DNA from: an uncultured Chlamydiae bacterium
GTDB taxonomy: Bacteria; Chlamydiota; Chlamydiia; Chlamydiales; SM23-39
Reading direction: 5' to 3'
Length of the DNA: 64,000 nucleotides
NCBI GenBank assembly: GCA_963828125.1
Contig: CAWHDP010000002.1
Coordinates: forward strand, 704,001-768,000
Part shown: piece by piece, positions 1 to 64,000 of the stretch
Numbering within the stretch: position 1 is the stretch's first letter
How the letters are laid out: each line of letters begins with the position of its first letter
Made by a program: the position numbers and the translations under genes
The notes under the pieces: model-generated
Seen by the model: only the letters and a program-made list of their open reading frames with translations
Told to the model about the DNA's origin: nothing
Database searches by the model: none

Positions 1-140
1 TCCAATGCTAAATCGGAAGAATCGGGGAGGAGCCCCTCGCCCCCTTTTTTGTCGACAGGGACACTCTCCCACCCTCGGGAGCGCAAAAAAGCCGCGGCCC
101 CCTTTCCGCTCACTCCATAACCAATCACCAGCGCCTTCAT
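1..140 (-). CDS. murD: UDP-N-acetylmuramoyl-L-alanine:D-glutamate ligase, N-terminal part (runs off window edge)
   Basis: Manual translation from ATG at 140 gives MKALVIGYGVSGKGAAAFL..., a MurD-type N-terminal Rossmann motif; directly downstream of mraY. Confidence 0.8.
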   Translation of the reverse strand, partial: MKALVIGYGVSGKGAAAFLRSRGWESVPVDKKGGEGLLPDSSDLAL

Positions 141-151
141 CGTATTTGTTC

Positions 152-1354
152 CTACTGCAGTTTGAGCGAGGCGACGGCGATGATCGCAAAAAGGAGGCTG
201 ATGATCCAAAACCGGATCACCACTTTCGTCTCAGGCCACCCCTTATACTCAAAATGGTGGTGGAGCGGCGCGCAGAGAAAGATCCGTTTCTTATTCCGAT
301 ACCGGTAACTGAGGACTTGCAAAATGACCGACAAGGCCTCAGCTACGAAAATAGCCCCCGCAATGGCGAGGATCACCTCTCTGCGGAGAAGAACGGAGGA
401 GACTCCGAGGACGCCGCCGAGAGCGAGCGATCCGGTGTCGCCCATAAATACCTGGGCTGGATAGCCGTTATACCAAAGAAAGCCAAGGACCGCCCCTGCC
501 ATGGCAAAGAGGTAAACGGCAATCTCGCCGCTCCCCTCAATGTAGAGGATATGGAGGTAGCGAGCTAGATCGATGTGGTTGGAGAGAAAGGCAAAAAGGG
601 CAAGGACCATCGAGACCATGACTAAACAGCCTGCCGCAAGGCCATCTAACCCATCGGTCAGATTCACCGCATTCGACGATCCGGTCATGATAAAAATAAT
701 CCAGAGAAAGGTGAGAGATAGAGGAACATGAGAGAGAGGATCTTTAAAAAACGGGACATAAAATTGCCGGATATATTCTTGGGTGCTTAGGGTGGCGACG
801 GCAATTTTTTTCCCCTCCACGAGCTGCTCTTTAGCGGTAGGAGGACGGAACCATTTTTTACCGGCGACGGCTTGCGTTGCGCTCGGAACGAGTAAATAAA
901 GGGCAATGAGAGAAGAAAATCCGATCTGAATCGCTATTTTTTTCCGCGCTTTGAGCCCTTTGCTATTTTTATAGCGGAGCTTCAAATAATCGTCGGCGCC
1001 GCCAAGACATCCCAAAACAAGGGTAGTGAAAAATAAGATCCAAGTAAACGCATTGGTGAGATCCATCCAAAGGAGGAGAGAGACCGCCATCGAAAATAAG
1101 ATCAAAATTCCGCCCATCGTGGGGGTATCTTTTTTCTTTCCATGCAGTTCAGCAAGGAGGGGCACCTCTTCGACGCTCCGGATCGTCTGCCCAATCTTGA
1201 GCTCATAGAGTTTTTTAATAAACCGGGGGCCTAAAAAAATGGTGAGAAGAAGGGCTGTCGCAGCGGCGAGGATCATCCGTGTCGAAAAATAGGTAAACGC
1301 AGCGGGCCCTTTCCACTGCATCGATTGGAGCCATTCAAATAAGAGGATCAGCAT
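152..1354 (-). CDS. mraY: phospho-N-acetylmuramoyl-pentapeptide transferase
   Basis: KKDTPTMGG, NAVNLTDGLDGL, VFMGDTGSLALG and APLHHHFE motifs; start moved to ATG 1354 just after the murF stop. Confidence 0.97.
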   Translation of the reverse strand: MLILLFEWLQSMQWKGPAAFTYFSTRMILAAATALLLTIFLGPRFIKKLYELKIGQTIRSVEEVPLLAELHGKKKDTPTMGGILILFSMAVSLLLWMDLTNAFTWILFFTTLVLGCLGGADDYLKLRYKNSKGLKARKKIAIQIGFSSLIALYLLVPSATQAVAGKKWFRPPTAKEQLVEGKKIAVATLSTQEYIRQFYVPFFKDPLSHVPLSLTFLWIIFIMTGSSNAVNLTDGLDGLAAGCLVMVSMVLALFAFLSNHIDLARYLHILYIEGSGEIAVYLFAMAGAVLGFLWYNGYPAQVFMGDTGSLALGGVLGVSSVLLRREVILAIAGAIFVAEALSVILQVLSYRYRNKKRIFLCAPLHHHFEYKGWPETKVVIRFWIISLLFAIIAVASLKLQ

Positions 1355-1356
1355 AT

Positions 1357-2684
1357 CTATAATAAGTTGAAAAGTTTCTCCATCTGAACGGAGCGAGAGG
1401 CTTTCACTAAAACCACATCGCCGGGACACATCAAACTCTTCAGACGCTCTGAGAGGGTCTCGAAATCAAAATATTGTTCGGAGGGTTTTTGCGCTTCCTG
1501 AAAGGCTTCATACATCGGAGAGGCCTCTTTGCCAATGACGAGAAGATGGTCGATGTGCTTTTGGGCAAAACGGCCCACTTCCCGGTGAAGAGCGCCGTGC
1601 TCTATCCCCAATTCGACCATCATTCCAAGAACCGCGATCCGCTTTCCACCCTCTTTCGGCTGAGGCAGATTAGAAAGAGCCGCTTTCATCGAATCGGGAT
1701 TGGCGTTGTAGGCGTCATTGATAAACATCACCCCGTCTTTTTCATATTGCTCAAATCGCATCTTCGGCAGCTGGAGCTTTGGCACCTGCCGATTGATCTC
1801 ATCCCACTCCATATGCATCAGCCTTGCTACGCTGACAGCCGCCAAAAAATTATGGAGCAAATGGGTCTGCTTATAAGGGGGATCGAATTGATAAGCCCTC
1901 ACTCCCCGCTCGTCGACAAAGTATTCACTCGACAGAAAATAATCGGCCGTCCGCTCATCAAGAGAAAAACTCAGTTTCTCTCCGTGAATCGCTCCGATCG
2001 CCTCCGGATACTCGTAAAGCCCGTGATAAAAAAGGGCTTTTTTGGTTTTCGTTTGGGAAAAAATCTCCGCTTTATATTTTGCAATATCTAAAAGACCCCG
2101 CGCGAAATGAGTTCCGTGAGCATAAGCGACCTTCGTCAACACCCCGATGTCGGGCGCAGCTATTTCAACAAGCCGCCGAATGTCTCCTGGTTCGCTCATT
2201 CCGAGTTCGACCACGAGCACATCTTCCCCCCTGTCCGGTTCAATAGAGTCATCGGAAAGGTGAGCTTCGTATTGTCATTGAGGCGCGTCTTCCCCACCTT
2301 GAATTTCCCCTCCAGAAGGGTCGCAATGAACTCTTTCGTCGTCGTCTTGCCGACCGATCCAGTCACTCCGATCACGACCGATTTGCACTCCGCCATGAAA
2401 TGGGCCGCCAGCCCCTGCAAGCTCCCCACAACGTCCTCGACAGGCAAGAGGATCAATCCATGATCGGGCCCCTCATACCCCCTCCCAACCACGGCTCCAA
2501 CAGCGCCGCGGAATTTGGCCTCCGCTAAATGGCGATGCCCGTCAGTTCTCTCCCCCTTGAGGGCAAAAAACAGCTCTCCAGGGCCGATCATCCTGCTATC
2601 TATCTGATACCCAGACACTAACTCAAATGATTCGCACACTACCCCCAAAAACTGACTAATCCTTTTGATCGGGATATGTCTCAT
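1357..2684 (-). CDS. murF: UDP-N-acetylmuramoyl-tripeptide:D-Ala-D-Ala ligase, split into two ORFs by a 1-nt frameshift at the C6 run 2226-2231
   Basis: N-half has DSR..GELFFALKGE and GVTGSVGKTTTKE; C-half has VVELGMS, INDAYNANPDSM and LVKASR; GGAGG RBS before ATG 2684. Confidence 0.92.
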
Positions 2685-2749
2685 ATACAGAGCCTCCAGC
2701 CTAGAGGGTATAACTGTTTTTGGGGAATCCCTCAAGAAATATATATAAG

Positions 2750-2779
2750 TTGTTAACAATAAATTGGTTGCAGTATAAT
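2750..2779 (+). promoter_or_regulatory. possible sigma70-type promoter of the large effector-like gene
   Basis: TTGTTA-18nt-TATAAT in an AT-rich intergenic region. Confidence 0.35.
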
Positions 2780-2850
2780 CTGCATGAAAATTAAATATTG
2801 ATTAAATTAATAAAATAATGTATAATTACATGAAACAAAATAAGGATTTT

Positions 2851-5800
2851 ATGTCTGTTGCTCCGAATACTATTGGAAATAATACTGGGACGACAACTTC
2901 AGGATCAGGGGGAGGCGCCAATCAACAGGGCCCTACGAACCTCCAAAATCAGACAAATCACGCAGCCCAATCGTCGCTACAACAGCAGCAACAGCGCTCA
3001 CCAGGCGGCTCTACAGCCGTCACCGTCACTCCTGCCAACCCTCAAAACACCATTGCAGGAAGGGCGTCTGGAATAGGCTCAATGCAGCAAAGAGATAATC
3101 CACGCGTTTATACATTTACCAAAGAGGTGACATTTCAAGGGAAGAAATACAAACTGACCCTCGAAATGCCAACAGAGAAAGATCGAAACGAAATGGATGT
3201 GAATGAGCTGGAGACTGCCGCAGGGGAATTTGCCGATGTGTTTCTAGCTGATTTAAAATCGCAGGTGAAAGGGCCAAGTAGTCAGATTAAACCAGGAGAT
3301 AGCTTCCATGTTCTGTTTCATGATGAAGGCTGGATCGCATTCAAAGACAAGTCAGAAGATGGGGGGGAGTTTGATCCATATTGCGATAATGTGGATACAA
3401 TTACACAAAGATACCCCCATGTTAATGGAAATACAGAGGCGTCAAAACAACTGACAGCCACTATTAAAGCGGGAACGCCAGAGAAGATCTCAAATCACCT
3501 GAAAGATTCTAAACTCAACAGCTTAAGAGAGACTCTTACAACAGAAAAAGCGGTCTCTTTCCTGCCGGTCAATTTGGTCAATCAGGGTGTTAGATGTTTC
3601 ATCAATTCGGCTTTCCAACAGTTGGTCACGAATAAGGCTATCCATAAAGATATTAAGCCAGAATATTTTTTGGATGGAGAAAAGAACGGTTTGTACAAAG
3701 CCCTGAAAGGTTACTTAAAACACCAAGAATCTGGCGAGACGAAACCTTACGATCTCGGCAAACTCATCGAAGCGTTAGAGTTGAATGAAGCGGAACAAAA
3801 TGATGTGGGCGTGGCTTGGAATGCGTTTGCTAACGAATTGAATTTAGAGAAGATACCGCAAGAATCACTCCTCCGCTCGTTATTGACCAGCATAGTGACC
3901 ATCCTTCCGGACGAGAGTATGGATCCTGGCGCCCTCATCCAAGGGGCTATTCAACACGAGGAAGCAGTAGAGGATTCAGAATGGAGCAAAAACTCATCCC
4001 CAAGTACGTTCAGCGTTTATGTAAATAGGGGGCTGTCAACTGCAATACCTTTAACACAGCTGCCGGACACTAGGAAAGCTCAATTCATTCAATTTTTACA
4101 GGCTCACGATACAAATCATGCCGCGGATCTACAGAAATTCAATCAATTTCTCAAATCAATATCATATCCATTGATTAATGACCCCATAGTTGATTCAGAG
4201 ATCGAGAAAGCATGCCAGGCCATTCAAACTCATCTTAAAAACAGCTCAACTGATCAGACAAAACAAATCCAAATACACGCCGATATCGGGAAAAGGCTAC
4301 GGCACCTCGCAGCATTAAAAACCAAGTTGCATATACAAGATTTTAATACAGCAGATGCAACGAAATTGGCCGATGATGTGTTCAATGCAGGCGACCAGTG
4401 GAGTTCCATACTCACGAATACAGAAAAGGCCGACATTCAGAAAGATCGAACCCAAATAGCCACCAAGACGGAGACTTCATTAAATATCGATCAGAGTCTC
4501 GCGATCAAGCTACCCCAACAGGACGGCACAGAGAGGGTATGTGACGTGACAAGCTTTAGCCTCCATACCGGGGAAGGAACGCAAAAGGGTCATTATGTCA
4601 CTTATGTGAGAGATGGAAAAGATTTCTGGAAACTCGATGACCTGAGTCAAGTTCCTCGAGAAAAATCAAGCTACGCAGAGTTTTATAAACACGTAAACTC
4701 GGCGTCTCTGCTCGTTCTGAATAAGAAGGGGGAAGGGGCCGCCGCGGTTGAACCCGGCTCAAATATAGAAGAACGTTCAGCGCAAATAGAAGGGACCCTG
4801 ACGACTCTCAGCGAAGAGAGCGGAAAGTTATCGCTCGCTGGCGCAGACTTTGCCCTCGTCAATCCAACAGACGCACTTGTGGATATGATTCATTCCGACA
4901 TCGACACACCCGCCCTTAGAGAGCAAATTACCGCGGAACGGACAAGGCTGGGAGCAGAGAAATGGATCAGTAAAAACAAACACACTCTGTCAACGGGCCG
5001 TAGGTTTGCATTGAATAGCAATCCCGACGTGATGCGAACAAAAGGTGCAAATGACGGCGACCCTACGGTCTTTCACGTTGCGGTACGTACACAAGAAAAA
5101 ATATCGGATCCCAAAGCATTGATTACCGACGCCGTGACGGCAACCCTCACCCAAGCCCAAAAAGAGGGCTGCATCAAAGTCGCATTCCCAATCATTGAGC
5201 TTCCTGATGTTCCCAAAGAGGAAGCTATGAAAACCATGAAAGAAGCGATTACTGCCTATGCACAAAAACATAAAGCAGACACCAATCACCCCATCAGACA
5301 TGTCAAAATCGTCACGCCCCCGGCTCAAAAAGCTTTGAACAAAACGATACCGAAAATCCCAACAGCGCCATTACCGAAAAAAGAGGCCGTGGATCCAGTA
5401 CAAATGATTCAACTCGGCCCACATACACTCCAGATAGAAAAGACGGAGGATAAGTGGAAAGGGACGTCGACAGCTCAAGCTGAACTAGCAAAGTATGAAA
5501 AAGCCTTGAAGGACGAATGGTTTCCAAATGTTCGTCGATTCTATGAACAATTTAAGTATGATAAACTCGTGTGTGACTTTACTCAGCCGTGGGGTGGGGG
5601 TATCTCAGATAAAGCGACTCGATGCGTCACGTTGCCGCTCGGGAATGAGCTCGACCCTAAATTGATGCTAGAGGTTTTCCGAAACAGCTTGACCCAGGTC
5701 TTTGCACCAATGATGCTGCCAATAACGATCACGCTGAAAGTCCCCTCCAACGTGGATACCACGATTTTTTCTTCCACGCCAACACCCCCTGCCGCTACAA

Positions 5801-5871
5801 AACCGACCGGTCTCATGAGCAAATTGTGGAATGGCTTAACCAGCATCGGAGAAATCTTAGCCACTGGTTAG
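2851..5871 (+). CDS. putative secreted effector: USP (peptidase C19) deubiquitinase domain plus macrodomain-like region
   Basis: Cys box NLVNQGVRCFINSAFQQL, QND, His box HTGEGTQKGHYVTYVRDGKDFWKLDD; later DFALVNPTD..VFHVAV..AQKEGCIKVAFPII..IRHVKIV; low-complexity S/T/G/Q N-terminus; start 2851 or 2818. Confidence 0.8.
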   Translation: MSVAPNTIGNNTGTTTSGSGGGANQQGPTNLQNQTNHAAQSSLQQQQQRSPGGSTAVTVTPANPQNTIAGRASGIGSMQQRDNPRVYTFTKEVTFQGKKYKLTLEMPTEKDRNEMDVNELETAAGEFADVFLADLKSQVKGPSSQIKPGDSFHVLFHDEGWIAFKDKSEDGGEFDPYCDNVDTITQRYPHVNGNTEASKQLTATIKAGTPEKISNHLKDSKLNSLRETLTTEKAVSFLPVNLVNQGVRCFINSAFQQLVTNKAIHKDIKPEYFLDGEKNGLYKALKGYLKHQESGETKPYDLGKLIEALELNEAEQNDVGVAWNAFANELNLEKIPQESLLRSLLTSIVTILPDESMDPGALIQGAIQHEEAVEDSEWSKNSSPSTFSVYVNRGLSTAIPLTQLPDTRKAQFIQFLQAHDTNHAADLQKFNQFLKSISYPLINDPIVDSEIEKACQAIQTHLKNSSTDQTKQIQIHADIGKRLRHLAALKTKLHIQDFNTADATKLADDVFNAGDQWSSILTNTEKADIQKDRTQIATKTETSLNIDQSLAIKLPQQDGTERVCDVTSFSLHTGEGTQKGHYVTYVRDGKDFWKLDDLSQVPREKSSYAEFYKHVNSASLLVLNKKGEGAAAVEPGSNIEERSAQIEGTLTTLSEESGKLSLAGADFALVNPTDALVDMIHSDIDTPALREQITAERTRLGAEKWISKNKHTLSTGRRFALNSNPDVMRTKGANDGDPTVFHVAVRTQEKISDPKALITDAVTATLTQAQKEGCIKVAFPIIELPDVPKEEAMKTMKEAITAYAQKHKADTNHPIRHVKIVTPPAQKALNKTIPKIPTAPLPKKEAVDPVQMIQLGPHTLQIEKTEDKWKGTSTAQAELAKYEKALKDEWFPNVRRFYEQFKYDKLVCDFTQPWGGGISDKATRCVTLPLGNELDPKLMLEVFRNSLTQVFAPMMLPITITLKVPSNVDTTIFSSTPTPPAATKPTGLMSKLWNGLTSIGEILATG

Positions 5872-5881
5872 AAAACCTATG

Positions 5882-5910
5882 TTGACTCGTTCTCGGCTAT
5901 GCTGCATAAT
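5882..5910 (+). promoter_or_regulatory. sigma70-type promoter of tRNA-Cys
   Basis: TTGACT-17nt-CATAAT, 12 nt upstream of the tRNA. Confidence 0.7.
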
Positions 5911-5922
5911 GGAACCCGTTTC

Positions 5923-5994
5923 GGTGGCATAGCCAAGTGGTAAGGCAGAGGCCTGCAAAGCCTCCATTCCTCGGTTCGAATCCGAGTGCCACCT
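5923..5994 (+). tRNA. tRNA-Cys(GCA)
   Basis: Acceptor GGTGGCA/TGCCACC, D-arm AGCCAAGTGGTAAGGC, anticodon stem GAGGC-CTGCAAA-GCCTC, T-loop GGTTCGAATCC; CCA not encoded. Confidence 0.97.
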
Positions 5995-6058
5995 ATACCC
6001 CCATCGGCCAATAACTTAGATTCGGACCCAAGCCAAGTTATTGGCCGATGGGGGTATA
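5994..6058. repeat. 65-bp palindromic MITE-like element (family D) with 24-bp perfect inverted repeats
   Basis: TATACCCCCATCGGCCAATAACTT (5994-6017) and its exact reverse complement (6035-6058). Confidence 0.8.
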
Positions 6059-6077
6059 TAATCCTCGAGTAAATATT

Positions 6078-6869
6078 TTGCTATTTATCATCTCCACCCC
6101 TATCGGCAATCTAGGCGATCTCTCTCAAAGAGCCTTGCAAACTTTGCAAACTTGCGATGCGATTTTGTGCGAAGATACTCGCAGAAGCTCCATTTTGTTA
6201 GATCACTACCAGATTAAAAAACCGTTGATTTCCTACCATAAGTTTAAAGAAAGAGGATCATTGGAGAGGATTTTGGAGGAGTTGGCGGCGGGACGGCGTT
6301 TGGGGCTCATCTCCGATGCGGGAACCCCCTGCATCAACGACCCAGGCCAAATCTTGGTTCAAGCTTGCGGCGAAAAAGGCATTCCGGTGAGCGCGATCCC
6401 AGGCCCGTGCAGCTTAATTCAGGCCCTTGTCCTCTCTGGATTCGACACAAGCCGTTTCCAATTCATCGGGTTTTTACCGAAAAAACCGGAGGCGGCGTTG
6501 CGGCAGGCAATGGGCTATCCCGGAACCACGGTTGCTTTTGAAAGCCCAGAGCGATTGGTCGAAACGTTGGAGCAGATCGACGGGGAGAGAGAGATCGCGG
6601 TGGCAAGGGAGATGACGAAGACCTTCGAGGAGTGCCGGAGAGGAAAGGCAAGGGAGCTGCTCGGACACTTTCGGGAAAAGCCGCCGCGAGGAGAAATCGT
6701 CCTCATCATTGGGGAGGGGAAGACGGCCGATGATTTAAGTCTGGAGGAACTAGTCGATATGCTGCAACATCTGCATGGCTTGAGCCTCAAAGAGGCGATT
6801 AAACAGGCGGCCCGCTTCAAAGACGTCCCCAAAAGGGACGTTTACAAGAAATTCCATTTTGATTCATGA
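6078..6869 (+). CDS. rsmI: 16S rRNA (cytidine1402-2'-O)-methyltransferase
   Basis: STPIGNLGD, CEDTR, SDAGTPCINDPG, FESPER, REMTKTFEE; TTG start at 6078 preferred. Confidence 0.95.
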   Translation: MLFIISTPIGNLGDLSQRALQTLQTCDAILCEDTRRSSILLDHYQIKKPLISYHKFKERGSLERILEELAAGRRLGLISDAGTPCINDPGQILVQACGEKGIPVSAIPGPCSLIQALVLSGFDTSRFQFIGFLPKKPEAALRQAMGYPGTTVAFESPERLVETLEQIDGEREIAVAREMTKTFEECRRGKARELLGHFREKPPRGEIVLIIGEGKTADDLSLEELVDMLQHLHGLSLKEAIKQAARFKDVPKRDVYKKFHFDS

Positions 6870-6969
6870 CTCAGCCATGCTCGCTGAAGATTTTTTGCCC
6901 GGCATTGCAGATAGGCTCAAGGTCATTTTTTGAGTTGACAGGAATGATTTTTTAGACAAAACAGGATTT

Positions 6970-7995
6970 ATGACGAGGTTCGATTGGATTGTGATTGGCG
7001 CAGGGCCCGCCGGGATAGCTGCCGTTGGGAAACTGATCGATCACGGCGTCAAACCAAAACAAATCGGCTGGATCGATCCCTATTTTGCCGTGGGCGACCT
7101 AGGGATGAAATGGAGCCGCGTTCCCAGCAATACAAAAGTAGGCCTATTCCTCCGTTTTTTTGAAGATTGCAAAGCCTTCAACTACCCGAAAAAATTCCCG
7201 ATCGACACATTAAATCCCGAAGACAATTGTCAACTACAGTATGTAATAGACCCCTTGCAATGGATCACCGACCATTTAAAAACAGAAGTCCACCCCCTAG
7301 TTGAAATGGCGATGGCGCTCAATTTAGCGCAAGGCTACTGGGAAGTGAAGCTGAAAAAAGGTTCAGTATTTGGAAAAAAAGTCATTTTAGCCATCGGCTC
7401 TGACCCAAAGAATCTCTCCTATCCCGAGCGTACAGTCATTCCGGTCGAGACGGCCCTTCATCCAGAAAAATTGGCCACAACCATTCACGATCAAGAAACC
7501 ATCGGAGTCTTCGGCTCCTCCCATACGGCCTTTCTTGCCCTCGCCAATTTGCACGAGCTCAAAGCCAATGTCATCAATTTTTACCGCTCTCCCCACCGCT
7601 ATGCCGTTTACCTCAAAGACTGGATTCTTTTCGATAGCACCGGCCTAAAAGGATTTACGGCAAACTGGGCCAGACAGCACATTGACGGAACCTGCCCCAG
7701 CCATCTAAAACGGGTTTTGGTCTCAGATCGGACTTTTGAAGAATCGCTGGCGCTTTGCGACCGGGTGATCTATGCAACAGGTTTTGAGCGACGCAAGCTC
7801 CCCATTCTCGAACAATTCAACAGCCTCCATTACGATGATCGGACAGGGCTGATCGCCCCCAACCTATTTGGCTTCGGCATCGCATTTCCCCAAGCCAAAT
7901 TTGACCGGCTTGGACACCTGGAATTACTCGTCGGCCTCTGGAAATTTATGGATTATCTAAATTCAATACTTCCCTTCTGGATAGCAGCCTATTAG
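6970..7995 (+). CDS. FAD/NAD(P)-binding oxidoreductase
   Basis: N-terminal VIGAGPAG, ILAIGS, second GVFGSSHTA motif, YATGF. Confidence 0.8.
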   Translation: MTRFDWIVIGAGPAGIAAVGKLIDHGVKPKQIGWIDPYFAVGDLGMKWSRVPSNTKVGLFLRFFEDCKAFNYPKKFPIDTLNPEDNCQLQYVIDPLQWITDHLKTEVHPLVEMAMALNLAQGYWEVKLKKGSVFGKKVILAIGSDPKNLSYPERTVIPVETALHPEKLATTIHDQETIGVFGSSHTAFLALANLHELKANVINFYRSPHRYAVYLKDWILFDSTGLKGFTANWARQHIDGTCPSHLKRVLVSDRTFEESLALCDRVIYATGFERRKLPILEQFNSLHYDDRTGLIAPNLFGFGIAFPQAKFDRLGHLELLVGLWKFMDYLNSILPFWIAAY

Positions 7996-8117
7996 CGCAG
8001 ATTTTCCATGGTGATTATATAATTTATAATGAAGCACTTACAGAAGCACCGCCCCAAATTCTCGATTTTTGGGACAATATATTTTTCCTTATGCAACAAT
8101 CTCTGATTCCGCTATGA

Positions 8118-9734
<1,617 letters not shown>

Positions 9735-9774
9735 AATTTGACTTTGAGAGCCCGCTCTAGGTATCCGTATAGAT

Positions 9775-11556
9775 ATGTGGCTCTCTTTTTTTCTCCCTAC
9801 TCTCCTCTTCGCCTCTCTCGAATCGGAGTCGATGCTTTATAAAGCGGATGAGATCGTCCAAAAATTCCAGTTTGAGATCGCCCGCACTCCCCCTCCTCTC
9901 CTCTCCCCTCAGCCCCAGTCGTGTTTGAACGCCGGTTCCGTTTGGTTTGCGATCGACCTTTCCGAATTACAAACGCCCGCCTTGGGCGCGCTCACTCAAG
10001 AGGGGCTCTGGAATCAGTTACAAGAAATTGGGATCCAAGCCGTCTATTTAAAAGGGTTGAAACAGGGGGGAATCTTTCGAACGGGGATAGGTCTCGACCC
10101 CAAATGGGGAGGGGGATGGAACGATCTGGCCCTTACCCTACAGAAAAAACAGATCGCCCTCATCGGAGACTCTTTCAGCTATAGCACGGGATGGGGCCCC
10201 GATTTTACCCTCGCCCTCCAAAATGTAGGCGACTATCCAGGCATTTATCATCTCATTGAAATCGAAAAATCGGACTGGAAATTATTGCCAAATGCCACCG
10301 AGCCGCGCAGCTCCCTCAACGTCCCCTGGCTCACCTTACAAGAACTCCAAAAAAAAGGGTATGTCCCTGAACTGTTTGCCCCTTACGTCAAAGAGAGCCG
10401 CTGGAATGCAACCGCTCCGATTCCCTGCGTTGACGGGAAAGTGCGTCGATGGATCTATCTCAAGGAACACCGGAACGATCCGACCATTGATTGGCTGAAC
10501 CCCTCTTTCGGAGGCTGCCGAATCGCCGCAGCCGATACGATCGATTCGATGTACAATCTCGGAATGAAAATCCTCAAATTCAACAATGCGATCGGTCTTA
10601 GCGCTAAAGAGACCCTCTCCTTATGGACCCGTAAACTCGGGGGGTTCTCCGTTTTAGAGACAAGAGGGGGCCTCGACGATTTTAAAAATGCGCCGACCGA
10701 TCTCATCGCAGATACGCTCACCCGCCCCGCCCTCCTCCACGCCCTGATCGCTGAAGACGCCGAAGCGCTCAAAATGATCTATCGCCTCTTTTTGGAAGAG
10801 GGCATTGAGATCAAAAGGCTCGTCCATGCCCTACAGCCGTTCGATGAATCTACCTGCGATTGGGCAACGCTCCTTGCCCAACCGAAAAAAAAATTCAAAT
10901 ACTATGAAGAGATGTTGACCGGCGAGGCGCTCCGGCTCCGGCTTTTAAAGGAAGACGTCGCCCGGGTGGGGGAGAATGAACCTGCCACTTGGCCTCAATT
11001 ATGCATGTATGCCCTCAGCATCAAAGAGGCGGAGCAAAATAGGGACGCTATTCGCAAAGCCCACCTTCTCCTCACGTTTTTTTACGCAATGCAGCCAGGG
11101 GCCTTCTCTTTTTCGGTCTCCGATCTGCTCGGCGTCCTCAAACGGCAAACCATCGATTTATTGGGCTCCAATCCCCACACCCTCTACGGCTCTCTCCCCT
11201 CCCAAATGCAAAACATGAATTCTTTTGCAATGCAACTGAGAAAAATGCTCTCGATTCGCATCGACACCGCCATCGATAGAGCTGAGCTCATCTCGGTACC
11301 CCAAACAGAGCAAAAAGGGCTGCTGATCTTGATTCATAAACTCCAGGGTGGAGGGACCACGCAGCTCCTCGCCGTCAACTTCGGCAAAACGGCCGCTCAA
11401 CAAACTTTGGAGATGCCGAGCTTTAGACAGACCACCGCAATCGATCTCATGACCGGTCTTGCAGAGACAAAACCGCTCAACAGTTCAATGATTCAGCTCA
11501 ATCTCCCACCTTTATCTGGAAAAGTTATCCTGTTCCAGCCAAAATACTACGATTAA
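9775..11556 (+). CDS. divergent trehalose synthase (maltose alpha-D-glucosyltransferase, P. stutzeri type)/GH13-like protein
   Basis: TGWGPDFTLA, DYPGIYHLIEI, WNATAPIPCVDGKVRRWIYL, IDWLNPSF and AMQPGAF match remembered TreS segments. Confidence 0.7.
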   Translation: MWLSFFLPTLLFASLESESMLYKADEIVQKFQFEIARTPPPLLSPQPQSCLNAGSVWFAIDLSELQTPALGALTQEGLWNQLQEIGIQAVYLKGLKQGGIFRTGIGLDPKWGGGWNDLALTLQKKQIALIGDSFSYSTGWGPDFTLALQNVGDYPGIYHLIEIEKSDWKLLPNATEPRSSLNVPWLTLQELQKKGYVPELFAPYVKESRWNATAPIPCVDGKVRRWIYLKEHRNDPTIDWLNPSFGGCRIAAADTIDSMYNLGMKILKFNNAIGLSAKETLSLWTRKLGGFSVLETRGGLDDFKNAPTDLIADTLTRPALLHALIAEDAEALKMIYRLFLEEGIEIKRLVHALQPFDESTCDWATLLAQPKKKFKYYEEMLTGEALRLRLLKEDVARVGENEPATWPQLCMYALSIKEAEQNRDAIRKAHLLLTFFYAMQPGAFSFSVSDLLGVLKRQTIDLLGSNPHTLYGSLPSQMQNMNSFAMQLRKMLSIRIDTAIDRAELISVPQTEQKGLLILIHKLQGGGTTQLLAVNFGKTAAQQTLEMPSFRQTTAIDLMTGLAETKPLNSSMIQLNLPPLSGKVILFQPKYYD

Positions 11557-12392
11557 TGAAAATTGCAGTTATTTGCGCACCCGGGTTGGGCGATGCGGTC
11601 ATTTTGCATATCGCCTCGTACCATTTGTCATTGGCAGGCCACGAAGCGTTCACTGTGACCCCCCACCACTTTGGAAGGTGGCTCCCTCATGCCCAGTCGG
11701 GCGACCCAGAGCAGTGCGACGCCATTTTTCTGCAACACGATAATAGTCTCAAATCGGCTTCAATCCGGCAGCAAAATAGACCTGTCTATACGTTCTTCGG
11801 CAGCCACCAAACAGCCAAGCACGGCCCGTTAAGATCCGGCTTTGATTATGTCTCCGATCTCAACCAGACTATGGTCGCCAATGTGATCGCCTCTCTAAAG
11901 GTCCTCTTCCAAATCGAGGCCACCCCCGACAACGGCCTCCGCCCGCCTCCAGGACTCATCCACCGGCGCCACTCTCAAAGGGTCGCCATCCACTCTACCA
12001 GCGGCGATCCAAAACGGAATTGGCCCGAAGAGAAATTCCGCAAAGTCGCCCATTGGATAAGCCAGCAAGGACTTGAGCCCTCCTTCCTCTCCCCATTTCC
12101 GTCTCTTGAAGATCTCCTCTCCTTTATCTACGAATCGGGCTATTTCCTCGGCAACGACTCTGGCCCCGGCCACATCGCCTCCGCTCTCAAAATCCCCCAG
12201 CTCATCATCGGAAGAGAAGAGCGGCACATGCGCCACTGGCGGCCCGGCTGGGGAGGCGCTGGAGCTCTCATCACCCCTCCCCGATGGATCCCCAATCCAA
12301 AAGGATTCCGCCTCCGAGAGAAATACTGGAAATACTTCATACCCACAAGATCCGTAATTAAAGAATTAAAAAAAAGCGTTTTATGCAATTAA
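11556..12392 (+). CDS. glycosyltransferase family 9 (heptosyltransferase-like)
   Basis: GLGDAV, KRNWPEEKF, FLGNDSGPGHIASAL. Confidence 0.85.
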   Translation: MKIAVICAPGLGDAVILHIASYHLSLAGHEAFTVTPHHFGRWLPHAQSGDPEQCDAIFLQHDNSLKSASIRQQNRPVYTFFGSHQTAKHGPLRSGFDYVSDLNQTMVANVIASLKVLFQIEATPDNGLRPPPGLIHRRHSQRVAIHSTSGDPKRNWPEEKFRKVAHWISQQGLEPSFLSPFPSLEDLLSFIYESGYFLGNDSGPGHIASALKIPQLIIGREERHMRHWRPGWGGAGALITPPRWIPNPKGFRLREKYWKYFIPTRSVIKELKKSVLCN

Positions 12393-12438
12393 ATGACATT
12401 AAAAATTGTATTTAGTAGAATAAAGAACGAGGTGAAAA

Positions 12439-12735
12439 ATGAAAGATCTTCCCCATCATATGAAGAAATTGAACCGGCGCGTGATCCGCTCTGCACAACG
12501 AGAAGAGATGGGAGAGGAGCTGCCCGACGTTCCGACATGGCCCGATTCGGAGAAAGAAAAGCAAAAAAAGGCCAAGCAAAAAATGGCCGCCGCAACAAAA
12601 GCTCGAGCCCCCTCGGACAAAAGTCCAGATCAGCGGAATAAAGAGATGAAAAAAGGGAGAGTCCCTGTATTTAATCGGTACGATGCGCAACCTAAACGGA
12701 GCCTATCTTCCAAGAAAAAAAACCCTAGAATTTGA
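12439..12735 (+). CDS. small basic hypothetical protein
   Basis: 98 aa, K/R-rich, GAGGTG RBS upstream. Confidence 0.7.
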   Translation: MKDLPHHMKKLNRRVIRSAQREEMGEELPDVPTWPDSEKEKQKKAKQKMAAATKARAPSDKSPDQRNKEMKKGRVPVFNRYDAQPKRSLSSKKKNPRI

Positions 12736-12762
12736 CCTCCTCTAGATGGTATCATTTTTGGA

Positions 12763-13659
12763 ATGCGGATCGCCCAACTCTCTGATTTTCATTTTACCCA
12801 ACTGACGTGGAATCCTTTGCGCCTGTTTTCAAAGCGGGTGTTGGGTAATTTGAATTGGCTCTTTTTGCGCCAACACAACTTTTTTGAAGGGCAACTCGAG
12901 TCGTTACCCACCCTTTTTCAAGAACTGAGTGTCGATTGGGTCTTGCTCGGCGGCGATTTTTCAACCACATCGCTCCCGGAGGAATTTGAGAAAGGGGTTC
13001 AATTTGTGAAGGCGCTGAAGTCGCCTTGGATTGCGATTCCTGGCAATCACGATCGGTACACCCGGGGCAGTTGCCGCGATAAGGATTTCTACCGTTTTTT
13101 TACAAATCCGAAGAGGCCAGGTTCCGACCCTGTTGGATCCTTCACTCTGAAAGAGGATCGGATTGAAGCCCATCGACTCAGCCCCGAGTGGCGCCTGATC
13201 GCCCTCGACACTTGTTTAGCGACAAATTTTTACTCGTCGCAAGGGGAATTTTCGCCCCAGCTCGAGGCCTCTTTGGAAGAGGTGTTGAGGCTCATTCCTC
13301 AAAGAGAATCGATCCTCCTTTTAAACCATTACCCATTTTTTCAAAATGATATAGAACGGCACAATTTGATCCGCGGAGAGGCTCTACAACGCCTTTTAGA
13401 AAGAAATCCACGCATCCGGCTCTATCTCCACGGCCATACCCATCGGCACATTGTCGCAGATCTCCAAATCAGCCATTTGCCCATTGTCCTCGATGGCGGA
13501 AGCTGCGCCCAAGGGGACAGAGGATCTTGGAACCTGATCGATCTCAGCGAGAAGAGTTGCGCCGTATCGACCTACCGTTGGAATCAAAAATGGACTCAAA
13601 CCACAACCCAAGAATTTACATGGACACGCCCGACATACCCTGGTTCGATGACGGTTTAA
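12763..13659 (+). CDS. calcineurin-like metallophosphoesterase
   Basis: SDFH, GGDFS, PGNHD, HYP, HGHTH motifs. Confidence 0.9.
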   Translation: MRIAQLSDFHFTQLTWNPLRLFSKRVLGNLNWLFLRQHNFFEGQLESLPTLFQELSVDWVLLGGDFSTTSLPEEFEKGVQFVKALKSPWIAIPGNHDRYTRGSCRDKDFYRFFTNPKRPGSDPVGSFTLKEDRIEAHRLSPEWRLIALDTCLATNFYSSQGEFSPQLEASLEEVLRLIPQRESILLLNHYPFFQNDIERHNLIRGEALQRLLERNPRIRLYLHGHTHRHIVADLQISHLPIVLDGGSCAQGDRGSWNLIDLSEKSCAVSTYRWNQKWTQTTTQEFTWTRPTYPGSMTV

Positions 13660-14075
13660 AATTCAAATGTACCGGGTGCGGGCAATGCTGCACCGGATCG
13701 CCCGGCTATGTATTTCTCTCTAAAAAAGATTTAGAGACGCTCGCAACCCATTTTGGATTGACCGAAGAGGAATTTTTGCAAAAATACACTCGGTATGTCG
13801 ATGGGCAATACGCCCTTTTAGACAGGGAATTCTCCTATGACTGCATCTTTCTAAAAGAAAATCGGTGTTCTGTCTACGGAGCGCGCCCCATCCAGTGCCG
13901 CACCTTTCCCTGGTGGATCCAACACCTCCGGGGACCTGGCGACTGGGAAGAGGCCGCCCTCCGGTGCGAGGGGATCAACCATCCAGAAGCCCCCCTCGTC
14001 CCTTCACTCCACATCCAAGAGCAATGCCTCACCTATCTCGACAATCTCCTTGATCAAAATTTTGATATTGGATAG
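13620..14075 (+). CDS. YkgJ family cysteine-cluster protein
   Basis: FKCTGCGQCC, CIFL..CSVYGARPIQCRTFPWW. Confidence 0.9.
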   Translation: MDTPDIPWFDDGLKFKCTGCGQCCTGSPGYVFLSKKDLETLATHFGLTEEEFLQKYTRYVDGQYALLDREFSYDCIFLKENRCSVYGARPIQCRTFPWWIQHLRGPGDWEEAALRCEGINHPEAPLVPSLHIQEQCLTYLDNLLDQNFDIG

Positions 14076-14085
14076 ATACCCTTGT

Positions 14086-15771
14086 ATGCTGACTTCCGTC
14101 GAACAGAGAATCCAAACCTGGCTGGACGGCCCTTACGATCCTGAGACGAAAGCGGAAATCCGCCGCCTCCTGTCTGTCGATCCAAAAGGGTTATCGGACG
14201 CTTTTTTCAAAGATCTCTCGTTTGGCACCGGCGGAATGCGCGGCGTCATGGGGATTGGCCCGAACCGGATGAATATTTATACAGTTCGGATGGCCACCCA
14301 AGGACTTGCGCGGTGCATTCAGAGAGCGCCCGAAGCAGAGCATAGAGTATTTATCGGCTACGACGTGAGACGCCATTCACGCGAATTTGCCGAGGAGACG
14401 GCCAAAGTTTTGTCCGGCAATGGAATCCGCCCCCTTCTCTCCAAAGAGGTTTGCCCCACTCCCCTTGTCTCCTTTGCCTGTAGGCACTACGGCTGCACAG
14501 CCGCCGTCATGATCACCGCCTCCCACAATCCCCCTCAATATAACGGCTATAAAGTCTATTGGAGCGACGGGGGCCAAATCGTCCCCCCTCACGATCGCGA
14601 GATCATGGCCGAAGTGCAAAACATCAAAAGCCCCGATCAGGTGCAGATAGGGACGCTGTATGAGGAAATTGGCCCCGAAATCGACGCTCTCTATCTCGCC
14701 GCGCTTAAAAAGCTCCAGATGCTCCCCGCGCTTGCCAAAATTCCTCTAGAGATCATCTATACCAACCTCCATGGGACCGGCATCCGATTGATCCCGAAAG
14801 CCCTCAAGGAGTGGGGTTACACCCACCTTCGGTTTGTCGAAAAGCAGCTCCCCCTCGACGGAAATTTTTCATCGGCCCCCTCTCCCAATCCGGAAGAAGA
14901 GAAAGCGCTTAAAATGGGACTCGAACAACTCCATCAAGAAGGGGGCGATCTTTTGATCGCCACAGATCCCGACGCCGACCGAATTGGCGTCGCCGATCCA
15001 AAGACCCGCTTCACCGGCAACCAAATCGCCTGTCTTTGCCTGCACCACATCTGTGAGACCCTCACCGAGAAGGGAGAATTTCCGCAAAACGGCGCCTGCA
15101 TTAAAACCATCGTCACCACTGAGCTTTTCAGAAAAATTGGAGAGAGTTTTGGCGCCAAATGCATGGACGTCCTCACCGGCTTTAAATACATCGGCGCATA
15201 CATCGGCCTCTGGGAAAAGGCTTTTGACGGATATCAGTATCTCTTTGGCGCTGAAGAGTCTTATGGCTATCTCTTTGGCACCTTTGTCCGCGATAAAGAC
15301 GCGATCTCGGCCGCCTGTCTCATCGCCGAAGCGGCCGCCAAAGCCAAAAGCGAAGGGTTCACCCTAACAGATCGGCTCGCCCAAATCTATCGCCGCTACG
15401 GCATCTACCGCGAATCGCTGACGAATCTGGTCTTTTCCGACAGCCAAACAGGGATGGATCAGATGAACGCCCTGATGAAAAACTTACGCCGCTCCCCTCC
15501 CCTTCAAATGGACGGAAAGCCCGTTGTGGTTTTTGAGGACTATCTTCTCGGCAAAGGGAACCTCCCCCCATCGGACGCACTCCGTTTTTGGCTTGCCGAC
15601 GACACAAAAATCGTCATCCGCCCCTCCGGCACCGAACCGAAAGTAAAAATCTACACCGAAATCGTCGAAAAAAAGACAAACGACATCCAATCTGCCGACC
15701 TTCGCCTGAAGCAAATGACAGAGGCGTTCCTCAAAGAGTTCATCTATACTGCGGCCACCCCAAAAGCGTGA
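14086..15771 (+). CDS. pgm: phosphoglucomutase/phosphomannomutase
   Basis: FGTGGMRG, TASHNP, TDPDADR, EESYG, RPSGTEPK; last residues YTAATPKA and the stop come from a family A repeat. Confidence 0.93.
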   Translation: MLTSVEQRIQTWLDGPYDPETKAEIRRLLSVDPKGLSDAFFKDLSFGTGGMRGVMGIGPNRMNIYTVRMATQGLARCIQRAPEAEHRVFIGYDVRRHSREFAEETAKVLSGNGIRPLLSKEVCPTPLVSFACRHYGCTAAVMITASHNPPQYNGYKVYWSDGGQIVPPHDREIMAEVQNIKSPDQVQIGTLYEEIGPEIDALYLAALKKLQMLPALAKIPLEIIYTNLHGTGIRLIPKALKEWGYTHLRFVEKQLPLDGNFSSAPSPNPEEEKALKMGLEQLHQEGGDLLIATDPDADRIGVADPKTRFTGNQIACLCLHHICETLTEKGEFPQNGACIKTIVTTELFRKIGESFGAKCMDVLTGFKYIGAYIGLWEKAFDGYQYLFGAEESYGYLFGTFVRDKDAISAACLIAEAAAKAKSEGFTLTDRLAQIYRRYGIYRESLTNLVFSDSQTGMDQMNALMKNLRRSPPLQMDGKPVVVFEDYLLGKGNLPPSDALRFWLADDTKIVIRPSGTEPKVKIYTEIVEKKTNDIQSADLRLKQMTEAFLKEFIYTAATPKA

Positions 15772-15792
15772 ATTTGGGGCGGCCGCAGTATA
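15745..15792 (+). repeat. 48-bp palindromic MITE-like element, family A short form
   Basis: TATACTGCGGCCACCCCAAAAGCGTGAATTTGGGGCGGCCGCAGTATA. Confidence 0.92.
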
Positions 15793-15866
15793 ATTATCGG
15801 TATTAATAATTATTTTAAATTAAATTAATTATTAATAAAATGAAATAAAACAAACAGGAGTATTTC

Positions 15867-16916
15867 ATGTACGTAGAGAGTTCCAATGGCAGCGCCCCCT
15901 ATATGAATCCACAGCAAGGAGGCAATCCCAGTAAAGGCGCGGAAGTCTATGCAGGCGATACATGTTATATTGATATGGGCATTTTGTATGGCGGCGAGTC
16001 GTTTATGACATGGTGGCCGAATGTCGGGATTGATCAAACGAAATTTGACGCCTATTTGGATAGTCTTTTTGCTAGCTTCAAGAAGAATGGGGTAAATATG
16101 ATGGATCTCTCCTTTGCCCAGCTCTGCGACATTGAACAGCTCGCACAAGGGAAGGGAGAGGGAGCTTCTGGCAATGATAAGATCTCTTCGATCTTTGCCG
16201 ACGGCTACGAGGTAATCCGATCGGATGGGACAAGTACGGGTCAAAACTTTCTCCAATACATGACAGCCCGCGCCCATGCGGACGGAATTAAAGTAGACGT
16301 CTCTTTTGGGGGAGCGAACGCCTCCAGCACCGACTGGGATCCAGGCAAGGGAACGGCGGGAGATCTAGCCAATTTTATGAATGAGTACAATATCGATTCT
16401 GTCGATTTTGATATGGAGACCTCACTGCCCCAAGGGGTCGATTACAATCAGTTTTTCAGCGAGCTTCATTCGTTATTACAGTCCAGCAATAAACAGATGA
16501 TTCTCACTGTGGAAGGGGATTTGAGTAATGCCAAGAAATTAGATTTGAACAACTTTGACGGCGTAAATCTCATGCTCTACTCCACCTCCCAATACTACAT
16601 TGATGCAGATAATGACACTTGGGGCCTCAAGCAGTGGATTGCGGCGGTTGGCAATCCACAAAAAATCCACGTCGGCTTTTACGATTCGATCCCGTATGAA
16701 AATCCATCGGCAAGCGCCGGCGAGCCATACCCCATTCCGGAGGGACTCTCTCGGGGAGATGCGGCAGCCTTTGTCTACGAAAGCGCTCTCAATGAGCTAG
16801 GTTTAACTCCTGACCAGGTAGGCGAACCGTTCTGGTGGTCGGATAATCCGATGACTCTCGCGCAAGATCAGGTGATGCAGGACTTTTGGAGCTACCTGAA
16901 CGGAGAAAACAGGTAA
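15867..16916 (+). CDS. glycoside hydrolase family 18 (chitinase-like) protein
   Basis: KVDVSFGGA and DSVDFDME (DxxDxDxE) motifs, VNLMLY; AGGAG RBS. Confidence 0.82.
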   Translation: MYVESSNGSAPYMNPQQGGNPSKGAEVYAGDTCYIDMGILYGGESFMTWWPNVGIDQTKFDAYLDSLFASFKKNGVNMMDLSFAQLCDIEQLAQGKGEGASGNDKISSIFADGYEVIRSDGTSTGQNFLQYMTARAHADGIKVDVSFGGANASSTDWDPGKGTAGDLANFMNEYNIDSVDFDMETSLPQGVDYNQFFSELHSLLQSSNKQMILTVEGDLSNAKKLDLNNFDGVNLMLYSTSQYYIDADNDTWGLKQWIAAVGNPQKIHVGFYDSIPYENPSASAGEPYPIPEGLSRGDAAAFVYESALNELGLTPDQVGEPFWWSDNPMTLAQDQVMQDFWSYLNGENR

Positions 16917-16934
16917 TCTCGGGCTAAGTCGAGG

Positions 16935-16982
16935 GATACTGCGGCCGCCCCAAAAGTGTGAATTTGGGGTGGCCGCAGTATA
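16935..16982 (+). repeat. family A short palindromic element
   Basis: GATACTGCGGCCGCCCCAAAAGTGTGAATTTGGGGTGGCCGCAGTATA. Confidence 0.92.
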
Positions 16983-16983
16983 A

Positions 16984-18348
16984 TTATTCCCTGACTTTTG
17001 TCAATTGATCGGTCTCGATCTCCAGTGATCTCCCTTCCGCCTGAACTGTAGCCATATTGCCCACGAGTCCTATAATCACTCCTTGGGCTTTTGATCCATT
17101 CTCTGTCCTATAATGGACATGATCATTGACGTGTAAAGTGGGTGATTCTGGACACTCTACTGAGTATTCATTGTGCTGACTCATATCTGACCATGGAGAA
17201 AGCACATTGTCTGGAATCTCAGACAGACCCCCGTTCGTCGATGATGTAGCGGCCTTGGCTTGGAGCATAGCCCCCTGTTTCATTGATTTGCCGGATTTCG
17301 TATTTGCTGGGCTCGATTGTTGCGCTGGCGTATTCATATTCATACTCAACAGCGCGTCGTCTTTTGTGAAAAAAATAGTATCAATCGAGAATTGATGGCG
17401 GCCATTTTTACTAAACCCAACCAGTTGGCCATTTTGGATATACCCACCTGCAACCCTAGGTATGATAGGTCTTCGTCTTCTAGGTCTTACTGTTTGCACA
17501 TTTTGCGTTGAATACGGCGTCCTACGTCGCTTAATACGTGAATACCAGCGCTCACCTCGAGTTAATGCGATTTCAAATGGACCTTCTTTCTGCAAATGAT
17601 AAAACAATATGTAGTAAACTCGACACTTTATTTGCAAAGCTTGAATGCTTTTAATTATTTCGTATTTATCCTCCCGACCTTCATATCCACCTTGATAAAT
17701 TCTAGGTGGAAGAGTCTCAAGTCTTCGATTATCCATATCGATTGTAGTACCACCATTTTGCATGAATAAACTAGGACGATTACGTTTTTTCGGAAACAGG
17801 TTACGATGATCGGTTGTTGTCGATTCTTTCTTTGATGGACCTGCAGCTACATCGCTCTCCCCAATTTTGGCAGGATCCGAGTCGTTCGCATCGGGAGTTC
17901 CGTCTCCCTCTTCAGACGGTTGAGAGCCTTCCGAATTTTGTTCAATCCCATCTGAGGTTACCCACTTGAATGGACTGGCGTCCACATGACCAATCATCCT
18001 GACATTCCTCTCTGGTACGAGAAATGGTTCACAAACTCGTTGAAACGCACTAGCGGCTGATTGGATGGATCGTTGACTGCGATTTGAATCCGTATTTCCT
18101 GCCCCGACTAAATGTTGATTTTGAGGGTCTACATAATCTTTTGGATATATCCACGTGAATGGACTGTTTTCCGCATGGCGAAAGATATCGGAACGACTCT
18201 GCGGACCTGTCGGAATGATGGCAAATGGTTCAGACTCTCGTTGGAACCCATTAGCGACTGATTGACTGCTACTTGAATCCGTATTTTCTGCCTCGATTCG
18301 TTGATTTTGCAAATCAACATTAATGATTAAAGAATTATTTACATTCAT
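16984..18348 (-). CDS. hypothetical low-complexity protein with N-terminal internal duplication, putative effector
   Basis: 454-aa ORF, AT-richer; duplicated QNQ..NTDS..FQR..EPF..SPF.W unit; basic clusters. Confidence 0.75.
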   Translation of the reverse strand: MNVNNSLIINVDLQNQRIEAENTDSSSSQSVANGFQRESEPFAIIPTGPQSRSDIFRHAENSPFTWIYPKDYVDPQNQHLVGAGNTDSNRSQRSIQSAASAFQRVCEPFLVPERNVRMIGHVDASPFKWVTSDGIEQNSEGSQPSEEGDGTPDANDSDPAKIGESDVAAGPSKKESTTTDHRNLFPKKRNRPSLFMQNGGTTIDMDNRRLETLPPRIYQGGYEGREDKYEIIKSIQALQIKCRVYYILFYHLQKEGPFEIALTRGERWYSRIKRRRTPYSTQNVQTVRPRRRRPIIPRVAGGYIQNGQLVGFSKNGRHQFSIDTIFFTKDDALLSMNMNTPAQQSSPANTKSGKSMKQGAMLQAKAATSSTNGGLSEIPDNVLSPWSDMSQHNEYSVECPESPTLHVNDHVHYRTENGSKAQGVIIGLVGNMATVQAEGRSLEIETDQLTKVRE

Positions 18349-18691
18349 AATATTTACTCACATTTTATTTAAAGGAAATGATAATACAAATCAATGGTTA
18401 AAATCAAGTAATATATACAATCGTTCGCGGAACCATAATGGTAGATATCCGCCCCCTAGAGCTGGGGGAACAGACCCCCTTGCGGTGTTTTGGAGAGGAA
18501 TACCAGGATAGGCTAGCTCGGTTTCTAAAAGTGTTCCTGAGCGGTCAGAGGCGAACATGGGGGTAGGAACCACAGGCTCAGAGTGTCAAGTTGTTTACTT
18601 ACTGTTTTTGCTACCTATATTACCAAAAATAGACTAAATTTGGCAGTATGGGCAGCAAGATGATGTACAAAAAGCCCCCAATGTACTCAAT

Positions 18692-18916
18692 GTGGTGCAT
18701 GGTCTGATTGAGGACAAGAGAGGATATCAGTTCATCTTGACCGGCTCGAGCTCCAGAAAACTGAAAAAAGAAGGGGTCAATCTTTTGGGAGGCAGAGTTC
18801 TCTTGAGGCACATGCCCCCTTTTTTCGCAGGGGAATTGGGTAAAGCCTTCGAGTTAGATCGCAATATCAATGTGGGCATGCTGCCTATTGTTTTGGACTC
18901 CCCTTTTCCAATAGAA
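18692..18916 (+). pseudogene. internal fragment of an AAA_14/DUF4143-type ATP-binding protein
   Basis: VHGLIE..FILTGSSSRKLKKEGVNLLGGR..PFFAGEL..GMLP; no Walker A part, truncated at repeats. Confidence 0.75.
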
Positions 18917-18945
18917 AAGCCGATTCTTGAGTCATTTCCGGTATA
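18917..18945 (-). repeat. half copy of family C TATAC-ended element
   Basis: Reverse complement TATACCGGAAATGACTCAAGAATCGGCTT matches 30649-30677 at 26/29 positions. Confidence 0.75.
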
Positions 18946-18991
18946 TACTGCGGCCACCCCAAAAGTGTGAATTTGGGGTGGCCGCAGTATA
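18944..18991 (+). repeat. family A short palindromic element
   Basis: TATACTGCGGCCACCCCAAAAGTGTGAATTTGGGGTGGCCGCAGTATA, sharing a TA with the family C half copy. Confidence 0.93.
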
Positions 18992-18998
18992 ACTCTGT

Positions 18999-21110
18999 TC
19001 AAGGGCTATTCGGCCGCTCTTTTTTCGGATATTTGACCCTGATATGGTGGGACAAGAGGAGAGTTCGGACGAGGGCTTTTTTCACTTTGCCGAGCTCTTC
19101 GAATGTGAGTTGGCACTGATCGAACTGTCCATCTTCCGCTTTCTCGGCAACAAGCCGGTTTACAAGCTCTGTCAATGTCTGTTCGTTGATCTCTTCGAGC
19201 GAGCGGGTGGCGGCTTCCACACTATCACAGATCATGATGATCGCCGACTCTCGGGTGCGGGGCTTGGGTCCCGGATAGCGAAATTCTCTTTCATCCACCT
19301 GTTCGATGCGCCCCCCTTTGAGCTCAAGTTGCTTCCGATAGAAATAATAGACGAGGGTCGTCCCGTGATGCTCGAGAATAATATCGATGAACCCCTGAGG
19401 CAGATGGGCTTTCCTAGCAATCGTTTCGCCGTCTGTTACGTGGGAGATGATGACTTGGGCCGACTCAAGGGGGGTGAGGAGTTGGTGAATATTGATGGCC
19501 CCCTGCTGGTTTTCTGTGTAGAACTGGGGGTTATTCATTTTGCCGACGTCGTGGTAGAGGGTTGCCGCCCTACAAAATAGGCCGTTTGCGCCAATGGCCT
19601 GGGCGCAGATTTCGGCGAGGTTGCCGAGGACAAGGCTGTGCTGATAGGTGCCAGGGACTTCGAGAGCAAAGCGGCGAAGGAGTTCGCTGCCGGGATCGGT
19701 ATACTCCATAAGGGTCATGTCAGTGACGACGCCGAAGAGCGTCTCTAGAGCAGGAAGGAGACCGACGACGAGGATAGCGGTGATGAGGAGAAAGGCAAAA
19801 GAGGCGCCGATATTGATGAGAAGAGAGGCGGAGGCGAGTTGATTTTCCGCGAGGGTGAAGGCATAAAGGACAGGTATAGCGCTCAGCCAAGACTTCATGC
19901 AGACGGTAAAGACCTCTTTCCTCTTCCGAAGGCCGCGCGAGCCGATGATCACGACAATCGAGGTGACAAGGTTCAGGATGAGGAAGTGGCTATGATCTAC
20001 GGCGAGGCTGACCGAAAGGAGGATCGAGAGAAAAGTGGCTGCAAAAAGAGCAGTGCGAGGCGAGAGAAGAATGCAGATGAGAATCGTGGCAAACGGGGCC
20101 ACAACAGGATAGCGGATCGCTTCAATAATATCAGATGTGCTCTTCAGGAGAATATATTCGGTGAATTTGGCAAAGAGAAGGGTCAATATGACAATGCAGA
20201 CAAAGAGCGCAATCTCTCGGAGCGAGCGGATGAAGGTGGGCTGGCTGATCCGAAAATAAAGGCCGCTAATGGTAACAAAAATAACTGACAAAATAAGACT
20301 GGCGAGGATTGTCAGGGGATCCCAAATATTGCGGCTTTCAGAGATCGCCTGCTTCATCGCTTGCATCATCGTTAAATGGCGCGATGAGATCAATTCGCCC
20401 TGATTGATCATCCGCGTGCCGGCGAGGACTTTGGTCATTTTATCGGGGACGGTCCTCCCGACTTGGGCCCTCAAACTCCTTTCGAGAGCGCCGTCTTGGA
20501 TGAGGCTCCAGGAGCGATGTTGAAAAGAGCGGATCACAAAATCGACGGTCTCTCGATGAAAAGCGCCGTTTTGCATAATCTGTAGAGCCGTCCTTTGCCA
20601 AAATTCTTGCGGAAGGGCGAGGGGAGTATTGGCCCCTTCAGGGATATAGTCGAAATAAGAGCTATCGGGAAGGTGCAGCTCTTTAATTTTTTGGATAGTG
20701 CGCGGATCAGTGAAGCGGGCCTCGATCAAGAGGGTCTCCAGCTCATCGGAGGCTTTATACATCTCTTCAAATGTACTTTTCGGGGCCGCTTCGCGCCAGG
20801 CTTTATTCCGAATCAAATCTTCTTCTAGCTCGTAACGGGCGTCCCGAATTTGTTTGTCATCGATCTGATAAATCGCCCCGACGTCTTGCATTGCCTGCTG
20901 CTTCAAGACAATCGTCGTCTCATAATCGGGAAATTCAAAGTCGATCTGAGCGACGATATACCGGGAAGCGGTGGTGTTGAGCTCAAGAACTTCGAGCCGC
21001 ACTTCGCGGAAGTGGAGGAAAAGGGCTAAGAAAAAAACGCAGACAAAGCCAACAAGCAGCCGCCATCCCCGATCATTGGAAGCAAGCCACCCTTGCCAAT
21101 TTTTGTTCAT
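18999..21110 (-). CDS. membrane 7TM-HD phosphohydrolase (PgpH-like cyclic-di-AMP phosphodiesterase)
   Basis: Extracellular domain, multiple TM helices, PGTYQHS, YHDVGK, HHGT, FRYPGPKP, DSVEAA. Confidence 0.88.
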   Translation of the reverse strand: MNKNWQGWLASNDRGWRLLVGFVCVFFLALFLHFREVRLEVLELNTTASRYIVAQIDFEFPDYETTIVLKQQAMQDVGAIYQIDDKQIRDARYELEEDLIRNKAWREAAPKSTFEEMYKASDELETLLIEARFTDPRTIQKIKELHLPDSSYFDYIPEGANTPLALPQEFWQRTALQIMQNGAFHRETVDFVIRSFQHRSWSLIQDGALERSLRAQVGRTVPDKMTKVLAGTRMINQGELISSRHLTMMQAMKQAISESRNIWDPLTILASLILSVIFVTISGLYFRISQPTFIRSLREIALFVCIVILTLLFAKFTEYILLKSTSDIIEAIRYPVVAPFATILICILLSPRTALFAATFLSILLSVSLAVDHSHFLILNLVTSIVVIIGSRGLRKRKEVFTVCMKSWLSAIPVLYAFTLAENQLASASLLINIGASFAFLLITAILVVGLLPALETLFGVVTDMTLMEYTDPGSELLRRFALEVPGTYQHSLVLGNLAEICAQAIGANGLFCRAATLYHDVGKMNNPQFYTENQQGAINIHQLLTPLESAQVIISHVTDGETIARKAHLPQGFIDIILEHHGTTLVYYFYRKQLELKGGRIEQVDEREFRYPGPKPRTRESAIIMICDSVEAATRSLEEINEQTLTELVNRLVAEKAEDGQFDQCQLTFEELGKVKKALVRTLLLSHHIRVKYPKKERPNSP

Positions 21111-21128
21111 ATTTATAATATACCATCC

Positions 21129-22508
21129 ATGTACAAAAGATACCAGGTCTTAGCTCGTAAGTACCGTCCCCAAGCCTTCCGCGACGTCGTAGGTCAAGAG
21201 TCTGCCGTCACGACCCTGAAAAATGCGATCCGCTTCAGCAAAATCGCCCACGCTTACCTGTTCTGCGGCTCCCGCGGGGTCGGGAAAACGACCCTCGCCC
21301 GCCTCTTTGCCAAAGCGCTGAACTGCCACAGCCTCAGTCCCGAACTGGAGCCGTGCAACCAGTGCCCTTCTTGTCTGGAGATCCAATCGGGCCAGTCGCT
21401 CGACGTGATCGAGATTGACGGAGCCTCCAACCGGGGGATCGACGATATCCGGCAAATCAATGAAACAGTGGGCTATGCCCCAAGCCAAGGCCGCTATAAG
21501 ATCTACATCATCGACGAAGTCCACATGCTCACCAAGGAGGCGTTCAACGCCCTCCTTAAAACCCTCGAAGAGCCCCCCGAACAGGCCAAATTTTTCTTTG
21601 CAACCACCGAACCCCATAAAGTCCTCCCCACTATCATCAGTAGATGCCAACGGTTCGATTTGGCCCGGATTGACCCGAGTCGAATCGCCGGTAAATTGGG
21701 GGAGATCGCGGAAGATCTATCCCGCATCGTTGAACCTGAGGCGCTTCAGCTTATCGCCGCCTTCTCGGAAGGGAGCCTAAGGGACGCGGAGTCGCTCTTC
21801 GATCAAATTCTCTGTTTTTCCGAAAAGACGATTACAGCAGGGGTTGTCCGGCAGACGTTAGGCCTCGTCCCTGTAGAGCTCTTCCATTCCCTCGACCAAG
21901 CTTTTTCAAACTTCGATCTCTCCTATGCGTTTGAACTCGTAGATCAACTCTTCCAAACGGGTAAAGATCTCGCCCATTTCCTCGAACAACTCATCGAACA
22001 CTATCGAAATATCGTCTCCGCTAAATGCAGAGCCGGGGAAGGGCATCCTTCGGCCAAACTCTATACCCAACAGCAGGCGCTCTATATCCTCGATCTTTTG
22101 ATCCAAGCCGAAGCGAATTTCCAAAAAAGCACCTTTCAAAGGATCGCCCTCGAATCGCTCCTCCTCCAAATCATCCGGAGCAAAAACCGGATCCCTGTCG
22201 AAGTGCTGATCCGCAGTCTGAGAGAAGGAGTGGAAGAGGGGCCGAAAAATCCCATCGAGGCGCCAGTGGTCGAAAGGGTGCAGATGGTGGAAGCGGAAAA
22301 ACCTAAACCTGTTCAACCCATTGCGGAAACAGCCGCCCCGGCTCCGGAACCCGTATTAAAGCCTACCCCCTTTAATCCGTATGTCTCTAAGAGTCAAGAT
22401 GTTAAGGTTGAAGCGCTAGCTAAAAGCAGCCCTAAAAAACACCCGAGTCATTATGATACAGTCATGCGGTTTGCAGCCGTCGAATTCGAGGGAACAATAA
22501 AAAATTAA
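21129..22508 (+). CDS. dnaX: DNA polymerase III subunit gamma/tau
   Basis: ARKYRPQ, GSRGVGKTT, EIDGASNRG, IIDEVHML, LKTLEEPP, SRCQ. Confidence 0.97.
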   Translation: MYKRYQVLARKYRPQAFRDVVGQESAVTTLKNAIRFSKIAHAYLFCGSRGVGKTTLARLFAKALNCHSLSPELEPCNQCPSCLEIQSGQSLDVIEIDGASNRGIDDIRQINETVGYAPSQGRYKIYIIDEVHMLTKEAFNALLKTLEEPPEQAKFFFATTEPHKVLPTIISRCQRFDLARIDPSRIAGKLGEIAEDLSRIVEPEALQLIAAFSEGSLRDAESLFDQILCFSEKTITAGVVRQTLGLVPVELFHSLDQAFSNFDLSYAFELVDQLFQTGKDLAHFLEQLIEHYRNIVSAKCRAGEGHPSAKLYTQQQALYILDLLIQAEANFQKSTFQRIALESLLLQIIRSKNRIPVEVLIRSLREGVEEGPKNPIEAPVVERVQMVEAEKPKPVQPIAETAAPAPEPVLKPTPFNPYVSKSQDVKVEALAKSSPKKHPSHYDTVMRFAAVEFEGTIKN

Positions 22509-22518
22509 ATAGGTGGAT

Positions 22519-22803
22519 ATGGGAAGCGGTTTTTCGAAGATGAAAAAACAGGCCCGGCTGATGCAAGAACAGTTTAGCCAGGCAAAAAATAAAATGGAAA
22601 CAACCCTCGTCGAGGGGAGTGCAGGCAATGGCCTCGTGGTTGTCGTACTGAATGGGGCTAAAGAATTAAAAAAAATCACCATCCAACCTGAATGTGTGAG
22701 CGATGTCGAGGGGTTGCAAGATCTAATCATCGGCGCATTCGAAGATGCCGCCAGCAAGATCAAGGATCAAAGTCCTGTTGGAGGTATGCCGGGATTTCTG
22801 TAG
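22519..22803 (+). CDS. ybaB: YbaB/EbfC nucleoid-associated protein
   Basis: EGSAGNGLV, DVEGLQDLI; directly after dnaX. Confidence 0.92.
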   Translation: MGSGFSKMKKQARLMQEQFSQAKNKMETTLVEGSAGNGLVVVVLNGAKELKKITIQPECVSDVEGLQDLIIGAFEDAASKIKDQSPVGGMPGFL

Positions 22804-22849
22804 ACAAATATTTTTCATTTTTTTATGCTCTGACTCCAATATTTTAATA

Positions 22850-22867
22850 TGGACATTGGTCATTTAA
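22850..22867 (-). repeat. family B 18-bp repeat (left inverted copy flanking the L,D-transpeptidase)
   Basis: TGGACATTGGTCATTTAA is the reverse complement of 23507-23524 with one mismatch. Confidence 0.75.
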
Positions 22868-22881
22868 CAGGAGTATAAGAA

Positions 22882-23490
22882 ATGAATCTAGTAGACAGCA
22901 CATCAGATATAGAGAGCTTAACAAAGCTGTTCGATGAAAATCGCGACAAATATACAGAGCAGCTTAAGAATTGCCTTCAGATAGCTGAAAAAATACAAGT
23001 TGTCTCTCAACGAATTATTCTTATAGATGCAGCCACTCAAACTCTGCATCTATTTCAAGACAAAGCCCGCACTGTTTCCTATTTTATTTCAACAGCGAAC
23101 AAGGGACTGGGAGAGGTAGACGGTAGCTCTCAAACTCCAAGCGGACTCCACATCATCAAAGACAAAATCGGCGATAACGCCCCATTGACCACTGTGTTTC
23201 AATCGAGAGAACCACGTCCTGACGTGCCATTTAATCCCAATGGTGAGACCACACAAATTACCTCGCGCATTCTCCGTCTCAATGGCCTTGAGGAGGGTGT
23301 TAACAAAGGCGTAAATCAGCAAGGACAGAGTGTCGATTCATATACCCGCTATATTTACATCCACGGAACCAATCAAATCAATGACGTGGGGCAGGCTAAA
23401 TCGGCAGGCTGTATCCGGATGATGCCGAAGGACGTCGCTGACCTATATTCTAGAGTCGATGAAAAGACCCTAGTGTACATCTTCGCCTAA
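22882..23490 (+). CDS. L,D-transpeptidase (YkuD family)
   Basis: ISTA..TPSG, RILRL, YIYIHGT..SAGCIRM catalytic motif. Confidence 0.9.
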   Translation: MNLVDSTSDIESLTKLFDENRDKYTEQLKNCLQIAEKIQVVSQRIILIDAATQTLHLFQDKARTVSYFISTANKGLGEVDGSSQTPSGLHIIKDKIGDNAPLTTVFQSREPRPDVPFNPNGETTQITSRILRLNGLEEGVNKGVNQQGQSVDSYTRYIYIHGTNQINDVGQAKSAGCIRMMPKDVADLYSRVDEKTLVYIFA

Positions 23491-23506
23491 GTTTTTAAAA
23501 ATCAAT

Positions 23507-23524
23507 TTAAATGGCCAATGTCCA
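23507..23524 (+). repeat. family B repeat (right copy)
   Basis: TTAAATGGCCAATGTCCA; core recurs at 46788 and 63707. Confidence 0.75.
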
Positions 23525-23559
23525 GTTTAACGCATGCGTTAAAACAATCTGGATTAAAA

Positions 23560-23607
23560 TATACTGCGGCCACCCCAAAAGTGTGAATTTGGGGTGGCCG
23601 CAGTATA
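23560..23607 (+). repeat. family A short palindromic element
   Basis: Identical to 18944-18991. Confidence 0.93.
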
Positions 23608-23705
23608 ACACATATGTTAATGGGAGGTGGCCCGATCCAAGCCCCAACCCGGACGCTACTCTCCCAGCTCATCTGAGCCACACAGCGCTCACACCTGACA
23701 ATCGC

Positions 23706-24173
23706 TTATTCCCATGGAGATTGTGGGCTTGAGACGCTCACGTCTTCCTCTTTTCCTGAAGAATCCATTTCCTGGTGATCTAGCGAGAAGAAAATAACAA
23801 AGGTAGCTGTTACTATTGGAGCCCGACCATTTTGTTCGCATAGATCCGCTCTCTGCACAGATAATGCTTCTGATCTTAGCTCTCCCTCAATCTCGTTTAA
23901 TATCGTTTTTGAAGCAATGAGCTGAGCAGGACCCTCTATACGAACTTTCCATATAAATTGCTTAGCCTCTGGAGCATCTCCTATAAACTGACATATGTTA
24001 TAATTAGCACCATAGATTACTACATGCACTACATCATACAAACGCCCTTCGTCTTCATTATTCTTAATCATAAAACGGTGATGCAATTCACCCGTATTTT
24101 GTTTTTTATCATGCAGATATTGAAAATAATTAGTTTCAAATGATTGAAATGCCTGTCGAAGCGGTTGTGCCAT
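23706..24173 (-). CDS. hypothetical protein
   Basis: 155-aa AT-rich ORF with no recognised motif. Confidence 0.6.
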   Translation of the reverse strand: MAQPLRQAFQSFETNYFQYLHDKKQNTGELHHRFMIKNNEDEGRLYDVVHVVIYGANYNICQFIGDAPEAKQFIWKVRIEGPAQLIASKTILNEIEGELRSEALSVQRADLCEQNGRAPIVTATFVIFFSLDHQEMDSSGKEEDVSVSSPQSPWE

Positions 24174-24302
24174 GAGTGAGTTCCATTTTGTTGAATAGAC
24201 AGGCTATCACTTTTCTCAATTCCGTGGAATCAAAAAAAGTTTTTGCCAAAATATTCACTGCTCCCGTATACTTCTGGCAATCTTTTTAACCGGAGGTTTT
24301 TT

Positions 24303-24596
24303 ATGTCTGTCAACGCTACTCGCCATCTGCCGTTCTTCACCTTATTTGTGCCGGGTCCCATCCAACCTTTATGCCCATCTCAGCACTCCCCATTGAATTC
24401 ACCGGAACAATCAACAATGGTGAGTGAATCCTATCCATCTAAGCCAGCGCCACCACCGAGCCAAGCAAGTGTGGCAGAGACAATCCCCGACTCTGAGGAC
24501 GATAACAAAACGCTCGCAGAGATTCAGCAAGAATGGGAACAGTCTAGGGCAGACGCCGCCCTTATCGCACAGTCTCAGCAGCCAGAAAATTCTTGA
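24303..24596 (+). CDS. small low-complexity P/S/Q-rich hypothetical protein
   Basis: GGAGGT RBS before ATG 24303; overlaps the ptsI 3' end convergently. Confidence 0.55.
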   Translation: MSVNATRHLPFFTLFVPGPIQPLCPSQHSPLNSPEQSTMVSESYPSKPAPPPSQASVAETIPDSEDDNKTLAEIQQEWEQSRADAALIAQSQQPENS

Positions 24597-26331
24597 GTTC
24601 TTCCGCTGAGGGGTATTCGAGAGCCCCTTCGGCGAGTCTGCAGGCTTCGAGGATCCGCCACTTCCGGATCGTGTGTTTCACGAGCGGAATGTGGCGGGCT
24701 GCGACCGAAAACTCCCGGATGCCAAGACCGATGAGAAGCGGGATCATAGCGGGGTCAGCGGCGCATTCGCCGCAAAGGATGACCGGCTTGCGAGCTCGAT
24801 TAGCTGAAGCGACGACCATCCGGATGAGGCGGAGAATGCTCGGGTGGGTCGAGAAATAGAGTTCAGCTGTGTGCGAATTGCTCCGATCGGCCGCGAGGAC
24901 GTATTGGACGAGGTCGTTCGTCCCAATCGAGATGAAATCGACTTCATCGGCTAGAGCGTCCGACATGATGGCAGTAGAGGGGACTTCAATCATACAACCG
25001 ATCGGGACGTGTTTAGCGGTCTTCACCCCTTTTTGCGTAAGCTCGGTTTGGAGCTCGGACACTTTCTGTCGCACAATACGCATCTCCGAGATATCCGCCA
25101 CCATCGGAATGAGAATGTGGATCTCTCCAAAGTGACTCGCGCGGAGAATGGCGCGGAGCTGAGCATGGAGAATCTCCGGGTAGCGGAGGAGAAAGCGGAT
25201 CGCTCTACAGCCAAGAGCGGGATTGATTTCATGGCCAATGGCAGAAAAATAACGGGCGTCGGGCGTGCCGGGCGGCAGATCCACTTTTTTGTCTCCGCCC
25301 ACGTCAAATACACGGACAACAAGGGGCCTCCCTTTCAGCGCTTTGAGCATCCGCTTATAAATCGTGAATTGCTCCTCCTCAGTGGGAAAAGCTTTGCGGG
25401 AGAAAAATAGGTATTCCGAGCGGAAAAGACCGACGCCGCAAGCGCCGGCTTTTAGGAGCTGATCGATCTCTTTGGGATTCTCCAAATTAGCAAAAATCCT
25501 CACTTCATAGCCATCGATCGTCTCCGCTTTCAGGTGTGAGGCGCTCTTGAGCATTTTGTAGCTCATCTGATGATTCCGCTGGATCTCTTGATATTTCTTG
25601 AGAGTTTGTCGAGTCGGATTGAGGATCACAATCCCCTGTGATCCGTCGACAATGAGAGAGTGGACGTCCAATTTCTTAAGCTGCTTAATGTCGACATTAG
25701 CCACATAGGGGATCCCCTTCGCGCGGGCGATGATCGCAGCATGCGAGGTGAGGCCGCCCACAGCCGTCACAAAGGCGCTGACCAAAGAGGCGCTAGCCTC
25801 CACAGTTTCAGAGGGGACCAGCTCGTGGGTGAGGATGATTGAATTATGGGCCACCTCCCCCATTTTAATCTGCTCAAGGGGGCGGAGATGGCCTAAAATG
25901 CGGCGGGAAACGTCGACAATATCGCGAACCCGCTCTTGAAAATAGTGATCTTTGAGAGTGCTGAAGCGGATTTTATACTCTTCGATGATGTGATGAAAGA
26001 TCGACTCGGTGTTCCTCTGCATATCGCGGATCCGCTCCTCAATCACACTGGTTAGAAGCGGGTCTTGCATCATCTCGAGGTGGGTCCCTAAAATAGAGAC
26101 GATTTCAGGGGGCCCTTCGTTGAGCGAAAGTCTCTGGAGGCCCTCAACATCTCGTCGGCTCAGATCAAGAGCGCGCCGGTACCGGTCGATTTCCACCTCG
26201 ATCTCTTTTTTCGGAATCGCCACTTCAGGAACGAGATCTTCCGCACTGGCAAAAAACACAGGGAATCCAATGCCGATCCCCTTACTGATCGGTATGCCTC
26301 TTAGAATCACCTCTTCACTGCCATGCGGCAT
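24562..26331 (-). CDS. ptsI: phosphoenolpyruvate-protein phosphotransferase (enzyme I)
   Basis: GGLTSHAAIIAR, GLFRSE, NPALGCRAIR, MIEVPS, SIGTNDL, CGE. Confidence 0.97.
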   Translation of the reverse strand: MPHGSEEVILRGIPISKGIGIGFPVFFASAEDLVPEVAIPKKEIEVEIDRYRRALDLSRRDVEGLQRLSLNEGPPEIVSILGTHLEMMQDPLLTSVIEERIRDMQRNTESIFHHIIEEYKIRFSTLKDHYFQERVRDIVDVSRRILGHLRPLEQIKMGEVAHNSIILTHELVPSETVEASASLVSAFVTAVGGLTSHAAIIARAKGIPYVANVDIKQLKKLDVHSLIVDGSQGIVILNPTRQTLKKYQEIQRNHQMSYKMLKSASHLKAETIDGYEVRIFANLENPKEIDQLLKAGACGVGLFRSEYLFFSRKAFPTEEEQFTIYKRMLKALKGRPLVVRVFDVGGDKKVDLPPGTPDARYFSAIGHEINPALGCRAIRFLLRYPEILHAQLRAILRASHFGEIHILIPMVADISEMRIVRQKVSELQTELTQKGVKTAKHVPIGCMIEVPSTAIMSDALADEVDFISIGTNDLVQYVLAADRSNSHTAELYFSTHPSILRLIRMVVASANRARKPVILCGECAADPAMIPLLIGLGIREFSVAARHIPLVKHTIRKWRILEACRLAEGALEYPSAEELKNFLAAETVR

Positions 26332-26600
26332 TATTTTTCTCCAAATTCCATGTCAAAAGCATCCACGAGATGCTGCATTGTTAGTTCGGCGTCATCTCCC
26401 TCGATTGTCACCTCAATCACCGAATTTTTTTTCGCGGCAAGCATCAAGATGCTCATAATGCTTCTCGCGTTGATCGTCTCATTTTTGTGCGTAAAATGAA
26501 CGGACGATTGGCGAGGCTGCAGCAGCTTGACGATCGATGCGGCTGGACGCGTGTGGAGACCCAGCGAATTTTTCACCTTGATTTTACGCACGATTTTCAT
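26331..26600 (-). CDS. ptsH: phosphocarrier protein HPr
   Basis: GLHTRPA and NARSIMSIL. Confidence 0.95.
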   Translation of the reverse strand: MKIVRKIKVKNSLGLHTRPAASIVKLLQPRQSSVHFTHKNETINARSIMSILMLAAKKNSVIEVTIEGDDAELTMQHLVDAFDMEFGEK

Positions 26601-27543
26601 GCGCTAACCCCTTTTTCTGCCGTCTAGCTATGGTTTCTAATAATTTTATATTGAACTCTTTGGCCGAATTGTACCCCATATCCTTCAACCGGTGGTTGAG
26701 AGCAATGGTCTCCAAAAGGAGCACGACGTCCCTTCCAGGCTTCACGGGAAGCAAATGGTAAGGGACGCTCACGTTGAGGATATCGATATATTTGTCGTCG
26801 AGGCCGACCCGATCATAAAAATGTTGATCATCCCACCCTTCAAGCTTCACAACAATATCGATCCCCTTATCAGGCCGGACACAGACCGCCCCATACAAAT
26901 GGGCGACGTTGATAATCCCAATCCCACGGATCTCCATTAAGTGGCGCGTCAAATCGGGTCCCGATCCCACTAAATAAGATCCCTCTTTCTTTTTCACCCG
27001 CACCACATCGTCGGAAATCAGACGGTGGCCCCGTTCGATCAACCCAAGGGCTGCCTCGCTTTTGCCCACCGATGACTCGCCCTGAATCAGCACGCCGACG
27101 CCGAACACTTCGACCAAAGTCCCGTGAAGAGTGACGCTCTGACAAAATTCCTCCAAAAGAAGAAATGTGATCCGGCTCAGTAAATGGGTTGCGGTCGATG
27201 TAGCGCGGAAAAGGGGGATCCCCATTTTATCACAAAGCGCGATCAGCTCTTTCGGCGAGACAAGCCCCCGAGCGATGATCACAGCCGGAGTAGAAGAGGT
27301 TAAAAGAGCCTCCAGCCTCTGCATCCGCACTTTTGAGTCTAGTTCGCGCAAAAATTCGATCTCTTGCTTGCCGATCACCAAAATACGAGCCGAAACAAAC
27401 CCTTTTAAATAGCCGACCAGACTCAGTCCCGGCCGTTGGACTTCAGGCTTACGAATACGGCGGGAAAGACCACGGACGCCTGCAATCAAATCCAAACCCA
27501 AATATTTCGCGTGCTGCTCATACAAATGCTGAACTAAGTACAC
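26584..27543 (-). CDS. hprK: HPr kinase/phosphorylase
   Basis: RPGL, GVLIQGESSVGKSE, LISDD, EIRGIGII, PVKPGR; GTG start inferred. Confidence 0.96.
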   Translation of the reverse strand: MYLVQHLYEQHAKYLGLDLIAGVRGLSRRIRKPEVQRPGLSLVGYLKGFVSARILVIGKQEIEFLRELDSKVRMQRLEALLTSSTPAVIIARGLVSPKELIALCDKMGIPLFRATSTATHLLSRITFLLLEEFCQSVTLHGTLVEVFGVGVLIQGESSVGKSEAALGLIERGHRLISDDVVRVKKKEGSYLVGSGPDLTRHLMEIRGIGIINVAHLYGAVCVRPDKGIDIVVKLEGWDDQHFYDRVGLDDKYIDILNVSVPYHLLPVKPGRDVVLLLETIALNHRLKDMGYNSAKEFNIKLLETIARRQKKGLAHENRA

Positions 27544-28340
27544 AAATTCATCCCTTGTAAATAATAACTCAACCATTCAGAAAAGGTGGGAAAAGCGAGA
27601 TTCTCAACCCAAGATTTTTTATGGCTCACATCCGATATCGTATAATCTACTCCCGATAAATATACATTACCCATTTCGCTTCCCGGATACCAATCGCTAA
27701 AAAAGCACTGAAATGAAGACAAACCGCAAACTTCGTAAAATGGGTACAAAGCGCCCGGATCGACGTCTACATCGCCAGACCTAACTCTCTTCGCCGTTTT
27801 GAGAAACATCTCGATCACCCGTCTTCGCGCGCTTCCCATTTCTTCACTTTCTAATAAACCCATTTCAGAGAGTTTGCCAAAACCGTTGTGAATTTTAAGG
27901 AAGGAGAGAAAATCCCTCGGCAAATTCACATCGATCTCTCTTTGCAATTCCTGAATGTCTGCCTCCGTACAAGGAGGCCTTCCCCGAAAAAACGAGCTAT
28001 TGTCAGCCAGACTATAAATCAGTTCTCCGTCCATTGGCTCGTCCTCTACTCTACGGGTCAGGACAACAACCACATCGTCCAGCTGCTCAAAGAACTCAAA
28101 AAAAGCCGGATGAGCGCTCGGATGATAGGGAAGGCGATCTAACCAGAAATCGCGGGTAAATTCTACTCGATCTTGCGCAGAAACTCTACTTAATTCGTAC
28201 CACCCTCTCGGCAGATTGAACGCTATTTTGGAAATTTCCTCCCAAGACCCATTATTTTCTTCGGACAAAAACCGCACTTCCCTGAATGGATTGTCCTTAC
28301 TTCCAGAAAAAAACTGCCGCACAAGCGAATTCATAAACAT
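27534..28340 (-). CDS. SMI1/KNR4 family protein
   Basis: PPCTEADIQELQREIDVNLPRDFLSFLKIHNG and C-terminal FSEWL. Confidence 0.8.
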   Translation of the reverse strand: MFMNSLVRQFFSGSKDNPFREVRFLSEENNGSWEEISKIAFNLPRGWYELSRVSAQDRVEFTRDFWLDRLPYHPSAHPAFFEFFEQLDDVVVVLTRRVEDEPMDGELIYSLADNSSFFRGRPPCTEADIQELQREIDVNLPRDFLSFLKIHNGFGKLSEMGLLESEEMGSARRRVIEMFLKTAKRVRSGDVDVDPGALYPFYEVCGLSSFQCFFSDWYPGSEMGNVYLSGVDYTISDVSHKKSWVENLAFPTFSEWLSYYLQGMNLCT

Positions 28341-28568
28341 GACACCCAACGTTACTCAAAAATTGGCAAGTAGGCGAGACGAAAAACGGCCAAAAATCGA
28401 CCGAACGGGAAGAGGATAGTATTGGGCTAATACAATTCCCCTCTCGTTCGATCGATGTTTTTCGCTTTGAATCCGCCTACTTGCCAATTGTTGAGCCACG
28501 TTGGGTACACTGTGGCACAATTAAAAATTTCTTTCCCTAGAAATTTTTTATCCCCTATACTGGAGAGT

Positions 28569-29837
28569 ATGGGAAGTACAAAAGTTGTGATCTTAGGCGG
28601 CGGTTTTGGCGGACTCAATGCGGCCAAAGCGCTGGGCAATTCAAATTTCGATGTTTGGCTCATCGATAAGACGAACCACCATTTATTCCAACCGCTGCTC
28701 TATCAAGTAGCGAGCGCTGCACTCTCTCCCGGAGACATCGCCGTTCCGATCCGGGAAATCCTCAGCCCTTACAAAAACATCACAGTCATCATGGGCGAAG
28801 CGACGCAAATTGACAAAGAAAATCGGCAAATCTTCCTAAAAAATGGGGATCGGATTGGTTATGAATACTTGATTGCCGCCCTGGGGGCGCGCCATTCCTA
28901 CTTTGGAAATGATCAGTGGGAACCGTTTGCGCCAGGCTTGAAGACGCTCGTCGACGCTCTCAAGGTGCGCGAGAAGATTCTCATGTCGTTTGAAAAGGCG
29001 GAGCGATGCGACAGCATTTCCGAGGCGAAAAAATATCTCAATTTTGTGATCATCGGCGGCGGCCCGACCGGCGTCGAAATGGCAGGAGCGATCTCAGAAA
29101 TTGCCTACCATACGATGCTGAAAGATTTCCGGCGGATCGATACTGCGAAAACAAAGATCTATCTGATCGAAGGGTCTCCCCACGTACTCCCCGTCTATCC
29201 GGAAAAGCTCTCCATCAAGGCACAAGGCTATCTCGAGCAGTTCAAAGTCAACGTCATTACCGGCAAACGGGTGACTGGCGTTTCGGCCGAGGGGGTGACC
29301 GTAGAAGGGACTTTTATCCCAGCGGAGAATATCGTTTGGGCTGCGGGGAACCAGGCCTCAGAGGTTCTCAAAACCCTCAAAATTCCCCTAGACCGGCAAG
29401 GGCGCGCCATCGTCGACGCCGAGTTGAACATCCCCGACCATCCGGAAGTGTTTGTGGTCGGCGACGCCGCCTGTGCGATGGATAAGAAAGGGAAACCGCT
29501 CCCTGGCCTGGCTCCTGTCGCCATTCAGCAAGGGCGGTATGTCGCCGAGATTCTCCGGAAACGGCTGCCGAAAAGCGGACGCCCCCCATTTGTCTATTTT
29601 GACAAGGGAACCATGGCCACAATCGGCAAAAGGAAGGCAATTGGAACCTTTGGGAAGATCCAATTCAGCGGGCTCATCGCCTGGCTCGGCTGGTGCTTCG
29701 TCCACATTTTATACCTGATCGGCTTCCGAAACCGGATCGTCGTCCTCATGCGGTGGCTCTTTTCCTACTTTTCTAGCCAAAGAGGCGCGCGGCTCATCAA
29801 CCGCTCCATCGATGAGGAGATGCCTAAGAACTCGTAG
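28569..29837 (+). CDS. ndh: type II NADH dehydrogenase
   Basis: ILGGGFGG, HLFQPLLYQVA, IIGGGPTGVEMAG, WAAG, DKGTMATIG. Confidence 0.93.
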   Translation: MGSTKVVILGGGFGGLNAAKALGNSNFDVWLIDKTNHHLFQPLLYQVASAALSPGDIAVPIREILSPYKNITVIMGEATQIDKENRQIFLKNGDRIGYEYLIAALGARHSYFGNDQWEPFAPGLKTLVDALKVREKILMSFEKAERCDSISEAKKYLNFVIIGGGPTGVEMAGAISEIAYHTMLKDFRRIDTAKTKIYLIEGSPHVLPVYPEKLSIKAQGYLEQFKVNVITGKRVTGVSAEGVTVEGTFIPAENIVWAAGNQASEVLKTLKIPLDRQGRAIVDAELNIPDHPEVFVVGDAACAMDKKGKPLPGLAPVAIQQGRYVAEILRKRLPKSGRPPFVYFDKGTMATIGKRKAIGTFGKIQFSGLIAWLGWCFVHILYLIGFRNRIVVLMRWLFSYFSSQRGARLINRSIDEEMPKNS

Positions 29838-29884
29838 CCGAAGGCGATCGAAGGAGGACGAGCTTACGACAAAGCGTATTTTTT

Positions 29885-30541
29885 TTACAAGTCCATCTTG
29901 CGAATTAGATCCGTGAACTTTACGAAGGTTATCACTGGGCTCTTATCGTCACCTACATACTGAAATTGAACGTATTCATCTATCACAAATTTATTCGTTA
30001 TAATGGTTCCAGTAATCACATTATTCGATTGATTCCATACTGCGGATTGCCCCTTGCAACGATATTCAATGCTTCTGTCCTTCTCCGTTTTGCGTAACTG
30101 AATTGGCTCTTCGCATCCAATGCAGATATCAGCCGCTGATGCCTCGTATATGCAAAGATTATGGTGCCTCTTCAGATAAACTACAAAAGTTCGGGTATCT
30201 TCTACTGGGTTGCTAATTTGCGTGATCTCATATCTCCTCCTAGTGCCTCCTCGGTCATAGTACTGTAGCTTCTGGCTCACAGAGCGGCCCTGCTGGCATT
30301 CCTGCATATAAAGAACAATACGTTCATACCGCTGACGGACGCGGCTGTCATACGTCTGAAGGACGGGGCGAGCCTGCTCTGGCAACTCCTCGATGACTCG
30401 AGCCATTACTGGCGATCCTTCGATGGCTTGAGCCATTACTGGCGGCGATCCTTCGATGGCTTGAGCCATTACTGGCTGGAGAAGAGGATTGTAGAAATAC
30501 GGATTGAAGGGAACATTAAAGAAATACATTAACGGAGCCAC
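29885..30541 (-). CDS. hypothetical protein with short tandem repeat (PVMAQAIEGSP)
   Basis: 218-aa ORF; 30-33-bp tandem repeat at about 30379-30476. Confidence 0.65.
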   Translation of the reverse strand: MAPLMYFFNVPFNPYFYNPLLQPVMAQAIEGSPPVMAQAIEGSPVMARVIEELPEQARPVLQTYDSRVRQRYERIVLYMQECQQGRSVSQKLQYYDRGGTRRRYEITQISNPVEDTRTFVVYLKRHHNLCIYEASAADICIGCEEPIQLRKTEKDRSIEYRCKGQSAVWNQSNNVITGTIITNKFVIDEYVQFQYVGDDKSPVITFVKFTDLIRKMDL

Positions 30542-30648
30542 ACTGCCTCAATAGGTTAAAAGCAGAAAGGCTACAGCAAATGAGAGTTTTTTGCTATTTT
30601 AATTCACGAATTCACTGAGATCCCAATCATTTTTATATGTTATCGAGA

Positions 30649-30706
30649 TATACCGACAATCACTCAAGAATCGGCTTCCAGGCGGGATTGAGTCATTTCC
30701 GGCATA
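30649..30706. repeat. degenerate family C palindromic element
   Basis: TATACCGACAATCACTCAAGAATCGG...TTGAGTCATTTCCGGCATA imperfect inverted repeat, related to 18917-18945. Confidence 0.72.
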
Positions 30707-30743
30707 GTGGCCATTTGTGGTATAAGTGGATACAGGCAAACCT

Positions 30744-32180
30744 ATGAACCACCGCACATTCTGGGATGAGCAGCCGGCGCTCCTCTTCGGTCTTTCTCTT
30801 CTGATCGGGACGAGCAGCGTCTTATTCTGGGAGAGTCCTTGGAATGGGCTTTGGCCCCTCCTTTGGGCCGCCTATCTCCTTTGGCTTCGACGATTTCCGC
30901 CGCTGCTCCTGATCGCCGGCGGGGCCGTTTATGGGTTAGGCGCCTACGGCTCCATCCCGGCCTGTGACAGCGCCTATTTTTCGATTCATTCTTTAAAGCC
31001 GCACCAGTCCCCCTTCGAAAAAGGGCTCGTTTATCAAGGGACGCTTTTTGTCGAAGGGGGGAGAGTCCCCTGCAAAATCCACTATCCTTATCAGCCCGAT
31101 CATCCGAAAGCAAACTGCGACTACCTCCTGCGGGGCAAGCTCACAGAGCGAGGCCCTTACGACTATCTCTTTCGGGCAAAAGAGTGGATCCGCGTCGAGA
31201 AGACGCACTCTTTGGCCGAGATCCGTTTTGAGCTCAAGGAGCGTTTTCGGCGCTTTTTAGAAAAAAAACTCCCTACGGAGAGGGTCGCATCGCTTTTGGG
31301 TTCGTTGATGACTGGGGATGTGGAGGATCGCTCTCTTCGCTATGAATTTGGGAGGATCGGTTTGCAACATATCCTTGCGATTTCCGGTTTTCACTTTGCT
31401 ATTCTCATCGCCTTTTCCTCCTTTTTTCTCGGCCTTTTCCTCAACCATCGGTGGAAGCACATCGCGCTTCTTGGCTTGATCAACGGCTATTTTCTCTTTG
31501 TGGGCGCGGCGCCGGCAGTGACCCGAAGCTGGCTAACAGCCCTCTTTTATCTCATCGGCAAACTCACAGCCCGCCATGCAAGCGGACTGAATCTCCTCGG
31601 CGCTGCGCTTCTGATCGAATTGCTTCTCGATCCTATCGTCAGCTCCCAAATCGGCTTTCAACTCAGCTTTCTTAGCTGCACTGGGATCCTCCTCTTCGCC
31701 CCCCTTTTCAAGCCTTGGGTCGCCCTCCTCCTCCCCAAACACGACTCTCAAAAACTCACCCGCTTTGCCCAGCACGGCTATCTAGCCACCTCATTTTTGC
31801 GCCAAGGGCTCTCTCTCGCGTTAGGGGTCAATGCAGCGATCTTCCCCTTGCTCCTATTCCATTTCCACTCCTTTCCTCTCCTTTCGCTGTTCTATAACCT
31901 ATTTTTTCCCCTCCTCGTCAGCGGAGCCCTTTTCAGCCTCCTCATCGCCCTGCTGGCCCACCTCCTCTTCCCCCCCTTGGGCGCCCCCCTTTTTTATGTG
32001 ACCGATTTTTTTACTGCCCAGCTCCTCGAAATCGCCTCCTTCCCTCCGCTTCCCCTCGACTATTCGATCCGAGCCGCCTCTTTTCCCGGATGGGTCATCC
32101 CCCCTTATCTCTTCGCCCTCTTCTGTCTTTCTACTGCAAAGCACCGTTTCCTTTTGACGAATACCCCCCATTTTCAGTAA
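30744..32180 (+). CDS. comEC: ComEC/Rec2 family competence membrane protein
   Basis: GLQHILAISGFHF, AVTRS, GFQLSF; multiple TM helices; no MBL domain. Confidence 0.88.
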   Translation: MNHRTFWDEQPALLFGLSLLIGTSSVLFWESPWNGLWPLLWAAYLLWLRRFPPLLLIAGGAVYGLGAYGSIPACDSAYFSIHSLKPHQSPFEKGLVYQGTLFVEGGRVPCKIHYPYQPDHPKANCDYLLRGKLTERGPYDYLFRAKEWIRVEKTHSLAEIRFELKERFRRFLEKKLPTERVASLLGSLMTGDVEDRSLRYEFGRIGLQHILAISGFHFAILIAFSSFFLGLFLNHRWKHIALLGLINGYFLFVGAAPAVTRSWLTALFYLIGKLTARHASGLNLLGAALLIELLLDPIVSSQIGFQLSFLSCTGILLFAPLFKPWVALLLPKHDSQKLTRFAQHGYLATSFLRQGLSLALGVNAAIFPLLLFHFHSFPLLSLFYNLFFPLLVSGALFSLLIALLAHLLFPPLGAPLFYVTDFFTAQLLEIASFPPLPLDYSIRAASFPGWVIPPYLFALFCLSTAKHRFLLTNTPHFQ

Positions 32181-32199
32181 CATTGACGCACTGTCTTAT

Positions 32200-32274
32200 G
32201 GCGATCGTAGCTCAGTTGGTTAGAGCATTGGATTGTGGATCCAAATGTCGCGGGTTCGATCCCCGTCGATCGCC
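32200..32274 (+). tRNA. tRNA-His(GTG)
   Basis: G-1 plus GCGATCG/CGATCGC acceptor, anticodon arm TTGGA-TTGTGGA-TCCAA, GGTTCGATCC. Confidence 0.97.
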
Positions 32275-32288
32275 CATTTTTGAGGCCC

Positions 32289-33044
32289 ATGTCATTCATT
32301 CAAGCCATTATTTTAGGCCTTGTCCAGGGAATCACCGAATTCTTTCCGGTGAGTTCGTCTGCCCACCTCCGTCTAGCAAAATGGCTGTTAGGCGTCGGCG
32401 ACGGGGAATCTTTCGTTTTATTTGATCTGATCTGCCATACAGGGACGCTCCTTGCCCTGCTGATCTTTTTGCGGCGCGATGTTTGGGAACTCATGAAAAT
32501 TCCTAAAAAAACGGCCCTCTATTTTCTCGCCCTTCTCCCTCTCATCCCCGCCTATTTTCTCTTAAAACCGCTCCGCCTTGCCGCCTCAGCGCCCCCTTAT
32601 CTCGGCTACGCTCTCATGACTACAGGAGCTCTTTTATTCGCCGCCTCTCGAAAAAAAGGGCCCTTCGGCGTCCGCGTAAAATGGAAACATGTGCTATGTA
32701 TTGGAGTCATGCAGACCATGGCGCTGATTCCGGGGATTTCTAGAAGCGGAGCAACAATTGCCGCAGCGAGGTTTTGCGGCTGGGACTGGCGTGAGGCGGC
32801 CAAGTTCTCTTTTTTACTGGCGGTTCCGACCATTTTAGGCGGCGAGTGCCTTGAATTGTGGAAAGGGATACCCGATAACGGCCCGGCTGCCGCTTGCTAC
32901 GCTGGAGCTTTTTTGGCTGCATTCGGATTGGGCCTTGCGAGCGTCCGGTTCATTTTTTGGGTCTACGAAATGGGAAACATAAAACCCTTTGCTTGGTATT
33001 GTTTAGGTTTAGGGATCTTCGCGCGGGTTGTATTTCATGGCTAA
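32289..33044 (+). CDS. uppP: undecaprenyl-diphosphatase
   Basis: GLVQGITEFFPVSSSAHL, PGISRSGAT, AKFSFLL. Confidence 0.95.
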   Translation: MSFIQAIILGLVQGITEFFPVSSSAHLRLAKWLLGVGDGESFVLFDLICHTGTLLALLIFLRRDVWELMKIPKKTALYFLALLPLIPAYFLLKPLRLAASAPPYLGYALMTTGALLFAASRKKGPFGVRVKWKHVLCIGVMQTMALIPGISRSGATIAAARFCGWDWREAAKFSFLLAVPTILGGECLELWKGIPDNGPAAACYAGAFLAAFGLGLASVRFIFWVYEMGNIKPFAWYCLGLGIFARVVFHG

Positions 33045-35373
33045 AAAAAAGAAAGCTCCTTTCAATCCCGACGCAGAGGGGCTCTTCTTCATCTCGCTCG
33101 GCTTCCTGGGTTTCCTCGCCCTTTGGAGCTTCTCCTTTCTCCATCCGGAGGGAAACTGGCTCGGCTACTTGGGCTATCTCGCAGCGCTTGGGCTCGAGTC
33201 GCTCTTTGGCCTCAGCTCATATCTCATTCCAGTCTACTTCATTTGGCTCGGCGTCCGACTCCTTCAAGGGAAAAAGCTCCTTCACGCCGATCATATTTAT
33301 TTTGCCATTCTTCTCGGCTCAGTCTGCATGCTATTCACTGTATTTGCCGAGACCTACCCCGTGAAAGCAAGAGGCTGGGAGGGACAAGTCATTTCAGAGA
33401 CATTGGCGATGAGCGCCCCCTATCCCCGCACCTTGATCCGCCTCTATCTAGGCGGCTTCCCCGCCTATTACCTCTTCTCAGATTTGCCAGGCCTCAATTT
33501 CCAGAATACACTCAGTTCTGTGGGGACCACCCTGATTTTTTTTAGTCTAGGACTCGTCTCTTTGCTTTTATTGACCCGCTTTAAAGTCGTCGCAAACGCC
33601 CGCTCTTTTTGGTTAGGCTGCCTCACTCTTCTTCATTGGGCTGGCAAAATCGCTCAACGGGAACCGAGACAAATCTCCCCTTCGGCGCCGAAGGTTTACA
33701 CTGGCTTGAAGATCAATCACCTCCCTGAGCCGAAGAAGAAATTGGCTGAAATTCTCCAACCTGGGAAAAAAATAAAGCCCGTTCTCGTCCAGGAAGATCC
33801 TCCGCCGAAAAAGGAACGGGAGCCGTTGCCCCAAAAAAAAGAACCTCTCCCCATTCCGATCAAAAGTCTCATGGTCCGCTCCGACGGCTCCTATAAACTC
33901 CCCTCCCCTAACCTCCTCGCCGATCCAACGCGAAAAGTCGATCAGCCAACTTTGAAAAAAGACCTCATGAATCAGGCGGCTGTTCTCGAAGACACTCTCA
34001 AGAGCTTCGGCATTGAAGCCAAAGTCGGCGAAATCAATAGCGGCCCCACCATCACCTCTTTCGAGGTGCACCCATCGATCGGCGTAAAAGTGCAGAAGAT
34101 TAAAGCGCTCGAGAGCGATATTGCCCTCAACATGCAAGCTAAATCGATCCGGATCGTCGCCCCGATTCCCGGCAAAGCGGCCGTCGGCGTCGAAGTCCCC
34201 GCCCTCCATCCGCAGGAGGTGAGCTTCAAAGAGATGCTCCTCCACTACCAGCAGAAAACCCGAAAGCTCACCATCCCTGTCTTGCTCGGCAAAGCGATCA
34301 ATGGCGAATGGGTCTTCGCAGATCTTGCGAAAATGCCCCACTGCCTCATCGCCGGAGCCACCGGATCGGGCAAATCGGTCTGCATCAACACCGTCATCAT
34401 GTCGATTCTCATGAATACGCGGCCAGACGAGGTGAAACTCCTGATGGTCGATCCTAAAAAAGTGGAGCTGACCCAGTATTCGCGCCTCCCCCATATGCTG
34501 GCGCCCGTCATTACGGAACCCCACGGCGCTTACGCCGCCCTCCAGTGGCTCGTGAAAGAGATGCAGGTTCGCTACGAAATCCTCAAACAACTCGGCTTGC
34601 GCAACATCGGCGCCTTTAATAACAGAAAAATCAATAAAGACCTCGAAGCCTCTCTCAACACTCCCATCCCTGAGCAGATGCCCTTCATCGTCGCGATCAT
34701 CGATGAATTTGCCGACTTGATGATGGTGTCGAGCGCCGACATCGAGACCCCCATCGCCCGCATCGCGCAAATGGCCCGCGCCGTCGGGATCCATTTGGTT
34801 CTCGCCACCCAAAGACCCTCCCGAGAGGTGATCACCGGCATCATCAAAGCCAACATCCCCACCCGCATCTCCTTCAAAGTGGCGAGCCGGGTCAATTCGC
34901 AGATCGTTTTGGACGACACAGGGGCCGAAAGTCTGTTGGGCAATGGAGATCTGTTGTTCCTTCCTCCTGGCTCCTCGCAGCTCATCCGCGCGCAAGGGGC
35001 CTACATTAGCGACGACGAGATCAACCAGGTGATCAACGCGATCTCTATGCAAAGCCCAACCCATTACCTGATCCCATCGTTCGATTCGTTCCGCTCTCTG
35101 GATACTGGAGGGGGGGATGATGAGCCGGAAGGGAAAGATGCGCTGTATGATCAGGCATTGACCATTGTGGTCGCCTCAAAAAGCGCCTCAACGACGTTTT
35201 TACAGCGGAAACTCAAAATCGGATACGCACGGGCAGCTAGCTTGATGGACGAATTGGAACAAAATGGGATCGTCGGACCCCAGGAAGGGGCTAAACCGAG
35301 AAGAGTGATCAGCAGCGGCGGAGTGCAACCGGCGCTGTTTGAGGATGAATTAGAAGAGGAGGGAGAAAAATGA
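33037..35373 (+). CDS. ftsK: DNA translocase FtsK
   Basis: N-terminal TM domain, HCLIAGATGSGKS, IDEFADLM, ATQRPS, gamma domain LQRKLKIGYARAA. Confidence 0.97.
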   Translation: MAKKKKAPFNPDAEGLFFISLGFLGFLALWSFSFLHPEGNWLGYLGYLAALGLESLFGLSSYLIPVYFIWLGVRLLQGKKLLHADHIYFAILLGSVCMLFTVFAETYPVKARGWEGQVISETLAMSAPYPRTLIRLYLGGFPAYYLFSDLPGLNFQNTLSSVGTTLIFFSLGLVSLLLLTRFKVVANARSFWLGCLTLLHWAGKIAQREPRQISPSAPKVYTGLKINHLPEPKKKLAEILQPGKKIKPVLVQEDPPPKKEREPLPQKKEPLPIPIKSLMVRSDGSYKLPSPNLLADPTRKVDQPTLKKDLMNQAAVLEDTLKSFGIEAKVGEINSGPTITSFEVHPSIGVKVQKIKALESDIALNMQAKSIRIVAPIPGKAAVGVEVPALHPQEVSFKEMLLHYQQKTRKLTIPVLLGKAINGEWVFADLAKMPHCLIAGATGSGKSVCINTVIMSILMNTRPDEVKLLMVDPKKVELTQYSRLPHMLAPVITEPHGAYAALQWLVKEMQVRYEILKQLGLRNIGAFNNRKINKDLEASLNTPIPEQMPFIVAIIDEFADLMMVSSADIETPIARIAQMARAVGIHLVLATQRPSREVITGIIKANIPTRISFKVASRVNSQIVLDDTGAESLLGNGDLLFLPPGSSQLIRAQGAYISDDEINQVINAISMQSPTHYLIPSFDSFRSLDTGGGDDEPEGKDALYDQALTIVVASKSASTTFLQRKLKIGYARAASLMDELEQNGIVGPQEGAKPRRVISSGGVQPALFEDELEEEGEK

Positions 35374-35807
35374 ATGTTATTCCTGCAAAGCCTGTAGCGG
35401 ACGACCAACAAATGGCGATATACAACAGAGAACTGACAAATTGCAAGAAACAATTGAGAGATCTCAATGGAACAATAACGGCGCATTTCAAGCAGATGGC
35501 CGAGCAGAATTATTGTAGGCCAAATTTAGCGCTCTATTGGACAGATTTAGAAAATATAGTCAATGGCATTAGAATTCTGAAGGCCAAGGTGGATGCCGGG
35601 AAGAATTCAGAAGAACGAACCGCATTCCAAGACCGCATTAAGCAGTGTTATCAGGACTTAATATACCCAATGATCCTAAATTGCAAGAATGCCAGACAAG
35701 GGTGGCAGCCTACGAATGTCCTCTGTCAGATGAGCAACATGTGGGCTCTTTGGACTAACGACCCAATAGCAGAAGTCGACGCCGTATTTCCTATTCCAAA
35801 GACTTGA
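35370..35807 (+). CDS. hypothetical protein
   Basis: 145-aa ORF with ATGA and TGATG overlaps to ftsK and murJ. Confidence 0.7.
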   Translation: MNVIPAKPVADDQQMAIYNRELTNCKKQLRDLNGTITAHFKQMAEQNYCRPNLALYWTDLENIVNGIRILKAKVDAGKNSEERTAFQDRIKQCYQDLIYPMILNCKNARQGWQPTNVLCQMSNMWALWTNDPIAEVDAVFPIPKT

Positions 35808-37459
35808 TGAACGGCGCCTCTGATCAACCCCATACAATCGCTCGGTCTGCTGCCAGCTTTCTGTCGGGTACAGCCTTAAGTCGAGTGAGCGGCCTTTTGA
35901 GAGATATGTCGATCGCCTACTGTTTTGGGACCCATTCTGCCATTGCCGCCTTTTTAGTCGCGCTGAGACTGGCCAATTTACTCCGGAGAATTTTTGGCGA
36001 AGGGGCCTTATTAAACGGATTCATCCCCCATTTTGAATCCTATCGGAGTGAAAGCCCTAAACGGGCCTCAGAATTTTTCAGAGATACATTTTTCTCATTG
36101 GCTGTATTAGTTGTGATTTTGATCTCAGCCCTTGAGCTTGCTTTATATTTTTCCGTCCGCGCATTCGATTTCACTCAAGACGGAGAACAAATCGTCCATT
36201 TGATCATGATCATACTGCCTGGCGTTTTGTTTATCTGCCTTTTCAGCATCTGCAGCGGACTATTGCAATGCCTGAAGTTTTTCTTTTTAATTGGCGTCTC
36301 CCCTGTTGCATATAATATAATATGGGTTATCTCTGTTATCCTTTTTAAAAATCATGCCCCCCAAAATGCAGTCATTGGACTTGCTGTCGGGGTTACTCTA
36401 GCGTTTTTATTTCAATGGCTCATCACATTTCCAAAAACGATCTCCTTCCTACGTCTTACACTGAGCTGGAAAGAAATTTTTCAGTGCCATTTATTCTCGA
36501 AAGAAATCCAAATCATGCTCTCCTCCCTTTCCTTAGGGTTGCTAGGCGTTGTGGCCGCGCAAATCAACACGGCCATGGATACCCTCTTCGCAAGGTTTGC
36601 CTCTCTTGAAGGCCCCGCCTATCTCAATTACGCCATCCATTTACAACAGCTCCCTCTAGCCCTGTTCGGCATCGGCATAGCATCCGCTCTTTTGCCCCCA
36701 TTGTCTAGAGCCTTCAAATCAGACCATTTCGCCAAATATAACGAACTCCTCGAATTTGCCCTATCTCTCGCCATGTTTATCGTCATCCCCTGCGCATGTG
36801 CCATTTTTGTTCTTGGAGGATCGAGCGTGAACCTCCTTTTTGGTCGAGGGGACTTCAATCACGCATCAACGATTCATACGACAATCTGTCTATGGGGATA
36901 CGGGATCGGGCTGATTCCTATGGTCATCACAATGCTCCTTGCGCCAGCATTTTATGCCAAAAAAAATTACATCATCCCTGTGACAGCTTCTTTGTTTGCT
37001 ATCTTCATTAATTTCACGTTAAATAGTCTTATCATTTGTGTTTTTCATTTTGGGCCAGAAAGTCTTGCAATATCTACAAGTATTGCCGCATTTTTTAACG
37101 CTTATATTCTTTATAGGCAATTATCCAAAGAGGCGCTCATTCGGCTGCAGCCATCTTTTATGTATTCTTTGGCAAAGACTTTTTTCTGTTCAATTTTATC
37201 TGGGATGATCACCTTAATCACAGGCTATTTTCTTTTGAACGATCCTACGATTCCCATTCTCATTGGTAAAAATGCATGGTTCCCTCGGCTTTTTACGGAG
37301 CAAGCGGCTCACTTTGGCGTATTAAGTATTGTGTTCATTCTTACTTTTGTTGTCTCTTCCCTTGTTTTTAATAGAAAAGCCTTTTTAAGCTTGATTAATT
37401 TTTACAGGAAACCAATGCCAATGCATCCCCATAAGGGGTCGTCCAACAATAACTTTTAG
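35807..37459 (+). CDS. murJ: lipid II flippase MurJ (MviN)
   Basis: SRVSGLLRD, RRIFGEGAL, QLPLALFG, LFGRGDF, AFYA. Confidence 0.95.
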   Translation: MNGASDQPHTIARSAASFLSGTALSRVSGLLRDMSIAYCFGTHSAIAAFLVALRLANLLRRIFGEGALLNGFIPHFESYRSESPKRASEFFRDTFFSLAVLVVILISALELALYFSVRAFDFTQDGEQIVHLIMIILPGVLFICLFSICSGLLQCLKFFFLIGVSPVAYNIIWVISVILFKNHAPQNAVIGLAVGVTLAFLFQWLITFPKTISFLRLTLSWKEIFQCHLFSKEIQIMLSSLSLGLLGVVAAQINTAMDTLFARFASLEGPAYLNYAIHLQQLPLALFGIGIASALLPPLSRAFKSDHFAKYNELLEFALSLAMFIVIPCACAIFVLGGSSVNLLFGRGDFNHASTIHTTICLWGYGIGLIPMVITMLLAPAFYAKKNYIIPVTASLFAIFINFTLNSLIICVFHFGPESLAISTSIAAFFNAYILYRQLSKEALIRLQPSFMYSLAKTFFCSILSGMITLITGYFLLNDPTIPILIGKNAWFPRLFTEQAAHFGVLSIVFILTFVVSSLVFNRKAFLSLINFYRKPMPMHPHKGSSNNNF

Positions 37460-37463
37460 AGAA

Positions 37464-38243
37464 TTAAAAATAGATGGCCTTGGAAATAGCGTCTTGGCGT
37501 GCGATCGAGAGAGCCACCGACAGATTTTTCAGAGCCAAAGCCTCTCTCACTACCTTCAAAGCGACCTCCTCAGCGTTGCACTCGGAGGACAAGTGGGCCA
37601 GATGGACGTGCTTGAGCCCAGGGTGATGAATCGCTAAGAGGAGCGCCCCGCAATCCTCATTCGACAAATGCCCCTGTTTACCCAAAATGCGCTGCTTCAG
37701 ATACTCCGGACGGCTCGACGCATGGACCATCGAGACTTGGTGGTTGGCCTCTAAATAGAGATAATCGGAGCGTTCCAATTGCTTTTTGACAAGCGACGTC
37801 GCATGGCCGATGTCTGCGCAGACGCCGAGCTTGATCGCCCCAATCTGAAATGTGAATGCGACCGGATCGAGAGTGTCATGCGGAATGCTGAATGGATGGA
37901 TGGTCAGATCGCCGAATTGGAACGTCTCGCCAGTTGTGAAAATCTTAAAACGGGGCCTCTCCCCCAACGCCGCACAAATCCCTTTCGCCGTCTCGGCGTT
38001 GCTCAATACCGGAATCTTGAGCTTGGCGGCGAGAAGAGCGAGCCCTTTGATGTGATCGGAATGCTCGTGGGTGATCAAAATGGCTCCAATCAACGCCGGA
38101 TCGACGCCAATTTGGGCGAGCCGATCGAGGATGACGGCTGTGCTAATGCCCGCATCGATCAGCACGCGTGTGGTTTGACTGCCCACATAAAGGCAATTCC
38201 CCTTCGATCCAGAGGCAAGCGGACAAAATCCAAACATGATCAT
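37464..38243 (-). CDS. MBL-fold metallo-hydrolase (YycJ/WalJ-like)
   Basis: LASGSKGN, THEHSDH, PHD, EANH, GHLSN, AHLS. Confidence 0.9.
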   Translation of the reverse strand: MIMFGFCPLASGSKGNCLYVGSQTTRVLIDAGISTAVILDRLAQIGVDPALIGAILITHEHSDHIKGLALLAAKLKIPVLSNAETAKGICAALGERPRFKIFTTGETFQFGDLTIHPFSIPHDTLDPVAFTFQIGAIKLGVCADIGHATSLVKKQLERSDYLYLEANHQVSMVHASSRPEYLKQRILGKQGHLSNEDCGALLLAIHHPGLKHVHLAHLSSECNAEEVALKVVREALALKNLSVALSIARQDAISKAIYF

Positions 38244-38268
38244 GGATTCTATTGGGAGGGGGAATTTC

Positions 38269-39465
38269 CTAATACACTTTTTTGGGTCGTACTGCAAAAA
38301 AAAGGGCGGTTGCTACGGCTGCATTCAGAATGCCGACGCCGGTAAAGCTCATCTGCGGGCTCATCGATAGAAGCGTATTGAATACATAGAGTACTCCGGC
38401 AGCAAAAAGGGCGAACACGAAGCTGAAAAAATTAGCGGTCGCAAAATTTCTCCCTTTGTTTTCAGGGCGGCTATTGGAGAGGATGAACGCCTGCGAAGGG
38501 ACGAGAACAAGTCCGCCAAAGATCCCCACTCCGATCAGCCAAACAATGTTGATCCAAAAAGGGGAAGAAATATGGGTGAAAAGGAAACAGCCGGCAGACA
38601 TCCCCAAAACGGCCCACGGCAAAGCGTTCAACCGGCCAGACAATCGGGCAGCAATCAGTGAACCTACACAGACGCCAACCGATGAGAAGAGAAATAAATA
38701 TCCTCCTACAGCCGGATTCCTGTGCAGCGCCGATACGCTATAGGGGATGATATTCATCTGGATGAAAGCTCCCATAAAAAGGAGATATCCGTAACAAAAG
38801 ACAGCTGTCAGCATCAAAGGCTTTTGAGACATCTCCGATAAAGCGTCGGAAATCTCCTTATAGATCCAACGGGGCCACGGTTTGGCTGCAGAGGCCGGTT
38901 TTGTTTCGGCAATGAAATAACTCAAACTAGCTCCCAAAAGCGAAATGGCCAGGCATGCGCCGATCATCCAAGGAAATCTCTCCCCCGTTAAGGTATCGAG
39001 CGCCGACGCCAAAGCGGTTCCAAAAATGATGCCGAAAAACGTAAATGCGGCAATAGATCCGTTCGCCTTCAACCATTGCCGTTCCGGAACGATTTCTGAA
39101 ATAATCCCATATTTCGAAGGGCCAAAAAGAGCCGATAAAGTCGTATCGGCAAAAAGGACGAGATACATCCCATTCACTCCGCCATAAAAGACGAGGAGCA
39201 GCGCAAGTCCCATCACGCCGATTTGGATCAACCGGGTGATCTGAATGATTTTTGTTTTGCTCACCCGATCGGCAAAACAGCCGCCCAATGGAGAAAAGAG
39301 GAGGAATGGAAGGACAAAAACCGCTCCAGTGATCGATAGGATCAATGATGCGTTCTCACGGCCTTGGTAAAAGATGAGAAAATAGACCACGATATACTTG
39401 AAAAGATTTTCATTCAGCGCATCGAGAAATTGGACGCAATTTAATAAATTGAAATTCCTTCCCAT
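38269..39465 (-). CDS. MFS transporter (LplT/Aas-like lysophospholipid transporter)
   Basis: QFLDALNENLFK, LPFLLFS, FGPSKYGII; about 12 TM helices. Confidence 0.85.
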   Translation of the reverse strand: MGRNFNLLNCVQFLDALNENLFKYIVVYFLIFYQGRENASLILSITGAVFVLPFLLFSPLGGCFADRVSKTKIIQITRLIQIGVMGLALLLVFYGGVNGMYLVLFADTTLSALFGPSKYGIISEIVPERQWLKANGSIAAFTFFGIIFGTALASALDTLTGERFPWMIGACLAISLLGASLSYFIAETKPASAAKPWPRWIYKEISDALSEMSQKPLMLTAVFCYGYLLFMGAFIQMNIIPYSVSALHRNPAVGGYLFLFSSVGVCVGSLIAARLSGRLNALPWAVLGMSAGCFLFTHISSPFWINIVWLIGVGIFGGLVLVPSQAFILSNSRPENKGRNFATANFFSFVFALFAAGVLYVFNTLLSMSPQMSFTGVGILNAAVATALFFAVRPKKVY

Positions 39466-39552
39466 GATTTTGAATATCGCGGAACGGAAGAAAAAAAAAT
39501 AGTTCTTTCAAAAATCGCTCTATTGATTTATGGAAGACTTTAGAGGTGACAT

Positions 39553-39897
39553 ATGATTGGCGAAGATATCTTACTCGAAATTGATGGAACACTCGATCAG
39601 TTGATCCGAAATGCAGAAGCGATCGAACAAGTGGATCTGAAAGAATTGAGCGAAACGGAAATTTCCGCGTTTCAAAAAACGCAAGAGAGTCTTTTACAGC
39701 ATCTCCTCCACATGGATGAATTTTTTGCCGCAAAAAGAGAGGGTTTAAAAGGGCAGGATAAAAGGTCTGCTAGCTTTAAAATCCAGGAAAAATTACTCAA
39801 ATTTGAAAAAATGAAAGACTCCTACCACAAAAGCCTATCCAAAGTCCAAAATAAATTACCCATTTTATCAAAACGGCGCAGCAAACGGTGGATATAA
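39553..39897 (+). CDS. hypothetical coiled-coil protein
   Basis: 114 aa, GAGGTG RBS. Confidence 0.7.
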   Translation: MIGEDILLEIDGTLDQLIRNAEAIEQVDLKELSETEISAFQKTQESLLQHLLHMDEFFAAKREGLKGQDKRSASFKIQEKLLKFEKMKDSYHKSLSKVQNKLPILSKRRSKRWI

Positions 39898-39914
39898 GGG
39901 GTGGCCGCATTATA
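39898..39914 (+). repeat. half copy (right arm) of family A
   Basis: GGGGTGGCCGCATTATA matches the family A right end at 16/17 positions. Confidence 0.65.
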
Positions 39915-39954
39915 TCTTGTATTTATAATTCCAAATCCGTATAATTGCCCCGAC

Positions 39955-40929
39955 ATGAAAGTTGATCCCATCATCCTAGCCTGGTGCCATCGACATTTTG
40001 TAGCACCCCTTTCGCAAGCTTGCGCACTAGGGAACCGAGCCTGGAAAGGATATGACGACTGCCTAGCGCCAAATCGTCTCTCTTTAAAAAACAAAATTAT
40101 ATGCTGGCTTCAAAGTTCTCTTTTACTCCTCCTCCCCATTTTCAATGCAATGATTTGGGCCGCCTGGAAAACCTTTGGCCATCCGACTCAGCTCTTATTG
40201 GACCCGCTTTCGCCGGACGAAGAGGCTCCCTCCCCCTCTCGAGCCATCCCCCTCTTTCCCGAATACGTCTCTGGCCCTGAAATCAAACCGGCCGAAGCGC
40301 TGCATTACAATGAGAGCGTACAGGATATTAATTTTCAAACGAATTTGACTCTCAAACATTACAAAAACAGAACTGTGGCTGTGGCTCAACAAGGCTATTC
40401 GCAATTTGCGTCGCATTCTATCTATCGCCCTGATTGGAGCCTGCAAAAGCTCCATTACCAGCTCGGAACCAAACGGTGCGATATTTGGCAAGATGAGGAG
40501 GATCCTACTCAGATTCACGTAAAATTCGTGCAGGGAGAATCAGACCCGGTTGAATCTATTTTAAAGCTTGAAAAATCGCTCCCATTGATTCAACAAAGGT
40601 TGGTCGGTTTCACGCCGTTTGTTTTATCAAAAGAAGAAGAAATTCACTTTTATGCAGTCGTTCCGGAAATTCCTCTCATGAATTATATCCCCTGGATCAA
40701 AAAACCCCCGTTTTTGATGGAGGCAGTCGCTCGCAAGACGGGGATTGAGGATCTGCCGGGCCGTGGGAAATGGGTCAAAATCGAAGTCGTCTCCACTTGG
40801 AATTGGCCGTACAATTCATTCAAAAGTACAATGTGGTTCGATCAGAAGACAGCCGTCCTGAAAAAATTTGTCGATACAAGCCCATTTACTTTTACGAGAT
40901 CTGGAGAATTTCTCCCAAATCATCCGTAG
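39955..40929 (+). CDS. hypothetical protein with one hydrophobic segment
   Basis: Long ORF with no recognised motif; ATG 39955 preferred. Confidence 0.7.
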   Translation: MKVDPIILAWCHRHFVAPLSQACALGNRAWKGYDDCLAPNRLSLKNKIICWLQSSLLLLLPIFNAMIWAAWKTFGHPTQLLLDPLSPDEEAPSPSRAIPLFPEYVSGPEIKPAEALHYNESVQDINFQTNLTLKHYKNRTVAVAQQGYSQFASHSIYRPDWSLQKLHYQLGTKRCDIWQDEEDPTQIHVKFVQGESDPVESILKLEKSLPLIQQRLVGFTPFVLSKEEEIHFYAVVPEIPLMNYIPWIKKPPFLMEAVARKTGIEDLPGRGKWVKIEVVSTWNWPYNSFKSTMWFDQKTAVLKKFVDTSPFTFTRSGEFLPNHP

Positions 40930-41848
40930 CGCGGATCAAAGCGTCCAGGATGCCCGGCTCGCTCGCGGCGTGGCCTGCGTCTTGGATCAGTTCAAATGCA
41001 GCTTCAGGCCAAGCTCGGTGCAACTCCCAGGCGCTTTCCATAGGACAGACGATATCATAGCGCCCTTGGACGATGACGGCTGGAATATTCCGGACAGCGC
41101 CGACATGCTCGATGAGCCAATTATCGGTCTTAAAAAAACAATGATTTCTAAAATAGTGGCATTCGACTCGAGCTAGAGCGTCTGCGTGGGCGTCTGCCGT
41201 AAATTGGCGAAAGAGGGTCGGATCAAAAATGAGTTTCAAAGTCGCCCCTTCCCAGCTTGACCAGGCGGAGGCGGCCTTTTGCCTGATCGCAGGATCCTCC
41301 GAAGTGAGCCGCCGGTAATAAGCTTGGATGAGATCTCCCCGTTCGGAAGGGGGGATTGGCTCGAGATATTTCTCCCACTCGTCAGCAAAGAGGTGGTGTG
41401 CGCCAAATTGATAAAACCATCTGAGCTCTTTGGGCCTGCCGAGGAAAATACCTCGAAGCACAAGGGCTAAAACAGAGTCTGGATATGTTTCTCCGTAGGC
41501 GAGCGCAAGGGTACTGCCCCATGATCCGCCGAAAACGACCCATTTCTCAATCTTGAGGTGCTCTTTTAATGTTTCGATGTCAGAGACGAGATGCCAAGTA
41601 GTGTTCTCTTTGAGGCTCGAGTGGGGGGTGCTTTTGCCGCAGCCGCGCTGATCCATGAGGCAGATCCGGTAAATCTTCGGATCGAAATAACACCGGTGGC
41701 CCGGCTCCGTTCCCGATCCGGGGCCGCCATGGAGAAAAATCAGAGGAAGGCCATGGGGATTGCCGCTCTCTTCCCAATAGAGTTGATGGCCAGGGACTGT
41801 GAGAAAGCCGGTCCGATAGGGCTCAATGGGGGGATATTTGTGTCTCAT
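40892..41848 (-). CDS. pip: proline iminopeptidase
   Basis: HGGPGSG, DQRGCGKS, GGSWGS, GRYDIVCP, AGHAASE. Confidence 0.95.
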   Translation of the reverse strand: MRHKYPPIEPYRTGFLTVPGHQLYWEESGNPHGLPLIFLHGGPGSGTEPGHRCYFDPKIYRICLMDQRGCGKSTPHSSLKENTTWHLVSDIETLKEHLKIEKWVVFGGSWGSTLALAYGETYPDSVLALVLRGIFLGRPKELRWFYQFGAHHLFADEWEKYLEPIPPSERGDLIQAYYRRLTSEDPAIRQKAASAWSSWEGATLKLIFDPTLFRQFTADAHADALARVECHYFRNHCFFKTDNWLIEHVGAVRNIPAVIVQGRYDIVCPMESAWELHRAWPEAAFELIQDAGHAASEPGILDALIRATDDLGEILQIS

Positions 41849-43005
41849 TTTCTCGATTTATAGAAATAAAGGGGGCGGACAATCGGGGTCCCTTTGCCAT
41901 CGCGCGCCTCGAGCCTTTCGTAGACGATTTGGATCGCAATTCCGACAGAACGGGAGAGGCCAAAAAGGACTGTGTAATAGTCGGGGTAGGGAAAACCTGC
42001 CGCGGTCAACATGGAGCCGGTAATGGCGTCGATGTTTGGATAGGGATCTGATATTTTAGGGTTCTCTTTCAGCACCTTCGTCCCTTCCGTCCGGAGGAGA
42101 AGGGCGATTTTGACGAGCGGGTGGGTGGGAAAATGTTTTTGGCAGTAGTCATAGCAGACAGTGGCTCTAGCGTCTTCGACGCGAAGGACCGCGTGGCCAA
42201 AACCAAAGACAAGCTGGCCAGAGGCGAGTTTATCCCGAACCAGTTTTTCCACATCAGACGCTTTAGCCAGAGGACCGAGTTCATCAAGTACGCTCTGGGC
42301 AAATTCGAGACAATCTTGGTTGGCCCTCCCATGGCGGGGACCTGCGAGAGCGGCCATCGCGGCTGCCAGAGAACCGTACATTGGTTCGAGTCCCGAGGCG
42401 ACCGCTTTGCCGACAAAAGCCGAGAGATTGCCGCCGTCATGATCATAGTGGAGGGCGTTAAAAAGGCGCATCGCCTGAATCAATTCGGGGGTTTTTTTAC
42501 CGGGCAAATTCAGCATGTGGACAAAATTTTCGACATATCCCAATTCGGGCTGCGGCAGCGGGGTTGGACCCCACTTTGCGTGATTATTAATCACAGCGGC
42601 AGCGATTTGAGGCAGCTTGGCAATGACGTTCAGGCAATCTTCCCGGTAATCGCCAGTCCCCTCATACATCCCAACGATCAGAAGGGCGGCGGCCAATCCG
42701 TCCATCGCGTGTCCGGCGCGGGGAAGGGACTCTATCGCCCTGATGGTTTCCGGTTTACAAGAGGCTCTCTGATTGAGCATTCTTTGAAAATGGGCCACCT
42801 GCTCTAGCGACCCCAGCTCCCCGTAGTAAAGGAGGTAGATCAGCTCCATCGGTTCTTTGTCCGCGAGCTCCCCGATAGGGCGCCCTACATAAGTGAGCCC
42901 CTTCAGCGGGTCGACAAATGAAGTGACGCAGTAGCCGACAGGGACGCCCCTGAGACCTGTCTCAAGCGTTTCATTCGTGATCTCGAAAAGAACTTTCTCT
43001 TTCAC
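41845..43005 (-). CDS. gltA: citrate synthase
   Basis: [36 protein letters not shown]. Confidence 0.93.
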
Positions 43006-43994
43006 CTCAATAACGCGCGCACTACATCGCGCTCCTCCATAAGCTCCTTTTGCGTGATAGCGATCTTTTCTTGCAAGAAAGAATCGATGTGGAGCCCCTT
43101 GACGATCTCAACATCCCCCCCCTCTCTCGATCTGCAAGGGAACGAGAAGACAAGATCTTCCTCGATCCCATATGGGTTGCCGTTAGAATAGAGTCCAGAA
43201 GAGAACCACCCCCCCTTGGAAGTCGGCTCAGTGATCGACTTTAAGGCCCACAACGCTGCATGGGCCGCCGACGCAGCTGACGACTTCCCCCTCGCCGCGA
43301 TCACCTCCGCCCCCCGCTTTTGTACGATCGGGACGAAATCGTGTTCCAGCCACTTCCGGTCAGGGATCCGCTCAGTAGCAGGCGCCCCGTCGATTTTGGC
43401 GTTGATGAAATCGGGCACTTGGGTCGAGGAGTGGTTGCCCCAAATGGTCATATGGGTCACCTGTTCTACGCCCACACGGGCCTTTGCCGCGAGTTGAAAG
43501 ACCCCCCGGTTTTGGTCGAGGCGGGTCATTGAGAAAAAGTGGTTGCGCGGTATATCGGGTGCGTGATGGATCGCGATCAGGCAGTTGGTGTTGCAAGGAT
43601 TGCCGACTACCAAGACGCGAACCCCTTTGCTCGCAGCGCGATTGAGGGCTCTTCCCTGTTCAACGAAAATTTTCCCGTTGTCCCCCAATAGATCCTTCCG
43701 TTCCATGCCAGGCCCTCGCGGCTTGGAACCCACTAAAAAAGCGTAATCGACCCCTCCGAAAAGCTCTTCGGCTACACTCCCGATCCGCACTTCCTTCAAT
43801 AAAGGGAAGACGCAATCGTCGAGCTCCATCTTGACCCCTTTAAGTGTTTCATTAAGAACAGGGAGATCCAATAAATGGAGGGCAACCGGCTGATCGGCGC
43901 CCAAAAAATCTCCCGCCGCGATTCGAAAAATGAGGCTATAGGCGATTTGGCCTGCAGCCCCCGTTACTGCAATTTTCTTCATCGGTTTATTCAT
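43002..43994 (-). CDS. mdh: malate dehydrogenase
   Basis: [43 protein letters not shown]. Confidence 0.96.
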
Positions 43995-44821
43995 GCGCCG
44001 CAAAATTTCTCCATTAACGCCCCCTTACAAAACACTTGGAAGCAATTTTCAGCTGCCGTATGCGCCTCTTCAAGCCACAGGGTAAACCCTTCGACGTCGG
44101 GAGGAGTCATCTCTCCAAAGGACTGGATGAGAGTCTGTTGGATAAAAGCAGGCTTCCCTTCGAACTGGCCCAAATTAGCGGCGATGGCGAGATTGGCTAC
44201 CGGTTTTTCTAAAACATAGGACAAATTGAGCCCAACCGCGTTCGGCCGCTCATTCAACCGGTTCAATTCGAACAACTCAGGATCCATTTCGATCTTCATA
44301 TGGAGTTTTTCAGCGAGAAACGAGAGGGGGTTTTCTCTTGCTATATCGAAGCGGATGCCGTTGACATAGCGGAGTTCCCCTTTCGTGAAGTTGAGAGGCA
44401 AGGACTGAACAGGGAAGAGCTCGACAAGCGACTCGACCGCACGGAGAGCCAGTGAACTGAAATGGTTCCATGAATATCCCTTTGCATCGTTGACTGTGAG
44501 GATGCCGGGTCCTACTTGAATGAGCGGGTAGCCATTTTTGTCTTTTCTCATCCGATGGCGGGGGACAAACGGGGTCATTTCAGGGTGAGCCTGAACGCTG
44601 GGAAGATCTTCGATAACGGGGAAATCTTTTTTCAATCGCTCATAAAGACGCCCATACATCATGGGGTAGGATGGGTCTCGCATCCGGCCGTTCTGCGGGT
44701 CGTTTTCAATCTCCCAGCGCACCTCGAAGATCGCTTCGAGAATGGGTGGGTGAAGAAGGATGGGGATTTGGTTTTTTTTGATTTTTTCAGATTTTAAATT
44801 TGGCAAGGGATCCTCCAACAA
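43991..44821 (-). CDS. TIGR04255 family protein
   Basis: [32 protein letters not shown]. Confidence 0.75.
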
Positions 44822-44854
44822 GTTATGAGATCCCTTTATACAAGATTCCCTTTT

Positions 44855-46753
44855 TTAATGGTAAATCTTTATGTTTTGTAGCAGCTTCTGACGGTACCAT
44901 GCAGTCCCTGTAATATTTTGCGTGGGAACTTGGGGCAGAGGATCTGCAGCTCTAAGCTCAAGCTTTTGTGAACATCTCTTCATATTCTCACGGTACTCTG
45001 CTAAACTATCGCCGTCGAGGGACCCATCCTCTGCTGCCACCTCCTCCATCTTGTGATAGCACTTCAAAGCCTCTTCAAATCTGCCTAATTTTGCCAAGCT
45101 GTTTGCCATATCGCCATAGATTCCGGCTTGCACCCATCTATCAGTGTCCGCCGCAAAGAGCTCCTCCCCTTGTTGCAAGGCTCTCAACGCCTCTTCGAAC
45201 TTCCCTAAATTTGCAAGGCCTCTCCCTACATTTCTATGGCTCTCGATCATCTTAGGGTGCTCCTTGCCATAGGATTGTTCCCGCAGCTGCAGTACCTTTT
45301 GAACGCTTTCGAGCGCCTCTTCGTGCCGATCGACCCGGGTCAGGGTAATCGCTGCGCAGTTCAAGCTCCTTATTTTCTCTTCGATATTCAGATGCGTGTT
45401 TGCCGCTGCAAGGTAAAACTGCACCGCCTCTCCAAGGAAATTTGGGGCTTCGGTGAGCCAGAATCCTACATCATCGAGGAGTTTTCCTCGGAGTGATGAG
45501 GAAGCTTGAGACCATCGAGGACTTTTCTGCAGGGTATTGATGTTGAAAACGACATCCTCTGGCCGCCAGTTTTGGAAAATAGGAGGATTCCTTGGCTCTG
45601 TTAGGAGGTTGAAGAGGTCATCAAAACCATTTCGTATCTCTGGGAAATCCTTCTCAATGATGCGCATAGGCAAGCGTAAACTGAGAACATTTTGGTCGTA
45701 TACAACGGGAAGGTGGAGGGAAAATGCATTGAGGACTTCTTCTTTCACCTCTGGCAGATCTTCCATTTTCACCTTATGGTATCGCTGCAACCATGACTCT
45801 AGAAAAGGGATGGGAATCTGGGCAAGATTTAGATGAACGATGCAGTTAAGGAAGTCGCGGGCACATGAATGACGCCCCTCCAGAGACTTAAAACTCTTTC
45901 GAACGATTTTAACCAGGAGCTGAGAGTCGCTAGTGTTTACGGTATTGCGGCCCAATTCAATCTGGCGGAAGTAATCCTGAACACCGTATCCCTGACTGCA
46001 CATCTCCTTAATGGCCAAGATGATCAGAATGGGTCGATCTCCAAATTGCTCTAGCCCTGGGTCTAAGATTCCACGATATCCGAGCTTCCTCGCAAGCTCT
46101 TCAATGGCCTGACTAGTGAGAGAGGGAACGGATAAAATTTGTATCCATCTGAGTCCATATAGAGACTCAAATTTAATTGCAGTCGAAAGAAAACGGGCTT
46201 TTGGAAATCTCTCTGTGTCTTGTCTTGGATGCCCCATAAGATTTTTGAAAACAAAGAGATAGAGCTTATCATTAAACTTAGGCGCCAACTGCTCCATGTG
46301 TTGATACAGAACAGTTTGGTTTTCATGGTCGGTCTTTGTTTTATCGACAGGGATCTGAAGGCGTCTTGCAAGGTCAACATAGCTTTGATTCAGGGCGCTA
46401 TTGTCCTCGCCGTTGAAGCACCAAATGAAAAAAAATCGGTCTTTGTATCTCTTGGCAAACTGCCTAACACATTCCCCCTTGCCAATCCCATGAGCGCCGG
46501 TGAGCAAGTGCGGACGGGAGGTATTAGCTTCGCCGGCGCTGGGAAAGAAATTCTCGGCAAGTTTTGCGAATAACTGCTCCCGCCCCGCAAAGTGGGGGCT
46601 ACAGCCCAGAAGATAGGTCGCTGACAAAGAGGTGTTTAAAGGGAGCGGGCGGGGAGGAGCGGGCTGTGAAGTCGTTTGGGAACGATCCTCTTTGCTCTCT
46701 TCTCTATGATGATACTGGGCGCCTTGCGGTCTCGTGTTTATAGGTTGAGACAT
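44855..46753 (-). CDS. NB-ARC-like (STAND) ATPase with C-terminal tetratricopeptide repeats
   Basis: FAGRE, LTGAHGIGKG, IWCFN; TPR units such as GRGLANLGKFEEAL and ANSLAKLGRFEEAL. Confidence 0.8.
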   Translation of the reverse strand: MSQPINTRPQGAQYHHREESKEDRSQTTSQPAPPRPLPLNTSLSATYLLGCSPHFAGREQLFAKLAENFFPSAGEANTSRPHLLTGAHGIGKGECVRQFAKRYKDRFFFIWCFNGEDNSALNQSYVDLARRLQIPVDKTKTDHENQTVLYQHMEQLAPKFNDKLYLFVFKNLMGHPRQDTERFPKARFLSTAIKFESLYGLRWIQILSVPSLTSQAIEELARKLGYRGILDPGLEQFGDRPILIILAIKEMCSQGYGVQDYFRQIELGRNTVNTSDSQLLVKIVRKSFKSLEGRHSCARDFLNCIVHLNLAQIPIPFLESWLQRYHKVKMEDLPEVKEEVLNAFSLHLPVVYDQNVLSLRLPMRIIEKDFPEIRNGFDDLFNLLTEPRNPPIFQNWRPEDVVFNINTLQKSPRWSQASSSLRGKLLDDVGFWLTEAPNFLGEAVQFYLAAANTHLNIEEKIRSLNCAAITLTRVDRHEEALESVQKVLQLREQSYGKEHPKMIESHRNVGRGLANLGKFEEALRALQQGEELFAADTDRWVQAGIYGDMANSLAKLGRFEEALKCYHKMEEVAAEDGSLDGDSLAEYRENMKRCSQKLELRAADPLPQVPTQNITGTAWYRQKLLQNIKIYH

Positions 46754-46787
46754 AAAAAAAATCTCTTCAGTTTATTGTTTTTTATTA

Positions 46788-46857
46788 AAATGGCCAATGT
46801 CTAGCCCGTATTTCTCGCGTCTGTGTGAGAAATGCGGGGCTATACTGCGGCCGCCCC
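46788..46857. repeat. stack of three repeat families: B core, family E palindrome, left arm of family A
   Basis: AAATGGCCAATGTCTA + TAGCCCGTATTTCTCGC..GTGTGAGAAATGCGGGGCTA + TATACTGCGGCCGCCCC. Confidence 0.8.
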
Positions 46858-47691
46858 CTGAAAGCTCTGTTCGATCGCATCTGTGTAAGCGTTCGATGGG
46901 TTGCCGTCAATCCCTTGATAATCGCGATCAGCATCCCAAATAAACACCCCAACGAGTCCTTCCGATTTCGCGAAGGCAGCTAAATTGGCTGCATCGCTAA
47001 CCGATAGATCATGCCCCATGTCATCTTTACCAGGCATCAGGCCAAGATTGATCTGGCTAGGATCCACGCCGCTGGCGATTAAAGACTGGATATCCGCTTT
47101 AATTTGATCCACATAATTCGAACCAGGCCAAATATCGTATTCCATAATATTAAATTGAGTTACGTCACCTTTAACAAAAGGGAGAATATTGGTATAAACA
47201 TAGCTATCTTGTCCTGGAATTGTCAACGAAATACTCTTATCGGGACCTAAATCGGTTCGTAAAGAGTGAATAAACGCAATTTCGTCTTGAGGATTGGGAG
47301 CATCTTCGATATCTAAATCGAGCCCATCCAGATTAAATTGTTTCACAGTTTGAGCCGCAAGAGCAGCTGTCTCTGCATTCATATGCCCGCTGGCTCCATA
47401 GGTCGCTCCTCCCAAAGCGAGTTTGACCTTGCCCCCTTTTGCATGAATCTCATCAATGGCCGTCTGAAAATCGGCGAGGCTCATCTGCAATCCGCCAATT
47501 CCAGTAATGTTTCCAGACGGATCCGTTGAAAAGGTAAAGTTCCCAAATGAAATATCGACCGTTGCACCCGGCTTAAAATTCGGATCGTTTAAAAAGGCGT
47601 TGAGGGCTTTTTGCCAATTACCGTCCCAACTTTCTAAATAAGTTTCAAAACTGGGAGAAGAAGACGAATTAACTGGATTAATGCCTGACAT
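46840..47691 (-). CDS. glycoside hydrolase family 18 (chitinase-like) protein
   Basis: KVKLALGGA, LDGLDLDIE, NIMEYD, GVFIW; C-terminal GAAAV and stop lie in the family A arm. Confidence 0.9.
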   Translation of the reverse strand: MSGINPVNSSSSPSFETYLESWDGNWQKALNAFLNDPNFKPGATVDISFGNFTFSTDPSGNITGIGGLQMSLADFQTAIDEIHAKGGKVKLALGGATYGASGHMNAETAALAAQTVKQFNLDGLDLDIEDAPNPQDEIAFIHSLRTDLGPDKSISLTIPGQDSYVYTNILPFVKGDVTQFNIMEYDIWPGSNYVDQIKADIQSLIASGVDPSQINLGLMPGKDDMGHDLSVSDAANLAAFAKSEGLVGVFIWDADRDYQGIDGNPSNAYTDAIEQSFQGAAAV

Positions 47692-47852
47692 TTTTACCTC
47701 GTTGTTATTATATATGACCAGTTTACAATAAATTTATTAACAAAAAAATTCAATATAATACCGTTATTTATTGACTCTCTCTAGCCAAAATTTACAAATA
47801 ACTTGTCAACTCGGTGTTGTCTTTTTATCAGCCGATCGGTTATGGGTAGGGC

Positions 47853-49241
47853 ATGAGCCGAAACCGAACCGAAACCGATAGCATGGGCAAAATCGATGTC
47901 CCTGCTGACAAGTATTATGGTGCGCAGACTATGCGCTCCCTCATCCACTTTGCCATCGGCAGGGATAGGATGCCGCCTGAACTCATCGAATCGTTCGGCG
48001 TCTTAAAAAAGGCGGCAGCTCTCGTCAATTACAAGCTCGGCAAGCTCGATAAAAAAAGGATGCGTCTGATCGTCCGGGCAGCAGAGGAGGTCATTACAGG
48101 GAAACTCCACTCCCACTTCCCTCTCAGCATCTGGCAAACGGGTAGCGGCACCCAGACAAATATGAATGTCAACGAGGTGATTTCGAATCGGGCGATTGAA
48201 CTCGCGGGCGGAAAAATGGGGAGCAAAGACCCGATCCACCCGAATGACCACGTAAATATGTCCCAATCGTCTAATGACACTTTCCCAACGGCGATGCATA
48301 TCGCCGCTGCGATCGCGATCGACCGGACTCTCCTCCCCTCTCTCATTGCTTTGCGGAACGCCCTTGCCAAAAAAGCGCAACAGTTTACCCGGATCGTAAA
48401 AATTGGCCGGACCCATCTTCAAGACGCAACGCCGTTAACGCTCGGTCAGGAATTTTCTGGCTATGTCGATCTCATCGATCAAGACGTCAAACGGATCCGA
48501 TTGGCTTTCAACGGGCTGCTCGATCTGGCCATCGGCGGATCGGCAGTTGGGACAGGACTGAACACCCATCCCCGCTTCGCCGCTATGGCAGCCCAACAAA
48601 TCAAAGCACTCACTGGACTCCCCTTCCGCTCTCACCACAATAAATTTGCCGCCTTATCTGCCCATGACGAAATTGTATTTGCCAGCGGCGCTCTTAAAAC
48701 GACCGCCTGCTCTTTGATGAAAATCGGAAACGACGTCCGGTGGCTCGGCTCGGGGCCTCGCTGCGGTCTAAGCGAGCTGTTTCTGCCGGAAAATGAACCC
48801 GGATCGTCTATTATGCCCGGCAAAATCAATCCAACCCAATGCGAAGCGCTCACCATGGTTGCGGCCCAAGTCCTCGGCAACGATGTCGCGATCGGCATTG
48901 CCGGATCGCAGGGAAACTTCGAGCTCAATGTCTTCAAACCGGTGATGATTTTCAATCTCCTCCATTCCATCCTCCTCCTTTCCGATAGCTGTGAAATGTT
49001 CCGGAAATACTGTATCGATGGGCTCAAACCCAATGAAAAAAAGATCGCCGAATATGTGAAAAACTCGCTTATGCTCATCACCGCGTTGAATCCGGTTCTC
49101 GGCTATGACAAGTGCGCACAAATCTCCAAATTGGCCTATGAAAAGGATCTTTCTCTCAAAGAGGCCTGCCTTGAATTGGGCTATTTAAGCAGCGATGCAT
49201 TCGATCGGGCGATGAATCTTAAAAAAATGACCCACCCATGA
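47853..49241 (+). CDS. fumC: fumarate hydratase class II
   Basis: [37 protein letters not shown]. Confidence 0.98.
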
Positions 49242-50905
49242 TCTCCACTCTGCGAGGAAGAGCCCTGTTGCGATCCCCTCTATTCAATAAGGGGACCGCC
49301 TTTTCTAAAGAAGAGCGGAACGCATTCGGCTTAATCGGCCTCCTTCCAGCAGAGATGGAAACACTTGATATACAAGAACTTAGAGCTTATGAAGCTTATA
49401 AAAAAAAATCGACCGATATCGGCCGCCATGTCTTTTTGCGCGAGCTGCAAGATCAAAATGAGACCCTTTTTTACCGGCTCCTCACTCGCCACATCGCCGA
49501 AATGCTTCCGATCGTCTACACACCCGTCGTAGGCTCAGCCTGCCAGCAATTCCACGAGATCTACCGGCACCCCCGCGGACTCTTCATCTCTTATCCGGAA
49601 AGGGATCGGATGGATGAGATCATAGCCAATATCGATCTTCCCGACGTGTTGGTGATCGTCGCCAGCGACGGCGAAAGGGTTCTAGGGCTTGGCGACCAAG
49701 GGATCGGCGGCATGGGGATCTCGATTGGGAAAATTTCCCTCTATACAGCTTGCGGAGGGCTCTATCCGGGGTTCGGTCTTCCAGTTATTTTAGATACGGG
49801 AACGGATAACGAAGAGCGTCTTAAGGACCCCCTCTATCTAGGATGGAGACATAAACGGATCCGGGGCCAGGAGTACGACCATTTTGTCGATAGGTTCGTC
49901 AAAGCGATCGTCAAGCGGTACCCCAACGTCCTCTTACAGTGGGAAGATTTTGCGACAGATCAGGCAAGAGCCCTTTTAGAGCGCTACAAGAACCAACTCT
50001 GCACATTTAACGACGATATCCAAGGGACTGCCGCCGTCGCAATCGGAGGGTTGCTCGCCGCTCTCAAAGTCAATGGAACCGCCATTGGTGAAGCGGAGAT
50101 TGTGATCTTCGGCGGCGGTTCGGCAGGAACCGGAATCGCGGAACAAATCGTACTGGCCATGATGGAAAACGGCCTGACTCCAGAAGAGGCCCGTAGGCAT
50201 ATTTGGATGATCGATAGAGGGGGTTTGATTCACAGCGGGATGGAGCGGCTCTCCTCCGCCCAACAACTCTACGCCCAACCCCAAGAGGCAGTCCGCTCAA
50301 TTGGAATGGATCTCTCACAACCCATACGACTCGAAGAGGTCATTGAAAAAATCCACCCTGAGGCGCTCATTGGCGTATCGGCCGCAACCGGCGCTTTTTC
50401 AGAAAAAGCCATTCGCCTCATAGCCAAATATGTCCCCCGCCCGATTATTTTTCCCCTCTCAAATCCCGACAGCAAATCGGAAGCGGCGCCAGCCGATCTC
50501 ATCCACTGGACCGATGGAAAAGCGTTAATTGCCACCGGCACCCCCTTTCCCGACGTCGTTTATAAAGGGAAAACTTATCAGATCGACCAATGCAATAACT
50601 ACTACATTTTCCCCGCGATCGGCCTCGGCGTCCTCGCATCGAAGGCCCGGCGGATCACTCCGCATATGTTCTTGGCCGCCGCAAAACGGCTCTCCGAACT
50701 TTCCCCCATTTTGAAAAATCGGGAAGCGCATCTCTTTCCCAACGTAGGATTAGCAAAGGAAATGGCTAAACAATTGGCATTGGTCATCGGCATGCAGGCG
50801 CAAAAAGAGGGAGTGGCCGAAAAGAGTTCTGAGGCGGCATTGCAAAAAGCGATCGATCAGATTTTTTGGGAACCGGCATATGTTAAATCAGGTCCTGCAA
50901 AATAG
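49238..50905 (+). CDS. maeA: NAD-dependent malic enzyme
   Basis: [42 protein letters not shown]. Confidence 0.95.
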
Positions 50906-52007
50906 CTGCCCGGTATTGTTTCATCAATGTGACCATGAAATGCAAATTATGCACCGTCGCGAGCGTATAGGCCGTCAACTCTTTCGCCTTAAACAAGTGA
51001 TGAAGATAAGCGAGGGTGAAATTTTGACAGGTCCAACAGGTACAATCCCGCTCGATCGGAGCAAAATGGTTCCCATGTTCTCCCCGCTCAGCTTTCATTC
51101 CCCCTTCCGCTGTTAAGAGGAGGCCGTGGCGCGCCGCCCGAGTCGGATAAGAGCTATCGAACGTATCGATTCCGAGCGGCACGCACTGCTCAAGCGAACT
51201 CAAATCGCCGATCCCCAGCAAGTGATTCGGACGCTCCGGCGGCAGCTGCGGCAAAAGGGCTGTGAGCATCTCGACCATCTCCGGCTTCGTCTTCCCCAAA
51301 GACCCCCCGATCGCAAAACCGTCAAAAGGCAAGGCGCTCAACGTTTCACAGCTCTCCCTTCTCAGCTCTGGATCGACGCCCCCATGGATCACAGCATACA
51401 TCGCCTGCTCCTGTCGATTTTTCAAATGCTCCTCCAAAGAGCGCTTTTCCCAGCGGTGCGTCCTCTCCAAAATCCGCTTCAACGGATCGGAGCCGATATG
51501 ATACGGAGGCAGTTCGTCAAACGGGATGATGATATCGGCGCCGAGCGCCTTTTGCGTCTGAACCGACGTCTCTGGCGTGAGCAAAACCTTCGATCCGTCC
51601 CGGTATGAGCGGAAATGGACCCCCTCCTCCGAGATTTTCAACACGTGCCCACCCTGCTTTTTTGCCCCTCTGCTCTTCAATTCATCGGCCACCGAACCAT
51701 AAGCGAGGGAAAAGACCTGAAAGCCTCCCGAATCGGTGATGATCGGCATCTGCCGGTTGATGAACTTGTGGAGTCCTCCCGCCCGACGGATCACATCGGG
51801 GCCCGGTTGTAAGAGGAGATGATAGGTATTGCAGAACATGAGTTGCAATCCGATCGAATCGACCATCCGGTTATCGAGCCCCTTCAACGTCCCGTTCGTC
51901 CCCACCCCGACGAAATTCGGCGTATCGATCACGCCGTGCGGCGTGTGGATTCGACCCACCCGCGCCCGCGATCTTTTCGACTGGTGGATGAGTTCAAACC
52001 GAAACAT
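50883..52007 (-). CDS. tgt: tRNA-guanine transglycosylase
   Basis: CNTYHL, TDSGGFQVFSL, HLLGIG, DTFDS..PTR, CTCWTC zinc site. Confidence 0.96.
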   Translation of the reverse strand: MFRFELIHQSKRSRARVGRIHTPHGVIDTPNFVGVGTNGTLKGLDNRMVDSIGLQLMFCNTYHLLLQPGPDVIRRAGGLHKFINRQMPIITDSGGFQVFSLAYGSVADELKSRGAKKQGGHVLKISEEGVHFRSYRDGSKVLLTPETSVQTQKALGADIIIPFDELPPYHIGSDPLKRILERTHRWEKRSLEEHLKNRQEQAMYAVIHGGVDPELRRESCETLSALPFDGFAIGGSLGKTKPEMVEMLTALLPQLPPERPNHLLGIGDLSSLEQCVPLGIDTFDSSYPTRAARHGLLLTAEGGMKAERGEHGNHFAPIERDCTCWTCQNFTLAYLHHLFKAKELTAYTLATVHNLHFMVTLMKQYRAAILQDLI

Positions 52008-52650
52008 CGCCCCTCACAAATCGTTTTGAAAAAGCGACAAAAGGAGAACTGAGCGCAATGATGAGGCATTTAATCAGGAAACTGACCAAGATGATATCGA
52101 AAAGCGACTCGACAAGCCCATAAAGGCCAAAAAAGCTAAAAAGAATCGTATCGAGGAGCTGCGAAGAGAGGAGCGAGAGGGCCACCCGAACGGGAAGAGC
52201 CCCTTTGAGCAGCCCAAAAAACCGGACGTCGAACTGCTGAATCAAATAAAACGTCCCAATCGATGAGAAAACGATCCGGACCGATTGAGAAAAAATCGTC
52301 TGAAACGCCCCATGAGTCGTATCGGAGACTGTCGGCGCGTAGAGCAAATGGATTTGAGACATGAATGCAAAAAACAATAGAGTCAATAGAGAAATATTCA
52401 CAGCCTGTTTAGCCGCCTCTTTGCCATAATACTCTTGCAGTAGATTCAAAGACAAAATCCCGCCGATAGCAAACACGTCGCTACAAGTGACCGAAAACCC
52501 CAAAAAAAACATTTGCTTCACTACAAAGAGATTCGCAAGGACGCCCTGCAAAGAGATCAAGGCGATTAAAGCCCCTTTTCCCAAACGCAAAGAGGCAAGG
52601 ACAAACCCTAAAACCACAAGGACATGGAGCAAAAAAATAGATTCATTCAT
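51994..52650 (-). CDS. yhhQ: queuosine precursor transporter (YhhQ/VUT family)
   Basis: ANLFVVKQ, E.YG, QQFDV, SQLLDT; upstream of tgt. Confidence 0.88.
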   Translation of the reverse strand: MNESIFLLHVLVVLGFVLASLRLGKGALIALISLQGVLANLFVVKQMFFLGFSVTCSDVFAIGGILSLNLLQEYYGKEAAKQAVNISLLTLLFFAFMSQIHLLYAPTVSDTTHGAFQTIFSQSVRIVFSSIGTFYLIQQFDVRFFGLLKGALPVRVALSLLSSQLLDTILFSFFGLYGLVESLFDIILVSFLIKCLIIALSSPFVAFSKRFVRGDVSV

Positions 52651-52762
52651 AAAATTTCATTAAAGAAAATCTGACGTGAGTATAAACTTAACGAACATAA
52701 TTTTGGAGGGAAAAAATTGATCGCCTCTTGCCTGATAGCCCCCTGCGTGGTATGCTCTTAGC

Positions 52763-53698
52763 ATGTCAATTTTAATTGTCATGCTGATGTATGCCGGATG
52801 GGCTAGCATGTTCTCTTTGGGGAAGATGGCTTTAGAGTATTGCCCCCCTTTCTTTCTGACCGCATCCAGAATGCTCTTGGCCGGAGTCTTGCTCCTGGCC
52901 TTTATGGCCATTAAAAACCGCCTCGCCTTCACGATCACTCTCAAACAATTCCTCCTTTTTGTTCTCCTTGCCTTGACAGGCGTCTATTTAACGAATGTAT
53001 TGGAATTCTGGAGCTTACAACACCTGACGGCGGCAAAAACCTGTTTTATCTATTCGCTAGCCCCCTTCTTCTCCGCCCTGTTCTCCTACCTCCATTTTGG
53101 GGAGAAAATGAACCCTCGTAAGTGGCTTGGGATGGTGATTGGGTTTGCTGGAATTATTCCAGTCCTGGCCATTCAAAAGGGGGGGAACGAACTCCTTTCT
53201 GGACTTTTTTACCTCTCCTGGCCCGAGCTGGCCATGATCGCCGCCTCAATTTGTACCGTTTACGGGTGGATCATTCTCCGGCTTATTGTGAAAGACACAA
53301 CCGTTTCCCCCTTGATGGCCAATGGCGCCAGCATGCTGATCGGCGGCCTCTTTGCCCTCTTCCACTCCTACCTATTTGAAAGCTGGACCCCCCTCCCCGT
53401 AGCCGCCGTGAATCTCCTCCCCTTCACGAAGGGGCTCTTCATCATGACCCTTATTTCAAATATTATCTGCTATAACGTCTATGGGATGATGCTCAAGCGT
53501 TTTACAGCAACCTTTCTCTCCTTTATGGGTGGGGTGAGCCCGATTTTTGCCTCGGTGATCAGTTGGCTTTTTCTCGGAGAGCCCCTCTCCCCAATTATTT
53601 TTTTATCCACAGCCGTTGTATCGATCGGCCTATGGATGGTCTACAGCGCAGAGTTGAAGCAGGGGTATATTAGAAAAGCCCTAACTGAGGTCAATTAG
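52763..53698 (+). CDS. DMT/EamA family transporter
   Basis: About 10 TM helices, two EamA halves, PFF..SRMLLAG, FLGE. Confidence 0.88.
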   Translation: MSILIVMLMYAGWASMFSLGKMALEYCPPFFLTASRMLLAGVLLLAFMAIKNRLAFTITLKQFLLFVLLALTGVYLTNVLEFWSLQHLTAAKTCFIYSLAPFFSALFSYLHFGEKMNPRKWLGMVIGFAGIIPVLAIQKGGNELLSGLFYLSWPELAMIAASICTVYGWIILRLIVKDTTVSPLMANGASMLIGGLFALFHSYLFESWTPLPVAAVNLLPFTKGLFIMTLISNIICYNVYGMMLKRFTATFLSFMGGVSPIFASVISWLFLGEPLSPIIFLSTAVVSIGLWMVYSAELKQGYIRKALTEVN

Positions 53699-53702
53699 GG
53701 CT
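53677..53702. terminator. probable bidirectional terminator hairpin between convergent genes
   Basis: AGCCCTAA-C-TGA-GG-TCA-A-TTAGGGCT flanked by A and T runs. Confidence 0.55.
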
Positions 53703-53711
53703 ATTTGCAGC

Positions 53712-53936
53712 CTATTTACACTTAGAGCAGCACTGCGTCCACAGTACGATTCTGTAGATGGCTGCCAAGCCGATAAGTACGTAGATGATCCGAGTGATAG
53801 GAGACATCATATCGGCCTCCATATTGAAAATCGAGCCGATCAGATCGAACCCGAAAGCGCCGATTAAACCCCAGCAAATACCGCCGATCAGCACTAAGAT
53901 CACAGAGAGTTTTTCTAGAAATGTGTTGTGTTTCAT
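53712..53936 (-). CDS. DUF378 small membrane protein
   Basis: LVLIGGICWGLIG..FDL..RIIYVLIGLAA. Confidence 0.88.
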   Translation of the reverse strand: MKHNTFLEKLSVILVLIGGICWGLIGAFGFDLIGSIFNMEADMMSPITRIIYVLIGLAAIYRIVLWTQCCSKCK

Positions 53937-54093
53937 CGAAGGACCTTCCTTATTTAGTTCCTATAATCCCCTCATTAAAAGGAAGGCCCAATTTTGTACA
54001 CAAGAAAAAAAGCGGGAGCGGGGACAGCTTGTCGAAATGATGAAGTGGACATCTTTCTAACGAAGAAGTAATTTGATGGCAAGGGGGGATACG

Positions 54094-54216
54094 ATGACAT
54101 ATACATGAAAGACAGTCATTATTGGCGGAAGCTCAGGGATGGGTCTTGCCACTCTGCAAAAGCTTTATTCTCTAGGACATGACATCGTGATCGCCAGTCG
54201 ATCTCAAGACAAGTTA
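54094..54216 (+). pseudogene. 5' remnant of a short-chain dehydrogenase
   Basis: MTYT*KTVIIGGSSGMGLATLQKL..DIVIASRSQDKL; in-frame TGA at 54106, truncated at the IS. Confidence 0.75.
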
Positions 54217-55113
54217 GAACCTGTTCTTGTCCCTTCTCCACAAACTCCCCATTTAATGAGTTCTCGTATCCAGTAGAGCAAAATACCCATCCCTAGAAAA
54301 CCTTCCCAATATTTCATCCTTCTCTCCCACCGTACGACCCATCGTCGATACTTCCTCTGCAACCACGAAATGCCCCGCTCGACCTTCCATCGATATTTTT
54401 CCAACACTTTTAGTTGACCCTCCGACTTATGTCGCCCCAGGCGTCGATACGGAATGTATGGAAACACCTTCATGGCTAGAATTTGCAGCCGCAATTCCTC
54501 TGCATCATACCCCTTATCGGCCTCTACGATTGGCGTTATCCCTTGAGAAATAATTGGTTTTAACCATCCGCTGATTTTTTTTTAACAGCGGAATCACTTC
54601 CTTGCGTTCGTCGCCAGAGGCCCCCGTACTCGTAGCCTTAAGAGGTTGCCCAAGACCGTCAACAAGGAGATGAGTAGTCATTCCCTTCCCCTTGTATCCA
54701 TAGTCTACTTTTTCTCCACCTCCTTTCCCGGGAGAGAAAAATCCATCGATCGCCAATCGAGTTAAATCAACCATTTTCCATTCGACGCAAACCCCCTCTA
54801 ATGCAGTAAGAATGCGTTCTAAAATTCCGTTTTTTTTCCACTCTCCCAAGTATTTATGAGCGCAGGCTCTGGAAGCCCATTGATCACCGACTGGCACATC
54901 ACACCAGCGGGCCCCCGTCGTCAATATCCAAATCAGGGTGTTCAGAATTTTTCTTGGATGAAGCGGTTGCTTACCTCTGAAAGTAATCCCCCATTTATAG
55001 GGTATGAATGGCTCTACAACAGCCCATTCTTGATCGTTCAGTCCTATAAATTTACCCATAGCCCACCTCCTGTAAAGTAAGTGGACATGATGTCATATAA
55101 AGATTTTATGTTC
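54217..55113 (-). mobile_element. IS5-family insertion sequence; transposase split at an A9 run
   Basis: ORFs 54514-55059 (LNDQEW, WILTTGARWCDVP, IDG) and 54204-54494 region (ADKGYD, RWKVER..SWL..YRR..VRWER); ends inferred from TA|GAAC..GTTC|TA and weak. Confidence 0.85.
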
Positions 55114-55131
55114 TATCTAAAGATATGCTCA

Positions 55132-55214
55132 TATACTGCGGCCACCCCAAAAGTGTGAATTTGGGCAGCTTTCACGCTTGCCCAAATTCACACTTTTGGG
55201 GTGGCCGCAGTATA
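55132..55214. repeat. 83-bp long form of family A with 36-bp perfect terminal inverted repeats
   Basis: TATACTGCGGCCACCCCAAAAGTGTGAATTTGGGCA-11nt-exact reverse complement. Confidence 0.95.
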
Positions 55215-55972
55215 GACGCTCTACCTTTTTGAAAATCCAAGCGAACAACATGTTTCATGAAAAAATCGGACCCCAAATAGCCATCTATATCGTTTACATT
55301 GGGATGAATGTCAATAACTTCAAGATCAGTTGGGCCTAGATCAAATGCTCCAATCTTAAATTTTGAAGTGGAGATTTTCCCGTTTTTTTCACTTCTAATA
55401 CCTGAAAGAGGGGCTGATGTATTGAGTGAAAATCGCTTGATTCCAAAATCGGTTTCAATAGAAAAAACGGCACCCCATCGAGTCATTTCAAAAGGAATTT
55501 CTGGAACCCCACATTGAAGATCTTGAGTCTCTTTGAGAATGACAAGAACAGAATGATGAAAATCAAGTATTAAATTACATGTCTGCAAGATATTTCTTCC
55601 TATGATTCCGGAAATATGATTTTCCAGCATACGGGATTCTTCTTGGGCCAGTGTATGAATAATCTCCCCATTGTGCAGACGGATCCGTTGAAGTAGATAT
55701 GTGGATGATGTGATTTCCTGAGCATCCAATCCCAAGATAGTGTGAACGTCAATCCGTTCTTTTTTTAGATTATTTAATACATCCTGTCTCAAAGCAAATT
55801 CACAGGGACTTCCTAAATCGAGAATAAGGGAATAGAATTTCCCTTCAATTTCCACTTTTATCAAGGGTAATCCAGATGAAAATTCCAATGGAATTTGTAG
55901 TGATTTGGATTGTGATATAAAATGACTCAGGGACAAAATCGCCGAAATGAGAACAATAATTTTCGTAATCAT
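55172..55972 (-). CDS. two-domain retropepsin-like aspartic protease homologue (second catalytic Asp replaced)
   Basis: Signal-like N-terminus; LILDLGS, GIIGRN, FSLNTSA, DGYLGSDF; C-terminal ILRPPQKCEFGQA is repeat-derived. Confidence 0.8.
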   Translation of the reverse strand: MITKIIVLISAILSLSHFISQSKSLQIPLEFSSGLPLIKVEIEGKFYSLILDLGSPCEFALRQDVLNNLKKERIDVHTILGLDAQEITSSTYLLQRIRLHNGEIIHTLAQEESRMLENHISGIIGRNILQTCNLILDFHHSVLVILKETQDLQCGVPEIPFEMTRWGAVFSIETDFGIKRFSLNTSAPLSGIRSEKNGKISTSKFKIGAFDLGPTDLEVIDIHPNVNDIDGYLGSDFFMKHVVRLDFQKGRASILRPPQKCEFGQA

Positions 55973-56907
55973 TAAAAAACAATGGCTCCGCAGACCTTGG
56001 AGGATTCTCCAATAAACGCCCTATTATTTTTAAAATCAAGATAAATGGCATGCTTTTTGAAAAAATCAAGTCCCAAATAACCGTCTGCATCTACAGAATG
56101 ATCCATTTCAAAGAGCAAAATATTTAACGGTCCAAAATCGTGACCACCGATGGAAAATTTCATTGATGTAAAAGTCGGCAGTCCCAAAGCCGCCTCTTTT
56201 TTTAACGAACTATCTACTTGAGATTCCCTGAGAATCGATGCGCTGGCCCCCGTATCTAAAATGAATTTTTTTATTCCAATATCGGTTTCAATAGACACAA
56301 TAATACCCCAACGATTGATTTCAAACTCCGTTTCAAAAAGATTTCGAATATGCCAATGATCTTTTTTAAGTTGATCCAAGCTATTTGTCACAAATATCAT
56401 TGAGTTTGGAAAGTCAATAAATAAATTATTAGAGATAAAAAAATCTCTGCCGATTCGACCCATAAATGGAGCTTGAATTCTCCTTTTTTGATCCGATCGC
56501 CAGAGCAAGGCTCCTTTTTCGATAAAATTTTCGTGCTCTTCAAGGACTATGGCGTTTGTACATTTTATATTTTTTTTTTGAATACAAGGAATCAAATAGC
56601 TGTTTTCTTCATATTGGTTCCCTTTGATGTCTGTTATCAGAACAATGCCAGCGAATTTTTTTTTATGAATGATTTTTAATGCATTGCCGAACAAAGCGAA
56701 TTGGCAAGCGGCTCCCAAATCCAGTTTTAACGGGTATTTGTTTCCTTCAATTTCGACCTCGATTAAAGCGCTATTTCCTGCAAATTGCACAGGAATTCGG
56801 GCATAGCATCCCCTACGAAGGGTCACTCCCAGATTGTATCGATTGAAGAAATCCCAACATCCAAGAAGCACCAAAATCGATAAGAATATGAGAGCCGTTT
56901 TTTTCAT
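55972..56907 (-). CDS. two-domain retropepsin-like aspartic protease, possible lipoprotein
   Basis: MKK..LVLLGC N-terminus; LKLDLGA, GRIGRDF, FILDTGA, DGYLGLDF. Confidence 0.85.
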   Translation of the reverse strand: MKKTALIFLSILVLLGCWDFFNRYNLGVTLRRGCYARIPVQFAGNSALIEVEIEGNKYPLKLDLGAACQFALFGNALKIIHKKKFAGIVLITDIKGNQYEENSYLIPCIQKKNIKCTNAIVLEEHENFIEKGALLWRSDQKRRIQAPFMGRIGRDFFISNNLFIDFPNSMIFVTNSLDQLKKDHWHIRNLFETEFEINRWGIIVSIETDIGIKKFILDTGASASILRESQVDSSLKKEAALGLPTFTSMKFSIGGHDFGPLNILLFEMDHSVDADGYLGLDFFKKHAIYLDFKNNRAFIGESSKVCGAIVF

Positions 56908-56910
56908 CTA

Positions 56911-57279
56911 TTAAAATTCATATTCAATACTCGCTTTCACTTCGTATGAAACATTGCCTTTAGTATCGATAGTCACCTCTCCGCTTGTACTCACCTCAGT
57001 ATTCCCGTCATCCGATTTCGTACTCGCGTGCCCTTCAACAGTCACTTCACTATTTCCTTCTTTGTCTTTCTCTACAGTAATTTCACCTCCCACGGTAGTC
57101 ATCGGTTTCATTTTATAAGACGAATGTCGGCTAAAAGTATTTAGTATTATGTTTGCACAATTTTCGTCAACATTTTTTACCTCAATTTGTTGTTTGTTTG
57201 GTTGAATGATTTCTCCGTAGATAAAAGCTATCTCTTCCACGTTGCTATCATAATCTGAAACGATGCCCATACATATCAT
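56911..57279 (-). CDS. small beta-strand-rich hypothetical protein ending in EYEF
   Basis: 122-aa ORF ending 3 nt before the protease start; start codon uncertain. Confidence 0.65.
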   Translation of the reverse strand: MICMGIVSDYDSNVEEIAFIYGEIIQPNKQQIEVKNVDENCANIILNTFSRHSSYKMKPMTTVGGEITVEKDKEGNSEVTVEGHASTKSDDGNTEVSTSGEVTIDTKGNVSYEVKASIEYEF

Positions 57280-57359
57280 CCCATTGGTTGGTTTAAATAG
57301 AGTTAAGCATTCTATATGACATAGAAATTTTTGTCTAAAAAAATTTCTATTTGCTGGAT

Positions 57360-57479
57360 TTAGAGGGAGGGTTTGTTAAAGACGAGAGGCTTTAAATAAT
57401 CGATGAGTTCGGGGAGATCCTTGTCCACTGTATTCCAGACTTGTTCAAGATCAACATCAAAGTAACCACGGGTGAGCTG
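57360..57479 (-). pseudogene. 3' remnant of a DUF86/HepT-like HEPN ribonuclease
   Basis: Manual translation QLTRGYFDVDLEQVWNTVDKDLPEL; Rx4H motif lost. Confidence 0.7.
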
Positions 57480-57507
57480 AGCGGCATTCAGAATGTCCAG
57501 GTTCTTT

Positions 57508-57554
57508 TATACTGCGGCCACCCAAAAGTGTGAATTTGGGGTGGCCGCAGTATA
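57508..57554 (+). repeat. family A short palindromic element (47 bp)
   Basis: As 18944-18991 but one C shorter. Confidence 0.92.
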
Positions 57555-57561
57555 TTTTTCA

Positions 57562-60120
57562 TCACCTTTTTTGACCTTTTGCCCAAATTTCCTTTTCTGC
57601 TTGTTCCCAATCTTGCTCCGCAAAGCCGTCTTGTCGGCCTCGCTGTTCGTATAGTTCATACGCACGTTTGGCAATCTCCGTTGCCAAATCGGAGGGTTTT
57701 TGCGGTTTGATGGGATCGAAAATCTTAACACTGAGGAGCTTTATCCAATCGTTCACAAAAAACCATGCTAACGCATAGCCCCAAACGAAAAGGGCCCAAT
57801 GCCAACTGATAGGCGTCATAAGGAACCCATACACTGCAATCAAAGTCGCTAAGATTTGCGTACCAACGACAGCTACCCAGAGAACCCGTGCAGGACGTAT
57901 GGACCAGAAAGGGCCGCGCGTGCGCGTGATGAAGATCGTCAGATGCCCAGCCACAGATAACTTCAAATACATCAGAGTTTGTATATGTGATCGATCGATG
58001 TGAAAAACCCGCTCGCCGAGATAAAATAAGCCGAAGGAACTGAATACTCCAATGAGTCCTAAGACTGTGGCGATCCCCAGCACCATCCGCATGTTCCAGG
58101 CTTCTGGCTGATCTTTATAACGAACGTTGTCGTAAGCGATAGATAAGATTGCGCCGTCGTTGAGCAATGCCAGTATCACGATCATCACTGCGGTGACTGG
58201 ATAGAAATTAAACACCAAAATCGCCAAAGTCATGAAAAACAGCACGCGCAGCGTCTCGGCGATACGGTAGATTGCATAACTGTTCATCCTTTGGAAAATT
58301 TTTCGGCTTTCTCGGATCCCATCAATAATCACCGATAGACCGGAGGCCAGCAATACGATGGATGCAGCTGCACGTGCTGCATCGGTGGCTCCCGATACGG
58401 CGATGCCACAGTCTGCTTTTTTCAAAGCAGGGGCGTCATTCACTCCATCTCCGGTCATACCGACAATGTGGCCACGCCGCTGCAATACATCGACAATGTG
58501 GTACTTATGAACCGGGAACACTTGAGCAAACCCATCGGCGTGTTCGATATATGCGGCCGACTCGGTTCCATCGATGCGTGTTGTGTCTCCAAGTCCGCTC
58601 GCATCGAGAATATTCGTGCCTAGGCCTAGCTGCTTGGCTGTTTCTTGAGCAATCGCTATTTGATCGCCCGTAACCATCTTGACGTTTACGCCCATCTGGC
58701 GAGCGCTTGCAATGGTTGCCTCGGCCTCTTCGCGGGGCGGATCGAACAAAGGGAGTATCCCGATAAATTGCCACTGGCCTTCCGCATCTGCCCGAGCCAC
58801 GCCCAACGAACGGAATCCTCGCATTGCAAATTCATGAATGACCTGTTCGACAGACTCTCTGACCTCGTTTGCGTTCATCGACATTTCCAAGATCACCTGC
58901 GGAGCCCCCTTCGTCACATAGAACTGCGAACCATTCGTGAGTTTGACCGTTGCCTCAGTCCGTTTATGCACTGGGTCGAACGGTTGGAAATGGACTACTT
59001 CAAATCCCTTTAAAGTTTGATGATCTTGCAGCCCTTTGATGACAGCCAGATCAATCGTATCATGATTTTCTGCTCGGGAAGCGAGTGCAGCGAGAAAAAC
59101 GACTTCGCTTGCAGGAATCCCATTCACACTGAACGGATCTCCCAAAGTCAGCTTATTCTGAGTCAGGGTACCGGTCTTATCAGCGCACAAGATATCTACG
59201 CCTGCAAGTTCCTCAATGGTAGACAGACGGGTTACAATGGCCTGTTTTTTTGCAAGCAAGCGCGCGCCGATCGCCATTGTCACTGATAACACTGTAGGCA
59301 TCGCTACGGGAATTGCCGCTACCAGAAGAACGAGGGCAAACTGCAATGTGGTGAGAGTTCTGTCTCCACGGACAATGGCAACGGCGACGATGAGCGCCAC
59401 TAAAGCCACTGCAAGGATGATTAAATAGTCGCCGATTTTCAGCACAGCGCGCTGGAAGTGGCTCACCGTATGCGCCTCCTCCACTAGCTCCACGGTCTTT
59501 CCAAAGTAGGTGTTTTCACCGGTTCCATATACCATGGCGTCAATTTCACCCTGGCGAATGATGGAGCCGGAGAATAGCGCCTCCCCCGATTTGCGCTCGA
59601 TGGGTAGAGATTCACCCGTCAAAGCAGATTGATCCACCTCCACCGGATCACCCGCTAAAAGGCGCACATCTGCCGGCACAATATCGCCCAGGCGGACGCG
59701 TATGACGTCTCCAGGAACCAATAAGCGCGCCTCCAAACTGACCCATTGCCCATCCCGCCTGACTTTCGCTTTGATGGCTAGCTGAGCCTTGAGAGCAGCG
59801 ATCGCATTACCCGCTTGACGCTCTTCCAAAAATCCAATGAGGGCATTGGAGGCAAGCAAAATAAGGATGATGAAAAAATCGGGCCAATGTTGAACCACAG
59901 CAGACAAAATCACCGCGATTTCGATCATCCATGGAATCGGTCCCCAAAAATACGAGAGGAATTTGAGAAACGGATTGCTTTTTTGTTCCTCGATTTCGTT
60001 AGGACCATACTGAGCCAACCGCCCCTCGGCCTCGGCTTGGGTCAGACCATCCGGCGACGACCCTAACTTCGCTTGCAGCTCCAAGATAGGAAGAGATTGT
60101 AGCTCGTCTTTTTCGTTCAT
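57562..60120 (-). CDS. P-type (IIIA) proton-efflux ATPase with C-terminal DUF2934-like tail
   Basis: [54 protein letters not shown]; tail [19 protein letters not shown]. Confidence 0.93.
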
Positions 60121-62489
60121 TTGAAGTCAGCCCATTTCCAGTTCCTTACTTCTGGCATGTCTTGACCGTGCTTAACGATGTAGTGTTTATGCTCGATGAG
60201 CTTATCCTGCATCATTTGTTTTAGATAATCTCCCTTGGCGCCTAAATCCGGCAATCGGTCGATCACATCTTGGACAAGATGAAAGCGATCTAGCTCATTT
60301 TGCACCCGCATATCGAACGCCGTTGTGACGGAACCCTCTTCCTTGTAACCTCGAACATGCAAGTTGCGATTCACCCTGCGATACGTGAGCCGGTGGATCA
60401 GCCAAGGATATCCGTGGAAGGCGAAAATGATGTGTTTATTTTTCGTGAAAATCGAGTCGTAATCTTTATCGGAAAGCCCATGTGGGTGTTCGGTATCGGG
60501 CTGGAGCTTCATGAGGTCGACGACATTGACGACGCGAATTTTCAAATCGGGCAAGGACTTACGAAGAATCGAGACGGCGGCTAAGATTTCCAAGGTCGGT
60601 ATGTCGCCGCTGGCCGCCATGACTATGTCCGGCCCTTCCGTCTGATCGTTGCTGGCCCATTGCCAAATGCCGACCCCTTCCGTACAATGAGTTTCGGCTT
60701 GCTCCATCGTCAACCATTGAGGGAGGGAGTGTTTGCCTGCAACCACTACGTTTACGTAGTGACGGCTCCGTAGACAGTGGTCAAAAACCGATAGCAAACA
60801 GTTCGCATCGGGGGGAAGATAAACACGGCAAATACTCGCCTTCTTATTGACGACATGATCGATAAAACCAGGATCTTGATGCGTGAAGCCATTATGATCT
60901 TGCTGCCAAACATGGGAGACGAGCAGATAATTCAGGGACGCGATTTTCCTGCGCCATGGCAATTCCGATGTAATCTTCAGCCATTTGGCATGCTGATTGA
61001 ACATCGAATCCACGATGTGGATAAATGCCTCATAGCAGTTAAAAACCCCATGACGACCTGTCAACAAATACCCTTCCAACCAACCCTCGCTCTGGTGTTC
61101 GCTGAGCATCGAATCTAACACCTGTCCTGCAGCAGAGAGAAACTCATCGTTCTTTTCTGTCCTCGCTTCCCACTGACGATCGGTGACCTCAAACACCGCG
61201 CCCAAAAGATTCGAAAGCGTTTCATCAGGGCCAAAGAGTCTAAAATTGCGCTGCTTCTGATTCAACTTGGCTACATCGCGCAAGAATTGTCCCAGTACGA
61301 GCGTATCTTGAGCCGAGATCGCGCCAGGAGATGGCACATTCACCGCATAAACACGGAAATCGGGCATCACCAGATCTCGGAGCCATGCACCGCCGTTGGC
61401 ATGGGGATTTGCACCCATGCGCCTGGCGCCTTGAGGCGCAAGCTCAGCGAGTTCTGGCAAGAGTCTCCCCATCTCATCAAATAATTCCTCTGGCTTATAG
61501 CTCTTCATCCAATTTTCAAGCAGTTTAAGGTGCTTCGGATGCTCCGCATTCACCAGAATCGGCACCTGGTGCGCTCTGAATGTCCCCTCATTTGGCACTC
61601 CATCGACGGTTTTTGGACCTGTCCAGCCCTTCGGCGAGCGCAAAACGATCATGGGCCAACGAGGCCTGGTGGTATCATTATTCCTTCGGGCATTGCTTTG
61701 GATTCGTTGAATTTCTTCGATGACGCGATCCAAAATATCGGCCATGAGTTGATGCATTTTTTCTGGGTCATCCCCTTCCACGAAATAAGGCGTCCACCCA
61801 CAGCCCCTAAAAAATTGCTCTAATTCCTCAGGTTCGATGCGAGAGAGCACAGTTGGATTGCTGATCTTATATCCATTGAGATGCAAGATCGGCAGCACAG
61901 CCCCGTCGGTGATTGGATCGAGAAACTTGTTCGAATGCCAAGCGGTTGCCAAAGGCCCCGTTTCGGCCTCCCCATCGCCGACAACGCAAGCGGTAACCAG
62001 ATCGGGATTGTCGAATACGGCGCCGAAAGCATGGCTCAGAGAATATCCCAACTCACCTCCCTCATGGATCGACCCTGGCGTCGTCGGCGCAACATGGCTG
62101 GAAATTCCCCCCGGCCACGAAAATTGGGTAAAGAGCTTTTTCATCCCGGCTTCATCCTGGCTGATGTCTGGATAAATTTCGCTGTAGGTCCCCTCGAGGT
62201 AAGTATTAGCCACCAGAGCGGGTCCCCCGTGGCCGGGACCTGCGATATAAATCACATTCAGATCGTATTTCTTAATCACCCGGTTCAAATGCACATAGAT
62301 GAAGTTCTGTCCTGGCGTCGTCCCCCAATGTCCTACGACCAATGGCTTCACATGGGACAATTCCAAAGGCTTTTTGAGCAGCGGGTTATCATAAAGATAG
62401 ATTTGACCGACCGATAGATAATTGGCAGCTCGCCAATAGGCATTTATGTTGCCGAGCTGTTCTGGAGAAAGTGTTTTTGTCATCATCAT
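60117..62489 (-). CDS. xfp: xylulose-5-phosphate/fructose-6-phosphate phosphoketolase
   Basis: [42 protein letters not shown]. Confidence 0.97.
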
Positions 62490-63688
62490 TTTTCCTTGCC
62501 AAAGTCAAGAAGGCGCTCAACCATCTGAGCGATCATTATTTCTTCGTCTGTGGGGATGACACGGACAGAAATCGGACTATTGTCCGAGGAAATCACGCCT
62601 TCATTGGACTCGTTGCGTTTTTCTTCAAGTTCAATTCCAAGGAATTGCAACCCATCGCAAATCCGGGCCCGAATCATAGGAGCCTTCTCTCCGATGCCGC
62701 CAGAAAACACCAGTGCGTCCACCCCACCCAAAACGGCTGCGAATGCGCCGATCCATTTCTTGACCTGGTAGCAAAATAGGGCCACAGCTTCAGCCGCCCT
62801 CACATCATCCGCTTCCAGACTCAGTAACTCCCGCATATCAGAACTGGTCTCAGAAACACCGAGCAACCCCGACTCGAAATTCACCATCTCATTGAATCTC
62901 TGCGCATCGACCCCCTCAGTGTTCGCCAAATACAAAACCAGTCCTGGATCGAGATCTCCCGAGCGAGTACCCATCGGTATCCCTGCTGTCGGCGTGAAAC
63001 TCATACTAGTGTCTATGGATTTGCCATCCCTTACGGCCGTAAGGCTCGCGCCATTGCCGAGGTGGGCTAAAATAACACGGCCGCGCGCTGTCCGTGTTCC
63101 GGCCACGCGAGCCAGCTCTCCCATTAAAAACTCGTACGACAATCCGTGAAATCCATATTTTCTTACCCCCCTAGCCTCAAAGCGGCGCGGTATGGCCAAT
63201 ATTTTAGCCACGCGTGGCAGATCGTGGTGAAAAGCCGTGTCGAAGCATGCTACTTGAGTTAAGTTAGGAAATCGGTGATGAAACGCCTCAATTAACCGAA
63301 TTTCCTCCGGCATATGCTCAAGATCAAACGAACTAATCCCATGCAGCTCTTTGATCATTTTTGGAGTAATTGGCTCCGGTTTCCAATACTTGAGACCGCC
63401 ATGCACTACCCGGTGGCCTACCGCAGTCAATGTGTCGTGTGGATAGCGCTGTTCGATCCAATCCATGAAGACGTCAACTGCTTCTTTATGATTTGGCGCC
63501 TTCACGGCTCGTGAAAAGTTGTCCGCTCGATCCAGATCTTTCACTTGCAAAACAGCGTCTTCCCATCCAATTCGCTCTATCGCGCCCTCTAGAACCCTTC
63601 GGAGAAAATCATGCGCCTCAAACAGCGCAAATTTGATACTCGAAGAACCGCCATTGATTGTCAAGATGCGCGCCTTAAGCGATTTCAT
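62486..63688 (-). CDS. ackA: acetate kinase
   Basis: [48 protein letters not shown]. Confidence 0.96.
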
Positions 63689-63706
63689 GAACACCTCAAG
63701 CTGATC

Positions 63707-63724
63707 AATGGCCAATGTCCAGTT
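63707..63724 (+). repeat. family B repeat
   Basis: AATGGCCAATGTCCAGTT, identical to 23510-23527. Confidence 0.75.
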
Positions 63725-63832
63725 AAGGTGAAAATTAAAAAAAAGTCAATCTTTGAGGTAAGGGGTCGTCCAATCATAAATCTTAGAAAGGTGCTCAAGA
63801 TGTTACGCCAGATTGAGCAGATTTTCCGCGGA

Positions 63833-63852
63833 TGTGTGAGAAATGCGGGCTA
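63833..63852 (+). repeat. family E arm
   Basis: TGTGTGAGAAATGCGGGCTA matches 46822-46842 apart from one G. Confidence 0.7.
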
Positions 63853-63902
63853 AGGCGTGGGCAAAAACCGATTCTTCAGATTCAAGGATAAGCTGATGAG
63901 TT

Positions 63903-63999
63903 GCGAATAATGTGTACGATTCTTCGATGTCCAGCGCTAACTGTACCCTGAGGGTTGCTAGCTGCGCGATAGCGAATAATGCGTACGCTTCTTCGATGT
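63903..63999. repeat. direct repeat with 69-bp period, probably inside an ORF entering from beyond the window
   Basis: GCGAATAATGYGTACGMTTCTTCGATGT at 63903 and 63972; a minus frame stays open to the window edge. Confidence 0.6.
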
Positions 64000-64000
64000 A

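Follow-up and report, generated by a model that had tools for sequence, protein, structure and literature searches.

Family A, a set of short palindromic repeats in an uncultured chlamydial genome, appears to consist of TA-targeting MITEs of the IS630 type, an identification that is supported by matching IS630 ends in related genomes and by the comparison of empty and filled insertion sites, and that bears out the TA-targeting, IS630-linked identity proposed in a preliminary description of this DNA. These elements probably hopped locally and mark the junctions of deletions and recombinations, and since no gene has been seen carried between paired copies, they most likely represent an ordinary mobile-element family.

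Copies in the window and their neighbours

In the window, i.e., the whole stretch of 64,000 nucleotides analysed, eight copies were verified, namely five short ones (47-48 bp), a long one (83 bp), and two single arms. The five short copies have the plus-strand core AAAAG(T/C)GTGAATTT in common, and they, the long copy at 55132, and the half copies at 39898 and 46841 are all present as first described. Their reported neighbours, i.e., the GH18 gene, the AAA remnant, the protease genes, the HEPN remnant, and the 454-aa orphan, were confirmed as well, although the protease matches are weak. The features are, in order:

14086..15771, plus strand: phosphoglucomutase gene (pgm), a core gene at the left edge of the island
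15745..15792, plus strand: short copy 1, composed of TA, the 44-bp element, and TA, inside the pgm stop codon; its right arm is the G13 variant
15867..16916, plus strand: GH18 glycoside hydrolase gene, between copies 1 and 2 (Pfam E 3e-10)
16935..16982, plus strand: short copy 2; its left arm is the G13 variant, complementary to copy 1
16984..18348, minus strand: 454-aa orphan, between copies 2 and 3
18692..18970, plus strand: AAA_14 remnant (E 7.5e-7), which terminates within copy 3
18944..18991, plus strand: short copy 3, with the AAA_14 remnant cut off on its left and the 7TM-HD stop at 7 bp on its right
18999..21110, minus strand: gene for a 7TM-HD protein, a core gene at the right edge of the island
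23560..23607, plus strand: short copy 4, at the junction where a YkuD gene converges on a 155-aa ORF
39898..39914: single right arm (stub), immediately 3' of the stop of a conserved 114-aa gene
46840..47691, minus strand: second GH18 gene, fused at its 3' end to an arm of family A
46841..46857: lone left arm of the G13 type, placed where a family B repeat has its terminal TA; it contains the end of the second GH18 gene
54220..55131, minus strand: IS5-family element abutting the long copy, a separate family with other ends
55132..55214: long copy, 83 bp, with perfect arms of 36 bp
55172..57279, minus strand: three-gene unit encoding a 122-aa protein and two aspartyl-protease-like proteins (weak, E 5e-4 and 3e-3)
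57363..57506, minus strand: C-terminal part of a HepT-like (HEPN) gene, a remnant (E 2.9e-6) adjoining copy 5
57508..57554, plus strand: short copy 5, 47 bp, with a P-type ATPase gene terminating 8 bp away

The insertion of copy 1 adds a tail of eight residues to the pgm product. Copy 2, whose first letters (at 16935) are GA instead of TA, follows the GH18 stop by 19 bp and leaves 2 bp to that of the 454-aa orphan, a gene that has no match among the 102 other genomes of the family. Copy 3 would represent a deletion junction; the AAA_14 remnant to its left shares 48% identity with a 416-aa paralogue over residues 105-179 of the latter. Truncation of the protease gene at 55172 by the long copy was considered and rejected because the orthologue in genome G015 is only about five residues longer, so that the tip alone was replaced. 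The left end of the IS5-family element occurs 11 times in the genome, and an Rfam search of the window returned two tRNAs only. Contigs from four sequencing runs, compared with window positions 12000-28000, consisted of near-identical sequence only and showed no empty site; the joints between copies in them, with 20-29 letters on their shorter side, are taken to be other loci of the repeat.

IS630-type ends, target duplication, and probable collapse

Family A comprises 96 copies genome-wide, dispersed and in both orientations. Its ends give 141 matches in this genome, against none in a reversed control and none in 40 relatives; the exact pattern was likewise found in 0 of the 40 relatives, and in neither of two public collections (genome_contigs and metagenome_contigs), both of which possibly leave out this genome itself. 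The elements are non-coding, measure 44-164 bp with arms of 15-34 bp inside the TA, and carry no transposase.

The ends are in register, base for base, with those of IS630 elements in two relatives, G050 and G014, the transposase of the former scoring 111 bits on NF033545 (cut-off 100). Identity to the IS630 ends of relatives spans 18-25 of 31 positions, with 21/31 at locus L151 and 25/31 at L213, the best end linked to a transposase; at these two loci and at L153, all in IS630 elements of the chlamydial clade, the common register includes the tip TATAC and GTGTGAA at positions 22-28. Unlike these elements, family A encodes no transposase, and its ends differ at no fewer than 6 of 31 positions. 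An end with 25/28 identity belongs to a MITE of G044, and the MITEs of the related genomes are 164-176 bp long. Of 102 genomes in the family, 16 have ends related to these, while the control gave 0. A collapsed relative of 38 bp in G003 was missed by the hairpin scan of the relatives' junctions.

An autonomous element with exactly the family A ends, which the preliminary description had suggested looking for, was not found in this genome, nor did the two public collections hold an exact match. The full IS630 element resident at C2 1.376 Mb was tried as cognate partner and rejected on its different ends, and the interior of the longest family A form does not match the L151 element. This genome does retain an 86-bp remnant that is 94% identical to the IS630 of G050; against the same element, contig sets from four sequencing runs yielded short pieces only, none spanning, and such contigs show presence, not absence. 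The missing cognate transposase bears on present activity, not on the origin of the family.

Insertion into TA can be read from paralogous family B repeats, in which empty and filled sites (five empty, two filled with both B halves) differ by 44 bp plus TA, so that the target-site duplication is TA, as in members of the IS630 family such as ISY100 (PMC2170065). Of the seven two-ended copies nested in family B, five adjoin one B half only and their flanks switch at the element boundary; swapped flanks are seen at several family A copies. The sizes form a series of 164 bp, 74-79 bp, and 44 bp, and the long copy has two TTTGGG hexamers, a 6-bp microhomology across which a deletion reproduces the short form exactly. 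In this short form, which is dominant, one end is complete and the other truncated, and because only one complete end remains, it is predicted to be immobile.

The closest parallels are RUP of Streptococcus pneumoniae, which is linked to IS630-Spn1, and the Correia/NEMIS elements of Neisseria. According to PMC2229807, these are, like family A, non-autonomous elements of less than 200 bp with terminal inverted repeats, TA termini with target duplication, a long stem-loop, several size classes, reading-frame fusions with neighbours, and ends common with an IS630 element. Unlike them, family A has an unrelated sequence, a dominant form of just 44 bp with one truncated end, a distribution restricted to the species (0/40 relatives), and no cognate transposase found in its genome.

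The short form also folds into a strong predicted hairpin (-38 kcal/mol), and the hairpins lie close to gene 3' ends, which might recall the attC sites of integrons or the palindromes of REP/RAYT systems. We give very little credence to a site-specific system of this kind: no match to the RAYT (Y1) transposase model PF01797 was obtained, against the REP/RAYT origin once considered, the best integron integrase score is 82 bits versus a cut-off of 265, the copies are dispersed in both orientations instead of forming a co-oriented array, and the IS630 ends together with the TA duplication indicate a different origin. As the genome is 95% complete, the absence of these enzymes is not absolute.

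Pairing, gene ends, and orientation

Gaps of 0.8-3.2 kb account for 23 of the 94 intervals between copies, against 8.4-8.9 expected, in a range that was picked after the gaps had been inspected. The count of single accessory genes bracketed by copies, a test free of any chosen distance, gives 11, where four different nulls lead one to expect 3.7-4.2 (p<=0.002 in each); the bracketing of single genes reported earlier therefore stands, while for the mobilisation of such genes as cassettes there is a weak hint at one locus. Accessory-only DNA fills 18 of the 23 close pairs, about as often as the null predicts (78% versus 73%). Families B and C have no clear excess of close pairs, so repeats in this genome do not pair as a rule.

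It would be quite improbable, in our assessment, that independent insertions simply survived where they were tolerated, with the pairing arising from a permissiveness more uneven than the nulls allow and the swapped flanks from unrelated deletions. Such an account would fit the 31 of 94 family A junctions in which a further repeat family is present (odds ratio 10), the heterotypic pairs of G044, the post hoc choice of the 0.8-3.2 kb range, and the weak clustering at a looser cut (<5 kb; 29 versus 23.2 expected, p=0.08). Yet even when the null takes account of other repeats by weighting, it yields only 4.2 brackets against the 11 observed (p=0.002), the bracket test needs no chosen distance, and the flank switch in the B-nested copies also argues against it. 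The proposal that the elements just accumulate in AT-rich DNA does not hold either, as their flanks have 57% AT compared with 59% at unoccupied intergenic TA sites.

As to the claim that every copy sits at an accessory-gene edge or a core/accessory junction, copies are enriched at core/accessory junctions (41 versus 28.5 expected, p=0.007), and adjacency to an accessory gene (86/96) is close to what the intergenic TA sites predict (about 79). Of 227 islands, 3 have a copy at each end (p=0.14-0.23 allowing for the junction class), and the association with synteny breaks against G006 falls short of significance once interval length is stratified (p=0.08). Gene ends are favoured, with 43 of the 96 copies within 30 nt of a gene 3' end (17% expected), and the element-encoded tail of eight residues terminates 13 genes, core pgm included. 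In-frame fusions divide 10 to 1 by orientation, a preference that is unreliable because the count would miss read-through cases.

Orientation follows no rule. The 51 short copies that could be oriented genome-wide divide into 32 plus and 19 minus, a same-orientation run of at least five arises in 94.5% of shuffles, and the orientation common to the window copies is chance. The orientable close pairs are five same and five opposite (7 of 11 same within 5 kb), and there is no association with replichore (22/51, p=0.40), so that neither direct repeats as a rule nor the replication-linked strand bias suggested at the outset is supported.

Probable local hopping, possible gene movement, and significance

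In the explanation that we favour, an IS630 transposase now missing here would have mobilised family A in trans by cut-and-paste, and reinsertion, often one gene away from the donor, would have produced the close pairs. The elements then likely collapsed in place from the long to the short form, selection may have spared copies at 3' ends and stop codons, and deletions or crossovers at element ends would account for neighbours that are truncated and flanks that are swapped. For the genes between copies, the best reading is that of bystanders at junctions with turnover across the genus in any case; the pgm/7TM-HD junction holds other cargo or none in seven relatives without family A.

Several observations speak against this explanation, among them the failure to find an autonomous element with exactly these ends and the lack of a clear pairing excess in families B and C. 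Private variants common to neighbouring copies, which local hopping predicts, are not significant (3 versus 1.4 expected, p=0.16), and two bracketing pairs of G044 each unite copies from different subfamilies, so that these are not donor-daughter pairs. The junction enrichment and the three islands with copies at both edges are not predicted by simple hopping alone. The local hopping described in PMC2874221 concerns eukaryotic elements and much longer distances.

The same MITE might also move genes, either as a composite transposon or as a circle, made up of a gene and a single copy, that crosses into a resident copy and leaves hybrid copies; we hold this to be unlikely, although it has several points in its favour. 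Besides the excess of bracketed genes, the window island has one outer copy within the stop codon of pgm and the other at a distance of 7 bp from that of the 7TM-HD gene, and in G009 the two genes almost abut. RecA is present, and in two cases short flanks (69 and 48 bp) were duplicated along with an element end. No two-ended copies other than 1 and 2, around the GH18 gene, have G13 in a single arm, both such arms face the gene, and their complementarity is the pattern that a central crossover would leave, although this was noticed after the fact and gives p=0.10 by permutation over all variants; the remaining four G13 copies are symmetric.

The IS26 translocatable unit offers a precedent for such a route: a circle with one element integrates at a resident copy and leaves direct repeats, by means of the transposase of this IS6-family element. 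Integration of this type would yield hybrid arms like those around GH18, but it predicts direct orientation, and family A pairs, unlike IS26 units, have no orientation rule. MITE-bounded composite transposons such as TIME-COMPs are known too (PMC13367494, PMC10969869), and they resemble family A in their paired small elements, direct or inverted, beside accessory genes. Their cargo, as described there, recurs at several sites, and a duplication encloses the whole unit, whereas no family A cargo is duplicated; the 2-bp TA duplication of family A cannot mark a whole unit. Moreover, short pairs in the same orientation present one truncated outer end.

Direct searches for moved cargo also speak against gene movement. 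None of 158 element ends has a gene-sized cargo duplicated beside it, and no bracketed cargo was found to recur together with the copies beside it, either elsewhere in this genome or in a different one. The GH18 gene (15867..16916) has no match with this query in 13 genus relatives, and its homologues elsewhere (8 loci in 7 of 102 family genomes) all lack family A-type ends, as does the three-gene protease unit in G015 and G003. The few islands with copies at both ends add no significant support. Two of the three findings named in advance as telling against cassettes are what we see, i.e., random orientation and accessory genes in relatives without the repeats.

As an ordinary mobile-element family, family A adds an apparently undescribed IS630-linked MITE lineage in a chlamydial family, relatives of its ends being present in 16 of 102 genomes. 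It also provides a clean series of collapse, 164 bp down to 44 bp, and cases of slight impact on host genes, such as the 13 with the eight-residue tail. If gene movement were true, it would be an active builder of accessory islands. In a bolder version, which we consider doubtful, IS630-derived MITEs would be the working joints of accessory turnover in environmental chlamydiae, building host-interaction islands gene by gene: single promoter-plus-gene modules of 1-3 kb would be captured between copies and either re-integrated by crossing over within the 44-bp core or transported as composites, with the hybrid arms around GH18 as an integration fossil. Should pairs indeed move genes, this would amount to a minimal, enzyme-free-looking shuffling of single accessory genes in obligate intracellular bacteria, and the GH18 locus would make it testable in strain data.

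Copies, forms and origin of family A

The genome-wide count proposed in the preliminary description gives 96 copies of family A in the genome under study, G000 (2.37 Mb, two contigs, C1 and C2, 95% complete), which is likely chlamydial to judge by its genes; the window corresponds to G000:C2:704001-768000. All eight copies that it had reported in the window are present, and the neighboring genes that it named are confirmed. The copies discussed individually are:

window 15745: copy 1, between pgm and a GH18 gene
window 16935: copy 2, between the GH18 gene and a 454-aa orphan
window 18944: copy 3, between an AAA_14 remnant and 7TM-HD
window 23560: copy 4
window 55132: long copy, at the left edge of the protease unit (a 122-aa protein and two aspartyl-protease-like genes, 55172..57279)
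window 57508: copy 5, after the protease unit

With a 17-nt end motif, 60 elements were recovered with both ends and 36 as single ends; a looser pass brought 99 copies. The 96 analyzed (62 two-ended and 34 single) are these 99 minus three doubtful three-mismatch single ends within genes, and the statistics leave out three more degenerate copies detected later. Sizes of the two-ended copies, including the TA pairs, fall into 52 short ones (47–56 bp, 47 of them exactly 48 bp), nine of 78–83 bp, and one of 168 bp. Removing from the 83-bp long copy the stretch between its two TTTGGG hexamers yields the 48-bp form exactly, and the asymmetric loop is therefore a deletion scar. The short form retains one complete end, while the other lacks GTGTGAA, a nearly invariant motif among related ends; judged by its sequence, this form would be immobile. 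Exact family A was found in none of 40 relatives and in neither public collection scanned.

The affiliation proposed earlier, namely with IS630-linked, TA-targeting MITEs of the RUP and Correia kind, which family A matches as they are described in PMC2229807, is borne out by target duplication and by IS630 ends in register. The empty site in family B, another repeat family of this genome, reads GAGGAAGC-TA-ATAGG in paralogous copies (five empty, two filled with both halves kept), and filled sites hold an element of 44 bp or longer plus one extra TA, a duplication reported as the mark of Tc1/mariner/IS630 elements (PMC2170065). The REP/RAYT alternative loses ground, as no RAYT was found in the 95% complete genome, where an integron integrase was also looked for and not found.

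Family-wide IS630 loci were fetched, and among the 29 loci from other genomes examined for ends, one, in G014, lines up in register with family A at its ends. A degenerate pattern derived from both, which G000 and G014 match by construction, has matches in 16 of 102 other genomes (reversed control, 0) and also picks up many 164–176-bp hairpin MITEs in relatives. Both ends match in L151, a 1175-bp IS630 of G050 (NF033545, 111 bits; cut-off 100). End identity to family A is 18/31 and 21/31 for L151, 25/31 for the right end of locus L213, and 25/28 for a MITE of G044, and a fragment of 86 bp left in G000 matches the L151 transposase gene at 94% identity. An autonomous element with related ends occurs in G050. 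The sole full IS630 of G000 has different ends, which speaks against it as the cognate partner.

A 38-bp relative near ybaB in G003 (L172:848-885), collapsed independently in another species, suggests that members of this MITE lineage have shrunk to one-ended stubs more than once. Other small palindromic families occur in the window (5994-6058, 23503-23527, 28344-28506, 46784-46840); the palindrome at 5994, directly after tRNA-Cys, resembles the right end of the resident IS630 at its start and is possibly a MITE of that element, and a 20-bp palindromic family (47 copies) may represent one more collapsed MITE. A title-level search of the freely accessible literature on MITEs in chlamydiae found no paper on family A, and the main text of a Rhabdochlamydiaceae genome paper (PMC9723776) mentions neither MITEs nor IS630.

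Position and orientation of the copies

Gene calls were heuristic, and genes counted as accessory if the single relative G006 had no match reaching 45% identity and 50% cover, a definition that overcalls (about half of genes). Against expectations from intergenic TA sites, core|accessory junctions hold 41 copies (28.5 expected, p=0.007), core|core junctions 10 (16.6, p=0.08), accessory|accessory junctions 45 (50.9), and convergent junctions 25 (13.2, p=0.0015). Within 30 nt of a gene 3' end lie 43 of 96 copies (17% expected), and five lie near a 5' end (19% expected). Mere accumulation in AT-rich DNA, the other reading offered, is not borne out by the flanks, which show no AT excess (57% AT vs 59% at unoccupied sites).

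Genome-wide, 13 called genes, including core pgm, read in frame into a complete end and stop after eight added residues, the tail being YTAATPK(V/A) or a close variant (window 15745-15771 and 18944-18970); element removal restores TAA or TAG in 8 of the 13, as in pgm, which places the element within the former stop codon. In G044, a related MITE encodes YTATAQKV tails. All three GH18 genes found in G000 have a copy at the 3' end (window 16916-16935 and 46840-46857; C2:1271925-1271944), in two cases exactly 19 bp past the stop, although these two are just 34% identical.

The common orientation reported for the window copies does not extend to the genome: 32 short copies are + and 19 − (n=51), close pairs of known orientation are 5 direct and 5 opposite, neighbors at most 5 kb apart agree in 7 of 11 cases, and a same-orientation run of five arises in 94.5% of shuffles. 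Nor does a replication-linked bias hold, with 22 of 51 on the leading strand (p=0.40; replichores set by GC skew).

Paired copies and the genes between them

Single accessory genes with a copy on either side number 11, against 3.7–4.2 expected (four nulls, p≤0.002), and single core genes 0 against 0.84. Gaps of 0.8–3.2 kb, a range picked after the gaps were seen, account for 23 of 94 (8.4–8.9 expected); with a cut at <5 kb there are 29 (23.2 expected, p=0.08). Contents are accessory-only in 18 of the 23 close pairs vs 73% in the null, so that the excess reflects pairing, not selection of accessory cargo. Pairing in this range is 5 vs 2.6 and 3 vs 2.3 expected in families B and C, respectively, and 6 of 43 vs 3.1 (uniform null) in G044, where two pairs join different subfamilies. 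Inward-facing single ends around 0.25–2.5 kb of unrelated DNA (G000:C2:38488-40609, 795756-796019, 1232319-1234884, 1782527-1782771) look like passenger-carrying non-autonomous elements.

Gene-carrying MITE pairs are known (PMC10969869, PMC13367494), and the cassette-like bracketing suggested earlier is real for single accessory genes; movement of genes by such pairs is, in our estimate, unlikely. Across 158 end flanks, no gene recurs beside another copy; once one 45-bp match with paralogous genes and the other repeat families are set aside, just two unique stretches do (69 and 48 bp). Both kinds of bracketed gene occur elsewhere without the repeats: GH18 homologues, located at 8 loci of 7 genomes and in part close to contig ends, lack family A-type ends in their vicinity, the 14 loci of protease-unit homologues show no convincing one, and in G015 and G003 the unit is intact without them. 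In seven relatives without family A, pgm and 7TM-HD lie ~0 to 4.3 kb apart, with differing cargo at this junction.

In favor of gene movement, this island is edged in the window by a copy within the pgm stop and another 7 bp from the 7TM-HD stop. Copies 1 and 2 alone among two-ended copies carry G at arm position 13 (G13) in one arm, both such arms facing the GH18 gene, and the four other G13 copies are symmetric; this pattern was spotted post hoc (permutation p=0.10 over all variants). Crossover of a circle, holding one G13 copy and the GH18 gene, with a resident A13 copy would fit these hybrid arms; inversion would not.

At the convergent junctions pgm|7TM-HD (window 15771-18999) and ybaB|ptsI (22803-24562), almost all genus relatives examined (L013-L023) have different accessory genes; both are hot spots where insertion recurs independently of family A. 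Elsewhere in the window, a 1017-aa protein (2818-5871) with a ubiquitin carboxyl-terminal hydrolase domain (Pfam UCH, E 3e-10) is likely, from this domain, a host-directed deubiquitinase, and the ackA, phosphoketolase and P-type ATPase cluster adjoining copy 5 (57562-63715) was likely gained as a block.

Rearrangements and proposed history

Family A copies lie at both breakpoints of an inferred ~405 kb inversion relative to G006 (G000:C2:99869-102738 and 507843-512147); the mutS 5' end is duplicated there over 185 bp (99%), as is a promoter piece over 69 bp. Across the genome, the association with synteny breaks is not significant (p=0.08). Copy 3 truncates the AAA gene, whose missing remainder is absent from the copy's other side, and 5 of 7 two-ended copies at the family B center keep a single B half. 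Flank loss at insertion sequences is known to result from recombination between copies and from deletion next to them (PMC11708052), and G000 encodes RecA. Nine copies occupy the identical central TA of family B (including C1:116249 and C2:1745070), which points either to a strongly preferred target or to a nested element that spread as a unit; at G000:C2:1145550-1146150, one empty B site is surrounded by head-to-tail tandem arrays of B halves with periods of 76 and 92 bp.

The most probable history starts with an L151-like IS630, later lost, spreading a 164-bp MITE into TA sites. Reinsertion close to the donor, known over longer distances for eukaryotic Tc1/mariner elements (PMC2874221), would have led to pairing; a variant-sharing test of neighbors gave no significant support for it. 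Copies at 3' ends were likely spared by selection, the hairpins would then have collapsed in place, and element ends may later have acted as deletion or crossover points.
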